In this document: one piece after another, positions 1 to 64,000 of the stretch
Layout of the letters: each line of letters begins with the position of its first letter
Position numbering within the stretch: position 1 is the stretch's first letter
From: Euprymna scolopes
Lineage: Eukaryota
NCBI GenBank assembly: GCA_053919585.1
Contig: CM132828.1
DNA length: 64,000 bases
Direction: 5' to 3' (one strand)
Made by a program: the position numbers and the translations under genes
Notes under the pieces: generated by a model
Database searches by the model: none
What the model was told of the DNA's origin: nothing
Seen by the model: the letters and a program-made list of their open reading frames with translations, nothing else

Positions 1-190
1 AATAAAACGTCAATAAACAAAATATTAAGTATATATTGAATATCTTTATATAATGAAAACAAGTTTGAAAATAAAACGTCAATAAACAAAATATTAAGTA
101 TATATTTAATATCTTTATGTAATGAAAACAAGTTTGAAAATAAAACGTCAATAAACAAAATATTAAGTATATATTTAATATCTTTATGTG
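1..190. repeat. AT-rich 69-bp tandem repeat (~2.7 copies visible, runs off window start)
   Basis: AATAAAACGTCAATAAACAAAATATTAAG... recurs at 1, 70 and 139. Confidence 0.9.
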
Positions 191-358
191 ACGAAACGAG
201 GTTATAATGTCAGAGCCAAGAATAACATTTGTTAATGTTAGATTGATTTCCAACATGAAAAAATCCTTGCATAAACAACCTACTAATTTTTTTATTGTAA
301 GATGCTGGCATATCTCTCTCCCCCTCTTTTTCCCTCTCTCTTTCTGTCCCTCTCTGTG

Positions 359-369
359 TATATATATAT

Positions 370-448
<79 letters not shown>
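359..448. repeat. (TA)n microsatellite
   Basis: Direct reading. Confidence 0.97.
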
Positions 449-451
<3 letters not shown>

Positions 452-757
452 AGTGAGAGAGATTGCAGACATTTTCATGGAAGGATAATTTTTCCTAATT
501 TACTATGCTACGAACTTTAAATTATGCAACTTTGTGAAAATAACATTGGTCATATTGGAAATATTCACCAGCAAATTCCCTAGAGCATGAAAGCAGGCTT
601 TTATTGAAGCAAACTTTTTGAGCTTCTAATTAAGGAAAGGGATGTTTTCCAGTCGTCCCAACATTGTGTTCTTTATGGACACATCAGCTTGACACAAAGA
701 GTTATGCAAATAGGATGAAGTACTTAAGACCTGTACACTAGAAATAAACATGGTTCC

Positions 758-1835
758 TTTTTTTTTACATGGAGTTCACCGCTTATCAAGGCCCAATGGC
801 CACTCAGGGATAAGGGTTATTGTGTGTACAGTAATCAAAGGGATAGTGTAGCAATAGTATTGGAGAATTGGTAAGGGGTCATTACTTAGGGGGGGTGTTC
901 ATCAGGAATTTGTTTGTGTTGGACTTAAAGACATCCAGGTTGAAGTCGGGAGGGAAACAGGCAAGCAGAACAGAGTTCCACAGGCGTGCAGTTCTAAGAA
1001 AGAAGCTTTGTTCATGGTATCTACGTTTTGATTTAGGCACAGATAGGGAGTGGGGAAAATTATTGACGTTGGTTTCAAATAGTTAGGTGTTTTTTTAGAA
1101 AGATTGGTGAGGGGGAACCAGAGAATGGAGCTCAGACGAGCACCTGCCATGGAAATAACGATAGAACAATGACAGGCTCGCTATATCTCTTCTGTGGGAA
1201 AGACATTGCAGGGTAGAGAAAAGGGCATCCCCTACCAAGCCACGGAGTCTATTTTGTACTCTCTCAAGGCAAGATAGGCTGTTTTTAGCAGCCCCCGCCC
1301 AGATGTGGCAGCAGTACTCCATCTTTTGACGTACTTGGCTCTTATATAGATAGAGAATTGCATCATTAGTGAGATATCTTCTGGAGCGGTAGAAGGATCC
1401 CACCATTTTCCCAGCGACCTTGGCCACAGACTTGATGTATGTGTTCCATTTAAGATCAGGTGTAAAGGTCAAACCCAGGAGCTTGTCAAAGCCTGGGGTC
1501 TCCCTTAGAGGAGAGCCATCAATTTCAATTGATGCCGGATGGGGATCAGAGCGTTTATGATGTAGAGATAGGAGCTTGGTCTAAGATGCATTAAAGGTAA
1601 CCAGTCACCTCTTTCCCCACTGTACCACGCGCTCAAGATCAGAGGAGAGAGAATCAGAGAGAACATCATCATTTACGGTCTTTGATGTGTTGCCATACAT
1701 GGTCGTGTCATCAGCATAGATGTCAACGAAAGATTTTCGTATGTGTTTTGGGAGATCATTGGTGTAGATTAGGAAGAGAGTTGGGCCCAGTATGGACCCC
1801 TGAGGGACTCTAGCATTAATACTGTGGGCCTCTGA
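758..1835 (-). mobile_element. 5'-truncated CR1/L2-group LINE (RT C-terminal part, 3' UTR, A tail), degenerate
   Basis: Minus-strand peptides PQGSILGPTLFLIYTNDLP, YADDTT, MEYCCHIWAGA, RRDIASLSLFYRYFHG; T-run at 758-766 is the tail; stop at 1605; related copies at 46772, 47510 and 56606. Confidence 0.92.
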
Positions 1836-2225
1836 CCAAATATTCAAAATCACATTTTGTATTCGCTGCTCAAATAAGATCTCCTCACTATGGCTAACCC
1901 ATATTAGGTTTTTCCGAGGAATGGAGCACCTTCTCCAAGTGATGTTACCTCAAGTAACAGCACGAGAATAGATACTCCACCAGACTAGATAAATTCTTGT
2001 CCTGGAATTCGGTAAGAGCAAAAAAACAAAATAAAAGATATACTACAACATATAAAAATGGTTAATTGGGGAGAGGAAAATTATGTCTTAAACTTCTTTA
2101 TTAACTCAGTGTTTGAGAAAAAAAGAACTTAATGTATCTCATATAGAGTTCAAGTGTTAGCCCCATGTTGTGGGCCCCTTGATTTCTGAGAACTTGTAAT
2201 GATATAAAATAAAACAAAACAAAAA
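1832..2225 (+). mobile_element. Non-autonomous SINE-like element, copy 1 (5' part missing)
   Basis: Aligns by eye along its length with 53588-53990 and with the reverse complement of 62722-63130; A-rich tail abuts ZF linker sequence GTGAAAAGCCACATTCT. Confidence 0.85.
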
Positions 2226-2470
2226 GTGAAAAGCCACATTCTGGTGAAGTGACACATATGAGAACTCACACTTAGGAAAAGCCACATTCTTATAAAGTTT
2301 GTGGATATTCTTTTTCTCACAAATCAAATTTTGTTAGACATAAGAATTCACCGGTGAATTATTAATGTAACTAATGTGGATATTCTTATTTTAAAAATCG
2401 AACTTTAGTGATTCATGAGAAAAAACACACTAGTAATAAAACTATTTTCTTGCAAACCGTGTGCATAGGA
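2226..2470 (+). pseudogene. Degenerate C2H2 zinc-finger array remnant
   Basis: GAAAAGCCACATTCT (EKPHS), CATATGAGAACTCACACT (HMRTHT), TGTGGATATTCT (CGYS), with stops and indels; same codon usage as 52777-53475. Confidence 0.85.
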
Positions 2471-3104
2471 ACTAGCATTCTTATGTATGCGAAATTTAAT
2501 CCAGTTAACATAAAAACAAGATTGATGAAACTATCGTAAAAGACTTGCTATACTCCAACAAATAAACGACTATTGCTATTCTGAAACGAATTGGTTAAAA
2601 GGAAAAGGTCACTAAAATATATAAACGTTATACAATTTTATATACCACTTTTGGAGGAGAAAATATACCAGTAAAATCTTGAGAAATACTTAGCCAAAAT
2701 CCATGGACGAGGAATCTGTCGAGCTTATTATAAGCAGTTATACACGCGTTTCTGTTAGATAATAATATTGTGAAAAGTTAAATTAGTTATTATTGATCTA
2801 TTTATCTATCTAGTTATATTGTTAAAATTGTTTACATTGGGAGTTATTGTTTATATAATAACGTGTAGCAATGAGTTTTAGCTGAGGATGTTTACATACA
2901 TTCGCTAGGTTAAATAAACAAAATGGCTTTGGGCAAGCATGCGTGGAAAGGTCACACATTAATATTCATGTGATTGTTACTGATGCTATAACGGAACTGA
3001 GGTGAAGGTCGGAAAGGTTAGAGAAAGAGTTTGAGCTTAGTCACTGACGAAAACGGTCGTGCTTCAAGCCAGGAAGCTAGATTTTGAAGAACAAGCATGT
3101 AGAC

Positions 3105-3410
3105 ATTAAATTTAAATGTACAACGTATACTTTTTCAAAAAGGATATTTATCAGAAACCACTTATCAACATGGAATTTAAATGTCAAAAGTATATTTTCC
3201 AAAAGGATATTATTATAAACAACTTGTTAACATGAAATTTAAATGTCAAATTATATTTTTCACAATGATATTATTCAGAAAAAACTTATGAATTAAAATT
3301 TCAAAAGGGTAATTTATCAGAAACAACTTATCTACATGTAATTTAAATATTAAAAGTGTAAATTTAAAAAACAACAACAACTTATCAACATGGAATTTAA
3401 ATCTAAAAGA
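3105..3410. repeat. Diverged ~59-bp AT-rich tandem repeat
   Basis: ACTTATCAACATGGAATTTAAAT-like motif recurs about 5 times. Confidence 0.55.
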
Positions 3411-4449
3411 ATTACCCCCTTATTATAGCAATTTTTTTTTATCAAAATTGCATATCAATTGGATGTTTTTTTTATTCAAGCAGCAGCATTCCTACTGTGC
3501 CAAATTTCAGTGAAGCCCCAATCCATTTCCATTATGTCGAAACCACGCGAATCAGTTACCTGACACGATGGACAAGTATGATATTCATACTATAGGATGT
3601 ATGCTCAAAGGGACACCGCAAAAAATCATGCAACATCCCGCAAACAATTTATTTTAAACTCTGGATCAACTGATAAAAAGTGAATAAAAAATTATGAAAC
3701 TCATACAAATATTTAATTATTTAATAGTGGCATCATTGACTTTTACATTACAATTTGTTTAGATTTGAAAATATGTTTTCAACTTGTAAATTTAGGTATT
3801 ACAATTTTTTATGTATGATAGTATTTTCAACCTGAAATTTTGGTATGTTTTAAAACTTATCAACATCTTTGGTATCTAATAAGTAATTTCTGTTTTTACA
3901 ATCATTTCTTTATAATCATATAGTCTTAGTTTAGTTAATTTAACCCTGAATAAATATTTTATTAAAATATACTTTAGAAATTATTTATTCTCATGATAAA
4001 ATGTTAAAGCATTTTATTAAAATGTAGTTAGGATTTTCTTTCAGCAAATACTACACATATTTTAAAGTACTTTTTAGCTTGTAAATTTTTAAGATTATTA
4101 AAGCGATTCTTTTTTTTGTATTTTTCAACCTGAAAAATTTTGTGTATTTTAAAGATTATTAAAAACTTTTATATCCAATAAATAATTTCTGTTTTCTACA
4201 ATCATTAGATAATTCAACTTTGAATAAAGATTTTGCACATATTTTATAAATTAAATAAATCACTGTTTGATACAATGTTAAAGCACTGTAATACCATGTG
4301 ATTTAGATTTTATTTCAACAATTTTAAAGTTTCTGATTCATTGATATGCTGACGATATTTTTCTACAATCATTTAATGTTATTCAGTTGTGATTATTTCA
4401 ACAAATAACATTAAAGATTCTTGTGAATACCATTGCTATTCTTTCAATA

Positions 4450-4650
4450 CTTTTCTGCAATGGCACAGATAGTTGCATATAACGTTATCTGTTATAGGAG
4501 GAAATACAGTGAGTTGGTCGCAAAATGGAGAATTAGCTTGGCAAATAGTTTGGCTTTGTCTGTTGCTGATGAGATGATCTTAGATCCATTGCTGCTCAGG
4601 ATATTGTTTGCTATTTGCAAAAACTGGTGGAATCAAGCCGCTGCTCCGCT
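4450..4650 (-). mobile_element. Short internal fragment of the same CR1/L2-group LINE family
   Basis: Minus strand reads FLQIANNIL...ISSATDKAKLFAK and VFPPITDNVICN, matching DEAKLFAKNF...PFPPVTENTLCN at 47520-47670. Confidence 0.6.
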
Positions 4651-5304
4651 ACTTTGGATTTAACGGACAGCATATAACCCTCTTGCATTTTTTATTACTC
4701 TTTTACAGTGGTTTCTGGCTGTCCTGAAAGCAGCTTTAGTCTCAGTACATCTATTACGTTGTTAGCTATGGGAAAAGTGATTATTGTAATGTCCACATGT
4801 TTTCCGAAGTTCATTTTCACAAACACCACATACGCAGATGTGACAGAAAAGAATATAGACCAACAGAAGCAGTTTATTTCAATAAACATAATTTATAGAA
4901 CGAAATAAAAATAAATTGTCATAAATTTAATAATACTTCCTGGATGTTCCCTTTGCTGTTTTTAATGCGAGGACCCATCTAGGCATAGCATTGATCAGTT
5001 GACGAATATTATCTTGAAAATTTTCTTACCATGACATGCAATAATGCTAGAAGTTAATGCTTAAAACATGGTTTCCTTTTTATGAAGATCTCCGTCTAAA
5101 GTCTAAAGGTTATCAATTGGGTTCATATCCGGGTATTAACGTTGCTATGGAAGTTTAATGATCCCATTTTGGCTCAACCCATGTTTTATACAGTAAAGTG
5201 GCAAGGAGATCCGTCTCATAAATATGGAGTTAACTTCGTTCATTTTATCACTTTACAATTTCATATGCAGATTGGTGTGTGTCTGTAGAGGTAATGCACG
5301 TGTT

Positions 5305-5306
<2 letters not shown>

Positions 5307-5347
<41 letters not shown>
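5307..5347. repeat. (GT)n microsatellite
   Basis: Direct reading. Confidence 0.95.
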
Positions 5348-5348
<1 letters not shown>

Positions 5349-5466
5349 GGAAACTTTTGGATGATGTATGTGTGGAATATGAGGTTGTGTGAGCGGGTGT
5401 GTATTTTGCAGAAAGTGACTGTGAAGCACCTGCCCTGTTGAGGCTTCCACAATGTAGAATAGCGGC

Positions 5467-5857
5467 TTAGTGTAGACTAGTTTGACGACTTTTTAGTGTC
5501 TTTGTCTTGTACTCGCACCCGTTGTTCTGTGCTAATATCAGGGAGGTCCTTAGTGGCAACTGTCTCAGGAGTAGGCGCTCCTGAATCTCTTCTTCCTGGA
5601 CATTTTGGTTGACGCATTTAACGAGTAGTTTACTGGCCAATTTCCGATTGAATAGCAGCTTCCTCAACGATGGGATTGCATGGGCTAACAGTGTCGATCA
5701 GAGACACAACAGACTCACGCTTATGTTTCAACCGCTTAGTATAGCTTTCTCATCGTCTCTATGGAGCGTTCGACCATGTCATTCGATTGTGGGCACCTTG
5801 GAGAAGAGTTGATGTGTTCAAAACCCCATGCTTTGGCAAAGTCTTTGAAATGCTGTG
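5467..5857 (-). pseudogene. Gypsy integrase C-terminal remnant (left flank of satellite)
   Basis: SSQHFKDFAKAWGFEHINSSPRCPQSNDMVERSIETMRK resembles the rve motif F..WG..H.TSSP.YPQSNG.VER. Confidence 0.88.
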
Positions 5858-8800
5858 AGCTAAACTGTGGGCAATTGTCATTGATAAGTCTTTCACCAAA
5901 GATTTGTTTGATACAATCGATGACTTTCCTTACTAGAGAGTCCCCATAGTTTGTGGATGAAATGTTACTTTGAATAGTAATCAATGATAGGGAGGTAATT
6001 CATACCGTCAAGTCGAAAATGTCGGTAGCTAAACTGTGGGCAATTGTCATTGATAAGTCTTTCACCAAAGATTTGTTTGATACAATCGATGACTTTCCTT
6101 ACTAGAGAGTCCCCATAGTTTGTGGATGAAATGTTACTTTGAATAGTAATCAATGATAGGGAGGTAATTCATACCGTCAAGTCGAAAATGTCGGTAGCTA
6201 AACTGTGGGCAATTGTCATTGATAAGTCTTTCACCAAAGATTTGTTTGATACAATCGATGACTTTCCTTACTAGAGAGTCCCCATAGTTTGTGGATGAAA
6301 TGTTACTTTGAATAGTAATCAATGATAGGGAGGTAATTCATACCGTCAAGTCGAAAATGTCGGTAGCTAAACTGTGGGCAATTGTCATTGATAAGTCTTT
6401 CACCAAAGATTTGTTTGATACAATCGATGACTTTCCTTACTAGAGAGTCCCCATAGTTTGTGGATGAAATGTTACTTTGAATAGTAATCAATGATAGGGA
6501 GGTAATTCATACCGTCAAGTCGAAAATGTCGGTAGCTAAACTGTGGGCAATTGTCATTGATAAGTCTTTCACCAAAGATTTGTTTGATACAATCGATGAC
6601 TTTCCTTACTAGAGAGTCCCCATAGTTTGTGGATGAAATGTTACTTTGAATAGTAATCAATGATAGGGAGGTAATTCATACCGTCAAGTCGAAAATGTCG
6701 GTAGCTAAACTGTGGGCAATTGTCATTGATAAGTCTTTCACCAAAGATTTGTTTGATACAATCGATGACTTTCCTTACTAGAGAGTCCCCATAGTTTGTG
6801 GATGAAATGTTACTTTGAATAGTAATCAATGATAGGGAGGTAATTCATACCGTCAAGTCGAAAATGTCGGTAGCTAAACTGTGGGCAATTGTCATTGATA
6901 AGTCTTTCACCAAAGATTTGTTTGATACAATCGATGACTTTCCTTACTAGAGAGTCCCCCATAGTTTGTGGATGAAATGTTACTTTGAATAGTAATCAAT
7001 GATAGGGAGGTAATTCATACCGTCAAGTCGAAAATGTCGGTAGCTAAACTGTGGGCAATTGTCATTGATAAGTCTTTCACCAAAGATTTGTTTGATACAA
7101 TCGATGACTTTCCTTACTAGAGAGTCCCCATAGTTTGTGGATGAAATGTTACTTTGAATAGTAATCAATGATAGGGAGGTAATTCATACCGTCAAGTCGA
7201 AAATGTCGGTAGCTAAACTGTGGGCAATTGTCATTGATAAGTCTTTCACCAAAGATTTGTTTGATACAATCGATGACTTTCCTTACTAGAGAGTCCCCAT
7301 AGTTTGTGGATGAAATGTTACTTTGAATAGTAATCAATGATAGGGAGGTAATTCATACCGTCAAGTCGAAAATGTCGGTAGCTAAACTGTGGGCAATTGT
7401 CATTGATAAGTCTTTCACCAAAGATTTGTTTGATACAATCGATGACTTTCCTTACTAGAGTCCCCATAGTTTGTGGATGAAATGTTACTTTGAATAGTAA
7501 TCAATGATAGGGAGGTAATTCATACCGTCAAGTCGAAAATGTCGGTAGCTAAACTGTGGGCAATTGTCATTGATAAGTCTTTCACCAAAGATTTGTTTGA
7601 TACAATCGATGACTTTCCTTACTAGAGAGTCCCCATAGTTTGTGGATGAAATGTTACTTTGAATAGTAATCAATGATAGGGAGGTAATTCATACCGTCAA
7701 GTCGAAAATGTCGGTAGCTAAACTGTGGGCAATTGTCATTGATAAGTCTTTCACCAAAGATTTGTTTGATACAATCGATGACTTTCCTTACTAGAGAGTC
7801 CCCATAGTTTGTGGATGAAATGTTACTTTGAATAGTAATCAATGATAGGGAGGTAATTCATACCGTCAAGTCGAAAATGTCGGTAGCTAAACTGTGGGCA
7901 ATTGTCATTGATAAGTCTTTCACCAAAGATTTGTTTGATACAATCGATGACTTTCCTTACTAGAGAGTCCCCATAGTTTGTGGATGAAATGTTACTTTGA
8001 ATAGTAATCAATGATAGGGAGGTAATTCATACCGTCAAGTCGAAAATGTCGGTAGCTAAACTGTGGGCAATTGTCATTGATAAGTCTTTCACCAAAGATT
8101 TGTTTGATACAATCGATGACTTTCCTTACTAGAGAGTCCCCATAGTTTGTGGATGAAATGTTACTTTGAATAGTAATCAATGATAGGGAGGTAATTCATA
8201 CCGTCAAGTCGAAAATGTCGGTAGCTAAACTGTGGGCAATTGTCATTGATAAGTCTTTCACCAAAGATTTGTTTGATACAATCGATGACTTTCCTTACTA
8301 GAGAGTCCCCATAGTTTGTGGATGAAATGTTACTTTGAATAGTAATCAATGATAGGGAGGTAATTCATACCGTCAAGTCGAAAATGTCGGTAGCTAAACT
8401 GTGGGCAATTGTCATTGATAAGTCTTTCACCAAAGATTTGTTTGATACAATCGATGACTTTCCTTACTAGAGAGTCCCCATAGTTTGTGGATGAAATGTT
8501 ACTTTGAATAGTAATCAATGATAGGGAGGTAATTCATACCGTCAAGTCGAAAATGTCGGTAGCTAAACTGTGGGCAATTGTCATTGATAAGTCTTTCACC
8601 AAAGATTTGTTTGATACAATCGATGACTTTCCTTACTAGAGAGTCCCCATAGTTTGTGGATGAAATGTTACTTTGAATAGTAATCAATGATAGGGAGGTA
8701 ATTCATACCGTCAAGTCGAAAATGTCGGTAGCTAAACTGTGGGCAATTGTCATTGATAAGTCTTTCACCAAAGATTTGTTTGATACAATCGATGACTTTC

Positions 8801-11800
8801 CTTACTAGAGAGTCCCCATAGTTTGTGGATGAAATGTTACTTTGAATAGTAATCAATGATAGGGAGGTAATTCATACCGTCAAGTCGAAAATGTCGGTAG
8901 CTAAACTGTGGGCAATTGTCATTGATAAGTCTTTCACCAAAGATTTGTTTGATACAATCGATGACTTTCCTTGCTAGAGAGTCCCCATAGTTTGTGGATG
9001 AAATGTTACTTTGAATAGTAATCAATGATAGGGAGGTAATTCATACCGTCAAGTCGAAAATGTCGGTAGCTAAACTGTGGGCAATTGTCATTGATAAGTC
9101 TTTCACCAAAGATTTGTTTGATACAATCGATGACTTTCCTTACTAGAGAGTCCCCATAGTTTGTGGATGAAATGTTACTTTGAATAGTAATCAATGATAG
9201 GGAGGTAATTCATACCGTCAAGTCGAAAATGTCGGTAGCTAAACTGTGGGCAATTGTCATTGATAAGTCTTTCACCAAAGATTTGTTTGATACAATCGAT
9301 GACTTTCCTTACTAGAGAGTCCCCATAGTTTGTGGATGAAATGTTACTTTGAATAGTAATCAATGATAGGGAGGTAATTCATACCGTCAAGTCGAAAATG
9401 TCGGTAGCTAAACTGTGGGCAATTGTCATTGATAAGTCTTTCACCAAAGATTTGTTTGATACAATCGATGACTTTCCTTACTAGAGAGTCCCCATAGTTT
9501 GTGGATGAAATGTTACTTTGAATAGTAATCAATGATAGGGAGGTAATTCATACCGTCAAGTCGAAAATGTCGGTAGCTAAACTGTGGGCAATTGTCATTG
9601 ATAAGTCTTTCACCAAAGATTTGTTTGATACAATCGATGACTTTCCTTACTAGAGAGTCCCCATAGTTTGTGGATGAAATGTTACTTTGAATAGTAATCA
9701 ATGATAGGGAGGTAATTCATACCGTCAAGTCGAAAATGTCGGTAGCTAAACTGTGGGCAATTGTCATTGATAAGTCTTTCACCAAAGATTTGTTTGATAC
9801 AATCGATGACTTTCCTTACTAGAGAGTCCCCATAGTTTGTGGATGAAATGTTACTTTGAATAGTAATCAATGATAGGGAGGTAATTCATACCGTCAAGTC
9901 GAAAATGTCGGTAGCTAAACTGTGGGCAATTGTCATTGATAAGTCTTTCACCAAAGATTTGTTTGATACAATCGATGACTTTCCTTACTAGAGAGTCCCC
10001 ATAGTTTGTGGATGAAATGTTACTTTGAATAGTAATCAATGATAGGGAGGTAATTCATACCGTCAAGTCGAAAATGTCGGTAGCTAAACTGTGGGCAATT
10101 GTCATTGATAAGTCTTTCACCAAAGATTTGTTTGATACAATCGATGACTTTCCTTGCTAGAGAGTCCCCATAGTTTGTGGATGAAATGTTACTTTGAATA
10201 GTAATCAATGATAGGGAGGTAATTCATACCGTCAAGTCGAAAATGTCGGTAGCTAAACTGTGGGCAATTGTCATTGATAAGTCTTTCACCAAAGATTTGT
10301 TTGATACAATCGATGACTTTCCTTACTAGAGAGTCCCCATAGTTTGTGGATGAAATGTTACTTTGAATAGTAATCAATGATAGGGAGGTAATTCATACCG
10401 TCAAGTCGAAAATGTCGGTAGCTAAACTGTGGGCAATTGTCATTGATAAGTCTTTCACCAAAGATTTGTTTGATACAATCGATGACTTTCCTTACTAGAG
10501 AGTCCCCATAGTTTGTGGATGAAATGTTACTTTGAATAGTAATCAATGATAGGGAGGTAATTCATACCGTCAAGTCGAAAATGTCGGTAGCTAAACTGTG
10601 GGCAATTGTCATTGATAAGTCTTTCACCAAAGATTTGTTTGATACAATCGATGACTTTCCTTGCTAGAGAGTCCCCATAGTTTGTGGATGAAATGTTACT
10701 TTGAATAGTAATCAATGATAGGGAGGTAATTCATACCGTCAAGTCGAAAATGTCGGTAGCTAAACTGTGGGCAATTGTCATTGATAAGTCTTTCACCAAA
10801 GATTTGTTTGATACAATCGATGACTTTCCTTGCTAGAGAGTCCCCATAGTTTGTGGATGAAATGTTACTTTGAATAGTAATCAATGATAGGGAGGTAATT
10901 CATACCGTCAAGTCGAAAATGTCGGTAGCTAAACTGTGGGCAATTGTCATTGATAAGTCTTTCACCAAAGATTTGTTTGATACAATCGATGACTTTCCTT
11001 ACTAGAGTCCCCATAGTTTGTGGATGAAATGTTACTTTGAATAGTAATCAATGATAGGGAGGTAATTCATACCGTCAAGTCGAAAATGTCGGTAGCTAAA
11101 CTGTGGGCAATTGTCATTGATAAGTCTTTCACCAAAGATTTGTTTGATACAATCGATGACTTTCCTTACTAGAGAGTCCCCATAGTTTGTGGATGAAATG
11201 TTACTTTGAATAGTAATCAATGATAGGGAGGTAATTCATACCGTCAAGTCGAAAATGTCGGTAGCTAAACTGTGGGCAATTGTCATTGATAAGTCTTTCA
11301 CCAAAGATTTGTTTGATACAATCGATGACTTTCCTTACTAGAGAGTCCCCATAGTTTGTGGATGAAATGTTACTTTGAATAGTAATCAATGATAGGGAGG
11401 TAATTCATACCGTCAAGTCGAAAATGTCGGTAGCTAAACTGTGGGCAATTGTCATTGATAAGTCTTTCACCAAAGATTTGTTTGATACAATCGATGACTT
11501 TCCTTACTAGAGAGTCCCCATAGTTTGTGGATGAAATGTTACTTTGAATAGTAATCAATGATAGGGAGGTAATTCATACCGTCAAGTCGAAAATGTCGGT
11601 AGCTAAACTGTGGGCAATTGTCATTGATAAGTCTTTCACCAAAGATTTGTTTGATACAATCGATGACTTTCCTTACTAGAGAGTCCCCATAGTTTGTGGA
11701 TGAAATGTTACTTTGAATAGTAATCAATGATAGGGAGGTAATTCATACCGTCAAGTCGAAAATGTCGGTAGCTAAACTGTGGGCAATTGTCATTGATAAG

Positions 11801-14800
11801 TCTTTCACCAAAGATTTGTTTGATACAATCGATGACTTTCCTTGCTAGAGAGTCCCCATAGTTTGTGGATGAAATGTTACTTTGAATAGTAATCAATGAT
11901 AGGGAGGTAATTCATACCGTCAAGTCGAAAATGTCGGTAGCTAAACTGTGGGCAATTGTCATTGATAAGTCTTTCACCAAAGATTTGTTTGATACAATCG
12001 ATGACTTTCCTTACTAGAGTCCCCATAGTTTGTGGATGAAATGTTACTTTGAATAGTAATCAATGATAGGGAGGTAATTCATACCGTCAAGTCGAAAATG
12101 TCGGTAGCTAAACTGTGGGCAATTGTCATTGATAAGTCTTTCACCAAAGATTTGTTTGATACAATCGATGACTTTCCTTACTAGAGAGTCCCCATAGTTT
12201 GTGGATGAAATGTTACTTTGAATAGTAATCAATGATAGGGAGGTAATTCATACCGTCAAGTCGAAAATGTCGGTAGCTAAACTGTGGGCAATTGTCATTG
12301 ATAAGTCTTTCACCAAAGATTTGTTTGATACAATCGATGACTTTCCTTGCTAGAGAGTCCCCATAGTTTGTGGATGAAATGTTACTTTGAATAGTAATCA
12401 ATGATAGGGAGGTAATTCATACCGTCAAGTCGAAAATGTCGGTAGCTAAACTGTGGGCAATTGTCATTGATAAGTCTTTCACCAAAGATTTGTTTGATAC
12501 AATCGATGACTTTCCTTACTAGAGTCCCCATAGTTTGTGGATGAAATGTTACTTTGAATAGTAATCAATGATAGGGAGGTAATTCATACCGTCAAGTCGA
12601 AAATGTCGGTAGCTAAACTGTGGGCAATTGTCATTGATAAGTCTTTCACCAAAGATTTGTTTGATACAATCGATGACTTTCCTTACTAGAGTCCCCATAG
12701 TTTGTGGATGAAATGTTACTTTGAATAGTAATCAATGATAGGGAGGTAATTCATACCGTCAAGTCGAAAATGTCGGTAGCTAAACTGTGGGCAATTGTCA
12801 TTGATAAGTCTTTCACCAAAGATTTGTTTGATACAATCGATGACTTTCCTTACTAGAGTCCCCATAGTTTGTGGATGAAATGTTACTTTGAATAGTAATC
12901 AATGATAGGGAGGTAATTCATACCGTCAAGTCGAAAATGTCGGTAGCTAAACTGTGGGCAATTGTCATTGATAAGTCTTTCACCAAAGATTTGTTTGATA
13001 CAATCGATGACTTTCCTTACTAGAGAGTCCCCATAGTTTGTGGATGAAATGTTACTTTGAATAGTAATCAATGATAGGGAGGTAATTCATACCGTCAAGT
13101 CGAAAATGTCGGTAGCTAAACTGTGGGCAATTGTCATTGATAAGTCTTTCACCAAAGATTTGTTTGATACAATCGATGACTTTCCTTGCTAGAGAGTCCC
13201 CATAGTTTGTGGATGAAATGTTACTTTGAATAGTAATCAATGATAGGGAGGTAATTCATACCGTCAAGTCGAAAATGTCGGTAGCTAAACTGTGGGCAAT
13301 TGTCATTGATAAGTCTTTCACCAAAGATTTGTTTGATACAATCGATGACTTTCCTTACTAGAGAGTCCCCATAGTTTGTGGATGAAATGTTACTTTGAAT
13401 AGTAATCAATGATAGGGATGTAATTCATACCGTCAAGTCGAAAATGTCGGTAGCTAAACTGTGGGCAATTGTCATTGATAAGTCTTTCACCAAAGATTTG
13501 TTTGATACAATCGATGACTTTCCTTACTAGAGAGTCCCCATAGTTTGTGGATGAAATGTTACTTTGAATAGTAATCAATGATAGGGAGGTAATTCATACC
13601 GTCAAGTCGAAAATGTCGGTAGCTAAACTGTGGGCAATTGTCATTGATAAGTCTTTCACCAAAGATTTGTTTGATACAATCGATGACTTTCCTTACTAGA
13701 GAGTCCCCATAGTTTGTGGATGAAATGTTACTTTGAATAGTAATCAATGATAGGGAGGTAATTCATACCGTCAAGTCGAAAATGTCGGTAGCTAAACTGT
13801 GGGCAATTGTCATTGATAAGTCTTTCACCAAAGATTTGTTTGATACAATCGATGACTTTCCTTACTAGAGAGTCCCCATAGTTTGTGGATGAAATGTTAC
13901 TTTGAATAGTAATCAATGATAGGGAGGTAATTCATACCGTCAAGTCGAAAATGTCGGTAGCTAAACTGTGGGCAATTGTCATTGATAAGTCTTTCACCAA
14001 AGATTTGTTTGATACAATCGATGACTTTCCTTACTAGAGAGTCCCCATAGTTTGTGGATGAAATGTTACTTTGAATAGTAATCAATGATAGGGAGGTAAT
14101 TCATACCGTCAAGTCGAAAATGTCGGTAGCTAAACTGTGGGCAATTGTCATTGATAAGTCTTTCACCAAAGATTTGTTTGATACAATCGATGACTTTCCT
14201 TACTAGAGAGTCCCCATAGTTTGTGGATGAAATGTTACTTTGAATAGTAATCAATGATAGGGAGGTAATTCATACCGTCAAGTCGAAAATGTCGGTAGCT
14301 AAACTGTGGGCAATTGTCATTGATAAGTCTTTCACCAAAGATTTGTTTGATACAATCGATGACTTTCCTTACTAGAGAGTCCCCATAGTTTGTGGATGAA
14401 ATGTTACTTTGAATAGTAATCAATGATAGGGAGGTAATTCATACCGTCAAGTCGAAAATGTCGGTAGCTAAACTGTGGGCAATTGTCATTGATAAGTCTT
14501 TCACCAAAGATTTGTTTGATACAATCGATGACTTTCCTTACTAGAGAGTCCCCATAGTTTGTGGATGAAATGTTACTTTGAATAGTAATCAATGATAGGG
14601 AGGTAATTCATACCGTCAAGTCGAAAATGTCGGTAGCTAAACTGTGGGCAATTGTCATTGATAAGTCTTTCACCAAAGATTTGTTTGATACAATCGATGA
14701 CTTTCCTTACTAGAGAGTCCCCATAGTTTGTGGATGAAATGTTACTTTGAATAGTAATCAATGATAGGGAGGTAATTCATACCGTCAAGTCGAAAATGTC

Positions 14801-17800
14801 GGTAGCTAAACTGTGGGCAATTGTCATTGATAAGTCTTTCACCAAAGATTTGTTTGATACAATCGATGACTTTCCTTACTAGAGAGTCCCCATAGTTTGT
14901 GGATGAAATGTTACTTTGAATAGTAATCAATGATAGGGAGGTAATTCATACCGTCAAGTCGAAAATGTCGGTAGCTAAACTGTGGGCAATTGTCATTGAT
15001 AAGTCTTTCACCAAAGATTTGTTTGATACAATCGATGACTTTCCTTGCTAGAGAGTCCCCATAGTTTGTGGATGAAATGTTACTTTGAATAGTAATCAAT
15101 GATAGGGAGGTAATTCATACCGTCAAGTCGAAAATGTCGGTAGCTAAACTGTGGGCAATTGTCATTGATAAGTCTTTCACCAAAGATTTGTTTGATACAA
15201 TCGATGACTTTCCTTACTAGAGAGTCCCCATAGTTTGTGGATGAAATGTTACTTTGAATAGTAATCAATGATAGGGAGGTAATTCATACCGTCAAGTCGA
15301 AAATGTCGGTAGCTAAACTGTGGGCAATTGTCATTGATAAGTCTTTCACCAAAGATTTGTTTGATACAATCGATGACTTTCCTTACTAGAGAGTCCCCAT
15401 AGTTTGTGGATGAAATGTTACTTTGAATAGTAATCAATGATAGGGAGGTAATTCATACCGTCAAGTCGAAAATGTCGGTAGCTAAACTGTGGGCAATTGT
15501 CATTGATAAGTCTTTCACCAAAGATTTGTTTGATACAATCGATGACTTTCCTTACTAGAGAGTCCCCATAGTTTGTGGATGAAATGTTACTTTGAATAGT
15601 AATCAATGATAGGGAGGTAATTCATACCGTCAAGTCGAAAATGTCGGTAGCTAAACTGTGGGCAATTGTCATTGATAAGTCTTTCACCAAAGATTTGTTT
15701 GATACAATCGATGACTTTCCTTACTAGAGAGTCCCCATAGTTTGTGGATGAAATGTTACTTTGAATAGTAATCAATGATAGGGAGGTAATTCATACCGTC
15801 AAGTCGAAAATGTCGGTAGCTAAACTGTGGGCAATTGTCATTGATAAGTCTTTCACCAAAGATTTGTTTGATACAATCGATGACTTTCCTTACTAGAGAG
15901 TCCCCATAGTTTGTGGATGAAATGTTACTTTGAATAGTAATCAATGATAGGGAGGTAATTCATACCGTCAAGTCGAAAATGTCGGTAGCTAAACTGTGGG
16001 CAATTGTCATTGATAAGTCTTTCACCAAAGATTTGTTTGATACAATCGATGACTTTCCTTGCTAGAGAGTCCCCATAGTTTGTGGATGAAATGTTACTTT
16101 GAATAGTAATCAATGATAGGGAGGTAATTCATACCGTCAAGTCGAAAATGTCGGTAGCTAAACTGTGGGCAATTGTCATTGATAAGTCTTTCACCAAAGA
16201 TTTGTTTGATACAATCGATGACTTTCCTTACTAGAGAGTCCCCATAGTTTGTGGATGAAATGTTACTTTGAATAGTAATCAATGATAGGGAGGTAATTCA
16301 TACCGTCAAGTCGAAAATGTCGGTAGCTAAACTGTGGGCAATTGTCATTGATAAGTCTTTCACCAAAGATTTGTTTGATACAATCGATGACTTTCCTTAC
16401 TAGAGAGTCCCCATAGTTTGTGGATGAAATGTTACTTTGAATAGTAATCAATGATAGGGAGGTAATTCATACCGTCAAGTCGAAAATGTCGGTAGCTAAA
16501 CTGTGGGCAATTGTCATTGATAAGTCTTTCACCAAAGATTTGTTTGATACAATCGATGACTTTCCTTACTAGAGAGTCCCCATAGTTTGTGGATGAAATG
16601 TTACTTTGAATAGTAATCAATGATAGGGAGGTAATTCATACCGTCAAGTCGAAAATGTCGGTAGCTAAACTGTGGGCAATTGTCATTGATAAGTCTTTCA
16701 CCAAAGATTTGTTTGATACAATCGATGACTTTCCTTACTAGAGAGTCCCCATAGTTTGTGGATGAAATGTTACTTTGAATAGTAATCAATGATAGGGAGG
16801 TAATTCATACCGTCAAGTCGAAAATGTCGGTAGCTAAACTGTGGGCAATTGTCATTGATAAGTCTTTCACCAAAGATTTGTTTGATACAATCGATGACTT
16901 TCCTTACTAGAGAGTCCCCATAGTTTGTGGATGAAATGTTACTTTGAATAGTAATCAATGATAGGGAGGTAATTCATACCGTCAAGTCGAAAATGTCGGT
17001 AGCTAAACTGTGGGCAATTGTCATTGATAAGTCTTTCACCAAAGATTTGTTTGATACAATCGATGACTTTCCTTACTAGAGTCCCCATAGTTTGTGGATG
17101 AAATGTTACTTTGAATAGTAATCAATGATAGGGAGGTAATTCATACCGTCAAGTCGAAAATGTCGGTAGCTAAACTGTGGGCAATTGTCATTGATAAGTC
17201 TTTCACCAAAGATTTGTTTGATACAATCGATGACTTTCCTTACTAGAGAGTCCCCATAGTTTGTGGATGAAATGTTACTTTGAATAGTAATCAATGATAG
17301 GGAGGTAATTCATACCGTCAAGTCGAAAATGTCGGTAGCTAAACTGTGGGCAATTGTCATTGATAAGTCTTTCACCAAAGATTTGGTGGTACAATCGATG
17401 ACTTTCCTTACTAGAGTCCCCATAGTTTGTGGATGAAATGTTACTTTGAATAGTAATCAATGATAGGGAGGTAATTCATACCGTCAAGTCGAAAATGTCG
17501 GTAGCTAAACTGTGGGCAATTGTCATTGATAAGTCTTTCACCAAAGATTTGTTTGATACAATCGATGACTTTCCTTACTAGAGAGTCCCCATAGTTTGTG
17601 GATGAAATGTTACTTTGAATAGTAATCAATGATAGGGAGGTAATTCATACCGTCAAGTCGAAAATGTCGGTAGCTAAACTGTGGGCAATTGTCATTGATA
17701 AGTCTTTCACCAAAGATTTGTTTGATACAATCGATGACTTTCCTTACTAGAGAGTCCCCATAGTTTGTGGATGAAATGTTACTTTGAATAGTAATCAATG

Positions 17801-20800
17801 ATAGGGAGGTAATTCATACCGTCAAGTCGAAAATGTCGGTAGCTAAACTGTGGGCAATTGTCATTGATAAGTCTTTCACCAAAGATTTGTTTGATACAAT
17901 CGATGACTTTCCTTACTAGAGTCCCCATAGTTTGTGGATGAAATGTTACTTTGAATAGTAATCAATGATAGGGAGGTAATTCATACCGTCAAGTCGAAAA
18001 TGTCGGTAGCTAAACTGTGGGCAATTGTCATTGATAAGTCTTTCACCAAAGATTTGTTTGATACAATCGATGACTTTCCTTACTAGAGTCCCCATAGTTT
18101 GTGGATGAAATGTTACTTTGAATAGTAATCAATGATAGGGAGGTAATTCATACCGTCAAGTCGAAAATGTCGGTAGCTAAACTGTGGGCAATTGTCATTG
18201 ATAAGTCTTTCACCAAAGATTTGTTTGATACAATCGATGACTTTCCTTACTAGAGAGTCCCCATAGTTTGTGGATGAAATGTTACTTTGAATAGTAATCA
18301 ATGATAGGGAGGTAATTCATACCGTCAAGTCGAAAATGTCGGTAGCTAAACTGTGGGCAATTGTCATTGATAAGTCTTTCACCAAAGATTTGTTTGATAC
18401 AATCGATGACTTTCCTTACTAGAGTCCCCATAGTTTGTGGATGAAATGTTACTTTGAATAGTAATCAATGATAGGGAGGTAATTCATACCGTCAAGTCGA
18501 AAATGTCGGTAGCTAAACTGTGGGCAATTGTCATTGATAAGTCTTTCACCAAAGATTTGTTTGATACAATCGATGACTTTCCTTACTAGAGAGTCCCCAT
18601 AGTTTGTGGATGAAATGTTACTTTGAATAGTAATCAATGATAGGGAGGTAATTCATACCGTCAAGTCGAAAATGTCGGTAGCTAAACTGTGGGCAATTGT
18701 CATTGATAAGTCTTTCACCAAAGATTTGTTTGATACAATCGATGACTTTCCTTACTAGAGAGTCCCCATAGTTTGTGGATGAAATGTTACTTTGAATAGT
18801 AATCAATGATAGGGAGGTAATTCATACCGTCAAGTCGAAAATGTCGGTAGCTAAACTGTGGGCAATTGTCATTGATAAGTCTTTCACCAAAGATTTGTTT
18901 GATACAATCGATGACTTTCCTTACTAGAGAGTCCCCATAGTTTGTGGATGAAATGTTACTTTGAATAGTAATCAATGATAGGGAGGTAATTCATACCGTC
19001 AAGTCGAAAATGTCGGTAGCTAAACTGTGGGCAATTGTCATTGATAAGTCTTTCACCAAAGATTTGTTTGATACAATCGATGACTTTCCTTGCTAGAGAG
19101 TCCCCATAGTTTGTGGATGAAATGTTACTTTGAATAGTAATCAATGATAGGGAGGTAATTCATACCGTCAAGTCGAAAATGTCGGTAGCTAAACTGTGGG
19201 CAATTGTCATTGATAAGTCTTTCACCAAAGATTTGTTTGATACAATCGATGACTTTCCTTACTAGAGAGTCCCCATAGTTTGTGGATGAAATGTTACTTT
19301 GAATAGTAATCAATGATAGGGAGGTAATTCATACCGTCAAGTCGAAAATGTCGGTAGCTAAACTGTGGGCAATTGTCATTGATAAGTCTTTCACCAAAGA
19401 TTTGTTTGATACAATCGATGACTTTCCTTACTAGAGAGTCCCCATAGTTTGTGGATGAAATGTTACTTTGAATAGTAATCAATGATAGGGAGGTAATTCA
19501 TACCGTCAAGTCGAAAATGTCGGTAGCTAAACTGTGGGCAATTGTCATTGATAAGTCTTTCACCAAAGATTTGTTTGATACAATCGATGACTTTCCTTAC
19601 TAGAGTCCCCATAGTTTGTGGATGAAATGTTACTTTGAATAGTAATCAATGATAGGGAGGTAATTCATACCGTCAAGTCGAAAATGTCGGTAGCTAAACT
19701 GTGGGCAATTGTCATTGATAAGTCTTTCACCAAAGATTTGTTTGATACAATCGATGACTTTCCTTACTAGAGAGTCCCCATAGTTTGTGGATGAAATGTT
19801 ACTTTGAATAGTAATCAATGATAGGGAGGTAATTCATACCGTCAAGTCGAAAATGTCGGTAGCTAAACTGTGGGCAATTGTCATTGATAAGTCTTTCACC
19901 AAAGATTTGTTTGATACAATCGATGACTTTCCTTACTAGAGAGTCCCCATAGTTTGTGGATGAAATGTTACTTTGAATAGTAATCAATGATAGGGAGGTA
20001 ATTCATACCGTCAAGTCGAAAATGTCGGTAGCTAAACTGTGGGCAATTGTCATTGATAAGTCTTTCACCAAAGATTTGTTTGATACAATCGATGACTTTC
20101 CTTACTAGAGAGTCCCCATAGTTTGTGGATGAAATGTGACTTTGAATAGTAATCAATGATAGGGAGGTAATTCATACCGTCAAGTCGAAAATGTCGGTAG
20201 CTAAACTGTGGGCAATTGTCATTGATAAGTCTTTCACCAAAGATTTGTTTGATACAATCGATGACTTTCCTTACTAGAGAGTCCCCATAGTTTGTGGATG
20301 AAATGTTACTTTGAATAGTAATCAATGATAGGGAGGTAATTCATACCGTCAAGTCGAAAATGTCGGTAGCTAAACTGTGGGCAATTGTCATTGATAAGTC
20401 TTTCACCAAAGATTTGTTTGATACAATCGATGACTTTCCTTACTAGAGAGTCCCCATAGTTTGTGGATGAAATGTTACTTTGAATAGTAATCAATGATAG
20501 GGAGGTAATTCATACCGTCAAGTCGAAAATGTCGGTAGCTAAACTGTGGGCAATTGTCATTGATAAGTCTTTCACCAAAGATTTGTTTGATACAATCGAT
20601 GACTTTCCTTACTAGAGAGTCCCCATAGTTTGTGGATGAAATGTTACTTTGAATAGTAATCAATGATAGGGAGGTAATTCATACCGTCAAGTCGAAAATG
20701 TCGGTAGCTAAACTGTGGGCAATTGTCATTGATAAGTCTTTCACCAAAGATTTGTTTGATACAATCGATGACTTTCCTTACTAGAGAGTCCCCATAGTTT

Positions 20801-23800
20801 GTGGATGAAATGTTACTTTGAATAGTAATCAATGATAGGGAGGTAATTCATACCGTCAAGTCGAAAATGTCGGTAGCTAAACTGTGGGCAATTGTCATTG
20901 ATAAGTCTTTCACCAAAGATTTGTTTGATACAATCGATGACTTTCCTTACTAGAGAGTCCCCATAGTTTGTGGATGAAATGTTACTTTGAATAGTAATCA
21001 ATGATAGGGAGGTAATTCATACCGTCAAGTCGAAAATGTCGGTAGCTAAACTGTGGGCAATTGTCATTGATAAGTCTTTCACCAAAGATTTGTTTGATAC
21101 AATCGATGACTTTCCTTACTAGAGAGTCCCCATAGTTTGTGGATGAAATGTTACTTTGAATAGTAATCAATGATAGGGAGGTAATTCATACCGTCAAGTC
21201 GAAAATGTCGGTAGCTAAACTGTGGGCAATTGTCATTGATAAGTCTTTCACCAAAGATTTGTTTGATACAATCGATGACTTTCCTTACTAGAGTCCCCAT
21301 AGTTTGTGGATGAAATGTTACTTTGAATAGTAATCAATGATAGGGAGGTAATTCATACCGTCAAGTCGAAAATGTCGGTAGCTAAACTGTGGGCAATTGT
21401 CATTGATAAGTCTTTCACCAAAGATTTGTTTGATACAATCGATGACTTTCCTTACTAGAGTCCCCATAGTTTGTGGATGAAATGTTACTTTGAATAGTAA
21501 TCAATGATAGGGAGGTAATTCATACCGTCAAGTCGAAAATGTCGGTAGCTAAACTGTGGGCAATTGTCATTGATAAGTCTTTCACCAAAGATTTGTTTGA
21601 TACAATCGATGACTTTCCTTACTAGAGAGTCCCCATAGTTTGTGGATGAAATGTTACTTTGAATAGTAATCAATGATAGGGAGGTAATTCATACCGTCAA
21701 GTCGAAAATGTCGGTAGCTAAACTGTGGGCAATTGTCATTGATAAGTCTTTCACCAAAGATTTGTTTGATACAATCGATGACTTTCCTTACTAGAGAGTC
21801 CCCATAGTTTGTGGATGAAATGTTACTTTGAATAGTAATCAATGATAGGGAGGTAATTCATACCGTCAAGTCGAAAATGTCGGTAGCTAAACTGTGGGCA
21901 ATTGTCATTGATAAGTCTTTCACCAAAGATTTGTTTGATACAATCGATGACTTTCCTTACTAGAGTCCCCATAGTTTGTGGATGAAATGTTACTTTGAAT
22001 AGTAATCAATGATAGGGAGGTAATTCATACCGTCAAGTCGAAAATGTCGGTAGCTAAACTGTGGGCAATTGTCATTGATAAGTCTTTCACCAAAGATTTG
22101 TTTGATACAATCGATGACTTTCCTTGCTAGAGAGTCCCCATAGTTTGTGGATGAAATGTTACTTTGAATAGTAATCAATGATAGGGAGGTAATTCATACC
22201 GTCAAGTCGAAAATGTCGGTAGCTAAACTGTGGGCAATTGTCATTGATAAGTCTTTCACCAAAGATTTGTTTGATACAATCGATGACTTTCCTTACTAGA
22301 GAGTCCCCATAGTTTGTGGATGAAATGTTACTTTGAATAGTAATCAATGATAGGGAGGTAATTCATACCGTCAAGTCGAAAATGTCGGTAGCTAAACTGT
22401 GGGCAATTGTCATTGATAAGTCTTTCACCAAAGATTTGTTTGATACAATCGATGACTTTCCTTACTAGAGAGTCCCCATAGTTTGTGGATGAAATGTTAC
22501 TTTGAATAGTAATCAATGATAGGGAGGTAATTCATACCGTCAAGTCGAAAATGTCGGTAGCTAAACTGTGGGCAATTGTCATTGATAAGTCTTTCACCAA
22601 AGATTTGTTTGATACAATCGATGACTTTCCTTACTAGAGAGTCCCCATAGTTTGTGGATGAAATGTTACTTTGAATAGTAATCAATGATAGGGAGGTAAT
22701 TCATACCGTCAAGTCGAAAATGTCGGTAGCTAAACTGTGGGCAATTGTCATTGATAAGTCTTTCACCAAAGATTTGTTTGATACAATCGATGACTTTCCT
22801 TACTAGAGAGTCCCCATAGTTTGTGGATGAAATGTTACTTTGAATAGTAATCAATGATAGGGAGGTAATTCATACCGTCAAGTCGAAAATGTCGGTAGCT
22901 AAACTGTGGGCAATTGTCATTGATAAGTCTTTCACCAAAGATTTGTTTGATACAATCGATGACTTTCCTTACTAGAGAGTCCCCATAGTTTGTGGATGAA
23001 ATGTTACTTTGAATAGTAATCAATGATAGGGAGGTAATTCATACCGTCAAGTCGAAAATGTCGGTAGCTAAACTGTGGGCAATTGTCATTGATAAGTCTT
23101 TCACCAAAGATTTGTTTGATACAATCGATGACTTTCCTTACTAGAGAGTCCCCATAGTTTGTGGATGAAATGTTACTTTGAATAGTAATCAATGATAGGG
23201 AGGTAATTCATACCGTCAAGTCGAAAATGTCGGTAGCTAAACTGTGGGCAATTGTCATTGATAAGTCTTTCACCAAAGATTTGTTTGATACAATCGATGA
23301 CTTTCCTTACTAGAGAGTCCCCATAGTTTGTGGATGAAATGTTACTTTGAATAGTAATCAATGATAGGGAGGTAATTCATACCGTCAAGTCGAAAATGTC
23401 GGTAGCTAAACTGTGGGCAATTGTCATTGATAAGTCTTTCACCAAAGATTTGTTTGATACAATCGATGACTTTCCTTACTAGAGAGTCCCCATAGTTTGT
23501 GGATGAAATGTTACTTTGAATAGTAATCAATGATAGGGAGGTAATTCATACCGTCAAGTCGAAAATGTCGGTAGCTAAACTGTGGGCAATTGTCATTGAT
23601 AAGTCTTTCACCAAAGATTTGTTTGATACAATCGATGACTTTCCTTACTAGAGAGTCCCCATAGTTTGTGGATGAAATGTTACTTTGAATAGTAATCAAT
23701 GATAGGGAGGTAATTCATACCGTCAAGTCGAAAATGTCGGTAGCTAAACTGTGGGCAATTGTCATTGATAAGTCTTTCACCAAAGATTTGTTTGATACAA

Positions 23801-26800
23801 TCGATGACTTTCCTTACTAGAGAGTCCCCATAGTTTGTGGATGAAATGTTACTTTGAATAGTAATCAATGATAGGGAGGTAATTCATACCGTCAAGTCGA
23901 AAATGTCGGTAGCTAAACTGTGGGCAATTGTCATTGATAAGTCTTTCACCAAAGATTTGTTTGATACAATCGATGACTTTCCTTACTAGAGAGTCCCCAT
24001 AGTTTGTGGATGAAATGTTACTTTGAATAGTAATCAATGATAGGGAGGTAATTCATACCGTCAAGTCGAAAATGTCGGTAGCTAAACTGTGGGCAATTGT
24101 CATTGATAAGTCTTTCACCAAAGATTTGTTTGATACAATCGATGACTTTCCTTACTAGAGAGTCCCCATAGTTTGTGGATGAAATGTTACTTTGAATAGT
24201 AATCAATGATAGGGAGGTAATTCATACCGTCAAGTCGAAAATGTCGGTAGCTAAACTGTGGGCAATTGTCATTGATAAGTCTTTCACCAAAGATTTGTTT
24301 GATACAATCGATGACTTTCCTTACTAGAGAGTCCCCATAGTTTGTGGATGAAATGTTACTTTGAATAGTAATCAATGATAGGGAGGTAATTCATACCGTC
24401 AAGTCGAAAATGTCGGTAGCTAAACTGTGGGCAATTGTCATTGATAAGTCTTTCACCAAAGATTTGTTTGATACAATCGATGACTTTCCTTACTAGAGAG
24501 TCCCCATAGTTTGTGGATGAAATGTTACTTTGAATAGTAATCAATGATAGGGAGGTAATTCATACCGTCAAGTCGAAAATGTCGGTAGCTAAACTGTGGG
24601 CAATTGTCATTGATAAGTCTTTCACCAAAGATTTGTTTGATACAATCGATGACTTTCCTTACTAGAGAGTCCCCATAGTTTGTGGATGAAATGTTACTTT
24701 GAATAGTAATCAATGATAGGGAGGTAATTCATACCGTCAAGTCGAAAATGTCGGTAGCTAAACTGTGGGCAATTGTCATTGATAAGTCTTTCACCAAAGA
24801 TTTGTTTGATACAATCGATGACTTTCCTTACTAGAGAGTCCCCATAGTTTGTGGATGAAATGTTACTTTGAATAGTAATCAATGATAGGGAGGTAATTCA
24901 TACCGTCAAGTCGAAAATGTCGGTAGCTAAACTGTGGGCAATTGTCATTGATAAGTCTTTCACCAAAGATTTGTTTGATACAATCGATGACTTTCCTTAC
25001 TAGAGAGTCCCCATAGTTTGTGGATGAAATGTTACTTTGAATAGTAATCAATGATAGGGAGGTAATTCATACCGTCAAGTCGAAAATGTCGGTAGCTAAA
25101 CTGTGGGCAATTGTCATTGATAAGTCTTTCACCAAAGATTTGTTTGATACAATCGATGACTTTCCTTACTAGAGAGTCCCCATAGTTTGTGGATGAAATG
25201 TTACTTTGAATAGTAATCAATGATAGGGAGGTAATTCATACCGTCAAGTCGAAAATGTCGGTAGCTAAACTGTGGGCAATTGTCATTGATAAGTCTTTCA
25301 CCAAAGATTTGTTTGATACAATCGATGACTTTCCTTACTAGAGAGTCCCCATAGTTTGTGGATGAAATGTTACTTTGAATAGTAATCAATGATAGGGAGG
25401 TAATTCATACCGTCAAGTCGAAAATGTCGGTAGCTAAACTGTGGGCAATTGTCATTGATAAGTCTTTCACCAAAGATTTGTTTGATACAATCGATGACTT
25501 TCCTTACTAGAGTCCCCATAGTTTGTGGATGAAATGTTACTTTGAATAGTAATCAATGATAGGGAGGTAATTCATACCGTCAAGTCGAAAATGTCGGTAG
25601 CTAAACTGTGGGCAATTGTCATTGATAAGTCTTTCACCAAAGATTTGTTTGATACAATCGATGACTTTCCTTACTAGAGTCCCCATAGTTTGTGGATGAA
25701 ATGTTACTTTGAATAGTAATCAATGATAGGGAGGTAATTCATACCGTCAAGTCGAAAATGTCGGTAGCTAAACTGTGGGCAATTGTCATTGATAAGTCTT
25801 TCACCAAAGATTTGTTTGATACAATCGATGACTTTCCTTACTAGAGAGTCCCCATAGTTTGTGGATGAAATGTTACTTTGAATAGTAATCAATGATAGGG
25901 AGGTAATTCATACCGTCAAGTCGAAAATGTCGGTAGCTAAACTGTGGGCAATTGTCATTGATAAGTCTTTCACCAAAGATTTGTTTGATACAATCGATGA
26001 CTTTCCTTACTAGAGAGTCCCCATAGTTTGTGGATGAAATGTTACTTTGAATAGTAATCAATGATAGGGAGGTAATTCATACCGTCAAGTCGAAAATGTC
26101 GGTAGCTAAACTGTGGGCAATTGTCATTGATAAGTCTTTCACCAAAGATTTGTTTGATACAATCGATGACTTTCCTTACTAGAGAGTCCCCATAGTTTGT
26201 GGATGAAATGTTACTTTGAATAGTAATCAATGATAGGGAGGTAATTCATACCGTCAAGTCGAAAATGTCGGTAGCTAAACTGTGGGCAATTGTCATTGAT
26301 AAGTCTTTCACCAAAGATTTGTTTGATACAATCGATGACTTTCCTTACTAGAGAGTCCCCATAGTTTGTGGATGAAATGTTACTTTGAATAGTAATCAAT
26401 GATAGGGAGGTAATTCATACCGTCAAGTCGAAAATGTCGGTAGCTAAACTGTGGGCAATTGTCATTGATAAGTCTTTCACCAAAGATTTGTTTGATACAA
26501 TCGATGACTTTCCTTACTAGAGAGTCCCCATAGTTTGTGGATGAAATGTTACTTTGAATAGTAATCAATGATAGGGAGGTAATTCATACCGTCAAGTCGA
26601 AAATGTCGGTAGCTAAACTGTGGGCAATTGTCATTGATAAGTCTTTCACCAAAGATTTGTTTGATACAATCGATGACTTTCCTTACTAGAGAGTCCCCAT
26701 AGTTTGTGGATGAAATGTTACTTTGAATAGTAATCAATGATAGGGAGGTAATTCATACCGTCAAGTCGAAAATGTCGGTAGCTAAACTGTGGGCAATTGT

Positions 26801-29800
26801 CATTGATAAGTCTTTCACCAAAGATTTGTTTGATACAATCGATGACTTTCCTTGCTAGAGAGTCCCCATAGTTTGTGGATGAAATGTTACTTTGAATAGT
26901 AATCAATGATAGGGAGGTAATTCATACCGTCAAGTCGAAAATGTCGGTAGCTAAACTGTGGGCAATTGTCATTGATAAGTCTTTCACCAAAGATTTGTTT
27001 GATACAATCGATGACTTTCCTTACTAGAGAGTCCCCATAGTTTGTGGATGAAATGTTACTTTGAATAGTAATCAATGATAGGGAGGTAATTCATACCGTC
27101 AAGTCGAAAATGTCGGTAGCTAAACTGTGGGCAATTGTCATTGATAAGTCTTTCACCAAAGATTTGTTTGATACAATCGATGACTTTCCTTACTAGAGAG
27201 TCCCCATAGTTTGTGGATGAAATGTGACTTTGAATAGTAATCAATGATAGGGAGGTAATTCATACCGTCAAGTCGAAAATGTCGGTAGCTAAACTGTGGG
27301 CAATTGTCATTGATAAGTCTTTCACCAAAGATTTGTTTGATACAATCGATGACTTTCCTTACTAGAGAGTCCCCATAGTTTGTGGATGAAATGTTACTTT
27401 GAATAGTAATCAATGATAGGGAGGTAATTCATACCGTCAAGTCGAAAATGTCGGTAGCTAAACTGTGGGCAATTGTCATTGATAAGTCTTTCACCAAAGA
27501 TTTGTTTGATACAATCGATGACTTTCCTTACTAGAGAGTCCCCATAGTTTGTGGATGAAATGTTACTTTGAATAGTAATCAATGATAGGGAGGTAATTCA
27601 TACCGTCAAGTCGAAAATGTCGGTAGCTAAACTGTGGGCAATTGTCATTGATAAGTCTTTCACCAAAGATTTGTTTGATACAATCGATGACTTTCCTTAC
27701 TAGAGAGTCCCCATAGTTTGTGGATGAAATGTTACTTTGAATAGTAATCAATGATAGGGAGGTAATTCATACCGTCAAGTCGAAAATGTCGGTAGCTAAA
27801 CTGTGGGCAATTGTCATTGATAAGTCTTTCACCAAAGATTTGTTTGATACAATCGATGACTTTCCTTACTAGAGAGTCCCCATAGTTTGTGGATGAAATG
27901 TTACTTTGAATAGTAATCAATGATAGGGAGGTAATTCATACCGTCAAGTCGAAAATGTCGGTAGCTAAACTGTGGGCAATTGTCATTGATAAGTCTTTCA
28001 CCAAAGATTTGTTTGATACAATCGATGACTTTCCTTACTAGAGAGTCCCCATAGTTTGTGGATGAAATGTTACTTTGAATAGTAATCAATGATAGGGAGG
28101 TAATTCATACCGTCAAGTCGAAAATGTCGGTAGCTAAACTGTGGGCAATTGTCATTGATAAGTCTTTCACCAAAGATTTGTTTGATACAATCGATGACTT
28201 TCCTTACTAGAGAGTCCCCATAGTTTGTGGATGAAATGTTACTTTGAATAGTAATCAATGATAGGGAGGTAATTCATACCGTCAAGTCGAAAATGTCGGT
28301 AGCTAAACTGTGGGCAATTGTCATTGATAAGTCTTTCACCAAAGATTTGTTTGATACAATCGATGACTTTCCTTACTAGAGAGTGCCCATAGTTTGTGGA
28401 TGAAATGTTACTTTGAATAGTAATCAATGATAGGGAGGTAATTCATACCGTCAAGTCGAAAATGTCGGTAGCTAAACTGTGGGCAATTGTCATTGATAAG
28501 TCTTTCACCAAAGATTTGTTTGATACAATCGATGACTTTCCTTACTAGAGAGTCCCCATAGTTTGTGGATGAAATGTTACTTTGAATAGTAATCAATGAT
28601 AGGGAGGTAATTCATACCGTCAAGTCGAAAATGTCGGTAGCTAAACTGTGGGCAATTGTCATTGATAAGTCTTTCACCAAAGATTTGTTTGATACAATCG
28701 ATGACTTTCCTTACTAGAGTCCCCATAGTTTGTGGATGAAATGTTACTTTGAATAGTAATCAATGATAGGGAGGTAATTCATACCGTCAAGTCGAAAATG
28801 TCGGTAGCTAAACTGTGGGCAATTGTCATTGATAAGTCTTTCACCAAAGATTTGTTTGATACAATCGATGACTTTCCTTGCTAGAGAGTCCCCATAGTTT
28901 GTGGATGAAATGTTACTTTGAATAGTAATCAATGATAGGGAGGTAATTCATACCGTCAAGTCGAAAATGTCGGTAGCTAAACTGTGGGCAATTGTCATTG
29001 ATAAGTCTTTCACCAAAGATTTGTTTGATACAATCGATGACTTTCCTTACTAGAGAGTCCCCATAGTTTGTGGATGAAATGTTACTTTGAATAGTAATCA
29101 ATGATAGGGAGGTAATTCATACCGTCAAGTCGAAAATGTCGGTAGCTAAACTGTGGGCAATTGTCATTGATAAGTCTTTCACCAAAGATTTGTTTGATAC
29201 AATCGATGACTTTCCTTGCTAGAGAGTCCCCATAGTTTGTGGATGAAATGTTACTTTGAATAGTAATCAATGATAGGGAGGTAATTCATACCGTCAAGTC
29301 GAAAATGTCGGTAGCTAAACTGTGGGCAATTGTCATTGATAAGTCTTTCACCAAAGATTTGTTTGATACAATCGATGACTTTCCTTACTAGAGAGTCCCC
29401 ATAGTTTGTGGATGAAATGTTACTTTGAATAGTAATCAATGATAGGGAGGTAATTCATACCGTCAAGTCGAAAATGTCGGTAGCTAAACTGTGGGCAATT
29501 GTCATTGATAAGTCTTTCACCAAAGATTTGTTTGATACAATCGATGACTTTCCTTGCTAGAGAGTCCCCATAGTTTGTGGATGAAATGTTACTTTGAATA
29601 GTAATCAATGATAGGGAGGTAATTCATACCGTCAAGTCGAAAATGTCGGTAGCTAAACTGTGGGCAATTGTCATTGATAAGTCTTTCACCAAAGATTTGT
29701 TTGATACAATCGATGACTTTCCTTACTAGAGAGTCCCCATAGTTTGTGGATGAAATGTTACTTTGAATAGTAATCAATGATAGGGAGGTAATTCATACCG

Positions 29801-32800
29801 TCAAGTCGAAAATGTCGGTAGCTAAACTGTGGGCAATTGTCATTGATAAGTCTTTCACCAAAGATTTGTTTGATACAATCGATGACTTTCCTTGCTAGAG
29901 AGTCCCCATAGTTTGTGGATGAAATGTTACTTTGAATAGTAATCAATGATAGGGAGGTAATTCATACCGTCAAGTCGAAAATGTCGGTAGCTAAACTGTG
30001 GGCAATTGTCATTGATAAGTCTTTCACCAAAGATTTGTTTGATACAATCGATGACTTTCCTTACTAGAGAGTCCCCATATTTTGTGGATGAAATGTTACT
30101 TTGAATAGTAATCAATGATAGGGAGGTAATTCATACCGTCAAGTCGAAAATGTCGGTAGCTAAACTGTGGGCAATTGTCATTGATAAGTCTTTCACCAAA
30201 GATTTGTTTGATACAATCGATGACTTTCCTTGCTAGAGAGTCCCCATAGTTTGTGGATGAAATGTTACTTTGAATAGTAATCAATGATAGGGAGGTAATT
30301 CATACCGTCAAGTCGAAAATGTCGGTAGCTAAACTGTGGGCAATTGTCATTGATAAGTCTTTCACCAAAGATTTGTTTGATACAATCGATGACTTTCCTT
30401 ACTAGAGAGTCCCCATAGTTTGTGGATGAAATGTTACTTTGAATAGTAATCAATGATAGGGAGGTAATTCATACCGTCAAGTCGAAAATGTCGGTAGCTA
30501 AACTGTGGGCAATTGTCATTGATAAGTCTTTCACCAAAGATTTGTTTGATACAATCGATGACTTTCCTTGCTAGAGAGTCCCCATAGTTTGTGGATGAAA
30601 TGTTACTTTGAATAGTAATCAATGATAGGGAGGTAATTCATACCGTCAAGTCGAAAATGTCGGTAGCTAAACTGTGGGCAATTGTCATTGATAAGTCTTT
30701 CACCAAAGATTTGTTTGATACAATCGATGACTTTCCTTGCTAGAGAGTCCCCATAGTTTGTGGATGAAATGTTACTTTGAATAGTAATCAATGATAGGGA
30801 GGTAATTCATACCGTCAAGTCGAAAATGTCGGTAGCTAAACTGTGGGCAATTGTCATTGATAAGTCTTTCACCAAAGATTTGTTTGATACAATCGATGAC
30901 TTTCCTTACTAGAGTCCCCATAGTTTGTGGATGAAATGTTACTTTGAATAGTAATCAATGATAGGGAGGTAATTCATACCGTCAAGTCGAAAATGCTGGT
31001 AGCTAAACTGTGGGCAATTGTCATTGATAAGTCTTTCACCAAAGATTTGTTTGATACAATCGATGACTTTCCTTACTAGAGTCCCCATAGTTTGTGGATG
31101 AAATGTTACTTTGAATAGTAATCAATGATAGGGAGGTAATTCATACCGTCAAGTCGAAAATGTCGGTAGCTAAACTGTGGGCAATTGTCATTGATAAGTC
31201 TTTCACCAAAGATTTGTTTGATACAATCGATGACTTTCCTTACTAGAGAGTCCCCATAGTTTGTGGATGAAATGTTACTTTGAATAGTAATCAATGATAG
31301 GGAGGTAATTCATACCGTCAAGTCGAAAATGTCGGTAGCTAAACTGTGGGCAATTGTCATTGATAAGTCTTTCACCAAAGATTTGTTTGATACAATCGAT
31401 GACTTTCCTTACTAGAGAGTCCCCATAGTTTGTGGATGAAATGTTACTTTGAATAGTAATCAATGATAGGGAGGTAATTCATACCGTCAAGTCGAAAATG
31501 TCGGTAGCTAAACTGTGGGCAATTGTCATTGATAAGTCTTTCACCAAAGATTTGTTTGATACAATCGATGACTTTCCTTACTAGAGAGTCCCCATAGTTT
31601 GTGGATGAAATGTTACTTTGAATAGTAATCAATGATAGGGAGGTAATTCATACCGTCAAGTCGAAAATGTCGGTAGCTAAACTGTGGGCAATTGTCATTG
31701 ATAAGTCTTTCACCAAAGATTTGTTTGATACAATCGATGACTTTCCTTACTAGAGAGTCCCCATAGTTTGTGGATGAAATGTTACTTTGAATAGTAATCA
31801 ATGATAGGGAGGTAATTCATACCGTCAAGTCGAAAATGTCGGTAGCTAAACTGTGGGCAATTGTCATTGATAAGTCTTTCACCAAAGATTTGTTTGATAC
31901 AATCGATGACTTTCCTTACTAGAGAGTCCCCATAGTTTGTGGATGAAATGTTACTTTGAATAGTAATCAATGATAGGGATGTAATTCATACCGTCAAGTC
32001 GAAAATGTCGGTAGCTAAACTGTGGGCAATTGTCATTGATAAGTCTTTCACCAAAGATTTGTTTGATACAATCGATGACTTTCCTTACTAGAGTCCCCAT
32101 AGTTTGTGGATGAAATGTTACTTTGAATAGTAATCAATGATAGGGAGGTAATTCATACCGTCAAGTCGAAAATGTCGGTAGCTAAACTGTGGGCAATTGT
32201 CATTGATAAGTCTTTCACCAAAGATTTGTTTGATACAATCGATGACTTTCCTTACTAGAGAGTCCCCATAGTTTGTGGATGAAATGTTACTTTGAATAGT
32301 AATCAATGATAGGGAGGTAATTCATACCGTCAAGTCGAAAATGTCGGTAGCTAAACTGTGGGCAATTGTCATTGATAAGTCTTTCACCAAAGATTTGTTT
32401 GATACAATCGATGACTTTCCTTACTAGAGAGTCCCCATAGTTTGTGGATGAAATGTTACTTTGAATAGTAATCAATGATAGGGAGGTAATTCATACCGTC
32501 AAGTCGAAAATGTCGGTAGCTAAACTGTGGGCAATTGTCATTGATAAGTCTTTCACCAAAGATTTGTTTGATACAATCGATGACTTTCCTTACTAGAGAG
32601 TCCCCATAGTTTGTGGATGAAATGTTACTTTGAATAGTAATCAATGATAGGGAGGTAATTCATACCGTCAAGTCGAAAATGTCGGTAGCTAAACTGTGGG
32701 CAATTGTCATTGATAAGTCTTTCACCAAAGATTTGTTTGATACAATCGATGACTTTCCTTACTAGAGAGTCCCCATAGTTTGTGGATGAAATGTTACTTT

Positions 32801-35800
32801 GAATAGTAATCAATGATAGGGAGGTAATTCATACCGTCAAGTCGAAAATGTCGGTAGCTAAACTGTGGGCAATTGTCATTGATAAGTCTTTCACCAAAGA
32901 TTTGTTTGATACAATCGATGACTTTCCTTACTAGAGAGTCCCCATAGTTTGTGGATGAAATGTTACTTTGAATAGTAATCAATGATAGGGAGGTAATTCA
33001 TACCGTCAAGTCGAAAATGTCGGTAGCTAAACTGTGGGCAATTGTCATTGATAAGTCTTTCACCAAAGATTTGTTTGATACAATCGATGACTTTCCTTAC
33101 TAGAGAGTCCCCATAGTTTGTGGATGAAAGGTTACTTTGAATAGTAATCAATGATAGAGAGGTAATTCATACCGTCAAGTCGAAAATGTCGGTAGCTAAA
33201 CTGTGGGCAATTGTCATTGATAAGTCTTTCACCAAAGATTTGTTTGATACAATCGATGACTTTCCTTACTAGAGAGTCCCCATAGTTTGTGGATGAAATG
33301 TTACTTTGAATAGTAATCAATGATAGGGAGGTAATTCATACCGTCAAGTCGAAAATGTCGGTAGCTAAACTGTGGGCAATTGTCATTGATAAGTCTTTCA
33401 CCAAAGATTTGTTTGATACAATCGATGACTTTCCTTACTAGAGAGTCCCCATAGTTTGTGGATGAAATGTTACTTTGAATAGTAATCAATGATAGGGAGG
33501 TAATTCATACCGTCAAGTCGAAAATGTCGGTAGCTAAACTGTGGGCAATTGTCATTGATAAGTCTTTCACCAAAGATTTGTTTGATACAATCGATGACTT
33601 TCCTTACTAGAGAGTCCCCATAGTTTGTGGATGAAATGTGACTTTGAATAGTAATCAATGATAGGGAGGTAATTCATACCGTCAAGTCGAAAATGTCGGT
33701 AGCTAAACTGTGGGCAATTGTCATTGATAAGTCTTTCACCAAAGATTTGTTTGATACAATCGATGACTTTCCTTGCTAGAGAGTCCCCATAGTTTGTGGA
33801 TGAAATGTTACTTTGAATAGTAATCAATGATAGGGAGGTAATTCATACCGTCAAGTCGAAAATGTCGGTAGCTAAACTGTGGGCAATTGTCATTGATAAG
33901 TCTTTCACCAAAGATTTGTTTGATACAATCGATGACTTTCCTTACTAGAGAGTCCCCATAGTTTGTGGATGAAATGTTACTTTGAATAGTAATCAATGAT
34001 AGGGAGGTAATTCATACCGTCAAGTCGAAAATGTCGGTAGCTAAACTGTGGGCAATTGTCATTGATAAGTCTTTCACCAAAGATTTGTTTGATACAATCG
34101 ATGACTTTCCTTGCTAGAGAGTCCCCATAGTTTGTGGATGAAATGTTACTTTGAATAGTAATCAATGATAGGGAGGTAATTCATACCGTCAAGTCGAAAA
34201 TGTCGGTAGCTAAACTGTGGGCAATTGTCATTGATAAGTCTTTCACCAAAGATTTGTTTGATACAATCGATGACTTTCCTTACTAGAGAGTCCCCATAGT
34301 TTGTGGATGAAATGTTACTTTGAATAGTAATCAATGATAGGGAGGTAATTCATACCGTCAAGTCGAAAATGTCGGTAGCTAAACTGTGGGCAATTGTCAT
34401 TGATAAGTCTTTCACCAAAGATTTGTTTGATACAATCGATGACTTTCCTTGCTAGAGAGTCCCCATAGTTTGTGGATGAAATGTTACTTTGAATAGTAAT
34501 CAATGATAGGGAGGTAATTCATACCGTCAAGTCGAAAATGTCGGTAGCTAAACTGTGGGCAATTGTCATTGATAAGTCTTTCACCAAAGATTTGTTTGAT
34601 ACAATCGATGACTTTCCTTACTAGAGAGTCCCCATAGTTTGTGGATGAAATGTTACTTTGAATAGTAATCAATGATAGGGAGGTAATTCATACCGTCAAG
34701 TCGAAAATGTCGGTAGCTAAACTGTGGGCAATTGTCATTGATAAGTCTTTCACCAAAGATTTGTTTGATACAATCGATGACTTTCCTTGCTAGAGAGTCC
34801 CCATAGTTTGTGGATGAAATGTTACTTTGAATAGTAATCAATGATAGGGAGGTAATTCATACCGTCAAGTCGAAAATGTCGGTAGCTAAACTGTGGGCAA
34901 TTGTCATTGATAAGTCTTTCACCAAAGATTTGTTTGATACAATCGATGACTTTCCTTACTAGAGAGTCCCCATATTTTGTGGATGAAATGTTACTTTGAA
35001 TAGTAATCAATGATAGGGAGGTAATTCATACCGTCAAGTCGAAAATGTCGGTAGCTAAACTGTGGGCAATTGTCATTGATAAGTCTTTCACCAAAGATTT
35101 GTTTGATACAATCGATGACTTTCCTTGCTAGAGAGTCCCCATAGTTTGTGGATGAAATGTTACTTTGAATAGTAATCAATGATAGGGAGGTAATTCATAC
35201 CGTCAAGTCGAAAATGTCGGTAGCTAAACTGTGGGCAATTGTCATTGATAAGTCTTTCACCAAAGATTTGTTTGATACAATCGATGACTTTCCTTACTAG
35301 AGAGTCCCCATAGTTTGTGGATGAAATGTTACTTTGAATAGTAATCAATGATAGGGAGGTAATTCATACCGTCAAGTCGAAAATGTCGGTAGCTAAACTG
35401 TGGGCAATTGTCATTGATAAGTCTTTCACCAAAGATTTGTTTGATACAATCGATGACTTTCCTTGCTAGAGAGTCCCCATAGTTTGTGGATGAAATGTTA
35501 CTTTGAATAGTAATCAATGATAGGGAGGTAATTCATACCGTCAAGTCGAAAATGTCGGTAGCTAAACTGTGGGCAATTGTCATTGATAAGTCTTTCACCA
35601 AAGATTTGTTTGATACAATCGATGACTTTCCTTGCTAGAGAGTCCCCATAGTTTGTGGATGAAATGTTACTTTGAATAGTAATCAATGATAGGGAGGTAA
35701 TTCATACCGTCAAGTCGAAAATGTCGGTAGCTAAACTGTGGGCAATTGTCATTGATAAGTCTTTCACCAAAGATTTGTTTGATACAATCGATGACTTTCC

Positions 35801-38800
35801 TTACTAGAGTCCCCATAGTTTGTGGATGAAATGTTACTTTGAATAGTAATCAATGATAGGGAGGTAATTCATACCGTCAAGTCGAAAATGCTGGTAGCTA
35901 AACTGTGGGCAATTGTCATTGATAAGTTTTTCACCAAAGATTTGTTTGATACAATCGATGACTTTCCTTACTAGAGTCCCCATAGTTTGTGGATGAAATG
36001 TTACTTTGAATAGTAATCAATGATAGGGAGGTAATTCATACCGTCAAGTCGAAAATGTCGGTAGCTAAACTGTGGGCAATTGTCATTGATAAGTCTTTCA
36101 CCAAAGATTTGTTTGATACAATCGATGACTTTCCTTACTAGAGAGTCCCCATAGTTTGTGGATGAAATGTTACTTTGAATAGTAATCAATGATAGGGAGG
36201 TAATTCATACCGTCAAGTCGAAAATGTCGGTAGCTAAACTGTGGGCAATTGTCATTGATAAGTCTTTCACCAAAGATTTGTTTGATACAATCGATGACTT
36301 TCCTTACTAGAGAGTCCCCATAGTTTGTGGATGAAATGTTACTTTGAATAGTAATCAATGATAGGGAGGTAATTCATACCGTCAAGTCGAAAATGTCGGT
36401 AGCTAAACTGTGGGCAATTGTCATTGATAAGTCTTTCACCAAAGATTTGTTTGATACAATCGATGACTTTCCTTACTAGAGAGTCCCCATAGTTTGTGGA
36501 TGAAATGTTACTTTGAATAGTAATCAATGATAGGGAGGTAATTCATACCGTCAAGTCGAAAATGTCGGTAGCTAAACTGTGGGCAATTGTCATTGATAAG
36601 TCTTTCACCAAAGATTTGTTTGATACAATCGATGACTTTCCTTACTAGAGAGTCCCCATAGTTTGTGGATGAAATGTTACTTTGAATAGTAATCAATGAT
36701 AGGGAGGTAATTCATACCGTCAAGTCGAAAATGTCGGTAGCTAAACTGTGGGCAATTGTCATTGATAAGTCTTTCACCAAAGATTTGTTTGATACAATCG
36801 ATGACTTTCCTTACTAGAGAGTCCCCATAGTTTGTGGATGAAATGTTACTTTGAATAGTAATCAATGATAGGGATGTAATTCATACCGTCAAGTCGAAAA
36901 TGTCGGTAGCTAAACTGTGGGCAATTGTCATTGATAAGTCTTTCACCAAAGATTTGTTTGATACAATCGATGACTTTCCTTACTAGAGTCCCCATAGTTT
37001 GTGGATGAAATGTTACTTTGAATAGTAATCAATGATAGGGAGGTAATTCATACCGTCAAGTCGAAAATGTCGGTAGCTAAACTGTGGGCAATTGTCATTG
37101 ATAAGTCTTTCACCAAAGATTTGTTTGATACAATCGATGACTTTCCTTACTAGAGAGTCCCCATAGTTTGTGGATGAAATGTTACTTTGAATAGTAATCA
37201 ATGATAGGGAGGTAATTCATACCGTCAAGTCGAAAATGTCGGTAGCTAAACTGTGGGCAATTGTCATTGATAAGTCTTTCACCAAAGATTTGTTTGATAC
37301 AATCGATGACTTTCCTTACTAGAGAGTCCCCATAGTTTGTGGATGAAATGTTACTTTGAATAGTAATCAATGATAGGGAGGTAATTCATACCGTCAAGTC
37401 GAAAATGTCGGTAGCTAAACTGTGGGCAATTGTCATTGATAAGTCTTTCACCAAAGATTTGTTTGATACAATCGATGACTTTCCTTACTAGAGAGTCCCC
37501 ATAGTTTGTGGATGAAATGTTACTTTGAATAGTAATCAATGATAGGGAGGTAATTCATACCGTCAAGTCGAAAATGTCGGTAGCTAAACTGTGGGCAATT
37601 GTCATTGATAAGTCTTTCACCAAAGATTTGTTTGATACAATCGATGACTTTCCTTACTAGAGAGTCCCCATAGTTTGTGGATGAAATGTTACTTTGAATA
37701 GTAATCAATGATAGGGAGGTAATTCATACCGTCAAGTCGAAAATGTCGGTAGCTAAACTGTGGGCAATTGTCATTGATAAGTCTTTCACCAAAGATTTGT
37801 TTGATACAATCGATGACTTTCCTTACTAGAGAGTCCCCATAGTTTGTGGATGAAATGTTACTTTGAATAGTAATCAATGATAGGGATGTAATTCATACCG
37901 TCAAGTCGAAAATGTCGGTAGCTAAACTGTGGGCAATTGTCATTGATAAGTCTTTCACCAAAGATTTGTTTGATACAATCGATGACTTTCCTTACTAGAG
38001 TCCCCATAGTTTGTGGATGAAATGTTACTTTGAATAGTAATCAATGATAGGGAGGTAATTCATACCGTCAAGTCGAAAATGTCGGTAGCTAAACTGTGGG
38101 CAATTGTCATTGATAAGTCTTTCACCAAAGATTTGTTTGATACAATCGATGACTTTCCTTACTAGAGAGTCCCCATAGTTTGTGGATGAAATGTTACTTT
38201 GAATAGTAATCAATGATAGGGAGGTAATTCATACCGTCAAGTCGAAAATGTCGGTAGCTAAACTGTGGGCAATTGTCATTGATAAGTCTTTCACCAAAGA
38301 TTTGTTTGATACAATCGATGACTTTCCTTACTAGAGAGTCCCCATAGTTTGTGGATGAAATGTTACTTTGAATAGTAATCAATGATAGGGAGGTAATTCA
38401 TACCGTCAAGTCGAAAATGTCGGTAGCTAAACTGTGGGCAATTGTCATTGATAAGTCTTTCACCAAAGATTTGTTTGATACAATCGATGACTTTCCTTAC
38501 TAGAGTCCCCATAGTTTGTGGATGAAATGTTACTTTGAATAGTAATCAATGATAGGGAGGTAATTCATACCGTCAAGTCGAAAATGTCGGTAGCTAAACT
38601 GTGGGCAATTGTCATTGATAAGTCTTTCACCAAAGATTTGTTTGATACAATCGATGACTTTCCTTACTAGAGAGTCCCCATAGTTTGTGGATGAAATGTT
38701 ACTTTGAATAGTAATCAATGATAGGGAGGTAATTCATACCGTCAAGTCGAAAATGTCGGTAGCTAAACTGTGGGCAATTGTCATTGATAAGTCTTTCACC

Positions 38801-41300
38801 AAAGATTTGTTTGATACAATCGATGACTTTCCTTACTAGAGAGTCCCCATAGTTTGTGGATGAAATGTTACTTTGAATAGTAATCAATGATAGGGAGGTA
38901 ATTCATACCGTCAAGTCGAAAATGTCGGTAGCTAAACTGTGGGCAATTGTCATTGATAAGTCTTTCACCAAAGATTTGTTTGATACAATCGATGACTTTC
39001 CTTACTAGAGAGTCCCCATAGTTTGTGGATGAAAGGTTACTTTGAATAGTAATCAATGATAGAGAGGTAATTCATACCGTCAAGTCGAAAATGTCGGTAG
39101 CTAAACTGTGGGCAATTGTCATTGATAAGTCTTTCACCAAAGATTTGTTTGATACAATCGATGACTTTCCTTACTAGAGAGTCCCCATAGTTTGTGGATG
39201 AAATGTTACTTTGAATAGTAATCAATGATAGGGAGGTAATTCATACCGTCAAGTCGAAAATGTCGGTAGCTAAACTGTGGGCAATTGTCATTGATAAGTC
39301 TTTCACCAAAGATTTGTTTGATACAATCGATGACTTTCCTTACTAGAGAGTCCCCATAGTTTGTGGATGAAATGTTACTTTGAATAGTAATCAATGATAG
39401 GGAGGTAATTCATACCGTCAAGTCGAAAATGTCGGTAGCTAAACTGTGGGCAATTGTCATTGATAAGTCTTTCACCAAAGATTTGTTTGATACAATCGAT
39501 GACTTTCCTTACTAGAGAGTCCCCATAGTTTGTGGATGAAATGTGACTTTGAATAGTAATCAATGATAGGGAGGTAATTCATACCGTCAAGTCGAAAATG
39601 TCGGTAGCTAAACTGTGGGCAATTGTCATTGATAAGTCTTTCACCAAAGATTTGTTTGATACAATCGATGACTTTCCTTGCTAGAGAGTCCCCATAGTTT
39701 GTGGATGAAATGTTACTTTGAATAGTAATCAATGATAGGGAGGTAATTCATACCGTCAAGTCGAAAATGTCGGTAGCTAAACTGTGGGCAATTGTCATTG
39801 ATAAGTCTTTCACCAAAGATTTGTTTGATACAATCGATGACTTTCCTTACTAGAGAGTCCCCATAGTTTGTGGATGAAATGTTACTTTGAATAGTAATCA
39901 ATGATAGGGAGGTAATTCATACCGTCAAGTCGAAAATGTCGGTAGCTAAACTGTGGGCAATTGTCATTGATAAGTCTTTCACCAAAGATTTGTTTGATAC
40001 AATCGATGACTTTCCTTACTAGAGAGTCCCCATAGTTTGTGGATGAAATGTTACCTTTAATAGTAATCAATGATAGGGAGGTAATTCATACCGTCAAGTC
40101 GAAAATGTCGGTAGCTAAACTGTGGGCAATTGTCATTGATAAGTCTTTCACCAAAGATTTGTTTGATACAATCGATGACTTTCCTTACTAGAGAGTCTCC
40201 ATAGTTTGTGGATGAAATGTTACTTTGAATAGTAATCAATGATAGGGAGGTAATTCATACCGTCAAGTCGAAAATGTCGGTAGCTAAACTGTGGGCAATT
40301 GTCATTGATAAGTCTTTCACCAAAGATTTGTTTGATACAATCGATGACTTTCCTTACTAGAGAGTCCCCATAGTTTGTGGATGAAAGGTTACTTTGAATA
40401 GTAATCAATGATAGGGAGGTAATTCATACCGTCAAGTCGAAAATGTCGGTAGCTAAACTGTGGGCAATTGTCATTGATAAGTCTTTCACCAAAGATTTGT
40501 TTGATACAATCGATGGCTTTCCTTACTAGAGAGTCCCCATAGTTTGTGGATGAAATGTTACTTTGAATAGTAATCAATGATAGGGAGGTAATTCATACCG
40601 TCAAGTCGAAAATGTCGGTAGCTAAACTGTGGGCAATTGTCATTGATAAGTCTTTCACCAAAGATTTGTTTGATACAATCGATGACTTTCCTTACTAGAG
40701 AGTCCCCATAGTTTGTGGATGAAATGTTACTTTGAATAGTAATCAATGATAGGGAGGTAATTCATACCGTCAAGTCGAAAATGTCGGTAGCTAAACTGTG
40801 GGCAATTGTCATTGATAAGTCTTTCACCAAAGATTTGTTTGATACAATCGATGACTTTCCTTACTAGAGAGTCCCCATAGTTTGTGGATGAAATGTTACT
40901 TTGAATAGTAATCAATGATAGGGAGGTAATTCATACCGTCAAGTCGAAAATGTCGGTAGCTAAACTGTGGGCAATTGTCATTGATAAGTCTTTCACCAAA
41001 GATTTGTTTGATACAATCGATGACTTTCCTTACTAGAGAGTCCCCATAGTTTGTGGATGAAATGTTACTTTGAATAGTAATCAATGATAGGGAGGTAATT
41101 CATACCGTCAAGTCGAAAATGTCGGTAGCTAAACTGTGGGCAATTGTCATTGATAAGTCTTTCACCAAAGATTTGTTTGATACAATCGATGACTTTCCTT
41201 ACTAGAGAGTCCCCATAGTTTGTGGATGAAAGGTTACTTTGAATAGTAATCAATGATAGGGAGGTAATTCATACCGTCAAGTCGAAAATGTCGGTAGCTA
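5858..41300. repeat. Integrase-derived satellite: 210 tandem copies of a 169-bp unit
   Basis: Unit spacing from the ORF track gives 183x169 + 25x167 + 1x170 + 1x166 = 35438 bp, plus a terminal AGCTA. Most units differ from consensus by 0-2 positions. Unit encodes broken ATDIF/LDGMNYLPIIDYYSK/KVIDCIKQIFG/INDNCPQF. Confidence 0.98.
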
Positions 41301-44085
41301 CAATTTGCCATGTTTGTCACACGGGCATCTCATGAGACATGAGGATCTCAACAGGCTGGGACTTCTGAAATTCTTGCGAAATGGCGTATTGCTGTGTCAT
41401 CACAGTGATGCCATTATTGAGGCCATTCCATAAAACCTAGTTTACAGTTGTCACTTCCTTGGTGCCCATAATGTATTTTTCTTAAAATCTCTGGTCACAA
41501 TGATTTAGGGATCAATATCCTGTTATTTATTTAGCGATACACCATTAACAATCGAGAGATCGTCCCAATAAGATCAGTATCGATAAAGGTCTTTCTGCAG
41601 TTCTCTGTGAGCTTCTGGCCAACCCTTAAGAATCATCACTCTCAACTCGCATTGTTGTATGTTGACATATGCTGCAAAGGATTTTGGCAATAAACGTAAA
41701 AGCATACTATGGTTTTATCATGTGTTCATGTACGTCTAACAGATAGGCAAATTAGCAATGTTGATGTATTTATTGATGCGGTTTCATAAAACACAGGTCT
41801 TGGATCCTAGTTTACATTTTTCATTTCCTTGGCGCCCATAATGTATTTTTCATAGAATCTTTGGTTGCAAAGATTTAGGAATCAGTATCCTGTTATTTTT
41901 TAACAATACCCCATTCACAATCGAGAGATCGTGCCGATAAGACCAGTATCGATAAAGGTTTTTCTGCAGTTCTCTGCGAAATTCTGGCCAACCCTTAATA
42001 AGCATCACTCTCAACTCGCATAAAGTTGGATTGGCGCTCGTTGCCTAGCGGATTTGTGCTACTTTTTCATCCGAGAATTGCACAAAGTATGCCTTGATAT
42101 CTAGGTCAATGGCTTCTTTATTCTTTCTGGGAAGCCTAGATTATCCATCAGCCCGTAGAATCTTATAGTCTGGTCTATACTTGATGATCATGTAATATTC
42201 TTGGAGTCTCAATAGCATTCGTTAGAGCCGAGGTAGTGCTGCTGTTCAGTTCTTGAGGCTTATCATTCCCAAAGGTGTGATCACTTTCAATTTCAAATGA
42301 ACACTCGTAAATACACGTTCTAAAGCGTCTTCAGCTAAGTGGTTCCGTTCGATATTAGCAGAGCGCTGCTTTGTTTCTGTCAACGATTTCGAAGCGAGAG
42401 GTATGGGCCTGCATTTTTATAATAGGGCTGCCCCCAATCCTCTAGAAGATGGACCAACTTGAATAATGGACTTTTTGGAAGTGTCATAATAGCAGAGAAA
42501 CATCCTTTTGCATATAACGTCCGTTATCTCTTGTAGAGATTTCTAGTGGCTGTTGCTCCATTCATAGTATGCCTTTTTTTAAATAGTTCTCTGAGGTTTG
42601 CTGTGAGGTCTGAAAGCCTGGCAATGAATGATGTCATGTAAGTAATAATTCCTATGACCTTTTGCGATTCTGCTACGTTAGTTGGGCTTGGGAGTGATTT
42701 TATTTCGTCCACTTTGGAGAGAATCTGGGTGTATCACGTTCTCGTCGAAAATTTCACTAAAGAATTTTACCTGTTTCTGGTTGATCGCACATTTGTTACT
42801 GTTGGGCAGGAGTCTTTGCAGTTTCCATCAACCGTCATGCTCCTCTTTGGTCTTCTCATGGATGATCAATCATCAGGTAGAGTTAATGTTAGGCACTTCT
42901 TGATTATCATGTCCATCTTCTGTTGAAAAACATCTTGAGATATGACTAGACCAAAGGACATTCTTTTGAAACAATATCACCCGGAGGGTTAATTGAAAGT
43001 CGTCAGTTTGTTATCATTTAGCTAGGAGGAAGATTTTGCACCAGAGAGTTTGTGCGAGAGTTCCTCTATGGTTGGGGATTTGTGCAGATAACGCATGATG
43101 TCTCTGTTTAGATCTTTAAGATCTAGACATCGGCGAAGTTTTTCAATTCCTCTTGTGCACGTACACGATGCTGTTCACCCAAACCGTTGGCTCATCAATC
43201 TTTTGGGTTATTTGTTGGTTTACCAGTTCATCCAGTTCTGTTTTTATCTATGTGGAAGGAACATTTCCTAGGTGCATGAATCATGGGACGGCTGTTCGGA
43301 CGAAGCACAATGTGGTATTCCCCTAAGAAGTTGCAAATCCGGTCAAATTGGTCCGGGTATGCTTCCATAAGATCTCTTGTATAGTTTCTTTTTGGGTGTG
43401 GTTTTTATAAGTAACTGGCTCATATGTTACAAACTTGCCTCTCGAGAGAGAACAGTGCAAGGTGACTAACTTTAGTCCTTGAAGAGAGAGAGAGAGAGCC
43501 GTACTAATATGGCAGCCCCATTGGTTGTTACCACATAGAATCTCACACATCTCCATGTACCTTTGTAGGCACATTGATTTCCTATAGATCTGTACTGTGG
43601 AATGCTAGAGCCATTGTACGCAGTGTGGATTGCTGTTTCCTTTTGTGTAGCGTAAATATCCATTCTGGTCCACATGTTATTGGAATGTACGTAATGGGAG
43701 TGTATTTCCCTCAGCACCTTTGTCCACCTTAATCTTCAGTTCGTGAACACCTTTGCTGTTATGTAGTATGATATTTAGGGTGGTAATGCTTCGCCTGTGG
43801 TCCTGCATTGAATAAAATGACATATTCTCAAATTCATCAACCATTTGGTTCTGAATATATATATACAGCTTTGACGATTTTAGACGTAGGCTGTGCTGGT
43901 ACAAATTTCTTGTGTTTGGTATGTCTATTTGTTTGTAGTTGTCTGTCTATTTTTTTTCTTGAATCTTTTGGTCTGGAACATCTTAGCCTAGATGTTCCTG
44001 CGTCCGCACGCTGAACAAGTGCTGCTTCGAGTGGGACAATTTCCATGCTGATGGAGAATCACACATTTGCCACATTTTCTTTTAT
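41301..44085 (-). pseudogene. Gypsy gag-pol remnant (zinc knuckles, protease, RT, RNase H, integrase N-terminus)
   Basis: Motifs as listed for the whole element; WQIVATDIF at ~41287-41311 runs directly into the last satellite unit. Confidence 0.85.
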
Positions 44086-44245
44086 CGCGTCAAAACAATA
44101 TGGGGGTGGAAGACAAAAATTAGGCAACTTACAGTTCACAGCTTAAAATCCAATATTGCATCTTTGTGGACATTGAGCTATTGTTGGATTCTTTAAGGAT
44201 TCTCTTCTCTTTTTCGTTACAGTAATATTCCATACTCGAACTTTC

Positions 44246-44257
44246 CCGCTGCCACCA
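44246..44257 (-). promoter_or_regulatory. Primer-binding site TGGTGGCAGCGG (complementary to a tRNA-Leu-type 3' end)
   Basis: Minus strand ...GCAACA|TGGTGGCAGCGG: an LTR-type CA end followed by TGG, upstream of gag. Confidence 0.7.
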
Positions 44258-44442
44258 TGTTGCACCTTTTTGTAATATTATTAGAACGAATGTGTTAGAT
44301 CAAGGAGATGACACGAGACGTGTTAGATCAAGGAAGACATCTTTTTTTGCATAAGGGACGTAACTCCTACTGCAAGAATTATAACAAGGAAAAATTATCC
44401 CCTGTGTCAATTTTTCCTTGTTGGTTGTAATTCGCCCCGATC

Positions 44443-44457
44443 GTGTGTGTGTGCGTG

Positions 44458-44501
<44 letters not shown>

Positions 44502-44566
44502 TCGTGTATATGTGTGTGTGTGTGATCGTGTGTGTGCGTGTGCCATTTTCTCTCTCTCTTTCTCTT

Positions 44567-44599
<33 letters not shown>
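44443..44599. repeat. Compound (GT)n/(CT)n microsatellite
   Basis: Direct reading. Confidence 0.95.
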
Positions 44600-44601
<2 letters not shown>

Positions 44602-45127
44602 TTTTTTTTTGTCATTTAAGTCCTCGCGGACATTTCTCTCTCGCCCTCCCTCACTCTCCCCCTTTCGCTCGCAGGATAGTTGCCGTGTGCTGATGTCTAA
44701 AAAGTGGAAGAAACTTGTTAGTGATTGGTTGTTCAGGAAACAATCACAGCAATCCCCTTTTTGCGCGTCTTTCGAATCAATTCAAGATAGGATTTCTTGA
44801 GAGCAAGACTCTTTTTTTTTCGGGACTCCATTGTATCGGTAACGATACGACGTAAACTTATTCAATTCCTTTATTAAGGGTAGAGACCCTTATGAGAACG
44901 GTTTGAAATTGAGATGTTGTGAAATACATTCATTGAAAAGGAGAAAGCATTGCCATTGTCTGTCAACGTTTTTATTTGTCCCTCTTCCAAGCCGTTGACA
45001 GAGAAACTCGTCAACATTAATTTATTTCCTCATTTGCCTTTCGATGAGAAGTTTATTAAAGAAGAAGAAGAAGAAGTTTGCAACATTTTCAGAGAAAATG
45101 AATTTTAATTCGGACACTAATCTTAGG

Positions 45128-45130
<3 letters not shown>

Positions 45131-45186
<56 letters not shown>
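45131..45186. repeat. (AG)n microsatellite
   Basis: Direct reading. Confidence 0.97.
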
Positions 45187-45192
<6 letters not shown>

Positions 45193-46771
45193 CCTTGAAC
45201 CTTTTGAGGGTTTCGTTTGTTTTGAAGAAATGTCGATAAAAGGACAGAGAAGGAAATTAACTGTTTTTTGCGTGTTTTACCCCCTTTTCAGAATCCCTTT
45301 TTTCAAGTAAGCCTTTCTTATTTATTTTAAGGGAAACAAGAATGACCCTTTTTGGGAAGTCTAATTTCGAGTCTCCATTACAAATTATATTTCTTCCTTT
45401 TTTGTAGTTACTTCAATTGAATTTGAACTTTGTTCATTATATTATTTTTCTGTAACCTTGTTGATGTGGTAATTTATACATTTGCTTTTTGGGAAGCAAA
45501 ACAACAACCACCTTTTCCCATATGAACTTTGAACTTTTTAAACTTCAATCCAAGGTCATACATTTGTTCTTCCCCCCCCCCTTTCTCTGTGTTGTTGCAT
45601 TGCAATTTTCTTTTTTCTTTTTTTTTTTTCCTTTTTAGGACATGTTTCCCAACAAAGTCGGATTTTTTTAAAAATAAACAAAATGAAATCAACTATTTTA
45701 TAAGAATAAATACTTGTTATTTATTTTTAAAATATATACATTTTTTAAATATTTTTTAAATTTTTAACTAATTTGGAAAAAATAAACACTTTTTATTTTT
45801 TAAAACAATATAAACAGAATTTATTTATTTATTTTAAAATTTAAAAGAATATAGAGTTTTTTTATATAAATTTTAACTATTTTTATAAATTTAAACGGTA
45901 TTTTCACTTGGTTGCCACCTTACTATTTTCCCTTAAATTGACGACTATCCGAGGTTTTCTAGGATGCTGAAAACGAATATCACATTTAACTTTTCTTCAA
46001 ATAAGTCGTTTTTCAGATATTAAGCAATATAATTTTTTTATGTTTAAAAGCGGTGATCTAAATTTATTGTTTTTTAACAGTTAATTTTCTATTTAAATAA
46101 TTTCACGTTTTAATCATGTTTTAAATTTGTTTTGTTTTATATATTGATTTTTTTTTTGTATAAGAATGAACAAAGATAACATAAACTTTATAGGAAAACA
46201 ATTCGACACGATTCATTAATGAACGAACATTTTTACACAAAGAACGAAATAATGATTACACCGTGTTAAGATGACCTACATTCATTGTTCTTTAGAAGTT
46301 GATTTTCTTTTTAAATAATTTCACGTTTAAATCGTGTTTTTCATGGTTTAATGTTGATTCTTTTATATTTTTATATATTTTATTTCTTAATGAATTCAAC
46401 ACACAAAACAAAAGTTCGGTAAATTTACTAAAGAAATCTTAACAAACAAAACAATTTTTCTGTTTTGAACACCAAAGAAAAAAACGGATTCATCCCGATT
46501 TTTTTTTTGTTTTTTTTTTTCGTATTGAACTCCTGGAATGAAAGGTTGGGTTTTCATCTTTTTTACGCTTATAAAACTATTCAATCAGTAACTTTTAAAT
46601 TAATCTTAAAAATTTAAATGTTTATTGATTCCACCATTCTTTATAATAGACTTGAATAAAAAAAATATCAATTCCAAATGGTCCTTATTCTCATCAGAAG
46701 GTAAGTTAACTTTGAATTAATAAATATTATTAGAATAATTTTTATATTTCATAGAAAAAGCTGTTCGTAAG

Positions 46772-47507
46772 TTTTTTTTTTACAAAAAGGTCACCACTTA
46801 TCAAGGCCTGGAAGCCACTCGAGGATAAGGGTTATTGAATGTACAGTAATCAATGGGATAATTTCTTAGTAATCGTTAGTAGTAGAAATTTGGTAAATTG
46901 GATTATTTATTGGGACGGTTCATCAAGAATTTGTTTACATTAGACTTGAAGACAACCAAATTGTAGTCAGGTGGAAAACATACTAACGGAAGAGAGTTCC
47001 ACAGGTATGCAGAGTTCTGAGAAAGATTCTTTGCTCAGGAAATCTACGTTTCGGTTTAGGCACAGATAAAGAGTGGGGAAAATTACTGACAGTAGTTTCA
47101 GCTAGACGTTTTTTTCATGAAAGATTGGTGAGGGGGGACCATAAATTGGAGCTCAGATCATCACTTACCATGGAAATAACGATAAAGCAGAGACAGGCTC
47201 CCAATGTCTCTGTGGGAAAAAGGTTGCAGGGAAGAGAAAGGGATTCCCCTACTAAGCTACAAACTCTATTTTGAAGTCTGTCAAGGCATCATAAGCTGCT
47301 TCTAGCAGCTCCTGCCCAGATATGGCAAGAGTACCTCATCATTGGATGTACCTGGCTCTTATATAGATAGCGAATTGCATCAGGAGTGAGATATCTACTG
47401 GAGTGGTGTAAGGATCCCACCATTTTTCCAGCGACCTTGGCAACAGATTTGATGTACATGTTCCATTTCAGGTGAGGAGTAAAGGTCAAGCCCATAAGAT
47501 TTTGTCA
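46772..47507 (-). mobile_element. 5'-truncated CR1/L2-group LINE
   Basis: GLTFTPHLKWNMYIKSVAKVAGKMVGSL...SCHIWAGAA; T-run 46772-46781; collinear with 758-1490. Confidence 0.9.
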
Positions 47508-47509
47508 AT

Positions 47510-48000
47510 TTCCTTAGCATAAGACGAAGCCAAACTCTTTGCCAAAAACTTTGCAGCTAATTTTACCTTTCAGGAGAAACACATGTCTAACTAACTTTGC
47601 AGCTAATTTTAACAAGGTCATCAAACCTCCCCCATTTCCTCCTGTAACCGAAAACACTCTATGCAACATACAAATATGTGTGCATGATGTTACATATTTG
47701 CCACACTACACTTATCTGTGCCTAAACCAAAACGATTCCATGAACAAAGTTTCTTTCTTAGAATGCACACCTGTGGAACTCTCTTCCATTTTTCTGTTTT
47801 CTGGCTGACTATAATATGGTGGTCTTCAAGTCCAATGTAAAGAAGTTCTTCATGAGCTGTTCCCCTGAAGTAATCCAATTTACCAAATTTCCACTCACAG
47901 TTACTATGACATTGTCCCATTGATCACTGTATGCTCACTAAACCTTATCCCAGATTTGCCTCTGGGCCTTCATAAATGGTGACTCTTTTGTAAAAAAAAA
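47510..48000 (+). mobile_element. Internally deleted CR1/L2-group LINE (middle fragment joined to 3' end)
   Basis: DEAKLFAKNFAANF / PPFPPVTENTLCNIQI, then the 3'-end sequence CTTATCTGTGCCTAAACCAAAACG...CTGTGGAACTCTCTTCC; A-run 47992-48000. Confidence 0.8.
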
Positions 48001-48544
48001 GTCAAACGTAGGTATATAAAATTTCAAACGTAAAATTTTCACTAACTCTAAAAAAATATAATAATTTAAAACTTTTGTTAAACTTGAAAAAATATATTAA
48101 TTATTGTGTAGAAACAACTTTTTAAAAATAGGAATTGTTACAAACTATTAAAAACTGGGGTCGCAAATTTAAATCCAACAAGTTTCAGCACTTTGTAAGA
48201 ACATATTCTGTGGAGCTCATAAAATTCTATAAAGTCTCTTCTGTGAACAACGTGTGCTCTAGTTCTAATTAAATAACTTCATACCTCTTAAGTCTGCACT
48301 TTATAAACCATACACAAAATGGATAGTGGAAGCTCAGAAATGTTAGGTAAGCTTATCTAATCCAATGTTCATATAGTCCGGAAGTACAACCACAATATAT
48401 ATACTGTCTGATTATTCCATGAAGATTAATATTGACACAACACCTAAACATGTTAAAGTCAATCGATTTGGCAAGTAAGTTGTTACACACTCCTTACACA
48501 CAATACAACTTAACCAAAATACTATCGATCTAAACAACTCTTCC

Positions 48545-48936
48545 ACCAATTTTATGACGTCTGATATTTTATATGTTACATAATATCAATTTATAACTTC
48601 TTTTCAATTTGCACAATTTTTTAATTATTCTGTAAAAACTCAAAACCAATTTTATGACGTCTGATATTTTATATGTTACATTATATCAATTTATAATTGC
48701 TTTTCAATTTACACAATTTTTAATTATTCTGTAAAAACTCAAAACCAATTTTATGACGTCTGATATTTTATATGTTACATTATATCAATTTATAATTTCT
48801 TTTCAATTTGCACAATTTTTTAATTATTCTGTAAAAACTCAAAACCAATTTTATGGCATCTGATATTTTATATGTTACATTTTGTCAATTTATAACTTCT
48901 TTTCAATTTGCACAATTTTTTATTTATTCTGTAAAA
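48545..48936. repeat. ~100-bp tandem repeat, ~4 copies
   Basis: ACCAATTTTATG(A/G)C at 48545, 48645, 48744, 48844. Confidence 0.92.
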
Positions 48937-51237
48937 GAGCTCTTAAAAACTTTAAACCAACTTTATGGCCTGAACATCATAAACTACATGCAAAATGGAT
49001 AGTCATAACTGAGAAATAAAAACAAAGCTAATTTTATTGCAAGTGACGTATGGTCCTTACTATGTATCAGTTTATAATTTCTTTTAATTTGAAAATATTT
49101 TTATTAATTCTGTACAACTTTTGAAAATTCTTAAAAATTGTGATTCAAGTTTAAATACAAGCAGTTCTTATTTACATAACCTCAATTTAATGGCCGGGTA
49201 AAATTTGCTATACAAACAGTAAATAGTATAAGAAAGTACATTGAATTAGTATATCCTTGAATATTGCACTTATCCACTGCTAATTTTACTTAATATCATC
49301 TCAGCACTATATAAACAACATGCAAAATTGATTGCAGCAGATAAAACATTAGGTGTAACAACCCTAAAAAAACTCGACGGTAAAGGGAGAAACACTTTAA
49401 AGTCGTTCACACTTGTAGGACAGTCAGAAGTGCATGACTTACAATTAATGCGCATTAAATATCAGCAAGATACAGAAACAAAGATTAATTTGTTTGACTT
49501 GTTGATCTAGTGTTACTCTTCATCAATTCCATGTTCAGGTACCTCGTTATAATACATCATCATATTCCAGTACCTTTCTATTCAAAGCTGTAGACATTTG
49601 GAGCTCCCGTCTGTTTTTATTGCCTATAACAATTCACTAAAAAATCTCCAAAAACTATATTCCTTAAAAATCGAAAAAAAAAAACAGAATAAACTTTCTA
49701 AATATAATACCATTTTTAAAGATTTATTATTAAATGTGTTGATCTTACATGTGATTAAGTTTTAAAAATATGTTAAGCTGAATTAGAGATGAACATATAT
49801 TTTCTTCATTGATTCGGAATAATAGGATTGAGAAATGCACGAAAGAAATAGAAACTGTAATTGTCCCAAGCAAAGAAAATATCAATCTATATGTGGTAGT
49901 TGTATTGTTATAAAATGCTTAGGTAAATATCAAAATAATATAATTAGGATAAATGTTTGTTATATGTTTATAATAATTTAGATATTTAAATATAAAACAT
50001 TAAACTCGCTTAAAAGTTAAACGTCTATGATTACAAATAATTTTAAGGTTCAGATGAATCAATAATGAACAAATATTTTTAGATAAAACATTCACACGCC
50101 AATTTTAAACTTTTTTCGTCTGAAACAATAGAAGCCTTACAAGCATCATCAAAGGAGAATGGTTGGATTTTGATGTTTGTCCGATTGGTCGGGAGTAAGT
50201 ATGTTGGTGCAGAGCGTATACTCTAGACTTTTTAGAAGTCTAAGATAAATATGGTCTTTGGTAGTTGCACGAAGCCATATTTGCCAACAATAGACAATAC
50301 ATATGGTAATTTTAGCTTTGTAAACGTATAGGATACTCTTATGTAATTTTCTAGCAAGGTTTAAGCAGGCTTTGTAATATCCTTACAATGTTAATTGTGT
50401 ATTAAATAATTATTAAATAACAATTTTGTTCTAACCAATAGTTAAAGTGACGTTAAATGGGCTGGTACACAGCAAAACAAACCAAAAAGAAAAAAAATGT
50501 TCAAAAAGAAAATGCACTTTTCAAGCTCATTAAAAAGGTTTAAAAGGAATAAAAATATAAAATCCAGTTAAAAAAATAAAGGAAACGTAATTTTAAAGCG
50601 AATTTAAAATGTTTTACAGAAAAGTATGTACTGGTTATAGATACAACATTAATATGCAAAAGAAAGAAAGAAGATTAGTTCATAAACCATGAGTTGAATA
50701 GACTCATTTTACAGGCCATGTTTAAATTTATCTAACCTTTCAGCATTAATATTTTTAATAATTTATACTATTAGAAGGTGAAAATAATTAGGATGAAAAA
50801 TGATAAAGAAACTAAAAAAATATATGAATAATAAAAATACGCTAAAAATAATACGCTGAAATAATTTGTTGAATGCTAGTAATAATTTGTTGAATTTCAA
50901 AAATAAAAAAAATATTTTAATAAAAATTAAAATAACTACTTAGAACATCAATTCTGTAATGTTAGGTAAGGTAACCAATTATTATATTTCAATTAGTAGC
51001 TTTATATATTAGTCTATTATTAAGAATAGTATTCTTATTGATATATAGAAACGTGAACATCCATTTTGCCTTTCATATAATAAACTATTACATTTTCGAT
51101 CTTTGCAGTAGCAACTATAGTTATTGTTCCTGAAATTCCTACTATATTAGTGTTAAATTTTAAAATGATAAGTACAAACATCAGAATGTCAATTTTGTAA
51201 TGTTGGGTAAGATCCCCAATTCATAGTTGTCGAGAGC

Positions 51238-51765
51238 GTTTTTGATATACAAATATATATTTTCAGACGTTTATTTAAAAAGTAATTTTTTTGGTATACA
51301 AATATGTATTTTCAGACGTTTATTTAAAAAATATTTTTTGGGTATACAAATATATATTATCGGACGTTTATTTAAAAAATAAATGTTTTGGTATACAAAT
51401 ATATATTATCAGACGTTTATTTAAAAAATAAATGTTTTGGTATACAAATATATATTATCAGACGTTTATTTAAAAATAAATGTTTTGGTATACAAATATA
51501 TATTATTAGACGTTTATTTAAAAATAAATGTTTTGGTATACAAATATATATTATCAGACGTTTATTTAAAAATAAATGTTTTGGTATACAAATATATATT
51601 ATCAGACGTTTATTTAAAAATAAATGTTTTGGTATACAAATATATATTATCAGACGTTTATTTAAAAAATAAATGTTTTGGTATACAAATATATATTATC
51701 AGACGTTTATTTAAAAATAAATGTTTTGGTATACAAATATGTATTATCAGACGTTAATTTAAAAA
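51238..51765. repeat. 49-50-bp minisatellite, ~10-11 copies
   Basis: TTTGGTATACAAATATATATTATCAGACGTTTATTTAAAAATAAATGT repeated. Confidence 0.95.
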
Positions 51766-52776
51766 CAATTAAAATAGCAATGCATTCAAAAGGATTGGAT
51801 GAAATAATTCGTTGAATGTAAAAAATGTGTTGTATAAAATTCAATATGAGTTTTAACAAATGTGACTTGAAATGAAAGCTACCTTAAAAGACCATATTAT
51901 TATCCATTGCTAAGTAACAAGATTATATACTGATTTAGATTAGAAATTTAAAAAGTATGTAAATTCACTTTCCTGTATTATAAAACTGTTATATTTCTAT
52001 TAGTAGCAATATATTTTTATTATTATCAGTAGATACTATGGTGGTTGTATGCTTATTGTTCCTACAAATTATTACTATATTATTGTTTATTTTACTTTAT
52101 TAATTGCATAATTCCTTTATCTATTATAAAATACTATGAATAGTATTTAACATTTAAACAATATGAATGTGAGTTAATGTGTTTATTTGTGTGATTTTTA
52201 AATGTTTTATAATGTTATGTTGCTTGTTTTGTTGACAGGATTAAAATAAATAATGATATTAAAATAATTAATTTCATTTATTTTTTATTTGCAGATGTTC
52301 CTGCTTGAATGTTTTAATGAATATTAAGGGACCACCCTTCTCCTTAAACAGTATACTATACATAATTATTATTATTATTCTATAGACAATTATTTCCTTA
52401 CGTGGCAGAAAACAAAAACGTCTGCACACGACTTTATTAAACACATATGTGTGGAGAGTTATTTTATCTGGATTGTTTAGCAAATAGCGATAAGAACATC
52501 ACACATACTTACATTTGTGAAATTTGTGTTTAATGTGTTTATAAATCATAAGATATCGAATTTAACATTTCAGAAAAATCTGCTAATTTAGAAAAGAGGA
52601 TATTTTAACTTTTAAACTACGAAATATCTCATATCACAAAAATGAAAAGTGATACACAATTAAAATTTATTTAGTATTAAATTGAGCTTGCATCAACAAC
52701 TCCAGATCAAAACTGAAAAAGCAGGATAAAATGTCATTGTTAATCACTTGGTAGTGATAATCTTGTTAATTTAAAT

Positions 52777-53499
52777 ATGAATATGCAAGACAGGGGAAAG
52801 CCATATTCTTGTACAGTATGTGGATATTCTTATTCTAAAAAATCAAAATTAGTGATTAATATGAGAACTCACACTGGGGAAAAGCCACATTTTTGTGATG
52901 TATGTGGATATTCCTGTTCTGATAAATCAAAATTAGTGAGACATATGAGAACCCACACTGGGGAAAAGCCACATTCTTGTGAAGTCTGTGGATATTCGTG
53001 TTCTGATAAATCAACATTAGTGACACATACGAGAACTCACACTGGGGAAAAGCCACATTCTTGTGAAGTATGTGGATATTCTTTTTCTGTGAAATCATCG
53101 TTAGTGGTACATATGAGAACACACACTGGGGAAAAGCCACATTCGTGTAAAGTATGTGGATATTCTTATCCTCAAAAGTCAAAATTAGTGATACATATGA
53201 GAACGCACACTGGGGAAAAGCCACATTCCTGTGATGTATGTGGATATTCTTGTTCTCTTAAATCAAATTTAGTCATACATATGAGAACTCACACTGGAGA
53301 AAAGCCACATTCTTGTGAAATATGTGGATATTCTTGCTCACGAAAATCAAACTTAGTTGTACATATGAGAACTCACACCGGGGAAAAGCCACATTCTTGT
53401 GATGTATGCAGATATTCTTGTTCTGATAAATCAAATTTCGTGAGACATATGAGAACTCACACTGGGAAAAAACTAGGAGAGAACTTGAATGCCTACTAG
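52777..53499 (+). CDS. Tandem C2H2 zinc-finger protein (8 fingers, first degenerate), truncated by a SINE-like insertion; possibly a last exon or a young pseudogene
   Basis: 240-aa ORF with C-x2-C-x12-H-x3-H fingers and TGEKPH linkers; the last residues GENLNAY* come from the inserted element. Confidence 0.8.
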   Translation: MNMQDRGKPYSCTVCGYSYSKKSKLVINMRTHTGEKPHFCDVCGYSCSDKSKLVRHMRTHTGEKPHSCEVCGYSCSDKSTLVTHTRTHTGEKPHSCEVCGYSFSVKSSLVVHMRTHTGEKPHSCKVCGYSYPQKSKLVIHMRTHTGEKPHSCDVCGYSCSLKSNLVIHMRTHTGEKPHSCEICGYSCSRKSNLVVHMRTHTGEKPHSCDVCRYSCSDKSNFVRHMRTHTGKKLGENLNAY

Positions 53500-53991
53500 C
53501 CACTGTCTTCGAGTGTCTAAGGTCTCTCTGTACAGGGGTTTGTCAGAACAATCTGACATGAGGATACTTTTTAAATAGAAGTAAACTCTGATAAAATATT
53601 CAAAATCACATAGTATTCGCTGCCCAAATAAGATCTTCTCACTATGGCTACCCCACAGTATTTTCCGAGGAATGGTGCACCTTCTCCAGGTGATATTACC
53701 TCAAACAATAGCACGAAGGTAGATACTGCACCAGACTAGATAAATTCTTGTCCTGGAATCCAGTAAGACCAAGAGACCAAAATAAAGGTATACTACAATG
53801 TATAAATATGGTTAATTGGGGAGAGGAAAATTATGTTCTCAACTTCTTTATTAACTCAGCGTTTGAGAGATAAAGAACTTAAATGGAATATTTGAATATC
53901 TATGTATCTCCTATAGACTTCAAGTGTTAGCCCCAGGTTGTGGGCCCCTTGATTTCTGAGAACTTCGACTGAAGTAAAATAAAACAAAAAA
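53476..53991 (+). mobile_element. Non-autonomous SINE-like element, copy 2 (apparently full length, ~520 bp), inserted in a TGEKP linker
   Basis: Left flank CACACTGGGAAAAAACTA, right flank AAAAAAAGCCACATTCTTGT; aligns end to end with the reverse complement of 62722-63241. Confidence 0.9.
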
Positions 53992-53997
53992 GAAAAA

Positions 53998-54489
53998 AAG
54001 CCACATTCTTGTGAAGTGTGTGGATATTGTTTGTCTGGAAAAGCAAAGTTAGTTATACATGTGAGAACTCACACTGCGGAAAAGCCACATTCTTGTGAAG
54101 TGTGTAAGTATTCTTGTTCTGAAAAAGCATCTTTAATGAGATATATGAGAACTCACACTGGGGAAAAGCCATATTCTTGTGAAGCTATCAAAAATCAGGG
54201 TTAGTCACACATATTAAAACTCACACGGGGGAAAAGCCACATACTTGTAAAGTGTGTAGATATTCTTGTTCTCATAAATCAAACTTACTAATACATATGA
54301 GAAATCACAAAAACCATATTCTATGGCGAAAAACAATATGCTTGTGAAGTGTGGGAATATTCTTGTTCTCAAAAATCAATGTTAGTATTACATATGAGAA
54401 CTCACACTGGTGAAAAACCACATTGTTGTGAAATGTGTAATTATTCTAGTTCTGACAAATCAAATTTAATGAGACACATGAGAACTCAC
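53998..54489 (+). pseudogene. Continuation of the ZF array (~6 fingers) with deletions and frameshifts
   Basis: KPHSCEVCGYCLSGKAKLVIHVRTHTAEKPHSCEVC..., deletion at ~54186, ends CEMCNYSSSDKSNLMRHMRTH. Confidence 0.88.
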
Positions 54490-55077
54490 TAAGCAATAAC
54501 AACAATTGCTGGTTCTGCCACACTTAAGTAGACATCAAATTATTAAGTGGAGAACGGCTTCTAAACAATGTGACACGAAGGAGTGTGTAAATATTTCCAT
54601 GCGAAAATCTGTAAAAACTGAATATCCAATGTAGTAACAGTTGGACATAAGTTATACATCGTCCATTGTGACTACGAAATTCCTACAGCTACACACCCAG
54701 ATGATATTGATATGGTATAAGAGGGAGAAAGTAGCGAAAGTGTAAGTAAGCGTCCCTAATGATGCTGGCCTTAACAAAAGAAAATAATAAAATATCAAGG
54801 ATTTATGTATGACATGAAAAGAAACTGGAATATTAAGACGATCTTAATCATTCTGTCATTATACAAGCTACGGAACAAGAATTTTAAAAACTATCTTGCA
54901 AATATATCTGGTGAACCATGTGCAAGAGAAATACCAATAATTGCACTTAAATGGACGGTTAGCATCTTAAAAAGATCTCTCAGTTAGAGTAACAAAACTA
55001 ATGAGAGAATGTTTGGCATCTGGTGGAAGGCTCCAGTCCCAAGAAAAACAAAGTGATGAGAAAATTAGGAGATAAAA
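54489..55077 (+). mobile_element. Degenerate 5'-truncated R4/Dong-like RLE non-LTR retrotransposon inserted in a ZF linker
   Basis: LSNNNNCWFCHT (zinc knuckle start), HEGVCKYFHAKICK, VSVPNDAGLN, KIIKYQ, and NFKNYLANISGEPCAREIPIIALKWTVSILKRSLS*, which aligns with NLPKYLEAIPGRPSCNEIQIAAIKGTVSILKRALG at 63313-63440. Confidence 0.82.
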
Positions 55078-55370
55078 AAACGCATTCTTGCAAAATGTGT
55101 GTCTATTTTTTGTTCTAAATAATGAAAACTCAACATTAGAACAATTTGTGAGTATTCTCTTTTTTTTAATAATGAAAAGTTATGAAAACATATGAGAACT
55201 CAACACTGGAAAATTCATATTTTAGAACAATTTGTGAATATTCTGTTTTTTTTATAATCAAGTTCATTGATGCATATGAAAATAACACAAATAGTAAAAG
55301 ACATTTTTACAAAATATGTTTCTAGTCTTATTTGAAGAATTTGCATTTATTTATATGAGAACTTCAAACT
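55075..55370 (+). pseudogene. Highly degenerate ZF remnants after the RLE insertion
   Basis: AAAACGCATTCTTGCAAAATGTGT (K-[P]-H-S-C-K-M-C), CATATGAGAACTCAACACTGGA, TGTGAATATTCT. Confidence 0.65.
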
Positions 55371-55526
55371 AGACAAGATTACATATAACACACTTGAAAT
55401 GACTCATGATTAATGCAACAATTCTAAATGAATATTGTCATAATAAAGAGAAAAAGAGAATAATATAATATTAGTAAATAAATAATCACAAAGAATATAA
55501 TTGAGTGCAACTGAAAGAAAAGTCAC

Positions 55527-56605
55527 AGACATGGAATAAAACTATATAATAATATATATTTGTGTTATAGTGTTTTGTTCAAAAGAAGATGTATTTCTTG
55601 TAAGGTAAAAACCACCAATAGAGCGAAGGTCAATGGGATAAGGTATGTTTCCCTTTTGTGTGATGTGCAATGCAAAGATGTCTATTCGTCATGTAAAAAT
55701 AACTGTCTCGCATACGGTTCTTGTTCCGGTTGTAAACAATGTTGATATGTGTATCCACCCACACAGGGAAACCCACAGACGCTGTATACTAACAAAGTAG
55801 AAAAGAAAACATTATACATACATTAATAGATAAATTTACAAGAACACGGTTACATAGACACAATACAACCTGACACATACATATGCACGTTATGTATATG
55901 TATATACACACCAGTATACTACAACGCATGCTCTTACCTGTCCCATGGCCTACTAATATGTACAGTCGAACATGTCACATTAGAGATCACTTTTCTTATG
56001 TGAAAATTGAAATGAGAAAAAGGGAAGTGATTCAGGTCAGATATTAACTGAAATAATGATTAATGAATTCTATCTACATATGTTAATGTCAAGACATGGA
56101 ATAAAGCTATATAATAATATATATTTGTGTTATAGTGTTTTGTTCAGAAGAAGATGTATTTTTTAAGGTAAAAACCACCAAGAGAGCGAGGGTCAATGGG
56201 ATAAGGTATGTTTCCCTTTTGTGTGATATGCAATGCAAAAATGTCTATTCAGTCATATAAAAAAATTGTCTCGCATACAATAGTGGTTCTGGTTGTAAAC
56301 AATGTTGATATGTGTATCCACCCGCACACGGAAAACCACAGACGCTGTATACAAACAAAACAGAAAAGAAAACAATATACATACATTAGCAAATAAATTC
56401 ACATGAACACGGTTACATAGACACAATACAATGTGACATGTACATATGCACATTATGTATATGTATATACACACCAGTATACTACAACACATGCTATTAT
56501 CTGTCCCATGGCCTACTAATATGTACAGCCGAACATGTCACATTAGAGATCACCTTTCTTAGATGAAAATTGAAATGAGAACAAGGGAAGTAAATCAAAG
56601 GTCGG
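55527..56605. repeat. Two direct copies of a ~510-bp sequence (period 565 bp)
   Basis: AGACATGGAATAAA... at 55527 and 56092; collinear through ...GAAATGAGAA(A/C)AAGGGAAGT with scattered substitutions. Confidence 0.92.
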
Positions 56606-57098
56606 TTGTAGTCAGCTGGAAAGCAGTCAATCGGAAGAGAGTTCCATATGCGTGCAGTTCTAAGAAAGAAGCTTTTTTTCATTGAATATACATTTAGGTT
56701 TAGGCACAGATAAAGAGGGTGGGAAATTATTGCTAGTGGTTTTTGCTAGACAAGTTGTTTTCGTGAAGGTTTGGCAAGGGGGACCATATATTGAAGCTCA
56801 GATTAGCACTTGCCATGAAAATAACGATGAAGCAGAGCCAGCCTCGTAACGTCTCTTCTGTAGGAAAGAGGTTGCAGGGAAGAGAAACTGGCATCCCCCC
56901 ACTAAGCTACGAAGTCTTTTCTGGCAGCTCCTGATGTGGATTGTATGTATCTGGCTTTTGAATTTTTCAGCAACTTTGGCAATGGATTTGATATACATGT
57001 TCCATTTCAAATCCAGAAGCTTGTCAAAACATGAAGGCTCCCCAAGGCGAGAGTCGTTCATTTCAATTGATGCTAGATGGGCATCAGATCGTTGATGA
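56606..57098 (-). mobile_element. Degenerate CR1/L2-group LINE fragment
   Basis: KKSFFLRTARIWNSLPIDCFPADYN and LDLKWNMYIKSIAKVA; collinear with 940-1560, with deletions. Confidence 0.85.
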
Positions 57099-57619
57099 TT
57101 TACAAAAAAGAACATGAATATAATGGTTGAAAGTAAAATAAATTGATTTTTACTCTGCCACATTTTTTTCACTTTGCAACATAATCATTAAGTGTCATTT
57201 TTTCTTATTATATAAAACATAACAAAATCAGTAAAAATTGTAAAAAAATAAAATAAAGATTAATATTCAACACTGGATTTTAATTTTTACCGATTGCTAA
57301 AAATTTACACGAATCTTTTCTAATTTCATCTGAAGAAATGTTTTACTTGTTATAAAATATATTCATAACACTTTTTGTTGCAAATTTACATATTTTTTCA
57401 ATGGAGAATAAGTTTTCATTTTTTCTGCCTGTTGTTTTTATTTTGCGTCTGTGTGCTACTGTGCATAGCTTGCTTTATGTCTGAGTGTCCGAGCAAAACA
57501 CGTTGAGGGTTTTAACAATTCACTATAATATATATACAATTCACTATAATATTCTGCTATGGTTGGAACTAAAAGGAAAGAAAAATGGAAAAGAGCATGA
57601 ACGGTACGTTTGCTCCAGC

Positions 57620-58290
57620 GATGCAGTTTGGTCTGAGTTGTTAATGCAGCTGTGAGTCGATGGTGAAAGCTCTCTACCATCCTGTTAGCAGAAGGATGAT
57701 AGGCGATTGTTGCTATGTGAGAAATTTTGAAGGATTGGCAAATATCTCAGAAGGTTTGTTATGTAAACTGGGAACATCTGTCAGTGGTAACAGTCTTGGT
57801 ACACCAAAGTTAGAGATCCAGTTCTCTACACTGCCGGAAAGAAGATGTGGAATTTGTCTATCCGTTTTTATGTTCTGCTTGCTTGTAAATGCAGGGTTAC
57901 TCGCATTTGCGTGAATCATTCCTGAAAAGACGATGGGAATAGCACCAGGTAGATTGTGAGATCTGAATCTTTGCAATGAGCGTTTGTCTTCATAATTTCA
58001 TGTAGTTGGGCCGTGATTGTTTATCCACTACCAGGGATTTAATTGCGTTGGTCAAGGCAGCAATTTCCGATAATTCCATGCTGGAGTTGGATGCGGAGTC
58101 TATAGCAGCATATTGTGTCCCAATAGTGGTTACAACTGATACGAGGTGGTAATTGTTGTCGATGCGGTCGGCGATAACCATTAATTGTATCGGATCCCCA
58201 ACGAACATGGACAGCATGTGGGATAATTGTGGAGGCAGTTTTACCAAAGCTGATGTAAGATATTGTCGTTTATCGTGTGTGCACCGGTAG
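57620..58290 (-). mobile_element. Second, heavily deleted Gypsy remnant (gag-like and integrase fragments)
   Basis: KLPPQLSHML...LMVIADRID (gag-like); ENWISNFGVP and MVESFHHRLTAAL resemble integrase WISRFGVP and GMVERFHRQLKAAL. Confidence 0.65.
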
Positions 58291-59092
58291 GTATATCAGA
58301 ATTTTGGGGGAATTTTTGACACCCCTAACACAAAATTGCAAATAAAATATAAAAGAAACTCGTAATTTCTCTTTTAAATGTGAGTTGTTTATTTTCTTTA
58401 TGGATTATACTTCCAAAATAAACTATTAAAGTTGTATAAAACGTATTATAAATATTATTTTTTTTAAAACAGAAATGAAATTAATTGAATTTTACGAGTA
58501 CAGTATTTTTAAATTTTTAAATTTTAAAAATCTATCAACATTTTTCTATTGATTCAATTTCTTACGATATTTTCAGGATCAATGTGAAATTTTAGTCTCT
58601 TTCCAATAAACCTAATATAATATTTTAGACAAACGTTACTTTTTAACTCACGCCCCCAATTTGAAATGTCTATTAAAAAGTGAATAATTAATTTACTCAC
58701 CAAAGTTTTTTTTTATATCACAAATTGAAGATAAAAATCAATATATTCAAATTTAAAACAAAAAAAGAAGCGTTTATTTAGAAATTTTCATGTAAAGTCC
58801 GAAATTTAAAACAGGAAAAAGGTTACAACACATGATTAGACATGGATGCTGAATCTTGGTGTATTTATCGCTGTCACAGAGGAATACAAAGTTATTTTGT
58901 GTGGAAAAGCCTCATTTTGTTTGGTATGATACTCGGTATACGGAATGAAAAGTGTTTAACGTAAAGTTTTGTAAGTCGAGGTCGAAGGTCACTAATTGTT
59001 GCGCGGCCATATAAAGCATGTTCACAACTTAGTAATAAGAAAAAACATTATACCTGTATATATATACAAAACTATAAAACTATATCATTTAA

Positions 59093-59359
59093 NNNNNNNN
59101 NNNNNNNNNNNNNNNNNNNNNNNNNNNNNNNNNNNNNNNNNNNNNNNNNNNNNNNNNNNNNNNNNNNNNNNNNNNNNNNNNNNNNNNNNNNNNNNNNNNN
59201 NNNNNNNNNNNNNNNNNNNNNNNNNNNNNNNNNNNNNNNNNNNNNNNNNNNNNNNNNNNNNNNNNNNNNNNNNNNNNNNNNNNNNNNNNNNNNNNNNNNN
59301 NNNNNNNNNNNNNNNNNNNNNNNNNNNNNNNNNNNNNNNNNNNNNNNNNNNNNNNNNNN
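59093..59359. other. Assembly gap (267 N)
   Basis: N run. Confidence 1.
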
Positions 59360-60714
59360 ACAAAACAAAGGGGCATGTGCATAGAGTGGTGCACTAATTT
59401 GGTAGTCACATAAGGACATGTGATTGTACGTGTTGACCTCTGTGGAGATGTGTACACATGTTATAGTTCATATTTTACATGAGCGATTTATAGATTTATT
59501 ATACTAGTCTTGAATTGTTCATACTGTGTTAAGTCTGCGTGTAAGAATCTTATAGGTAACAATGTTTATACATGATAAATGCAAACCTTACCTTTCACGA
59601 TGATGCATGTTTATGGATCACGCAAATTTATGTGTGCACTGCTTGATGCCAAGCGAGAGAGGAAGAAGGAAACGGCAGGCTATGTCAGAGGTCACAGGAA
59701 ATGCACGCGTATCAGTCATGTCATGTTTGCACGTGCCCCACTCCGTGCGTGTGTGTACTACGGCACGCAGCTTTCTCTGTGGCTGTGCGTTTGATCTAGA
59801 CAAAGCAAATTTGCGGCAGGTGTAACGGTTCCTATTTACAATGCCTCCCCACGGGACAGAGTTAGACACCAGGATCGTTTTTTAATGTGGAGAAAAGGAA
59901 CAAAAATAAACATTGACTCAGTCGTGAAGGATTTCTCCTCCACTGACAGAGAACAAGAAATTGAAGTGCAACATCTGAAGACCAGCTACAACGCTTTGAT
60001 TTTGTCCCGAAGCCCAAGTTTTCTATAAATGAATTAAGTTACTGATGTCAAAATTAAATGTTAATTTTATTCGGAGTTCATAAAAAAATAAAGTAAAAGA
60101 AATGTAAATATTAATAAACTGCTGAATACTTGTCTTTAACAAAGTTGTCTCTAGCAATATCTAAAAATATAAACAAGTTGACTTTAACAGATGAAACAAT
60201 AACTAAAAATATAAACAAGGCAACAAGATTTCATGATATTTTTTAATCTTTTATTATGTGGATAACAAATATTCATTAGTTAAAAAGGCAAAAACACACA
60301 ACATATAATATATTTTATCTACAATAGTTTTGATACAAGTAATTCCAAAATATTCAGAGTCCTTCTGCACCAGTTGATTCACCGACATAAATTTATATCC
60401 CTAGGTTATTTTAGATGCAACTTACCTTTTGTTCATATTATATATAAAGTACGTATTAGTATTGCATTGTATATCGGTAAATGATATTATGTAGAAACAA
60501 CCTTTTTCAGGTTTTTATGTAGCTCGGTGACATGATGATAATGAATAATTCATAAGACGACACTTTTGTCAGTTATCTTAAGTGATATTCTTACAGGGAA
60601 AGGCTGTAACAAAGAAGTATATTAGTGAAGTGAAAATGAGATAAGGATCAGCCGAGATTCGAACCTTGTAAGCAAAGTTAAGATTTGGAATGTTAGAATT
60701 TAGTCTATTGTTTT

Positions 60715-61377
60715 ATTCTATTAGAAATTGATATTGTTTATATCGTAAAAAGAATTCATAGTTAAATTCTATTAGAAATATATATTGTTTATATTGTAAA
60801 AAGAATTGATTGTTAAATTCTATTAGAAATATATATTGTTTATATTGTAAAAAGAATTGATTGTTAAATTTTATTAGAAATAGATATTGTTTATATTGTA
60901 AAAAGAATTGATTGTTAAATTCTATTAGAAATAGATATTGTTTATATTGTAAAAAGAATTGATTGTTAAATTCTATTAGAAATTGTTATTGTTCATATCG
61001 TAAAAAGAATTGATTGTTAAATTTTATTAGAAATTGATATTGTTTATATCGTAAAAAGAATTGATTGTTAAATTCTAAAAGAAATTGATATTGTATATAT
61101 CGTAAAAAGGATTGTTTAATTCTATTAGAAATTGATATTGTTTATATCGTAAAAATAATTGATTGTTAAATTCTATTAGAAATAGATTGTCTTTATATTG
61201 TAAAAAGAATTGATGGTTAAATTCTATTAGAAATAGATATTGTTTATATTGTAAAAGGAATTGATTTTTTAATTCTATTAGAAATAGATATTGTTTATAT
61301 CGTAAAAAGACTTGATTGTTAATTTTATAAGAAATTGATATTGTTTATATATTTATATCGTAAAAAGAATTGATTGT
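60715..61377. repeat. ~51-bp AT-rich minisatellite, ~13 copies
   Basis: ATTCTATTAGAAATAGATATTGTTTATATTGTAAAAAGAATTGATTGTTAA repeated. Confidence 0.93.
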
Positions 61378-61471
61378 ACATTCTTTTCGAATCGGAATAT
61401 TAAAAATGTCAGCTGAAAGAATGAACAATACACATTAAAAATATAATATTTAAAAATAGGTTAGAGTTATA

Positions 61472-61801
61472 TGTTGATTATTCTTTTGTTATTAAAAGTG
61501 TGTTTCGAAAACGTAGGCATAGTCACGTGAATTGGCACGTTTGGAAAACACACTTCTGACGTCATAGAAATCGGGGATTCTAAATATAGGAGCTAGAGTA
61601 TGTCAGATCAGCGGGGTTGAAGAGTTGAGTTAGCAGTTGAGTTGGATTGAGTTGGCGTCAGTCGTTTGGTAGCGAAGGAAAGAACACCAAACAATGTAGA
61701 TCCAAATTTGAATTCCTGACGTCATCATCATTCGACCGGTTCGATGAATAAAGAATCATCATTTTGTTTTTGTAACTATTGTCATGTGTCATATTTCAAC
61801 A
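61472..61801 (+). mobile_element. Possible solo LTR (330 bp)
   Basis: Inverted ends TGTTGA...TCAACA, TATA-like TAAATATA at ~61581, AATAAA at ~61747, less AT-rich than flanks; no target-site duplication seen. Confidence 0.4.
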
Positions 61802-62204
61802 CTCAAAAGTTAATGTGTTAAACATATTATTATGAACATTGTGTAACCATTACAAGAATATGTATCTTCCTCCATCTGTGTTATAAGAATTGTGCATCCA
61901 TCACCCTATCACCCTCCTCTCTAATATGCATGTTACAAGGAAACATCCCCCTGTTATAAATGTCTTGTCTCCCTCATCGTTACTAGCATGTAATATGAGT
62001 CCCCAGTTATATATGACCCCATTAATATGAACACCAATATGAAACCCCCATCTGCTATATAACAACATTTCCGACGTGAGAATTTGATTAAAGCACTTCA
62101 TATATTTTAATATTTGATTGGTTTTCTATGCAGGAATTTGTGATATTAGAATCGATCCAACAATATATTTTACATTAGACTATATTCTAGGACGATCGAT
62201 TTCT

Positions 62205-62721
62205 TCGAGGAACACTCACTTCAACCAAGGTTTCAACTCTTTCTGAGTTATTTCATATAACGCTGTCAGGTTTCACAGAAGAACTTTCAAGGTAGCTGGT
62301 TGTAGAGATGACATGATCGTAATGTATGCATTCCGATCATGTCATCTCTACAACCAGCTACCTTGAAAATTAGTCATTTAAAACTGTTCTTTCAGGTTGA
62401 GGTTCCCAGGATTTGCTGCAAAATTGTTTGATTCTTAACAGATGGTCCAGTGGATGGACTTACAAACTATCGCATGTCTCATTGTGTAGTAGCAATCCCT
62501 AAAAGAACCTGACAACTTGATACTAGATGTCTCACACTTTTTAATTCCGTGTGACAGAATCTAAATTTATTGTCATTACTGAGACCAGTCATCTTCTTTA
62601 ATGCATTGGTTACAAATCCTTGTTCCTGAGAAGCCATTATAACCCTTTCCTTATCGTGATGGAGGGCTTCCCTTTTGAGCCTGTCCAAGGAAGCTTTTTT
62701 GTCTATTGTGGAAAGCTCCCA
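62205..62721 (-). mobile_element. Degenerate R4/Dong-like RLE retrotransposon fragment (zinc knuckle to start of RLE)
   Basis: IDKKASLDRLKREALHHDKERVIMASQEQGFVTN...FRFCHTELKSVRHLVSSC, RHAIVCKSIHWTIC, WEPQPERTVLND, then KPDSVI*NNSERVETLVEVSVP at ~62205-62272. Confidence 0.82.
62285..62368. repeat. 84-bp near-perfect palindrome (35-bp perfect arms)
   Basis: TTTCAAGGTAGCTGGTTGTAGAGATGACATGATCG and its exact reverse complement flank TAATGTATGCATTC. Confidence 0.95.
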
Positions 62722-63241
62722 TTTTTACTTTTTTGTTTTATTTTACTTCGGTCGAACTTCTCAGAAGTCAAAGGGCCACAACATGGAGCTAACACTTGAA
62801 CTCTATATGATACATAGATATTCGAATTTTCCCTTTAAGTTCTTTATCTCTTAAACACAGAGTAAAGAAATTGAGAACATAATTTTCCTCTCCCCAATCA
62901 AGCATTTTTATACGTTATAATATATCTTTTATTTTGGTCTCTTGGTCTTACTGGATTCCAGGACAATAAATTATCTAGTCTGGTGGAGTATCCAGCTTCA
63001 GGCTATTACTTGAGGTAATATCACCTGAAGAAGGTGCACCATTCCTCGTAAAAGCTAATCTAGGTTAGCCATAGCGAGAAGATCTTATTTGGGCAGCGAA
63101 TACAAAATGTGATTTTGAATATTTGGTCAGGGTTTACTTCTATAGAAAAAGTATCCTCATGCCAGGTTGTTCTGACAAACCCCTGAAAAGAGAGACATTA
63201 GACACTCGCGGATAGTAACTACTATGCATTCAAATTCTCTC
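62722..63241 (-). mobile_element. Non-autonomous SINE-like element, copy 3 (full length)
   Basis: Reverse complement starts GAGAGAATTTGAATGC and ends GAAGTAAAATAAAACAAAAAAG, as in copy 2. Confidence 0.9.
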
Positions 63242-63725
63242 TTTTTATTTAGTTTACTTCAGTATCTTTTAAGAGATCAAGGGCTCCCTTTTGGAGCTCA
63301 CACTTGATGCTGTTATGATTTAAATTTATATCCGAGGGCTCTTTTAAGAATAGATACTGTTCCCTTTATGGCTGCTATCTGTATTTCATTACAGCTTGGT
63401 CTTCCAGGGATTGCTTCTAAGTATTTAGGAAGATTCTTTTTTATTAACCCAGTTGCTCCTATCACAACCGGTATAATGTTTATTTCTTTCAGAGACCATG
63501 TCGTTTTTAGATCATTTTTAAGGTCCCAATATTTTGTTATCTTTTCCCGTTCAGCTCTGTTAAGGCCGAAATCATTTGGGACTGTAACATCGACAATGAA
63601 CGCAGTTCTTTCAGGCTTGTTCCATATTACAATATCTGCTTTGATGGCTTTGTTTCTTATGTATCTGCCTGCCTGTATATCTTTGTCATAGAACACGGTC
63701 ACATTTCCATTTGATGTTATTGGTG
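63242..63725 (-). mobile_element. 5'-truncated R4/Dong-like RLE non-LTR retrotransposon (open endonuclease domain, 3' UTR, A-rich tail)
   Basis: YDKDIQ...IKADIVIW...IVDVTVPND...EREKITKYWDL...IIPVVIGATG matches the PD..D..P..K..KY RLE signature; stop at 63313; tail TAAACTAAATAAAAA. Confidence 0.9.
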
Positions 63726-63840
63726 GCCAGTGTGCGTTCTCATAACGTTGATTTTCTAGAACAGGAATGTCCACAAGCTTCACAAAAATATGGCTTTTCG
63801 CCAGTGTGAGTTCTCATATGTGCCAATGAATTTGATGTTA
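63726..63840 (-). pseudogene. C2H2 zinc-finger remnant fused to the RLE element
   Basis: Minus strand CATATGAGAACTCACACTGGCGAAAAGCCATATTTTTGTGAAGCTTGTGGACAT ([18 protein letters not shown])...ATGAGAACGCACACTGGC, then LINE sequence. Confidence 0.88.
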
Positions 63841-64000
63841 GTTTTTGCTTGTTGTAAATATGAGAAACGAGTTACATTTCATTGAAAAGCTCATATGAAA
63901 CACAGACGAAAAATAATCACATATTTCTTTACTTAGCAAAGAACCAGACGATACAGTTACTGCTTAAGATATAGTATAAAGACAATTGCATATAGAACTT

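Follow-up and report, generated by a model that had tools for sequence, protein, structure and literature searches.

Analysis of a 64,000-nucleotide stretch of the Euprymna scolopes genome (contig CM132828.1 of assembly GCA_053919585.1; hereafter, the window) revealed a satellite that very likely arose where it now lies. The locus is best read as a single-locus array of a 169-bp integrase fragment, placed between the halves of its dead parent element; the array likely started by a microhomology-mediated duplication, likely grew by repeated unequal exchange and is likely neutral. TRF reported a period of 169, 210.0 copies and 99% matches over positions 5858-41300 (35.4 kb), and the array could be split into 210 units of 166 to 170 bp that fall into 16 distinct types. 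The first unit represents the commonest type, with 138 of the 210 units identical to it. The locus thus has the long head-to-tail layout and fixed monomer of satellite DNA (210 x 169 bp). A protein-coding repeat was ruled out, as the longest stop-free frames span 51 and 91 codons and none exceeds 91 codons anywhere in the array. Hairpin-driven instability was also rejected, the fold of the unit (z -1.38) being matched by 18 of 200 shuffles.

Table 1. Features of the array locus and its surroundings (positions in the window)
Feature	Position	Strand	Remarks
Duplicated block	1832..56028	.	zinc-finger remnant, Gypsy remnant, zinc-finger gene
Left flank	5330..5857	-	decayed integrase remainder: Glu motif and C-terminal part
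Tandem array	5858..41300	.	210 units of ~169 bp and a 5-bp terminal partial unit
Left microhomology arm	5858..5862	+	AGCTA
Unit 1	5858..6026	-	both Asp motifs of the integrase core
Units 137-160	28806..32855	.	first copy of 24-unit block
Units 166-189	33701..37750	.	second copy of 24-unit block
Right microhomology arm	41296..41300	+	AGCTA
Right flank	41301..42100	-	integrase N-terminal part and linker
RNase H (42195-42560) and reverse-transcriptase remnants	42195..43400	-	same element
LTR-like remnant	44172..44400	-	matches three dispersed copies at their far end and the C9 copy at both of its ends
C2H2 zinc-finger ORF	52744..53499	+	251 aa; 11 kb from the array

The initial annotation held that a collinear integrase runs from the right flank through one unit into the left flank, and both the translations and the dispersed relatives described below bear this out. 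When natural stretches of flank and adjoining unit (left flank with the first unit, last unit with the right flank) were translated on the minus strand, WQIVATDIF was found at the right edge and DNCPQFSSQHFKDFAKAWGF at the left edge. The Pfam rve model matched the left flank plus unit with an E value of 0.0055, below the curated cut-off, and RT_RNaseH_2 matched the right flank (E 6.6e-8). The paralog L004 likewise matched rve below the curated cut-off (E 8.9e-5) and matched four retroviral integrase sequences of solved structure (best E 5.4e-8); aligned to one of these, it shows that the second Asp motif lies within the unit and that the Glu motif belongs to the left flank. The host remnant therefore has a DDE integrase core (rve), and the pol order of RT, RNase H and integrase is kept on the minus strand (RT-like, 43380-42560; RNase H, 42560-42195; integrase, 41760-5330). 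Two of 880 candidates passed, one of them named K02A2.6-like with RT, RH and rve domains. The host is probably a Ty3/Gypsy-type element, a label taken from the domain set and order and from the link of K02A2.6-like proteins to Gypsy.

On the left, homology to dispersed family members stops near a GT microsatellite. The right flank contains an older internal duplication with a spacing of 370 bp (41436-41652 and 41806-42021), which is also present in paralog L002 and absent from paralog L001. Searching the left flank and 30 kb upstream gave no second LTR to pair with the LTR-like remnant, and in the C9 copy the two ends have only 34 bp in common, at 85% identity.

Within the assembly, the array is confined to a single locus. 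Exact junction 30-mers occurred 207 times in the 5.9-Gb assembly and 23-mers marking a locus-private deletion 209 times, the numbers expected from the array after two variant units and one variant unit, respectively, while neither marker had a reverse-strand match in the whole assembly. Among the matches listed, the first 100 for each marker all fall inside the array. The genome-wide check suggested in the initial annotation thus came out in favor of one locus, all junction and marker k-mers being accounted for by the array, and secondary insertion of a widespread satellite was ruled out, as no junction lies outside the array in the assembly. The 39 other unit matches are dispersed and 68-89% identical. 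Each of the 10 relatives that were fetched holds a single unit, whose match directly adjoins, in collinear order, the matches to the right and left flanks, and the monomer is thus part of a dispersed transposable element with non-tandem copies, as in other TE-derived satellites. The parental halves flanking the array and the paralogs holding a single unit agree with the earlier proposal that it was born in place.

The array lies in a duplicated block with paralogs at C46:186.79 Mb and C46:190.71 Mb and an older one at C27:113.04 Mb (81-89% identity). All three hold one unit each, so that the state before expansion is still visible. Unit 1 is interrupted by a stop and by two 1-bp frameshifts and lacks 15 bp. 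The stop and one of the frameshifts also occur in the two close paralogs, L001 and L002, and are thus older than the locus; the element was dead before amplification, as had been proposed. The 15-bp in-frame deletion is private to the array locus and, together with a 1-bp insertion, shortened the segment from ~183 to 169 bp relative to L001, and L002 carries a larger deletion at the same place. The deletion lies where the initial annotation had noted the loss of an HGIP motif; the loss itself stands, whereas the wording "HGIP" does not, as the family reads differently at this site. Against L001 and L002 there are 4 substitutions per unit and 2-6% divergence along the block, compared with a pairwise substitution of 0.29% between units, and the expansion is much younger than the element, as claimed; this near-identity also reflects homogenization and hence records the most recent turnover, which may postdate the first duplication.

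Both breakpoints coincide with the exact 5-bp match AGCTA, embedded in an imperfect 11-of-15 match, and L001 and L002, with their single units, carry both arms; in the paralog examined for this, matches of at least 5 bp occur in 0.7% of position pairs. As in microhomology-mediated tandem duplication (MTD), short identical arms surround the 1x segment and the array closes with one extra arm, here the 5-bp partial unit. The unit length of 169 bp is set by the positions of the arms and the private deletion. The interior of the array preserves a record of growth. The 24-unit block recurs at offset 29, its two copies having 11 variant units in common and one private difference, whereas 300 shuffles gave no more than 4 shared units; a further block repeats at offset 35 with 6 variant units in common. 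The paralog-type base was found at unit position 75 in 27 units and at position 106 in 4 units including the last, but never at both in one unit, with 179 units having neither. With the paralog state included, all four combinations exist, and recombination, conversion or repeat mutation is therefore needed.

At least seven other paralog-specific expansions, with periods of 24-141 bp, were found in the 260 kb examined. The edges of the seven other arrays are too diverged for terminal-arm lengths to be called. Given so many local expansions, it looks incidental that the array derives from an integrase and has a 169-bp unit, the former also because the array encodes nothing. A broader reading, which we regard as rather unlikely, is that the duplicated block acts as a nursery of satellites, in which arbitrary single-copy pieces (24, 37, 42, 48, 61, 141 and 169 bp) expand in a given paralog and stay at one or a few copies in its sisters, and that two already diverged templates exchanged sequence to seed the 169-bp array, whose units keep L001 or L002 bases at two sites. 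If this were true and the array segregated in the species, it would constitute a natural experiment in satellite birth with readable ancestral state, breakpoints and growth steps, and comparison of carriers with non-carriers would test whether a newborn satellite silences its neighbors or yields small RNAs against the parent family.

The 5-bp match by itself fits slippage, end-joining, unequal exchange and circle excision alike. We nevertheless consider it improbable that a small circle carrying the segment was cut out at the AGCTA arms, multiplied by rolling-circle replication and returned to its own locus by homologous recombination, with block duplications added by later exchange. The same arms would give the same junction and a diversity of 0.29% fits a burst; yet a burst from one template predicts identical units with private changes, whereas two variants occur in 27 and 26 units scattered array-wide, paralog-type bases remain at two sites, blocks are duplicated and no second array exists elsewhere in the assembly.

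Evidence from sequencing runs came as contigs of four runs. In run X3, a 199-base contig (169+30) spans the unit junction with no differences at a depth of 231.6, which speaks against a pure artifact. The X3 flank contigs had depths of 3.4-14.2, and the resulting junction-to-flank ratio of 16-69, below 210, is only a range and not a copy number, as flank contigs may merge paralogs. The read-depth check advised in the initial annotation thus confirmed the junction in X3 but not the exact figure of 210. The junction contig was present in one of the four runs, and X3 may be the source of the assembly itself. X1 and X2 (organism A) and X5 (organism B) yielded no junction contig, but contigs can neither show absence nor separate paralogs, and X1, read to ~71%, has no cover even where paralogs should lie; these runs were not counted as evidence of a presence/absence polymorphism. 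Intermediate 2xN alleles were not observed. X3, labeled "RNA? a guess", was not taken as a sign of expression, since its depth on a high-copy interspersed repeat (901,959) resembles that of the DNA-type run X2 (860,981), with similar flank depth, and no RNA data set was listed as containing the locus. The count of 210 and the duplicated block inside the array may in part be products of the assembler. It is very improbable, however, that the length and internal blocks of a real array are largely due to the assembler or library amplification: the 138 identical units and the X3 ratio below 210 would fit, but a separately assembled public run contains the junction at high depth, the variants recur in order rather than randomly and both flanks join in register with the paralogs.

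Least credible is that the array was kept or enlarged for a function, as a source of heterochromatin or small RNAs against the Gypsy family or zinc-finger genes or as a nascent centromere, a role that the initial annotation had raised and that gained no support: its monomer falls within the 100-200 bp range commonest for centromeric satellites (128 of 263 families, in the accessible text of 10.64898/2026.09.17.752431, which also describes TE-derived arrays able to bind CENH3) and its unit resembles 39 dispersed copies (68-89% identity), but there is one 35-kb array on one contig between zinc-finger genes, rather than large arrays shared among chromosomes, three paralogs manage without it, neighboring expansions have unrelated periods and the unit length follows from the arm positions and the private deletion. 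Neutrality is likely, judging from the lack of coding, the dead substrate and the local background.

In the favored reading of a microhomology-mediated start in place, the element inserted and was then copied with its zinc-finger neighborhood to C27, as the 81-89% identity and the single unit there show. The stop and frameshift in the integrase core were gained before further block duplication on C46, after which the array copy alone, compared with L001, acquired the 15-bp deletion and the 1-bp insertion. Duplication of the segment between the AGCTA arms likely followed, whether through unequal exchange, slippage or microhomology-based repair, and the dimer probably grew over several rounds in which blocks of units were copied and variants were reshuffled.

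A literature search by subject returned nothing on this locus. Satellites from Gypsy integrase regions and coding parts of transposable elements have already been published (PMC5381345, PMC9659126, PMC12628747), and the locus is an unusually complete example of a known route of satellite birth; it represents no new kind and leaves the textbook view unchanged. TE-derived satellites are mostly recognized by homology long after they have spread, which leaves their initial duplication and the sequence of later steps to guesswork. In this case, both halves of the parent element, the breakpoint arms, three paralogs with one unit and a record of growth are all available, and the model of microhomology followed by recombination can be checked directly at the 35-kb scale in an animal.

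As far as the accessible portions of the reports go, the closest counterpart is lamprey LCA-ApaI, likewise a tandem satellite of an animal, with a monomer drawn from a Ty3/Gypsy integrase-coding region; it differs in being 702 bp long, GC-rich, old (70.7% to Gypsy-26_PM-I), present on nearly all chromosomes and of unknown birthplace (PMC5381345), whereas the E. scolopes array has a 169-bp unit, one locus, its parent halves in place and single-unit paralogs. In the available text on MTD, a single-copy segment between short identical arms likewise duplicates and may expand, mostly neutrally, but the cases are mostly 1x to 2x or 3x in microbes and humans, compared with 210 copies and 35 kb here (PMC13167724). 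The maize arrays CRM1TR and CRM4TR share a retrotransposon origin, few loci, local homogenization and growth by conversion; according to the part of the source consulted, they differ in their LTR-UTR origin, monomers on the 0.7-1.4 kb scale and (peri)centromeric position, and no single-step direct repeats were found at their junction (PMC3648361). More generally, the accessible text of four reports attributes 23% of human mini/satellites to transposable elements and indicates that any part, including gag and pol, can serve as substrate; the human cases are mostly of few copies and the Lathyrus cases start from arrays already in the element (PMC3389668, PMC9659126, PMC12628747, PMC7004042), whereas the 10 relatives fetched here each contain one unit.

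Tandem Repeats Finder placed the array at 5858-41300 of the window (G000:C46:168,516,001-168,580,000, in an assembly of 5.9 Gb and 925 contigs), with a period of 169, 210.0 copies and 99% matches. Cutting at a common anchor yielded 210 units of 16 types, 138 of them identical to unit 1, with 209 spacings of 169 bp (182), 167 bp (25), 170 bp (1) and 166 bp (1). The sole N run in the window, at 59093-59359, is distant from the array. The array lies in a duplicated block consisting of a zinc-finger remnant, a Gypsy remnant and a zinc-finger gene. Two paralogs of this block are located on C46, 18 and 22 Mb off, and diverge by 2-6% across 1832-56028, while an older paralog on C27 exhibits 81-89% identity across 2275-46665; each of the three contains a single unit. 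Furthermore, a similarity search with the unit revealed at least 39 dispersed matches (68-89% identity), and all 10 of those fetched consisted of one unit adjoining both flanks. Collectively, these data support the proposal of the initial annotation that the array was born in place. Ten of the 39 listed matches (and at least 10 in all) lie on C46, at 83.5-84.9, 176.8-177.1, 185.0-188.7 and 208.5 Mb, and some of these may represent further, older copies of the block.

Minus-strand translation across the edges recovered the peptides on which the integrase reading had been based, namely ...WQIVATDIF... in the last unit and right flank and ...DNCPQFSSQHFKDFAKAWGF...PQSNDMVERS in the first unit and left flank. 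Pfam rve matched the left flank plus unit below the cut-off (E value of 0.0055), and RNase H was found in the right flank (E value of 6.6e-8). L004, a less decayed paralog, matched solved retroviral integrases (best E value of 5.4e-8), so that the unit includes the second Asp motif, and the Glu motif belongs to the left flank; ATD is presumably the first Asp, judging by Gypsy spacing, a position from which the HMMER alignment deviates by three residues. The named homolog of L004 is a K02A2.6-like polyprotein (2 hits among 880 candidates), and in the alignment of both homologs RT, RNase H and integrase follow in this order across right flank, unit and left flank. Because a single LTR-like remnant was found (44172-44400), the host of the array appears to be a truncated, Gypsy-type remnant.

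The alignment further showed that the unit has two lesions, a stop and a deletion of 1 bp, in common with both C46 paralogs, and that the C27 paralog lacks them. The array locus alone has an insertion of 1 bp and an in-frame deletion of 15 bp, and one C46 paralog (L002) carries its own larger deletion spanning the site of the latter. The shared lesions predate the split from the C46 paralogs, and therefore the integrase was dead before the array locus existed as a separate copy. Death before amplification had previously been argued from lesions common among the units, and the paralog-shared lesions make the stronger case.

Units differ from each other by 0.29% per site and from each C46 paralog by 4 substitutions per unit, with near-flank differences of 5/508, 7/508 and 22/993. 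The block duplications are thus roughly ten times as old as the array's last turnover, in agreement with the recent expansion initially proposed.

Identical 5 bases occur at both breakpoints, inside an 11/15 match; a 5-bp partial unit of the same bases terminates the array, and both arms exist in the paralogs. Among paralog position pairs, at least 5 exact bases were shared by 0.7% and 11/15 by 0.03%, the latter window having been picked after inspection. This anatomy probably reflects microhomology-mediated tandem duplication, as in the excerpt of PMC13167724, by a repair or slippage route that it does not distinguish. Units 137-160 recur as 166-189, with one private difference and 11 variant units in common (maximum of 4 in 300 shuffles). 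A second block, units 150-167, reappears as units 185-202 and has 6 variant units in common. Since multi-unit blocks recur, the array grew in several rounds. At unit position 75, the paralogs' base is retained in 27 units; at position 106, four units, including the last, carry the base of L002 and C27 and the others that of the second C46 paralog, L001. No unit keeps the paralog-type base at both positions. Once the paralog state is included, all four combinations exist, and therefore recombination, conversion or repeat mutation happened. A 370-bp-spaced duplication in the right flank is shared with L002 only. As a lead from the two sites, the array may have been seeded by exchange between two templates.

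Assembly-wide, a unit-junction 30-mer had 207 exact matches and a 23-mer over the locus-private deletion 209, with 0 on the reverse strand in either case; the first 100 listed of each all fall inside the array. As 2 of the 209 junctions have a variant within the 30-mer and 1 of the 210 units within the 23-mer, these totals are those expected of the array itself and leave no room for copies outside it, so that the satellite is a single locus in this assembly.

One of four public runs, X3, contained a 199-base contig extending from 5858 to 6056 over a unit junction, with 0 differences and a depth of 231.6; its flank contigs had depths of 3.4-14.2. This length (169+30) is expected of a collapsed tandem. 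The contig speaks for at least tens of copies in real DNA, and against an array created solely by the assembler. The number 210 is left unconfirmed by X3, because depth is no copy number, the flank contigs may merge paralogs and X3 is possibly the assembly's own source. The other three runs had no junction contig, though contigs cannot prove absence. A very high-copy interspersed repeat lies at 4530-4800, and each of the four runs gave it a summed contig depth of 0.5-2 million.

The 169-bp array is the largest expansion in approximately 260 kb (window, neighbours and three paralogs), where at least 7 others, with units of 42, 24, 61, 141, 48, 69 and 37 bp, are confined to one copy of the block.

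Other tandem repeats in the window, neighbouring stretches (L035, L036) and block paralogs (A and B, on C46; C27)
Unit	Copies	Location	Remarks
42 bp	137	G000:C46:186,798,707-186,804,456 (L024-L025), paralog A	97% matches, 5.7 kb
24 bp	31	L023, paralog A	1 copy in comparison paralog
61 bp	60	L032, paralog B	
141 bp	22	L036:4937-8282, ~5 kb beyond window end	two sub-arrays
69 bp	~24	window 1-196 and end of L035	spans window start
48 bp	11	window 51240-51765	AT-rich minisatellite; single copy in paralog A
100 bp		window 48545-48936	AT-rich minisatellite
51 bp		window 60707-61350	AT-rich minisatellite
37 bp	36	C27 stretch	

With the 42-bp array, the duplicated block has a second young expansion that formed in place; paralog B has 4-5 copies of the 42-bp unit, and the window lacks the segment. 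The 141-bp unit is present once in paralog A, paralog B and the window, and the 69-bp array was not found in the fetched paralog stretches. In-place expansion of any DNA between short matches is routine in the examined region. The derivation of the 169-bp array from an integrase, its fit to the two Asp motifs and its nucleosome-like length are therefore most likely incidental. As a single 35-kb array on one contig among zinc-finger genes, it shows no sign of a centromere. The centromeric role and the small RNAs raised by the initial annotation remain speculative. A C2H2 zinc-finger cluster lies on either side of the array and in every paralog, with tandem genes and remnants of 84-bp period at 52744-54489 and 1832-2467 and in L035 and L036. 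LINE-like reverse-transcriptase/endonuclease fragments, whose family we assign presumptively, were translated from 758-1949, 46722-48000, 56798-57184 and 63313-63813.

Our literature search found no account of the array locus. In the excerpts consulted, LTR, gag or pol parts (review PMC12628747), or indeed any TE part (PMC9659126), are described as satellite sources, TEs gave rise to 23% of the mini/satellites in humans (PMC3389668; see also PMC7004042 on TE-derived mini/satellites), and a centromere atlas describes arrays of TE sub-sequences, some of them CENH3-binding (10.64898/2026.09.17.752431). Maize CRM arrays grew through local conversion (excerpt of PMC3648361), and the lamprey LCA-ApaI tandem satellite of 702 bp derives from a Ty3/Gypsy integrase region (excerpt of PMC5381345). 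Satellite birth from a TE integrase is thus already known, and the present array is unusually well documented through its own paralogs.

What the first reader, a model, noticed from the sequence alone, without database searches (positions are those of the whole stretch)
53440..63840. Candidate zinc-finger-linker-targeting retrotransposon system (R4/Dong-like RLE LINEs plus a dependent SINE)
Seen: four insertions sit in the HTGEKP linker of C2H2 ZF sequence, all in the ZF sense orientation. (a) SINE 53476-53991: CACACTGGGAAAAAACTA|...|AAGCCACATTCTTGT. (b) RLE LINE 54489-55077: ATGAGAACTCAC|...|AAAACGCATTCTTGC. (c) RLE LINE 63725-63242 on the minus strand starts straight after ATGAGAACGCACACTGGC. 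(d) The tail of SINE 1832-2225 abuts GTGAAAAGCCACATTCT. The remaining two RLE/SINE copies are stacked behind (c). None of the CR1-like or Gypsy copies interrupts a ZF repeat. Established: RLE non-LTR elements are often sequence-specific, orientation-fixed inserters into multicopy targets (R2/R4 rDNA, Dong microsatellites, NeSL spliced leader, Utopia U2). Inference: the multicopy target here is the conserved 84-bp-periodic linker of a protein-coding ZF family. I do not know of a described case, but I could not check the literature.
Basis: partly seen in the sequence, partly recalled or inferred. Interest (0 to 1): 0.92.

Follow-up and report, generated by a model that had tools for sequence, protein, structure and literature searches.

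The report
Retrotransposons that home to zinc-finger linkers
Two related R2-type jumping genes and a short deletion derivative insert, always in the gene's own direction, at one exact spot in the DNA coding the TGEKP linker of C2H2 zinc-finger genes, a target class I found no report of; most copies nevertheless lie elsewhere, so this is a strong preference and not strict site-specificity.

Summary
The elements are RLE-type non-LTR retrotransposons: an RT, a CCHC knuckle and an R2-like endonuclease, with no APE domain. I call the two families LINE-A and LINE-B (55% identical over the C-terminal 215 aa). The third element is not a pol III SINE. It is an internally deleted LINE derivative, like an R2 SIDE.

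Insertions sit between ACTGGNG and AAAAGCC of the zinc-finger (ZF) linker and always in sense. At least 17 of 21 independent LINE-A loci have ZF flanks, with different 5' truncation points. The LINE copies are 97% alike while their flanks are 65% alike.

Whole-genome exact counts:
- 80 of 247 LINE-A tails abut G-N-G-A-N4-CC.
- None abut the other GTGA site within a ZF unit, and none abut the antisense linker.
- About 7-10% of 2,521 SINE tails are linker-joined.
- About 30,800 linkers make up roughly 0.04% of the genome.

Most copies are nonetheless dispersed, at G(K)GA or CA-rich sites. Segmental duplication inflates the counts on contig C46. This is therefore a strong, position-exact target preference and not R2-like exclusivity.

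The 5' head can fold as an HDV-like ribozyme whose P1 stem begins at the linker's GGNG. That suggests co-transcription with ZF genes, but it is untested. I found no published precedent.

The parts
52772..53473 (+). C2H2 zinc-finger array (84-bp units, HTGEKP linkers) upstream of SINE (a)
   Evidence: TRF period 84; ZF motif scan; BLAST map
53476..53991 (+). Full-length non-autonomous element ('SINE', SIDE-like) inserted in a ZF linker; TSD GAAAAAA at 53466-53472 and 53992-53998
   Evidence: 2,521 exact tails genome-wide; head, middle and tail are homologous to the LINE-A 5'UTR, N-terminal coding region and 3'UTR
53996..54489 (+). Continuation of the ZF array (partly decayed fingers)
54490..55080 (+). 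Degenerate 5'-truncated LINE-B-type copy (CCHC and RLE remnants, A-rich tail) in a ZF linker
   Evidence: sequence; BLAST to LINE-B over 54704-55080
59093..59359 (.). Assembly gap. It is not part of any feature used here
   Evidence: no ZF, LINE or SINE similarity anywhere in 55081-62207
62208..62706 (-). LINE-B-type fragment (CCHC knuckle FCHTELKSVRHLVSSC) stacked behind the SINE
62729..63241 (-). SINE copy stacked directly behind the LINE-A tail
63242..63726 (-). 5'-truncated LINE-A copy (RLE domain ORF) joined to the ZF linker ...CACACTGG|
   Evidence: RLE homology to R2 structures
63727..63839 (-). ZF remnant upstream of LINE-A (c)
1830..2219 (+). 5'-truncated SINE whose tail abuts GTGAAAAGCC of a ZF remnant
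2226..2452 (+). Decayed ZF remnant downstream of SINE (d)

Best explanation
A lineage of RLE-type non-LTR retrotransposons integrates by target-primed reverse transcription with a strong sequence-directed preference for the DNA that encodes the C2H2 ZF linker. It comprises LINE-A (about 4.6 kb), LINE-B, and an internally deleted non-autonomous derivative.

Shown:
- The 3' junction is an A-tail followed by GNGAAAAGCC.
- The 5' junction of full-length copies is CACACTGGNG followed by AGGACTTGAATGCC.
- Insertion therefore falls between ACTGGNG and AAAAGCC, with a short duplication (GNG up to about 7 bp), and always in the sense orientation of the ZF gene.
- Off-target insertions go to dispersed sites that share only G(K)GA at the 3' junction, often with ..ACTG or (CA)n upstream.

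Inferred:
- The roughly 30,000 near-identical linkers act as a multicopy 'safe' niche, as rDNA does for R2.
- Recognition is by the element's protein (Myb-like N-terminus plus RLE), by pairing of the RNA's 3' end with the target, or by both.
- Sense-oriented copies are co-transcribed with ZF genes.
- A candidate HDV-like ribozyme at the element's 5' end, whose P1 stem begins at the linker's GGNG, would cut the element RNA free at ACT|GGNG.
- Segmental duplication of ZF arrays on contig C46 then multiplies the resident copies.
For: Domains:
- RVT_1 at E=1e-28.
- R2 proteins are the only PDB matches for the RT-linker region (E=1e-25) and for the CCHC+RLE region (E=5e-8, with KPD..DVTV..EK..KY aligned).
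- No APE domain.

Independent events:
- The 5'-truncated copies start at many different points, yet 14 of 17 have ...CACACTGGNG upstream.
- 3' flanks are ZF linkers from different fingers.
- LINE copies are 96.9% identical pairwise; their flanks are 64.8% identical.
- L061 and L062 show arrays with two or three separate insertions, each in a linker.

Genome counts:
- 30,791 linker 14-mers against 569 in the control.
- 247 LINE-A tails, of which 80 abut GNGANNNNCC.
- 2 tails, neither in a ZF, abut the GTGANNNNTG pattern that stands for the ZF unit's other GTGA site.
- 0 tails abut the antisense linker.
- 264 of 2,521 SINE tails abut the pattern.
- ZF content of 77 kb of ordinary flanks is 0.
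- All of about 40 element-ZF adjacencies are on the same strand.

Expression:
- Poly(A) RNA-seq shows sense-strand LINE-B and LINE-A reads, some running on into ZF sequence.

Ribozyme candidate:
- 98.6% of cells pair in an HDV-like double pseudoknot, against 30-47% in slid controls.
- Three compensatory pairs separate LINE-A from the SINE.
- R2 ribozymes likewise build P1 from upstream target sequence (PMC3774820).
Against: - Most copies are not in ZFs: 167 of 247 LINE-A tails and about 90% of SINE tails. Only 1 of 20 sampled tails off C46 is in a ZF.
- 75 of the 80 linker-joined LINE-A tails are on C46 or the unplaced contig C336, where duplication is rife. The number of independent events is therefore well below 80.
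- The top-40 BLAST sample (81% ZF) is richer in ZFs than the exact-tail census (32%). I cannot fully explain this; longer copies may be favoured in the BLAST sample.
- In 3 of about 9 pairs the N of GNG differs between the 5' and 3' sides, so a simple TSD model is incomplete.
- Rfam finds no ribozyme. The proposed structure was derived from the same sequences it was scored on.
- No biochemical evidence exists for protein-based recognition.
Confidence: 0.72

Rival explanations
1. Homology-guided priming instead of protein recognition. Copies already sitting in ZF arrays produce read-through RNAs that carry downstream linker sequence. That 3' extension anneals to other linkers and directs reverse transcription there. 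RNAs that end in poly(A) land at random A/G-rich sites.
For: RNA-seq reads run from the LINE-B tail into ZF sequence. The N of GNG differs between the two sides of the same insertion in L036, L049 and the L063+L055 copy, as if one copy of the motif were templated by the RNA. This would explain the mixture of on-target and dispersed copies.
Against: The exact position and the short-motif preference (G(K)GA) also hold at non-ZF sites where no homology exists. SINE copies with ordinary TSDs show endonuclease-type site choice. No read-through cDNA longer than a few bases is seen at the junctions.
Confidence: 0.2
2. Duplication artefact. One or a few chance insertions into ZF arrays were amplified together with the arrays by segmental or tandem duplication, with no insertion preference.
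For: The same locus recurs 10 or more times (L064-L072, L075). Seven of 9 exact full-length heads come from two insertions. Identical junction strings repeat up to about 12 times on C46.
Against: At least 17 loci have different truncation points and different ZF flanks. LINE copies are 97% alike and flanks 65% alike. Linker insertions also occur on C19, C23 and C27. The other GTGA site of the ZF unit is hit 0 times and the antisense linker 0 times, against 80 sense linker junctions.
Confidence: 0.05
3. Retention bias. Insertion is random, but copies inside dispensable ZF arrays survive while others are purged.
For: ZF arrays here are often decayed and probably tolerant of insertions.
Against: Selection cannot produce single-nucleotide positional precision or 100% sense orientation. 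Most copies do survive in non-ZF DNA.
Confidence: 0.02

Closest known systems
R2 (28S rDNA-specific RLE non-LTR retrotransposon) and its 5' HDV-like ribozyme
   Same: The RT-CCHC-RLE architecture gives direct sequence matches to solved R2 proteins. Insertion is in fixed orientation into a conserved multicopy target, with frequent 5' truncation. A 5' structure compatible with an HDV-like ribozyme has its P1 stem partly made of upstream target sequence, as in many R2s (PMC3774820).
   Different: The target is a protein-coding motif (the ZF linker), not rDNA. Specificity is partial, with most copies dispersed. The tail is A-rich. Ribozyme activity is unproven and Rfam gives no hit.
R4/Dong clade (R4 in 28S rDNA, Dong in (TAA)n microsatellites); annotated as 'Dong-R4' LINEs and reported abundant in cephalopods (PMC8967140, PMC13282606)
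   Same: RLE LINEs with repeat-directed insertion. The secondary targets seen here include (CA)n and (TA)n microsatellites.
   Different: Clade membership was not tested, for lack of reference RTs. The ZF-linker target is not among the reported targets, which are rRNA, tRNA and snRNA genes, microsatellites, telomeres and transposons (PMC5035012).
R2 SIDEs (short internally deleted elements; PMC3414825)
   Same: The 'SINE' keeps a LINE-type 5' end (the candidate ribozyme region), a piece of N-terminal coding sequence and the LINE 3' end. It lacks any tRNA, 5S or 7SL head.
   Different: It is only 70-82% identical to LINE-A, so its parent family was not identified. It has 2,521 or more copies and is far more dispersed than its LINE relatives.
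NeSL/Utopia (spliced-leader and U2 snRNA gene-targeting RLE LINEs; PMC4640811)
   Same: They use a conserved multicopy gene as an insertion niche, in fixed orientation.
   Different: Their targets are small RNA genes. Here the target is a repeated codon string inside protein-coding exons.

Membership tests
RLE-type (early-branching) non-LTR retrotransposons | Reverse transcriptase domain | tested here: met
   Pfam RVT_1 at E=1e-28 in L084:5487-7205;
RLE-type (early-branching) non-LTR retrotransposons | CCHC knuckle followed by a C-terminal PD-(D/E)XK restriction-like endonuclease | tested here: met
   phmmer against PDB R2 proteins 9nl2, 9nl3 and 9dou aligns CRFC..H....C and KPDIV..IDVTV..EK..KY. 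The conserved R between the first two Cys matches PMC5678591
RLE-type (early-branching) non-LTR retrotransposons | No N-terminal APE endonuclease | tested here: met
   No Exo_endo_phos hit in the regions upstream of the RT
RLE-type (early-branching) non-LTR retrotransposons | N-terminal ZF and/or Myb DNA-binding motifs | tested here: inconclusive
   W..EE..-type Myb-like strings can be seen by eye in L087 and L084, but Pfam gives no hit
R4/Dong clade | RT phylogeny groups with R4, Dong and Rex6 | not testable with these tools
   No reference R4, Dong, NeSL or Hero sequences are available here; the PDB holds only R2
Strictly site-specific LINE (R2-like exclusivity) | Nearly all copies lie in a single target sequence | tested here: not met
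   80 of 247 LINE-A tails and about 7-10% of SINE tails are at linkers; 1 of 20 tails off C46
HDV-like self-cleaving ribozyme | Nested double pseudoknot (P1, P1', P2, P3, P4) with a G1.U wobble and a C in J4/2 | tested here: inconclusive
   The topology fits, with 98.6% of cells paired and 3 compensatory pairs. The structure was derived from the same sequences, and Rfam gives no hit
HDV-like self-cleaving ribozyme | Self-cleavage activity | not testable with these tools
   Needs an in vitro transcription and cleavage assay
SINE (pol III type) | Head derived from tRNA, 5S or 7SL RNA | tested here: not met
   ARAGORN finds none; Rfam finds none; the head is homologous to the LINE-A 5'UTR
SIDE-like internally deleted LINE derivative | Both the 5' and 3' ends are homologous to an autonomous LINE | tested here: met
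   SINE 1-129, 152-298 and 445-516 match the LINE-A head, N-terminal coding region and 3'UTR at 67-82% identity

The most novel reading that the evidence does not exclude
An R2-like way of life has been moved from rDNA to a protein-coding gene family. These RLE retrotransposons use the TGEKP-linker codons of the expanded C2H2 ZF genes as their home. They are transcribed as passengers of ZF genes. They free themselves with an HDV-like ribozyme whose P1 stem is built from the linker's glycine codon. By truncating, pseudogenising and seeding duplications of ZF arrays, they help drive the turnover of this gene family.
Probability: 0.4. Interest if true: 0.9.

Novelty: new variant of a known kind. 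Interest (0 to 1): 0.78.

Why it matters
Target-preferring non-LTR retrotransposons are known for rRNA, tRNA and snRNA genes, microsatellites, telomeres and other transposons (PMC5035012). A conserved codon string inside a protein-coding multigene family would be a new target class.

It also reverses a familiar relationship. In vertebrates, C2H2 ZF genes are best known as transposon repressors; here a transposon preys on the ZF genes themselves. That could contribute to the birth, death and duplication of ZF arrays in a genome where this family is greatly expanded.

RLE elements with programmable or unusual target recognition are also of interest for gene-insertion technology.

Tried and rejected
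- Rfam scan of the SINE and its flanks found no ribozyme or small-RNA family. ARAGORN found no tRNA-like head.
- Pfam on the RLE ORF alone gave nothing. Pfam on the N-terminal pieces gave only noise.
- RNA-seq laid on a full-length 5' junction (L105) gave only low-identity reads from paralogues. It was uninformative about 5' ends or co-transcription at that locus.
The shorter GNGANNNNCC pattern undercounts stacked or decayed junctions and picks up a few chance or SINE-tail (GAGAGAAACC) matches.
- The L063+L055 copy first looked full-length. It proved to be 5'-truncated and duplicated 10 or more times, and L084 was also truncated. The true head was found only in L105-L113.
- Literature searches for ZF-linker-targeting LINEs found nothing. 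'SINE' hits in PMC9795677 were matches to the species name 'sinensis'.
- I did not build a consensus or repaired element, and I made no RT phylogeny for lack of references.


Full report
**Setting.** The window is G000:C46:168516001-168580000 of a 5.9-Gb animal genome. It holds one C2H2 ZF array with an 84-bp period at 52772-54489 (+), and two ZF remnants at 2226-2452 (+) and 63727-63839 (-).

**The observation.**
- (a) The SINE at 53476-53991 splits a linker and has a 7-bp duplication, GAAAAAA.
- (b) A decayed LINE fragment at 54490-55080 lies between ...ATGAGAACTCAC and AAAAAACGCATTCTTGC.
- (c) A LINE at 63726-63242 (-) follows ...CACACTGGC. A SINE and a second LINE fragment are stacked behind it.
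- (d) The SINE tail at 2219 abuts GTGAAAAGCC.

The assembly gap at 59093-59359 lies in 55081-62207, a stretch with no similarity to ZF, LINE or SINE sequence. No junction or frame used here touches it. I did not examine continuity across the gap.

**What the elements are.**
- The ORF of copy (c) and longer natural copies (L084, L055/L063, L045/L062) encode an RT (Pfam RVT_1, E=1e-28).
- The RT is followed by a CCHC knuckle (CRFC...H....C) and a domain with KPDIV...IDVTV...EK..KY.
- phmmer against the PDB finds only R2 retrotransposon proteins, collinearly, for both the RT-linker region (E=1e-25) and the knuckle+RLE region (E=5e-8).
- No APE domain lies upstream. These are therefore RLE-type non-LTR retrotransposons.
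- I call the family of copy (c) LINE-A and the family of copy (b) LINE-B. They share 55% identity over the C-terminal 215 aa.
- Whether they belong to the R4/Dong clade could not be tested. 'Dong-R4' LINEs are reported as abundant in cephalopods (PMC8967140, PMC13282606).

**The 'SINE' is a deletion derivative.** It has no tRNA-like head and no Rfam match. Three of its segments match LINE-A at 67-82% identity:
- bases 1-129 match the LINE-A 5' UTR;
- bases 152-298 match the LINE-A N-terminal coding region;
- bases 445-516 match the LINE-A 3' UTR.

It is thus an internally deleted derivative of a related LINE, comparable to the SIDEs of R2 (PMC3414825).

**Junction anatomy.**
- Full-length LINE-A heads begin (G)GAGGACTTGAATGCCTACTAGATACC.
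- They follow CACACTGGNG directly in L105/L111/L113/L136/L137 (one event, duplicated), L112/L135/L138 (a second event), L107 and L109/L110.
- The 3' end is an A-run followed by GNGAAAAGCC.
- Insertion is therefore between ACTGGNG and AAAAGCC, with a short duplication, in the sense orientation.
- L061 and L062 show single arrays carrying two or three separate insertions (LINE-B, SINE, LINE-A), each in a linker and sometimes exactly one finger apart.

**Independence of the insertions.** In the 30 best LINE-A loci I count 21 independent sites after collapsing duplicates. Of these, 17 have ZF sequence at one or both junctions, 2 do not, and 2 are ambiguous.
- The 5' truncation points differ (locus positions 552 to 1501), yet 14 of 17 have ...CACACTGGNG upstream.
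- LINE copies are 96.9% identical pairwise, while their 100-bp 3' flanks are 64.8% identical.
- The elements are therefore much younger than the divergence of the fingers they sit in.
- The ZF repeats are not part of the element: copies in non-ZF DNA carry none.

**Genome-wide exact counts.** The pattern search returns whole-genome counts.

| Pattern | Count |
|---|---|
| Linker 14-mer ACTGGNGARAARCC | 30,791 (control 569), about 0.04% of the genome as 84-bp units |
| LINE-A tail 21-mer | 247 |
| LINE-A tail + (0-4 nt) + GNGANNNNCC | 80, almost all G[AGTC]GA[AG]AA[GA]CC |
| LINE-A tail + GTGANNNNTG (stands for the other GTGA site of the ZF unit, the Cys-Glu codons) | 2, neither in a ZF |
| LINE-A tail + antisense linker | 0 |
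| SINE tail | 2,521 |
| SINE tail + GNGANNNNCC | 264, about two thirds clearly linker-like by my reading, clustered on C27:105-115 Mb, C19:117-123 Mb and C46 |

In addition, 77 kb of flanks around non-ZF SINE copies contain no ZF sequence. All of about 40 element-ZF adjacencies in my loci are on the same strand.

**Limits of the specificity.**
- 75 of the 80 linker-joined LINE-A tails are on C46 or the unplaced contig C336.
- Among the first 100 tails listed (contigs C1-C34) only 5 match the junction pattern.
- A sample of 20 tails off C46 (15 LINE-A, 5 SINE-type) has 1 ZF insertion.
- Their 3' flanks mostly start G(T/G)GA.
- SINE copies with clean TSDs often have ..ACTG|G upstream (L009, L029, L003).
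- Several copies sit beside (CA)n or (TA)n microsatellites.
- Segmental duplication is heavy on C46. One truncated copy recurs 10 or more times. Seven of the 9 exact full-length heads in the genome derive from two insertions.

The system is therefore a strong preference, exact in position and orientation, and not R2-like exclusivity. The number of independent linker events is well below the raw counts. The BLAST-selected sample is richer in ZF sites than the tail census. I suspect it favours long copies, but I did not resolve this.

**Mechanism.**
- Shown: the TPRT hallmarks (A-rich tail, variable 5' truncation, short duplication), fixed position and orientation, and a short motif shared by on-target and off-target sites.
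- Inferred: recognition of an extended motif (about CACACTGG|NGAAAAG) by the protein, possibly helped by pairing of the RNA's 3' end with the target.
- In three insertions the N of GNG differs between the two sides (L036, L049, L063+L055). That hints that one copy of the motif is RNA-templated.
- Poly(A) RNA-seq shows sense-strand LINE-B reads at a depth of up to about 300 and LINE-A reads at about 5-19. Some reads continue from the LINE-B tail into ZF sequence.

**Candidate ribozyme.** The first 130 nt or so of LINE-A and the SINE share a conserved fold. With one added pseudoknot it has the HDV-like topology:
- P1 (GGNGAGG or GGAGAGA pairing with UCUCUCU, with a G1.U wobble);
- P2 (UUGAAUG pairing with YAUUCAA);
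- an extended P3 whose loop contains CCUCG;
- P4, and a J4/2 of CAAA.

In this structure 98.6% of cells pair, against 30-47% when partners are slid, and three pairs show compensatory changes between the two lineages. The 5' strand of P1 starts at the linker's GGNG. Cleavage would therefore fall at ACT|GGNG, in the way many R2 ribozymes use upstream 28S sequence (PMC3774820). This is a hypothesis only. The structure was derived from the same sequences it was scored on, and Rfam gives no hit.

**Novelty.** The reviewed target list for such elements is rRNA, tRNA and snRNA genes, microsatellites, telomeres and transposons (PMC5035012). Searches of the held library for a ZF-linker target found nothing. 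That agrees with this report, but I did not check it.

**Verdict.** However, the specificity is partial, duplication inflates the counts substantially, and clade assignment and mechanism remain unproven.

Noticed in passing
window 5858-41300: A 35-kb satellite of 169-bp units, about 210 copies at 99% identity. It occupies more than half of the window and shows no obvious ZF similarity.
   Followed up: no
L006-L008, L016, L019, L022 (SINE) and L112, L135, L138 (LINE-A), 5' ends: The first 22 nt or so of the element (GGAGAGAACTTGAATGCCTACT, or GGAGGACTTGAATGCCTA..) is often repeated two to four times in tandem at the 5' junction. This may reflect template switching at the RNA 5' end.
   Followed up: partly
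L037:1253, L043:1253, L060:1253 (and L061:6710): Three independent loci share the same 5' truncation point, AGCCAGTCAAGACC..., despite different flanks. It may be a hot spot of truncation or an alternative RNA 5' end.
   Followed up: no
L061:6645-7370: A 241-aa open frame runs from a zinc finger (..HMRPHTGE) in frame into the LINE-A CCHC+RLE region, giving a potential ZF-nuclease fusion ORF.
   Followed up: no
L134 (C31:30633575-30633680), L014, L025, L122: Several non-ZF insertions, including one full-length LINE-A, lie at the edge of (CA)n microsatellites. (CA)n resembles the CACAC of the His-Thr codons upstream of the linker, so it may be a secondary target.
   Followed up: partly
window 62294-62362: A near-perfect palindrome of about 35 bp per arm (ggtagctggttgtagagatgacatgatcg...cgatcatgtcatctctacaaccagctacc) interrupts the LINE-B fragment.
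   Followed up: no
window 60707-61350, 51240-51765, 48545-48936: AT-rich tandem repeats with 51-bp, 48-bp and 100-bp units.
   Followed up: no
G000 contig C46, about 117-214 Mb: Nearly all long LINE-A copies and 72 of the 80 linker-joined tails lie in this roughly 100-Mb region. It appears to be a huge, heavily duplicated ZF-array region. SINE-linker junctions also cluster at C27:105-115 Mb and C19:117-123 Mb.
   Followed up: partly
L061:5600-6635 (RNA-seq runs X22-X24): LINE-B-type 3' regions are well represented in poly(A) RNA, with a strong sense-strand bias and depth rising towards the 3' end.
   Followed up: partly

What the first reader, a model, noticed from the sequence alone, without database searches (positions are those of the whole stretch)
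53921..53991. SINE-like element shares its 3' stem-loop tail with the RLE LINE
Seen: the SINE 3' end CAAGTGTTAGCCCCAGGTTGTGGGCCCCTTGATTTCTGAGAACTTCGACTGAAGTAAAATAAAACAAAAA aligns with the LINE 3' UTR (reverse complement of 63242-63306) CAAGTGTGAGCTCCAAAAGGGAGCCCTTGATCTCTTAAAAGATACTGAAGTAAACTAAATAAAAA. Both can form a CAAG/CTTG outer stem with an inner GCTCC/GGAGC or GCCC/GGGC stem, and they differ most in the loop. Established: SINEs and R2-derived SIDEs borrow LINE machinery through shared 3' tails. Inference: this 520-bp non-coding element is mobilised by the ZF-targeting RLE protein. I see no obvious tRNA A/B boxes at its 5' end.
Basis: partly seen in the sequence, partly recalled or inferred. 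Interest (0 to 1): 0.75.

Follow-up and report, generated by a model that had tools for sequence, protein, structure and literature searches.

The report
Deleted LINE copy keeping LINE's tail
A 515-base non-coding repeat in a mollusc zinc-finger gene cluster carries the same 3' RNA hairpin tail as a site-specific LINE retrotransposon and probably also that LINE's 5' leader, so it is best read as a shortened LINE that borrows the LINE's enzyme to copy itself, which is a known kind of genomic parasite.

Summary
The last ~70 nt of the repeat (53921-53991) align with the 3' UTR of the neighbouring 5'-truncated LINE (63306-63242, minus strand): 52 of 74 columns are identical, and 0 of 1000 shuffles reach the score. 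Both fold into the same two-step hairpin.

Three copies lie in the window. Two are full length and one is 5'-truncated. All sit in sense orientation at the TGEKP-linker site that the LINE uses. There are no terminal inverted or long terminal repeats.

A covariance model built only from the 3' UTR hairpins of six LINE relatives from other organisms picks the three repeat tails as its top three hits in the whole window. That hairpin shows compensatory changes in 10 of 11 pairs.

The head has no tRNA, 5S or 7SL signal and no A/B boxes, so this is not a canonical SINE. Its first ~310 nt are collinear with an element (L003) that joins this head to the LINE's 3' coding end and tail. The L003 head in turn matches the 5' UTR of a full-length relative (L014), which starts with an HDV-like ribozyme.

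Best reading: a SIDE-like, internally deleted Dong/R4-like LINE, copied in trans. Mobilisation and ribozyme activity are inferred.

The parts
53477..53991 (+). Copy A of the non-autonomous element. It is full length (~515 nt) and sits inside a C2H2 zinc-finger linker, in sense orientation.
   Evidence: Sequence read. It is 86.7% identical to copy B and 83.4% to copy C. Paralogous empty linkers skip 53466-53995 (joints). There are no terminal inverted or long terminal repeats.
53920..53952 (+). Tail hairpin of copy A: outer stem UCAAG/CUUGA, internal loop UGUUA, inner stem GCCC/GGGC.
   Evidence: RNAfold. Top hit of covariance model R3, which was built only from LINE relatives of other organisms (E 0.009).
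53953..53991 (+). A-rich 3' end of copy A, downstream of the hairpin. It shares ACTGAAGTAAA with the LINE tail.
   Evidence: Similar to the LINE tail on its own (4-9 of 2000 shuffles).
53477..53603 (+). Structured head of copy A. P1 is 53477-53482 with 53523-53528. P2 is 53485-53490 with 53598-53603 and crosses P1. A long hairpin lies at 53491-53523 and a further hairpin at 53542-53557.
   Evidence: Pair tables for copies A, B and L003 and RNAalifold. P2 has three compensatory double changes between the window copies and L003. No Rfam family matches.
62729..63232 (-). Copy B, full length. It is stacked directly 3' of the LINE tail and 5' of another truncated LINE.
   Evidence: Its tail hairpin at 62801-62767 is the third hit of R3.
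1830..2226 (+). Copy C, 5'-truncated at about family position 100. Its 3' junction lies at a zinc-finger linker (..GTGAAAAGCCACATTC).
   Evidence: Its tail hairpin at 2148-2184 is the second hit of R3.
63242..63726 (-). 5'-truncated RLE LINE copy. The open C-terminal coding part is 63726-63316, the 3' UTR is 63312-63242 and the tail hairpin is 63307-63277. Its 5' junction follows ..CACACTGG of a zinc-finger linker.
   Evidence: It is 63% identical to the C-terminus of the full-length 1328-aa LINE in L014. Relatives have RVT_1 plus zf-RVT. The C-terminus aligns with the R2 endonuclease region.
62205..62722 (-). Older, decayed 5'-truncated LINE fragment (zinc knuckle plus the start of the endonuclease) that closes the stack.
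   Evidence: tblastn with relatives; zf-RVT trace.
54489..55080 (+). Diverged second LINE lineage at the same kind of site. Its tail is homologous to that of L005, not to the repeat's tail.
53450..53476 (+). Upstream half of the target (..GAGAACTCACACTGGG), followed by 10 extra bases (53467-53476) before the element's 5' end.
   Evidence: empty-site joints.
53992..54015 (+). Downstream half of the target (GAAAA..GCCACATTCTTGTGAA), where the finger reading frame resumes.
   Evidence: Copies A and C and the diverged LINE have the same 3' junction.

Best explanation
The 515-nt repeat is a non-autonomous retroelement that depends on a site-specific, R2-superfamily (Dong/R4-like) LINE with a restriction-like endonuclease.

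Its 3' ~70 nt are the LINE clade's 3' UTR recognition module: a two-step hairpin plus an A-rich end. The LINE's reverse transcriptase would bind this module and use it to start target-primed reverse transcription at the nicked TGEKP-linker sequence of C2H2 zinc-finger genes.

Its 5' ~310 nt are most likely the LINE's own 5' leader. The element is therefore a short internally deleted LINE (SIDE-like), not a SINE built on a small-RNA gene. By analogy with R2, R4 and Dong, the leader would act as, or descend from, an HDV-like self-cleaving ribozyme that trims the element out of a host-gene co-transcript.

Shown here: tail homology, the shared hairpin motif with covariation, the shared insertion site, 5' truncation, stacking, abundance, and the absence of a Pol III head.

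Inferred: binding and copying by the LINE protein; descent of the head from the LINE 5' UTR (a transitive homology); ribozyme activity; co-transcription with the host gene.
For: - Tail homology: score 40 against 18.3 +/- 2.6, 0 of 1000 shuffles; 52 of 74 columns identical.
- Same fold in both tails.
- Hairpin conserved in the clade: six relatives' 3' UTRs are 98.5% paired, 10 of 11 pairs have compensatory changes, 0 of 500 shuffles reach this, and slid controls give 27-48% paired. Model R1, seeded on three relatives, found two more independently (E 1e-4 and 5e-4). Model R2 found L013 (E 0.002).
- Model R3 contains no window sequence, yet it ranks the three repeat tails as hits 1-3 in 128 kb searched (E 0.009, 0.026, 0.075).
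- TPRT hallmarks: copy C is 5'-truncated. The 3' ends are A-rich and fixed. There are no inverted or long terminal repeats. The 5' and 3' junctions fall at the same linker positions as the LINE's. LINE>repeat>LINE and repeat>repeat stacks occur.
- Abundance: 14,574 and 30,555 contigs were laid from two DNA runs, and reads come from both RNA strands.
- Not a SINE: no tRNA, no Rfam family, no A/B boxes.
- Origin of the head: repeat positions 1-70, 72-116 and 199-309 are collinear with the L003 head (E 3e-8, 2.5e-4 and 1e-11). L003 continues into LINE coding sequence that is 82% identical to the window's LINE, and then into the LINE tail. L003 head positions 169-307 match the 5' UTR of the full-length relative in L014 (score 35 against 14.2 +/- 2.2, 0 of 1000).
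- Ribozyme: the L014 leader begins with a CPEB3/HDV-like ribozyme match (E 3.5e-4). R4 and Dong are known to self-cleave at their 5' end (PMC3774820).
- SIDEs are defined as a LINE 5' ribozyme joined to a LINE 3' end (PMC3414825).
Against: - The window's copies do not match the L014 5' UTR directly (z 1.7, -0.3 and 0.5). The link rests on L003 as a bridge, and the two homologies overlap on only ~25 nt of L003.
- L003 could be a LINE nested inside a repeat copy rather than one composite element, because its contig ends in (TAA)n.
- No full-length LINE of the window's own genome was available, so parentage is untested.
- About 130 nt of the repeat (positions ~310-443) match nothing.
- The head is not recognised by any Rfam ribozyme model, and its P3 hairpin is far longer than in HDV-like ribozymes.
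- The neighbouring LINE's own hairpin is not found by R3, so that copy is probably not the partner.
- Many genomic copies have non-finger 3' flanks (loose ends), so the element is not confined to zinc-finger linkers.
- RNA reads show no discrete 5' end.
Confidence: 0.7

Rival explanations
1. It is a true SINE. A head of independent origin, with an unrecognised Pol III or Pol II promoter, captured the LINE's 3' tail by template switching. Its resemblance to LINE-associated heads in L003 reflects SINE/LINE chimeras or nested insertions.
For: The repeat does not match the L014 LINE leader directly. L003 ends in a microsatellite at the contig edge, so a nested insertion cannot be excluded. The central ~130 nt have no LINE match. 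Tail capture is the standard way that SINEs arise.
Against: No tRNA, 5S, 7SL or snRNA similarity and no A/B boxes in three divergent versions of the head. The L003 head matches a LINE 5' UTR at z 9.6. The head shares the order of P1, P2, P3 and P4 with the L014 ribozyme leader. Another relative (L009) also fuses a leader directly to LINE 3' coding sequence.
Confidence: 0.17
2. The tail is a relic and the copies spread passively, by segmental duplication of zinc-finger arrays that already carried an insertion, not by LINE-mediated retrotransposition.
For: The window is a tandem zinc-finger cluster. All three copies lie next to finger sequence.
Against: The copies have different flanks and different 5' ends, one of them truncated. 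Paralogous empty linkers exist. Tens of thousands of contigs in several organisms carry the element, many with unrelated flanks. Stacks show repeated hits on one site.
Confidence: 0.08
3. The tail resemblance is a chance match between two A-rich ends with small GC hairpins.
For: The region is short, and single-sequence folding z-scores are only -1 to -2.
Against: 0 of 1000 shuffles reach the alignment score. An independent covariance model finds the same three tails first in the whole window.
Confidence: 0.01

Closest known systems
R2 SIDEs (short internally deleted elements) of Drosophila (Eickbush & Eickbush 2012, PMC3414825)
   Same: A non-coding element made of a LINE's 5' end joined to the LINE's 3' UTR. 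It inserts at the parent's specific site, has variable and truncated 5' junctions, and depends on the parent's protein.
   Different: The parent here is a Dong/R4-like lineage, not R2. The target is a protein-coding repeat (the C2H2 finger linker), not rDNA. Copy number is very high, whereas Drosophila SIDEs are rare. About 130 nt are of unknown origin. The 5' module is not a recognisable HDV-like ribozyme. Descent from the LINE leader is shown only transitively.
Stringent LINE/SINE pairs that share a 3' stem-loop (for example eel UnaL2/UnaSINE1, and tRNA-SINEs with L2/RTE tails; from my own knowledge)
   Same: The shared 3' hairpin plus terminal repeat or A-rich end serves as the recognition element for the reverse transcriptase.
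   Different: There is no small-RNA-derived Pol III head. The partner is an RLE (R2-superfamily) LINE, not an APE-type LINE.
Dong and R4 elements with 5' HDV-like ribozymes (PMC3774820)
   Same: Site-specific RLE LINEs. A relative of the window's LINE ends in (TAA)n, as Dong does (L003). Another relative starts with a CPEB3/HDV-like ribozyme match (L014).
   Different: The window's lineage inserts in zinc-finger linkers and ends in an A-rich tail. The clade assignment was not tested by phylogeny.

Membership tests
SINE (canonical) | 5' head derived from tRNA, 5S, 7SL or snRNA, with an internal Pol III promoter (A/B boxes) | tested here: not met
   ARAGORN finds no tRNA. Rfam at E<=10 finds no small-RNA family in copy A, copy B or L003. 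There is no A or B box within 2 mismatches in the head.
SINE (canonical) | 3' tail shared with a partner LINE | tested here: met
SINE (canonical) | Short, non-coding, dispersed, with TPRT hallmarks | tested here: met
   No ORF of 50 aa or more lies inside copy A; the only ORF there is the host read-through. One copy is 5'-truncated. Thousands of contigs carry the element. There are no terminal inverted or long terminal repeats.
SIDE (short internally deleted LINE) | 3' end is the parent LINE's 3' UTR | tested here: met
   The hairpin belongs to the clade motif.
SIDE (short internally deleted LINE) | 5' end is the parent LINE's 5' end (ribozyme or leader) | tested here: inconclusive
   The repeat is collinear with the L003 head. 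The L003 head matches the L014 LINE 5' UTR. The repeat does not match L014 directly. No full-length LINE of this genome was on hand.
SIDE (short internally deleted LINE) | Inserted at the parent's specific target site, in the same orientation | tested here: met
   The junctions of copies A and C and of the LINE copies fall at the same linker positions. Many non-finger flanks exist genome-wide.
HDV-like ribozyme (head of the repeat) | Nested double pseudoknot with the order P1, P2, P3, P1', P4, P2' | tested here: inconclusive
   P1 and the crossing P2 are present in copies A, B and L003. P2 has three compensatory double changes and P4 covaries. Only three sequences were available.
HDV-like ribozyme (head of the repeat) | Short P3 (3 bp) with a ~7-nt L3 that abuts P1' | tested here: not met
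   The hairpin between P2 and P1' is ~11 bp long in the repeat and in L003. The feature is met in the LINE relative L014.
HDV-like ribozyme (head of the repeat) | Match to a curated covariance model | tested here: not met
   There is no hit at E<=10 in the repeat or in L003. L014 6184-6264 hits CPEB3_ribozyme at E 3.5e-4 with 24 bits, which is below the gathering score of 35.
HDV-like ribozyme (head of the repeat) | Self-cleavage at the 5' end | not testable with these tools
   This needs a co-transcription/cleavage assay. The RNA reads show no pile-up of 5' ends.
RLE LINE of the R2 superfamily, Dong/R4-like (the partner) | A single ORF with reverse transcriptase, a CCHC knuckle and a C-terminal PD-(D/E)xK endonuclease | tested here: met
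   Relatives have RVT_1 plus zf-RVT. The best PDB matches are R2 proteins (E 3.5e-43). The window's C-terminus aligns with the R2 endonuclease region (E 0.13) and is 63% identical to the C-terminus of the L014 LINE.
RLE LINE of the R2 superfamily, Dong/R4-like (the partner) | Placement inside the R4/Dong clade in an RT phylogeny | not tested
   No reference sequences were on hand. The only hints are the (TAA)n end of L003 and the 5' ribozyme.

The most novel reading that the evidence does not exclude
The head is an active self-cleaving ribozyme of HDV-like topology with an unusually long P3 arm. The element would then be a minimal 'ribozyme plus hairpin' parasite. It rides on transcription of zinc-finger genes, cuts itself free, and is copied by the LINE protein back into zinc-finger linkers. 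Its bursts would have truncated and diversified C2H2 genes during their expansion in this mollusc lineage.
Probability: 0.2. Interest if true: 0.75.

Novelty: new member of a known kind. Interest (0 to 1): 0.5.

Why it matters
Non-autonomous partners of RLE-type (R2-superfamily) LINEs are known from only a few rare SIDEs in Drosophila rDNA. Here a SIDE-like element of a Dong/R4-like lineage is abundant in several mollusc data sets, and in this window it sits in the linkers of C2H2 zinc-finger genes.

The finding gives a compact, testable RNA toolkit: a ~35-nt hairpin with clear covariation as the probable recognition site for the reverse transcriptase, and a structured 5' module that may be a divergent ribozyme. 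Both are of interest for the biology of site-specific retrotransposons and for the current use of R2-type enzymes in gene insertion.

It also bears on the reported coincidence of SINE bursts with zinc-finger gene expansion in octopus (reviewed in PMC12988792). I did not establish that this genome is an octopus.

Tried and rejected
1. Homology beyond the tail. A MAFFT alignment suggested that the repeat also keeps the end of the LINE ORF and part of the endonuclease coding region. Anchored and local alignments with shuffles show no signal (p 0.2-0.8), so I rejected this.
2. Antisense LINE fragment. tblastn gave an antisense match of copy A 315-232 to the LINE motif IPVVxGATGLxKKNL (E 4e-4; 1 of 300 shuffles). 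It is not reproduced in copies B and C or in L003. I treat it as chance.
3. Covariance models for the neighbouring LINE's tail. R1, R2 and R3 never list it. The link between the repeat tail and that LINE copy therefore rests on sequence alignment. The link to the clade rests on the models.
4. RNAalifold on a MAFFT alignment of the four window tails misaligned the inner stem and showed no compensatory pair. With only three near-identical repeat tails plus one LINE tail, the window alone cannot give covariation.
5. A metagenome scan with a conserved head pattern returned one chance match, L012.
6. A full-text search for four diagnostic 14-18-mers found no paper.
7. A word search with P0002 found many marine-metagenome relatives but no named mollusc protein and no full-length LINE of the window's own genome.
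8. Rfam on the second leader type (L013 2600-3000) found nothing.
9. Searching this scan's earlier findings by sequence and by words gave no further copies.

Full report
**What is there**

The repeat occurs three times.
- Copy A is 53477-53991 (+).
- Copy B is 63232-62729 (-).
- Copy C is 1830-2226 (+). It starts about 100 nt into the family sequence, so it is 5'-truncated.
- Copies A and B are 86.7% identical; A and C are 83.4% identical.
- None has terminal inverted repeats or long terminal repeats.
- None holds an ORF of its own.

**The tail**

The LINE copy next door (63726-63242, minus strand) is 5'-truncated. Its C-terminal 137 codons are open and are followed by a 70-nt 3' UTR.
- Its 3' UTR aligns with the last ~70 nt of the repeat: 52 of 74 columns are identical.
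- The local score is 40 against 18.3 +/- 2.6 for dinucleotide shuffles, and 0 of 1000 shuffles reach it. The match runs to the 3' terminus of both elements.
- The homology begins at the hairpin. The 50 nt upstream are unrelated, while the A-rich stretch downstream is similar on its own.
- Both tails fold into the same two-step hairpin. The inner stem carries one compensatory C-G/U-A difference, and the loop diverges most.

**Is the hairpin a real RNA element?**

The window alone cannot say, so I fetched relatives of the LINE protein.
- The C-terminal fragment has 2690 relatives in the large protein library. The full-length ones (~1100 aa) carry RVT_1 and the zf-RVT knuckle.
- Their best solved relatives are R2 proteins.
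- The window's fragment aligns with the R2 endonuclease region.
- Contigs that encode nine close relatives (L001, L002, L005-L007, L009, L011, L013, L014; marine metagenome assemblies) all have, just after the stop codon, a hairpin of the same architecture but with different stem sequences. The architecture is an outer stem of 5-7 bp, a 5' internal loop that often reads UGUUW, a GC-rich inner stem of 5 bp, a loop of 5-7 nt and a 3' bulge of 1-3 nt rich in C.
- A covariance model seeded on three of them found two more (E 1e-4 and 5e-4). The next model found L013 (E 0.002).
- On the six-sequence alignment, 98.5% of cells pair and 10 of 11 pairs show compensatory changes. No shuffle of 500 reaches this, and slid controls fall to 27-48% paired. 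The alignment was fitted to the model, which favours the structure.
- The model built from these six contains no window sequence. Scanned over both strands of the whole window with filters off, it lists the three repeat tails as hits 1, 2 and 3 (E 0.009, 0.026, 0.075).
- It does not list the hairpin of the neighbouring LINE copy. The repeat therefore carries the canonical form of the clade's 3' UTR hairpin, closest to L013's. The adjacent LINE copy is probably not its exact partner.

**Signs of LINE-type copying**

- Copy A interrupts a finger linker..CACACTGGG, then 10 extra bases, the element, then GAAAA..GCCACATTC.
- Copy C and the diverged LINE at 54489-55080 have the same 3' junction.
- The LINE copy at 63726 has the same 5' junction..CACACTGG.
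- All lie in the sense orientation of the fingers.
- On the minus strand the order is finger > LINE > copy B > older LINE fragment, with no target sequence in between.
- Public contigs also show repeat-to-repeat head-to-tail joints, and finger linkers without the insertion that skip 53466-53995.
- The family is very abundant. 14,574 and 30,555 contigs from two DNA runs lay on the 751-nt stretch, from several coded organisms and from libraries labelled mollusc or invertebrate.
- Many copies have 3' flanks that are not finger sequence (loose ends), so the element is not confined to finger linkers.
- In a poly(A) RNA run, reads cover the repeat on both strands and show no discrete 5' end.
- Relatives from other organisms are also joined to C2H2 finger sequence: L001 and L013 at the 5' junction, L005 and L011 at the 3' junction.

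**What the head is**

- It is not derived from a small RNA gene. There is no tRNA. There is no Rfam family at E<=10 in copy A, copy B or the related L003. There are no A/B boxes. The element therefore fails the definition of a SINE.
- L003/L004 are two assembly contigs from different runs that hold a related element.
  - Its first ~395 nt are collinear with repeat positions 1-309 (E 3e-8, 2.5e-4 and 1e-11).
  - It then continues into 320 nt of LINE coding sequence that is 82% identical to the window's LINE.
  - It then has the LINE tail, with the hairpin partly deleted, and ends in (TAA)n, the end typical of Dong.
- L014 holds a stack of LINE copies. One is full length, with a 1328-aa ORF containing RVT_1, and its C-terminus is 63% identical to the window's LINE.
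- Positions 169-307 of the L003 head match the L014 5' UTR just upstream of the ORF (score 35 against 14.2 +/- 2.2, 0 of 1000).
- That leader begins with a match to the CPEB3 (HDV-like) ribozyme model at 6184-6264 (E 3.5e-4, 24 bits, below the gathering score of 35). By hand I read P1 GGAGAU/GUCUCU, P2 UGUAGGAA/UUCCUACA, P3 ACG/CGU, L3 UUCACGU and P4 CUUGU/ACAAG.
- HDV-like ribozymes that cleave at the element's 5' end are documented for R4 and Dong (PMC3774820).
- L009 shows a second case of a leader fused directly to the last ~137 LINE codons. The same leader follows a LINE tail in L013.
- Internal-deletion derivatives therefore seem to recur in this clade.

**Caveats on the head**

- The window's copies do not match the L014 leader directly. 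The chain repeat - L003 - L014 overlaps on only ~25 nt of L003.
- L003 could be a LINE nested inside a repeat copy, because its contig ends in the microsatellite.
- The repeat's head has the same order of helices as the L014 ribozyme.
  - P1 pairs the very 5' end, GAGAGA, with UCUCUC.
  - A crossing P2 shows three compensatory double changes between the window copies (UUGAAU/AUUCAA) and L003 (UGGGAA/UUCCCA).
  - P4 also covaries.
- However, its P3 arm is ~11 bp instead of 3. This is not what HDV-like ribozymes look like, and no curated model recognises it. I therefore call the head a candidate processing module, not a ribozyme.

**Mechanism proposed**

1. The element is transcribed, plausibly as part of a host transcript. 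This is inferred.
2. The 5' module defines or trims the 5' end. This is inferred. Four independent loci share the same 5' terminus, (G)AGAGAA: copy A, copy B, L003 and a dominant expressed copy.
3. The LINE's protein binds the 3' hairpin, nicks the linker sequence and primes reverse transcription on the A-rich end. This is inferred from R2-type biochemistry and from the shared tail, site and truncation shown here.

**Comparison and novelty**

Tail sharing between LINEs and their non-autonomous partners is textbook knowledge. SIDEs are described for R2 and R1 in Drosophila as rare elements (PMC3414825). What is new here is:
- the parent lineage, which is Dong/R4-like;
- the abundance;
- the protein-coding target;
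- the divergent 5' module.

I rate this a new member of a known kind, of moderate interest.

No other DNA in the scan carries a note of it.

Noticed in passing
L014:6184-6264: The 5' leader of a full-length LINE relative (63% identical to the window's LINE in the endonuclease domain) matches the Rfam CPEB3 (HDV-like) ribozyme model at E 3.5e-4 (24 bits, below the gathering score). P1, P2, P3/L3 (UUCACGU) and P4 can be read by hand.
   Followed up: partly
window 53477-53603 (also 63232-63100 minus strand; L003:620-785): The repeat's head forms a pseudoknot-type pair of helices. The 5' end GAGAGA pairs with UCUCUC, and a crossing helix has three compensatory double changes between the window copies and L003. 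There are also two covarying hairpins. No Rfam family matches.
   Followed up: partly
L009:590-975 (same in L010) and L013:2651-2720: A different leader (GGGGGGTATGCAGTTCCTACAGGGCA..) is fused directly to the last ~137 LINE codons and the tail in L009. The same leader follows a LINE tail in L013. This looks like a second, independent internally deleted LINE.
   Followed up: partly
L001:1-65; L005:480-517; L011:2470-2560; L013:230-320: LINE relatives from marine metagenome assemblies are also joined to C2H2 zinc-finger coding sequence at their 5' or 3' junctions. Finger-linker targeting therefore seems to be a property of the clade, not of this genome alone.
   Followed up: partly
L003:1340-1395: A close relative of the window's LINE tail ends in (TAA)n, the target and end typical of Dong. 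Its hairpin is partly deleted. This hints at a switch of target from TAA repeats to the finger linker within one lineage.
   Followed up: no
window 53957-53971 versus 53450-53464: The repeat's tail contains TGAGAACTTCGACTG, which is 12/15 identical to the upstream half of its target (TGAGAACTCACACTG). The shared tail motif ACTGAAGTAAA resembles the linker ACTGGGGAAAAG. This is either mimicry of the target or chance.
   Followed up: no
window 52777-53499: A 240-codon open frame of zinc fingers runs into copy A and stops 23 nt inside it. The fingers downstream of the insertion are decayed.
   Followed up: partly
window 53467-53476: Ten extra bases (aaaaaactag) lie between the finger half-site and the 5' end of copy A. 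Part of this string (AAACTA) recurs in the LINE tail. It may be untemplated filler or a remnant of a very short earlier insertion.
   Followed up: no
window 62282-62371: Inverted repeat with 90-nt arms (93% complementary) inside the older LINE fragment. It looks like a small nested hairpin-type insertion.
   Followed up: no
window 53478 (RNA run X22): 83 RNA reads share one non-finger sequence directly before the repeat's 5' end (..CACACAACCAAACCCAT). One copy outside the finger genes therefore dominates the poly(A) RNA signal.
   Followed up: no
window 1-190 and 361-448: About three tandem copies of a ~60-nt AT-rich unit lie at the window's start, and a long (TA)n run lies at 361-448.
   Followed up: no
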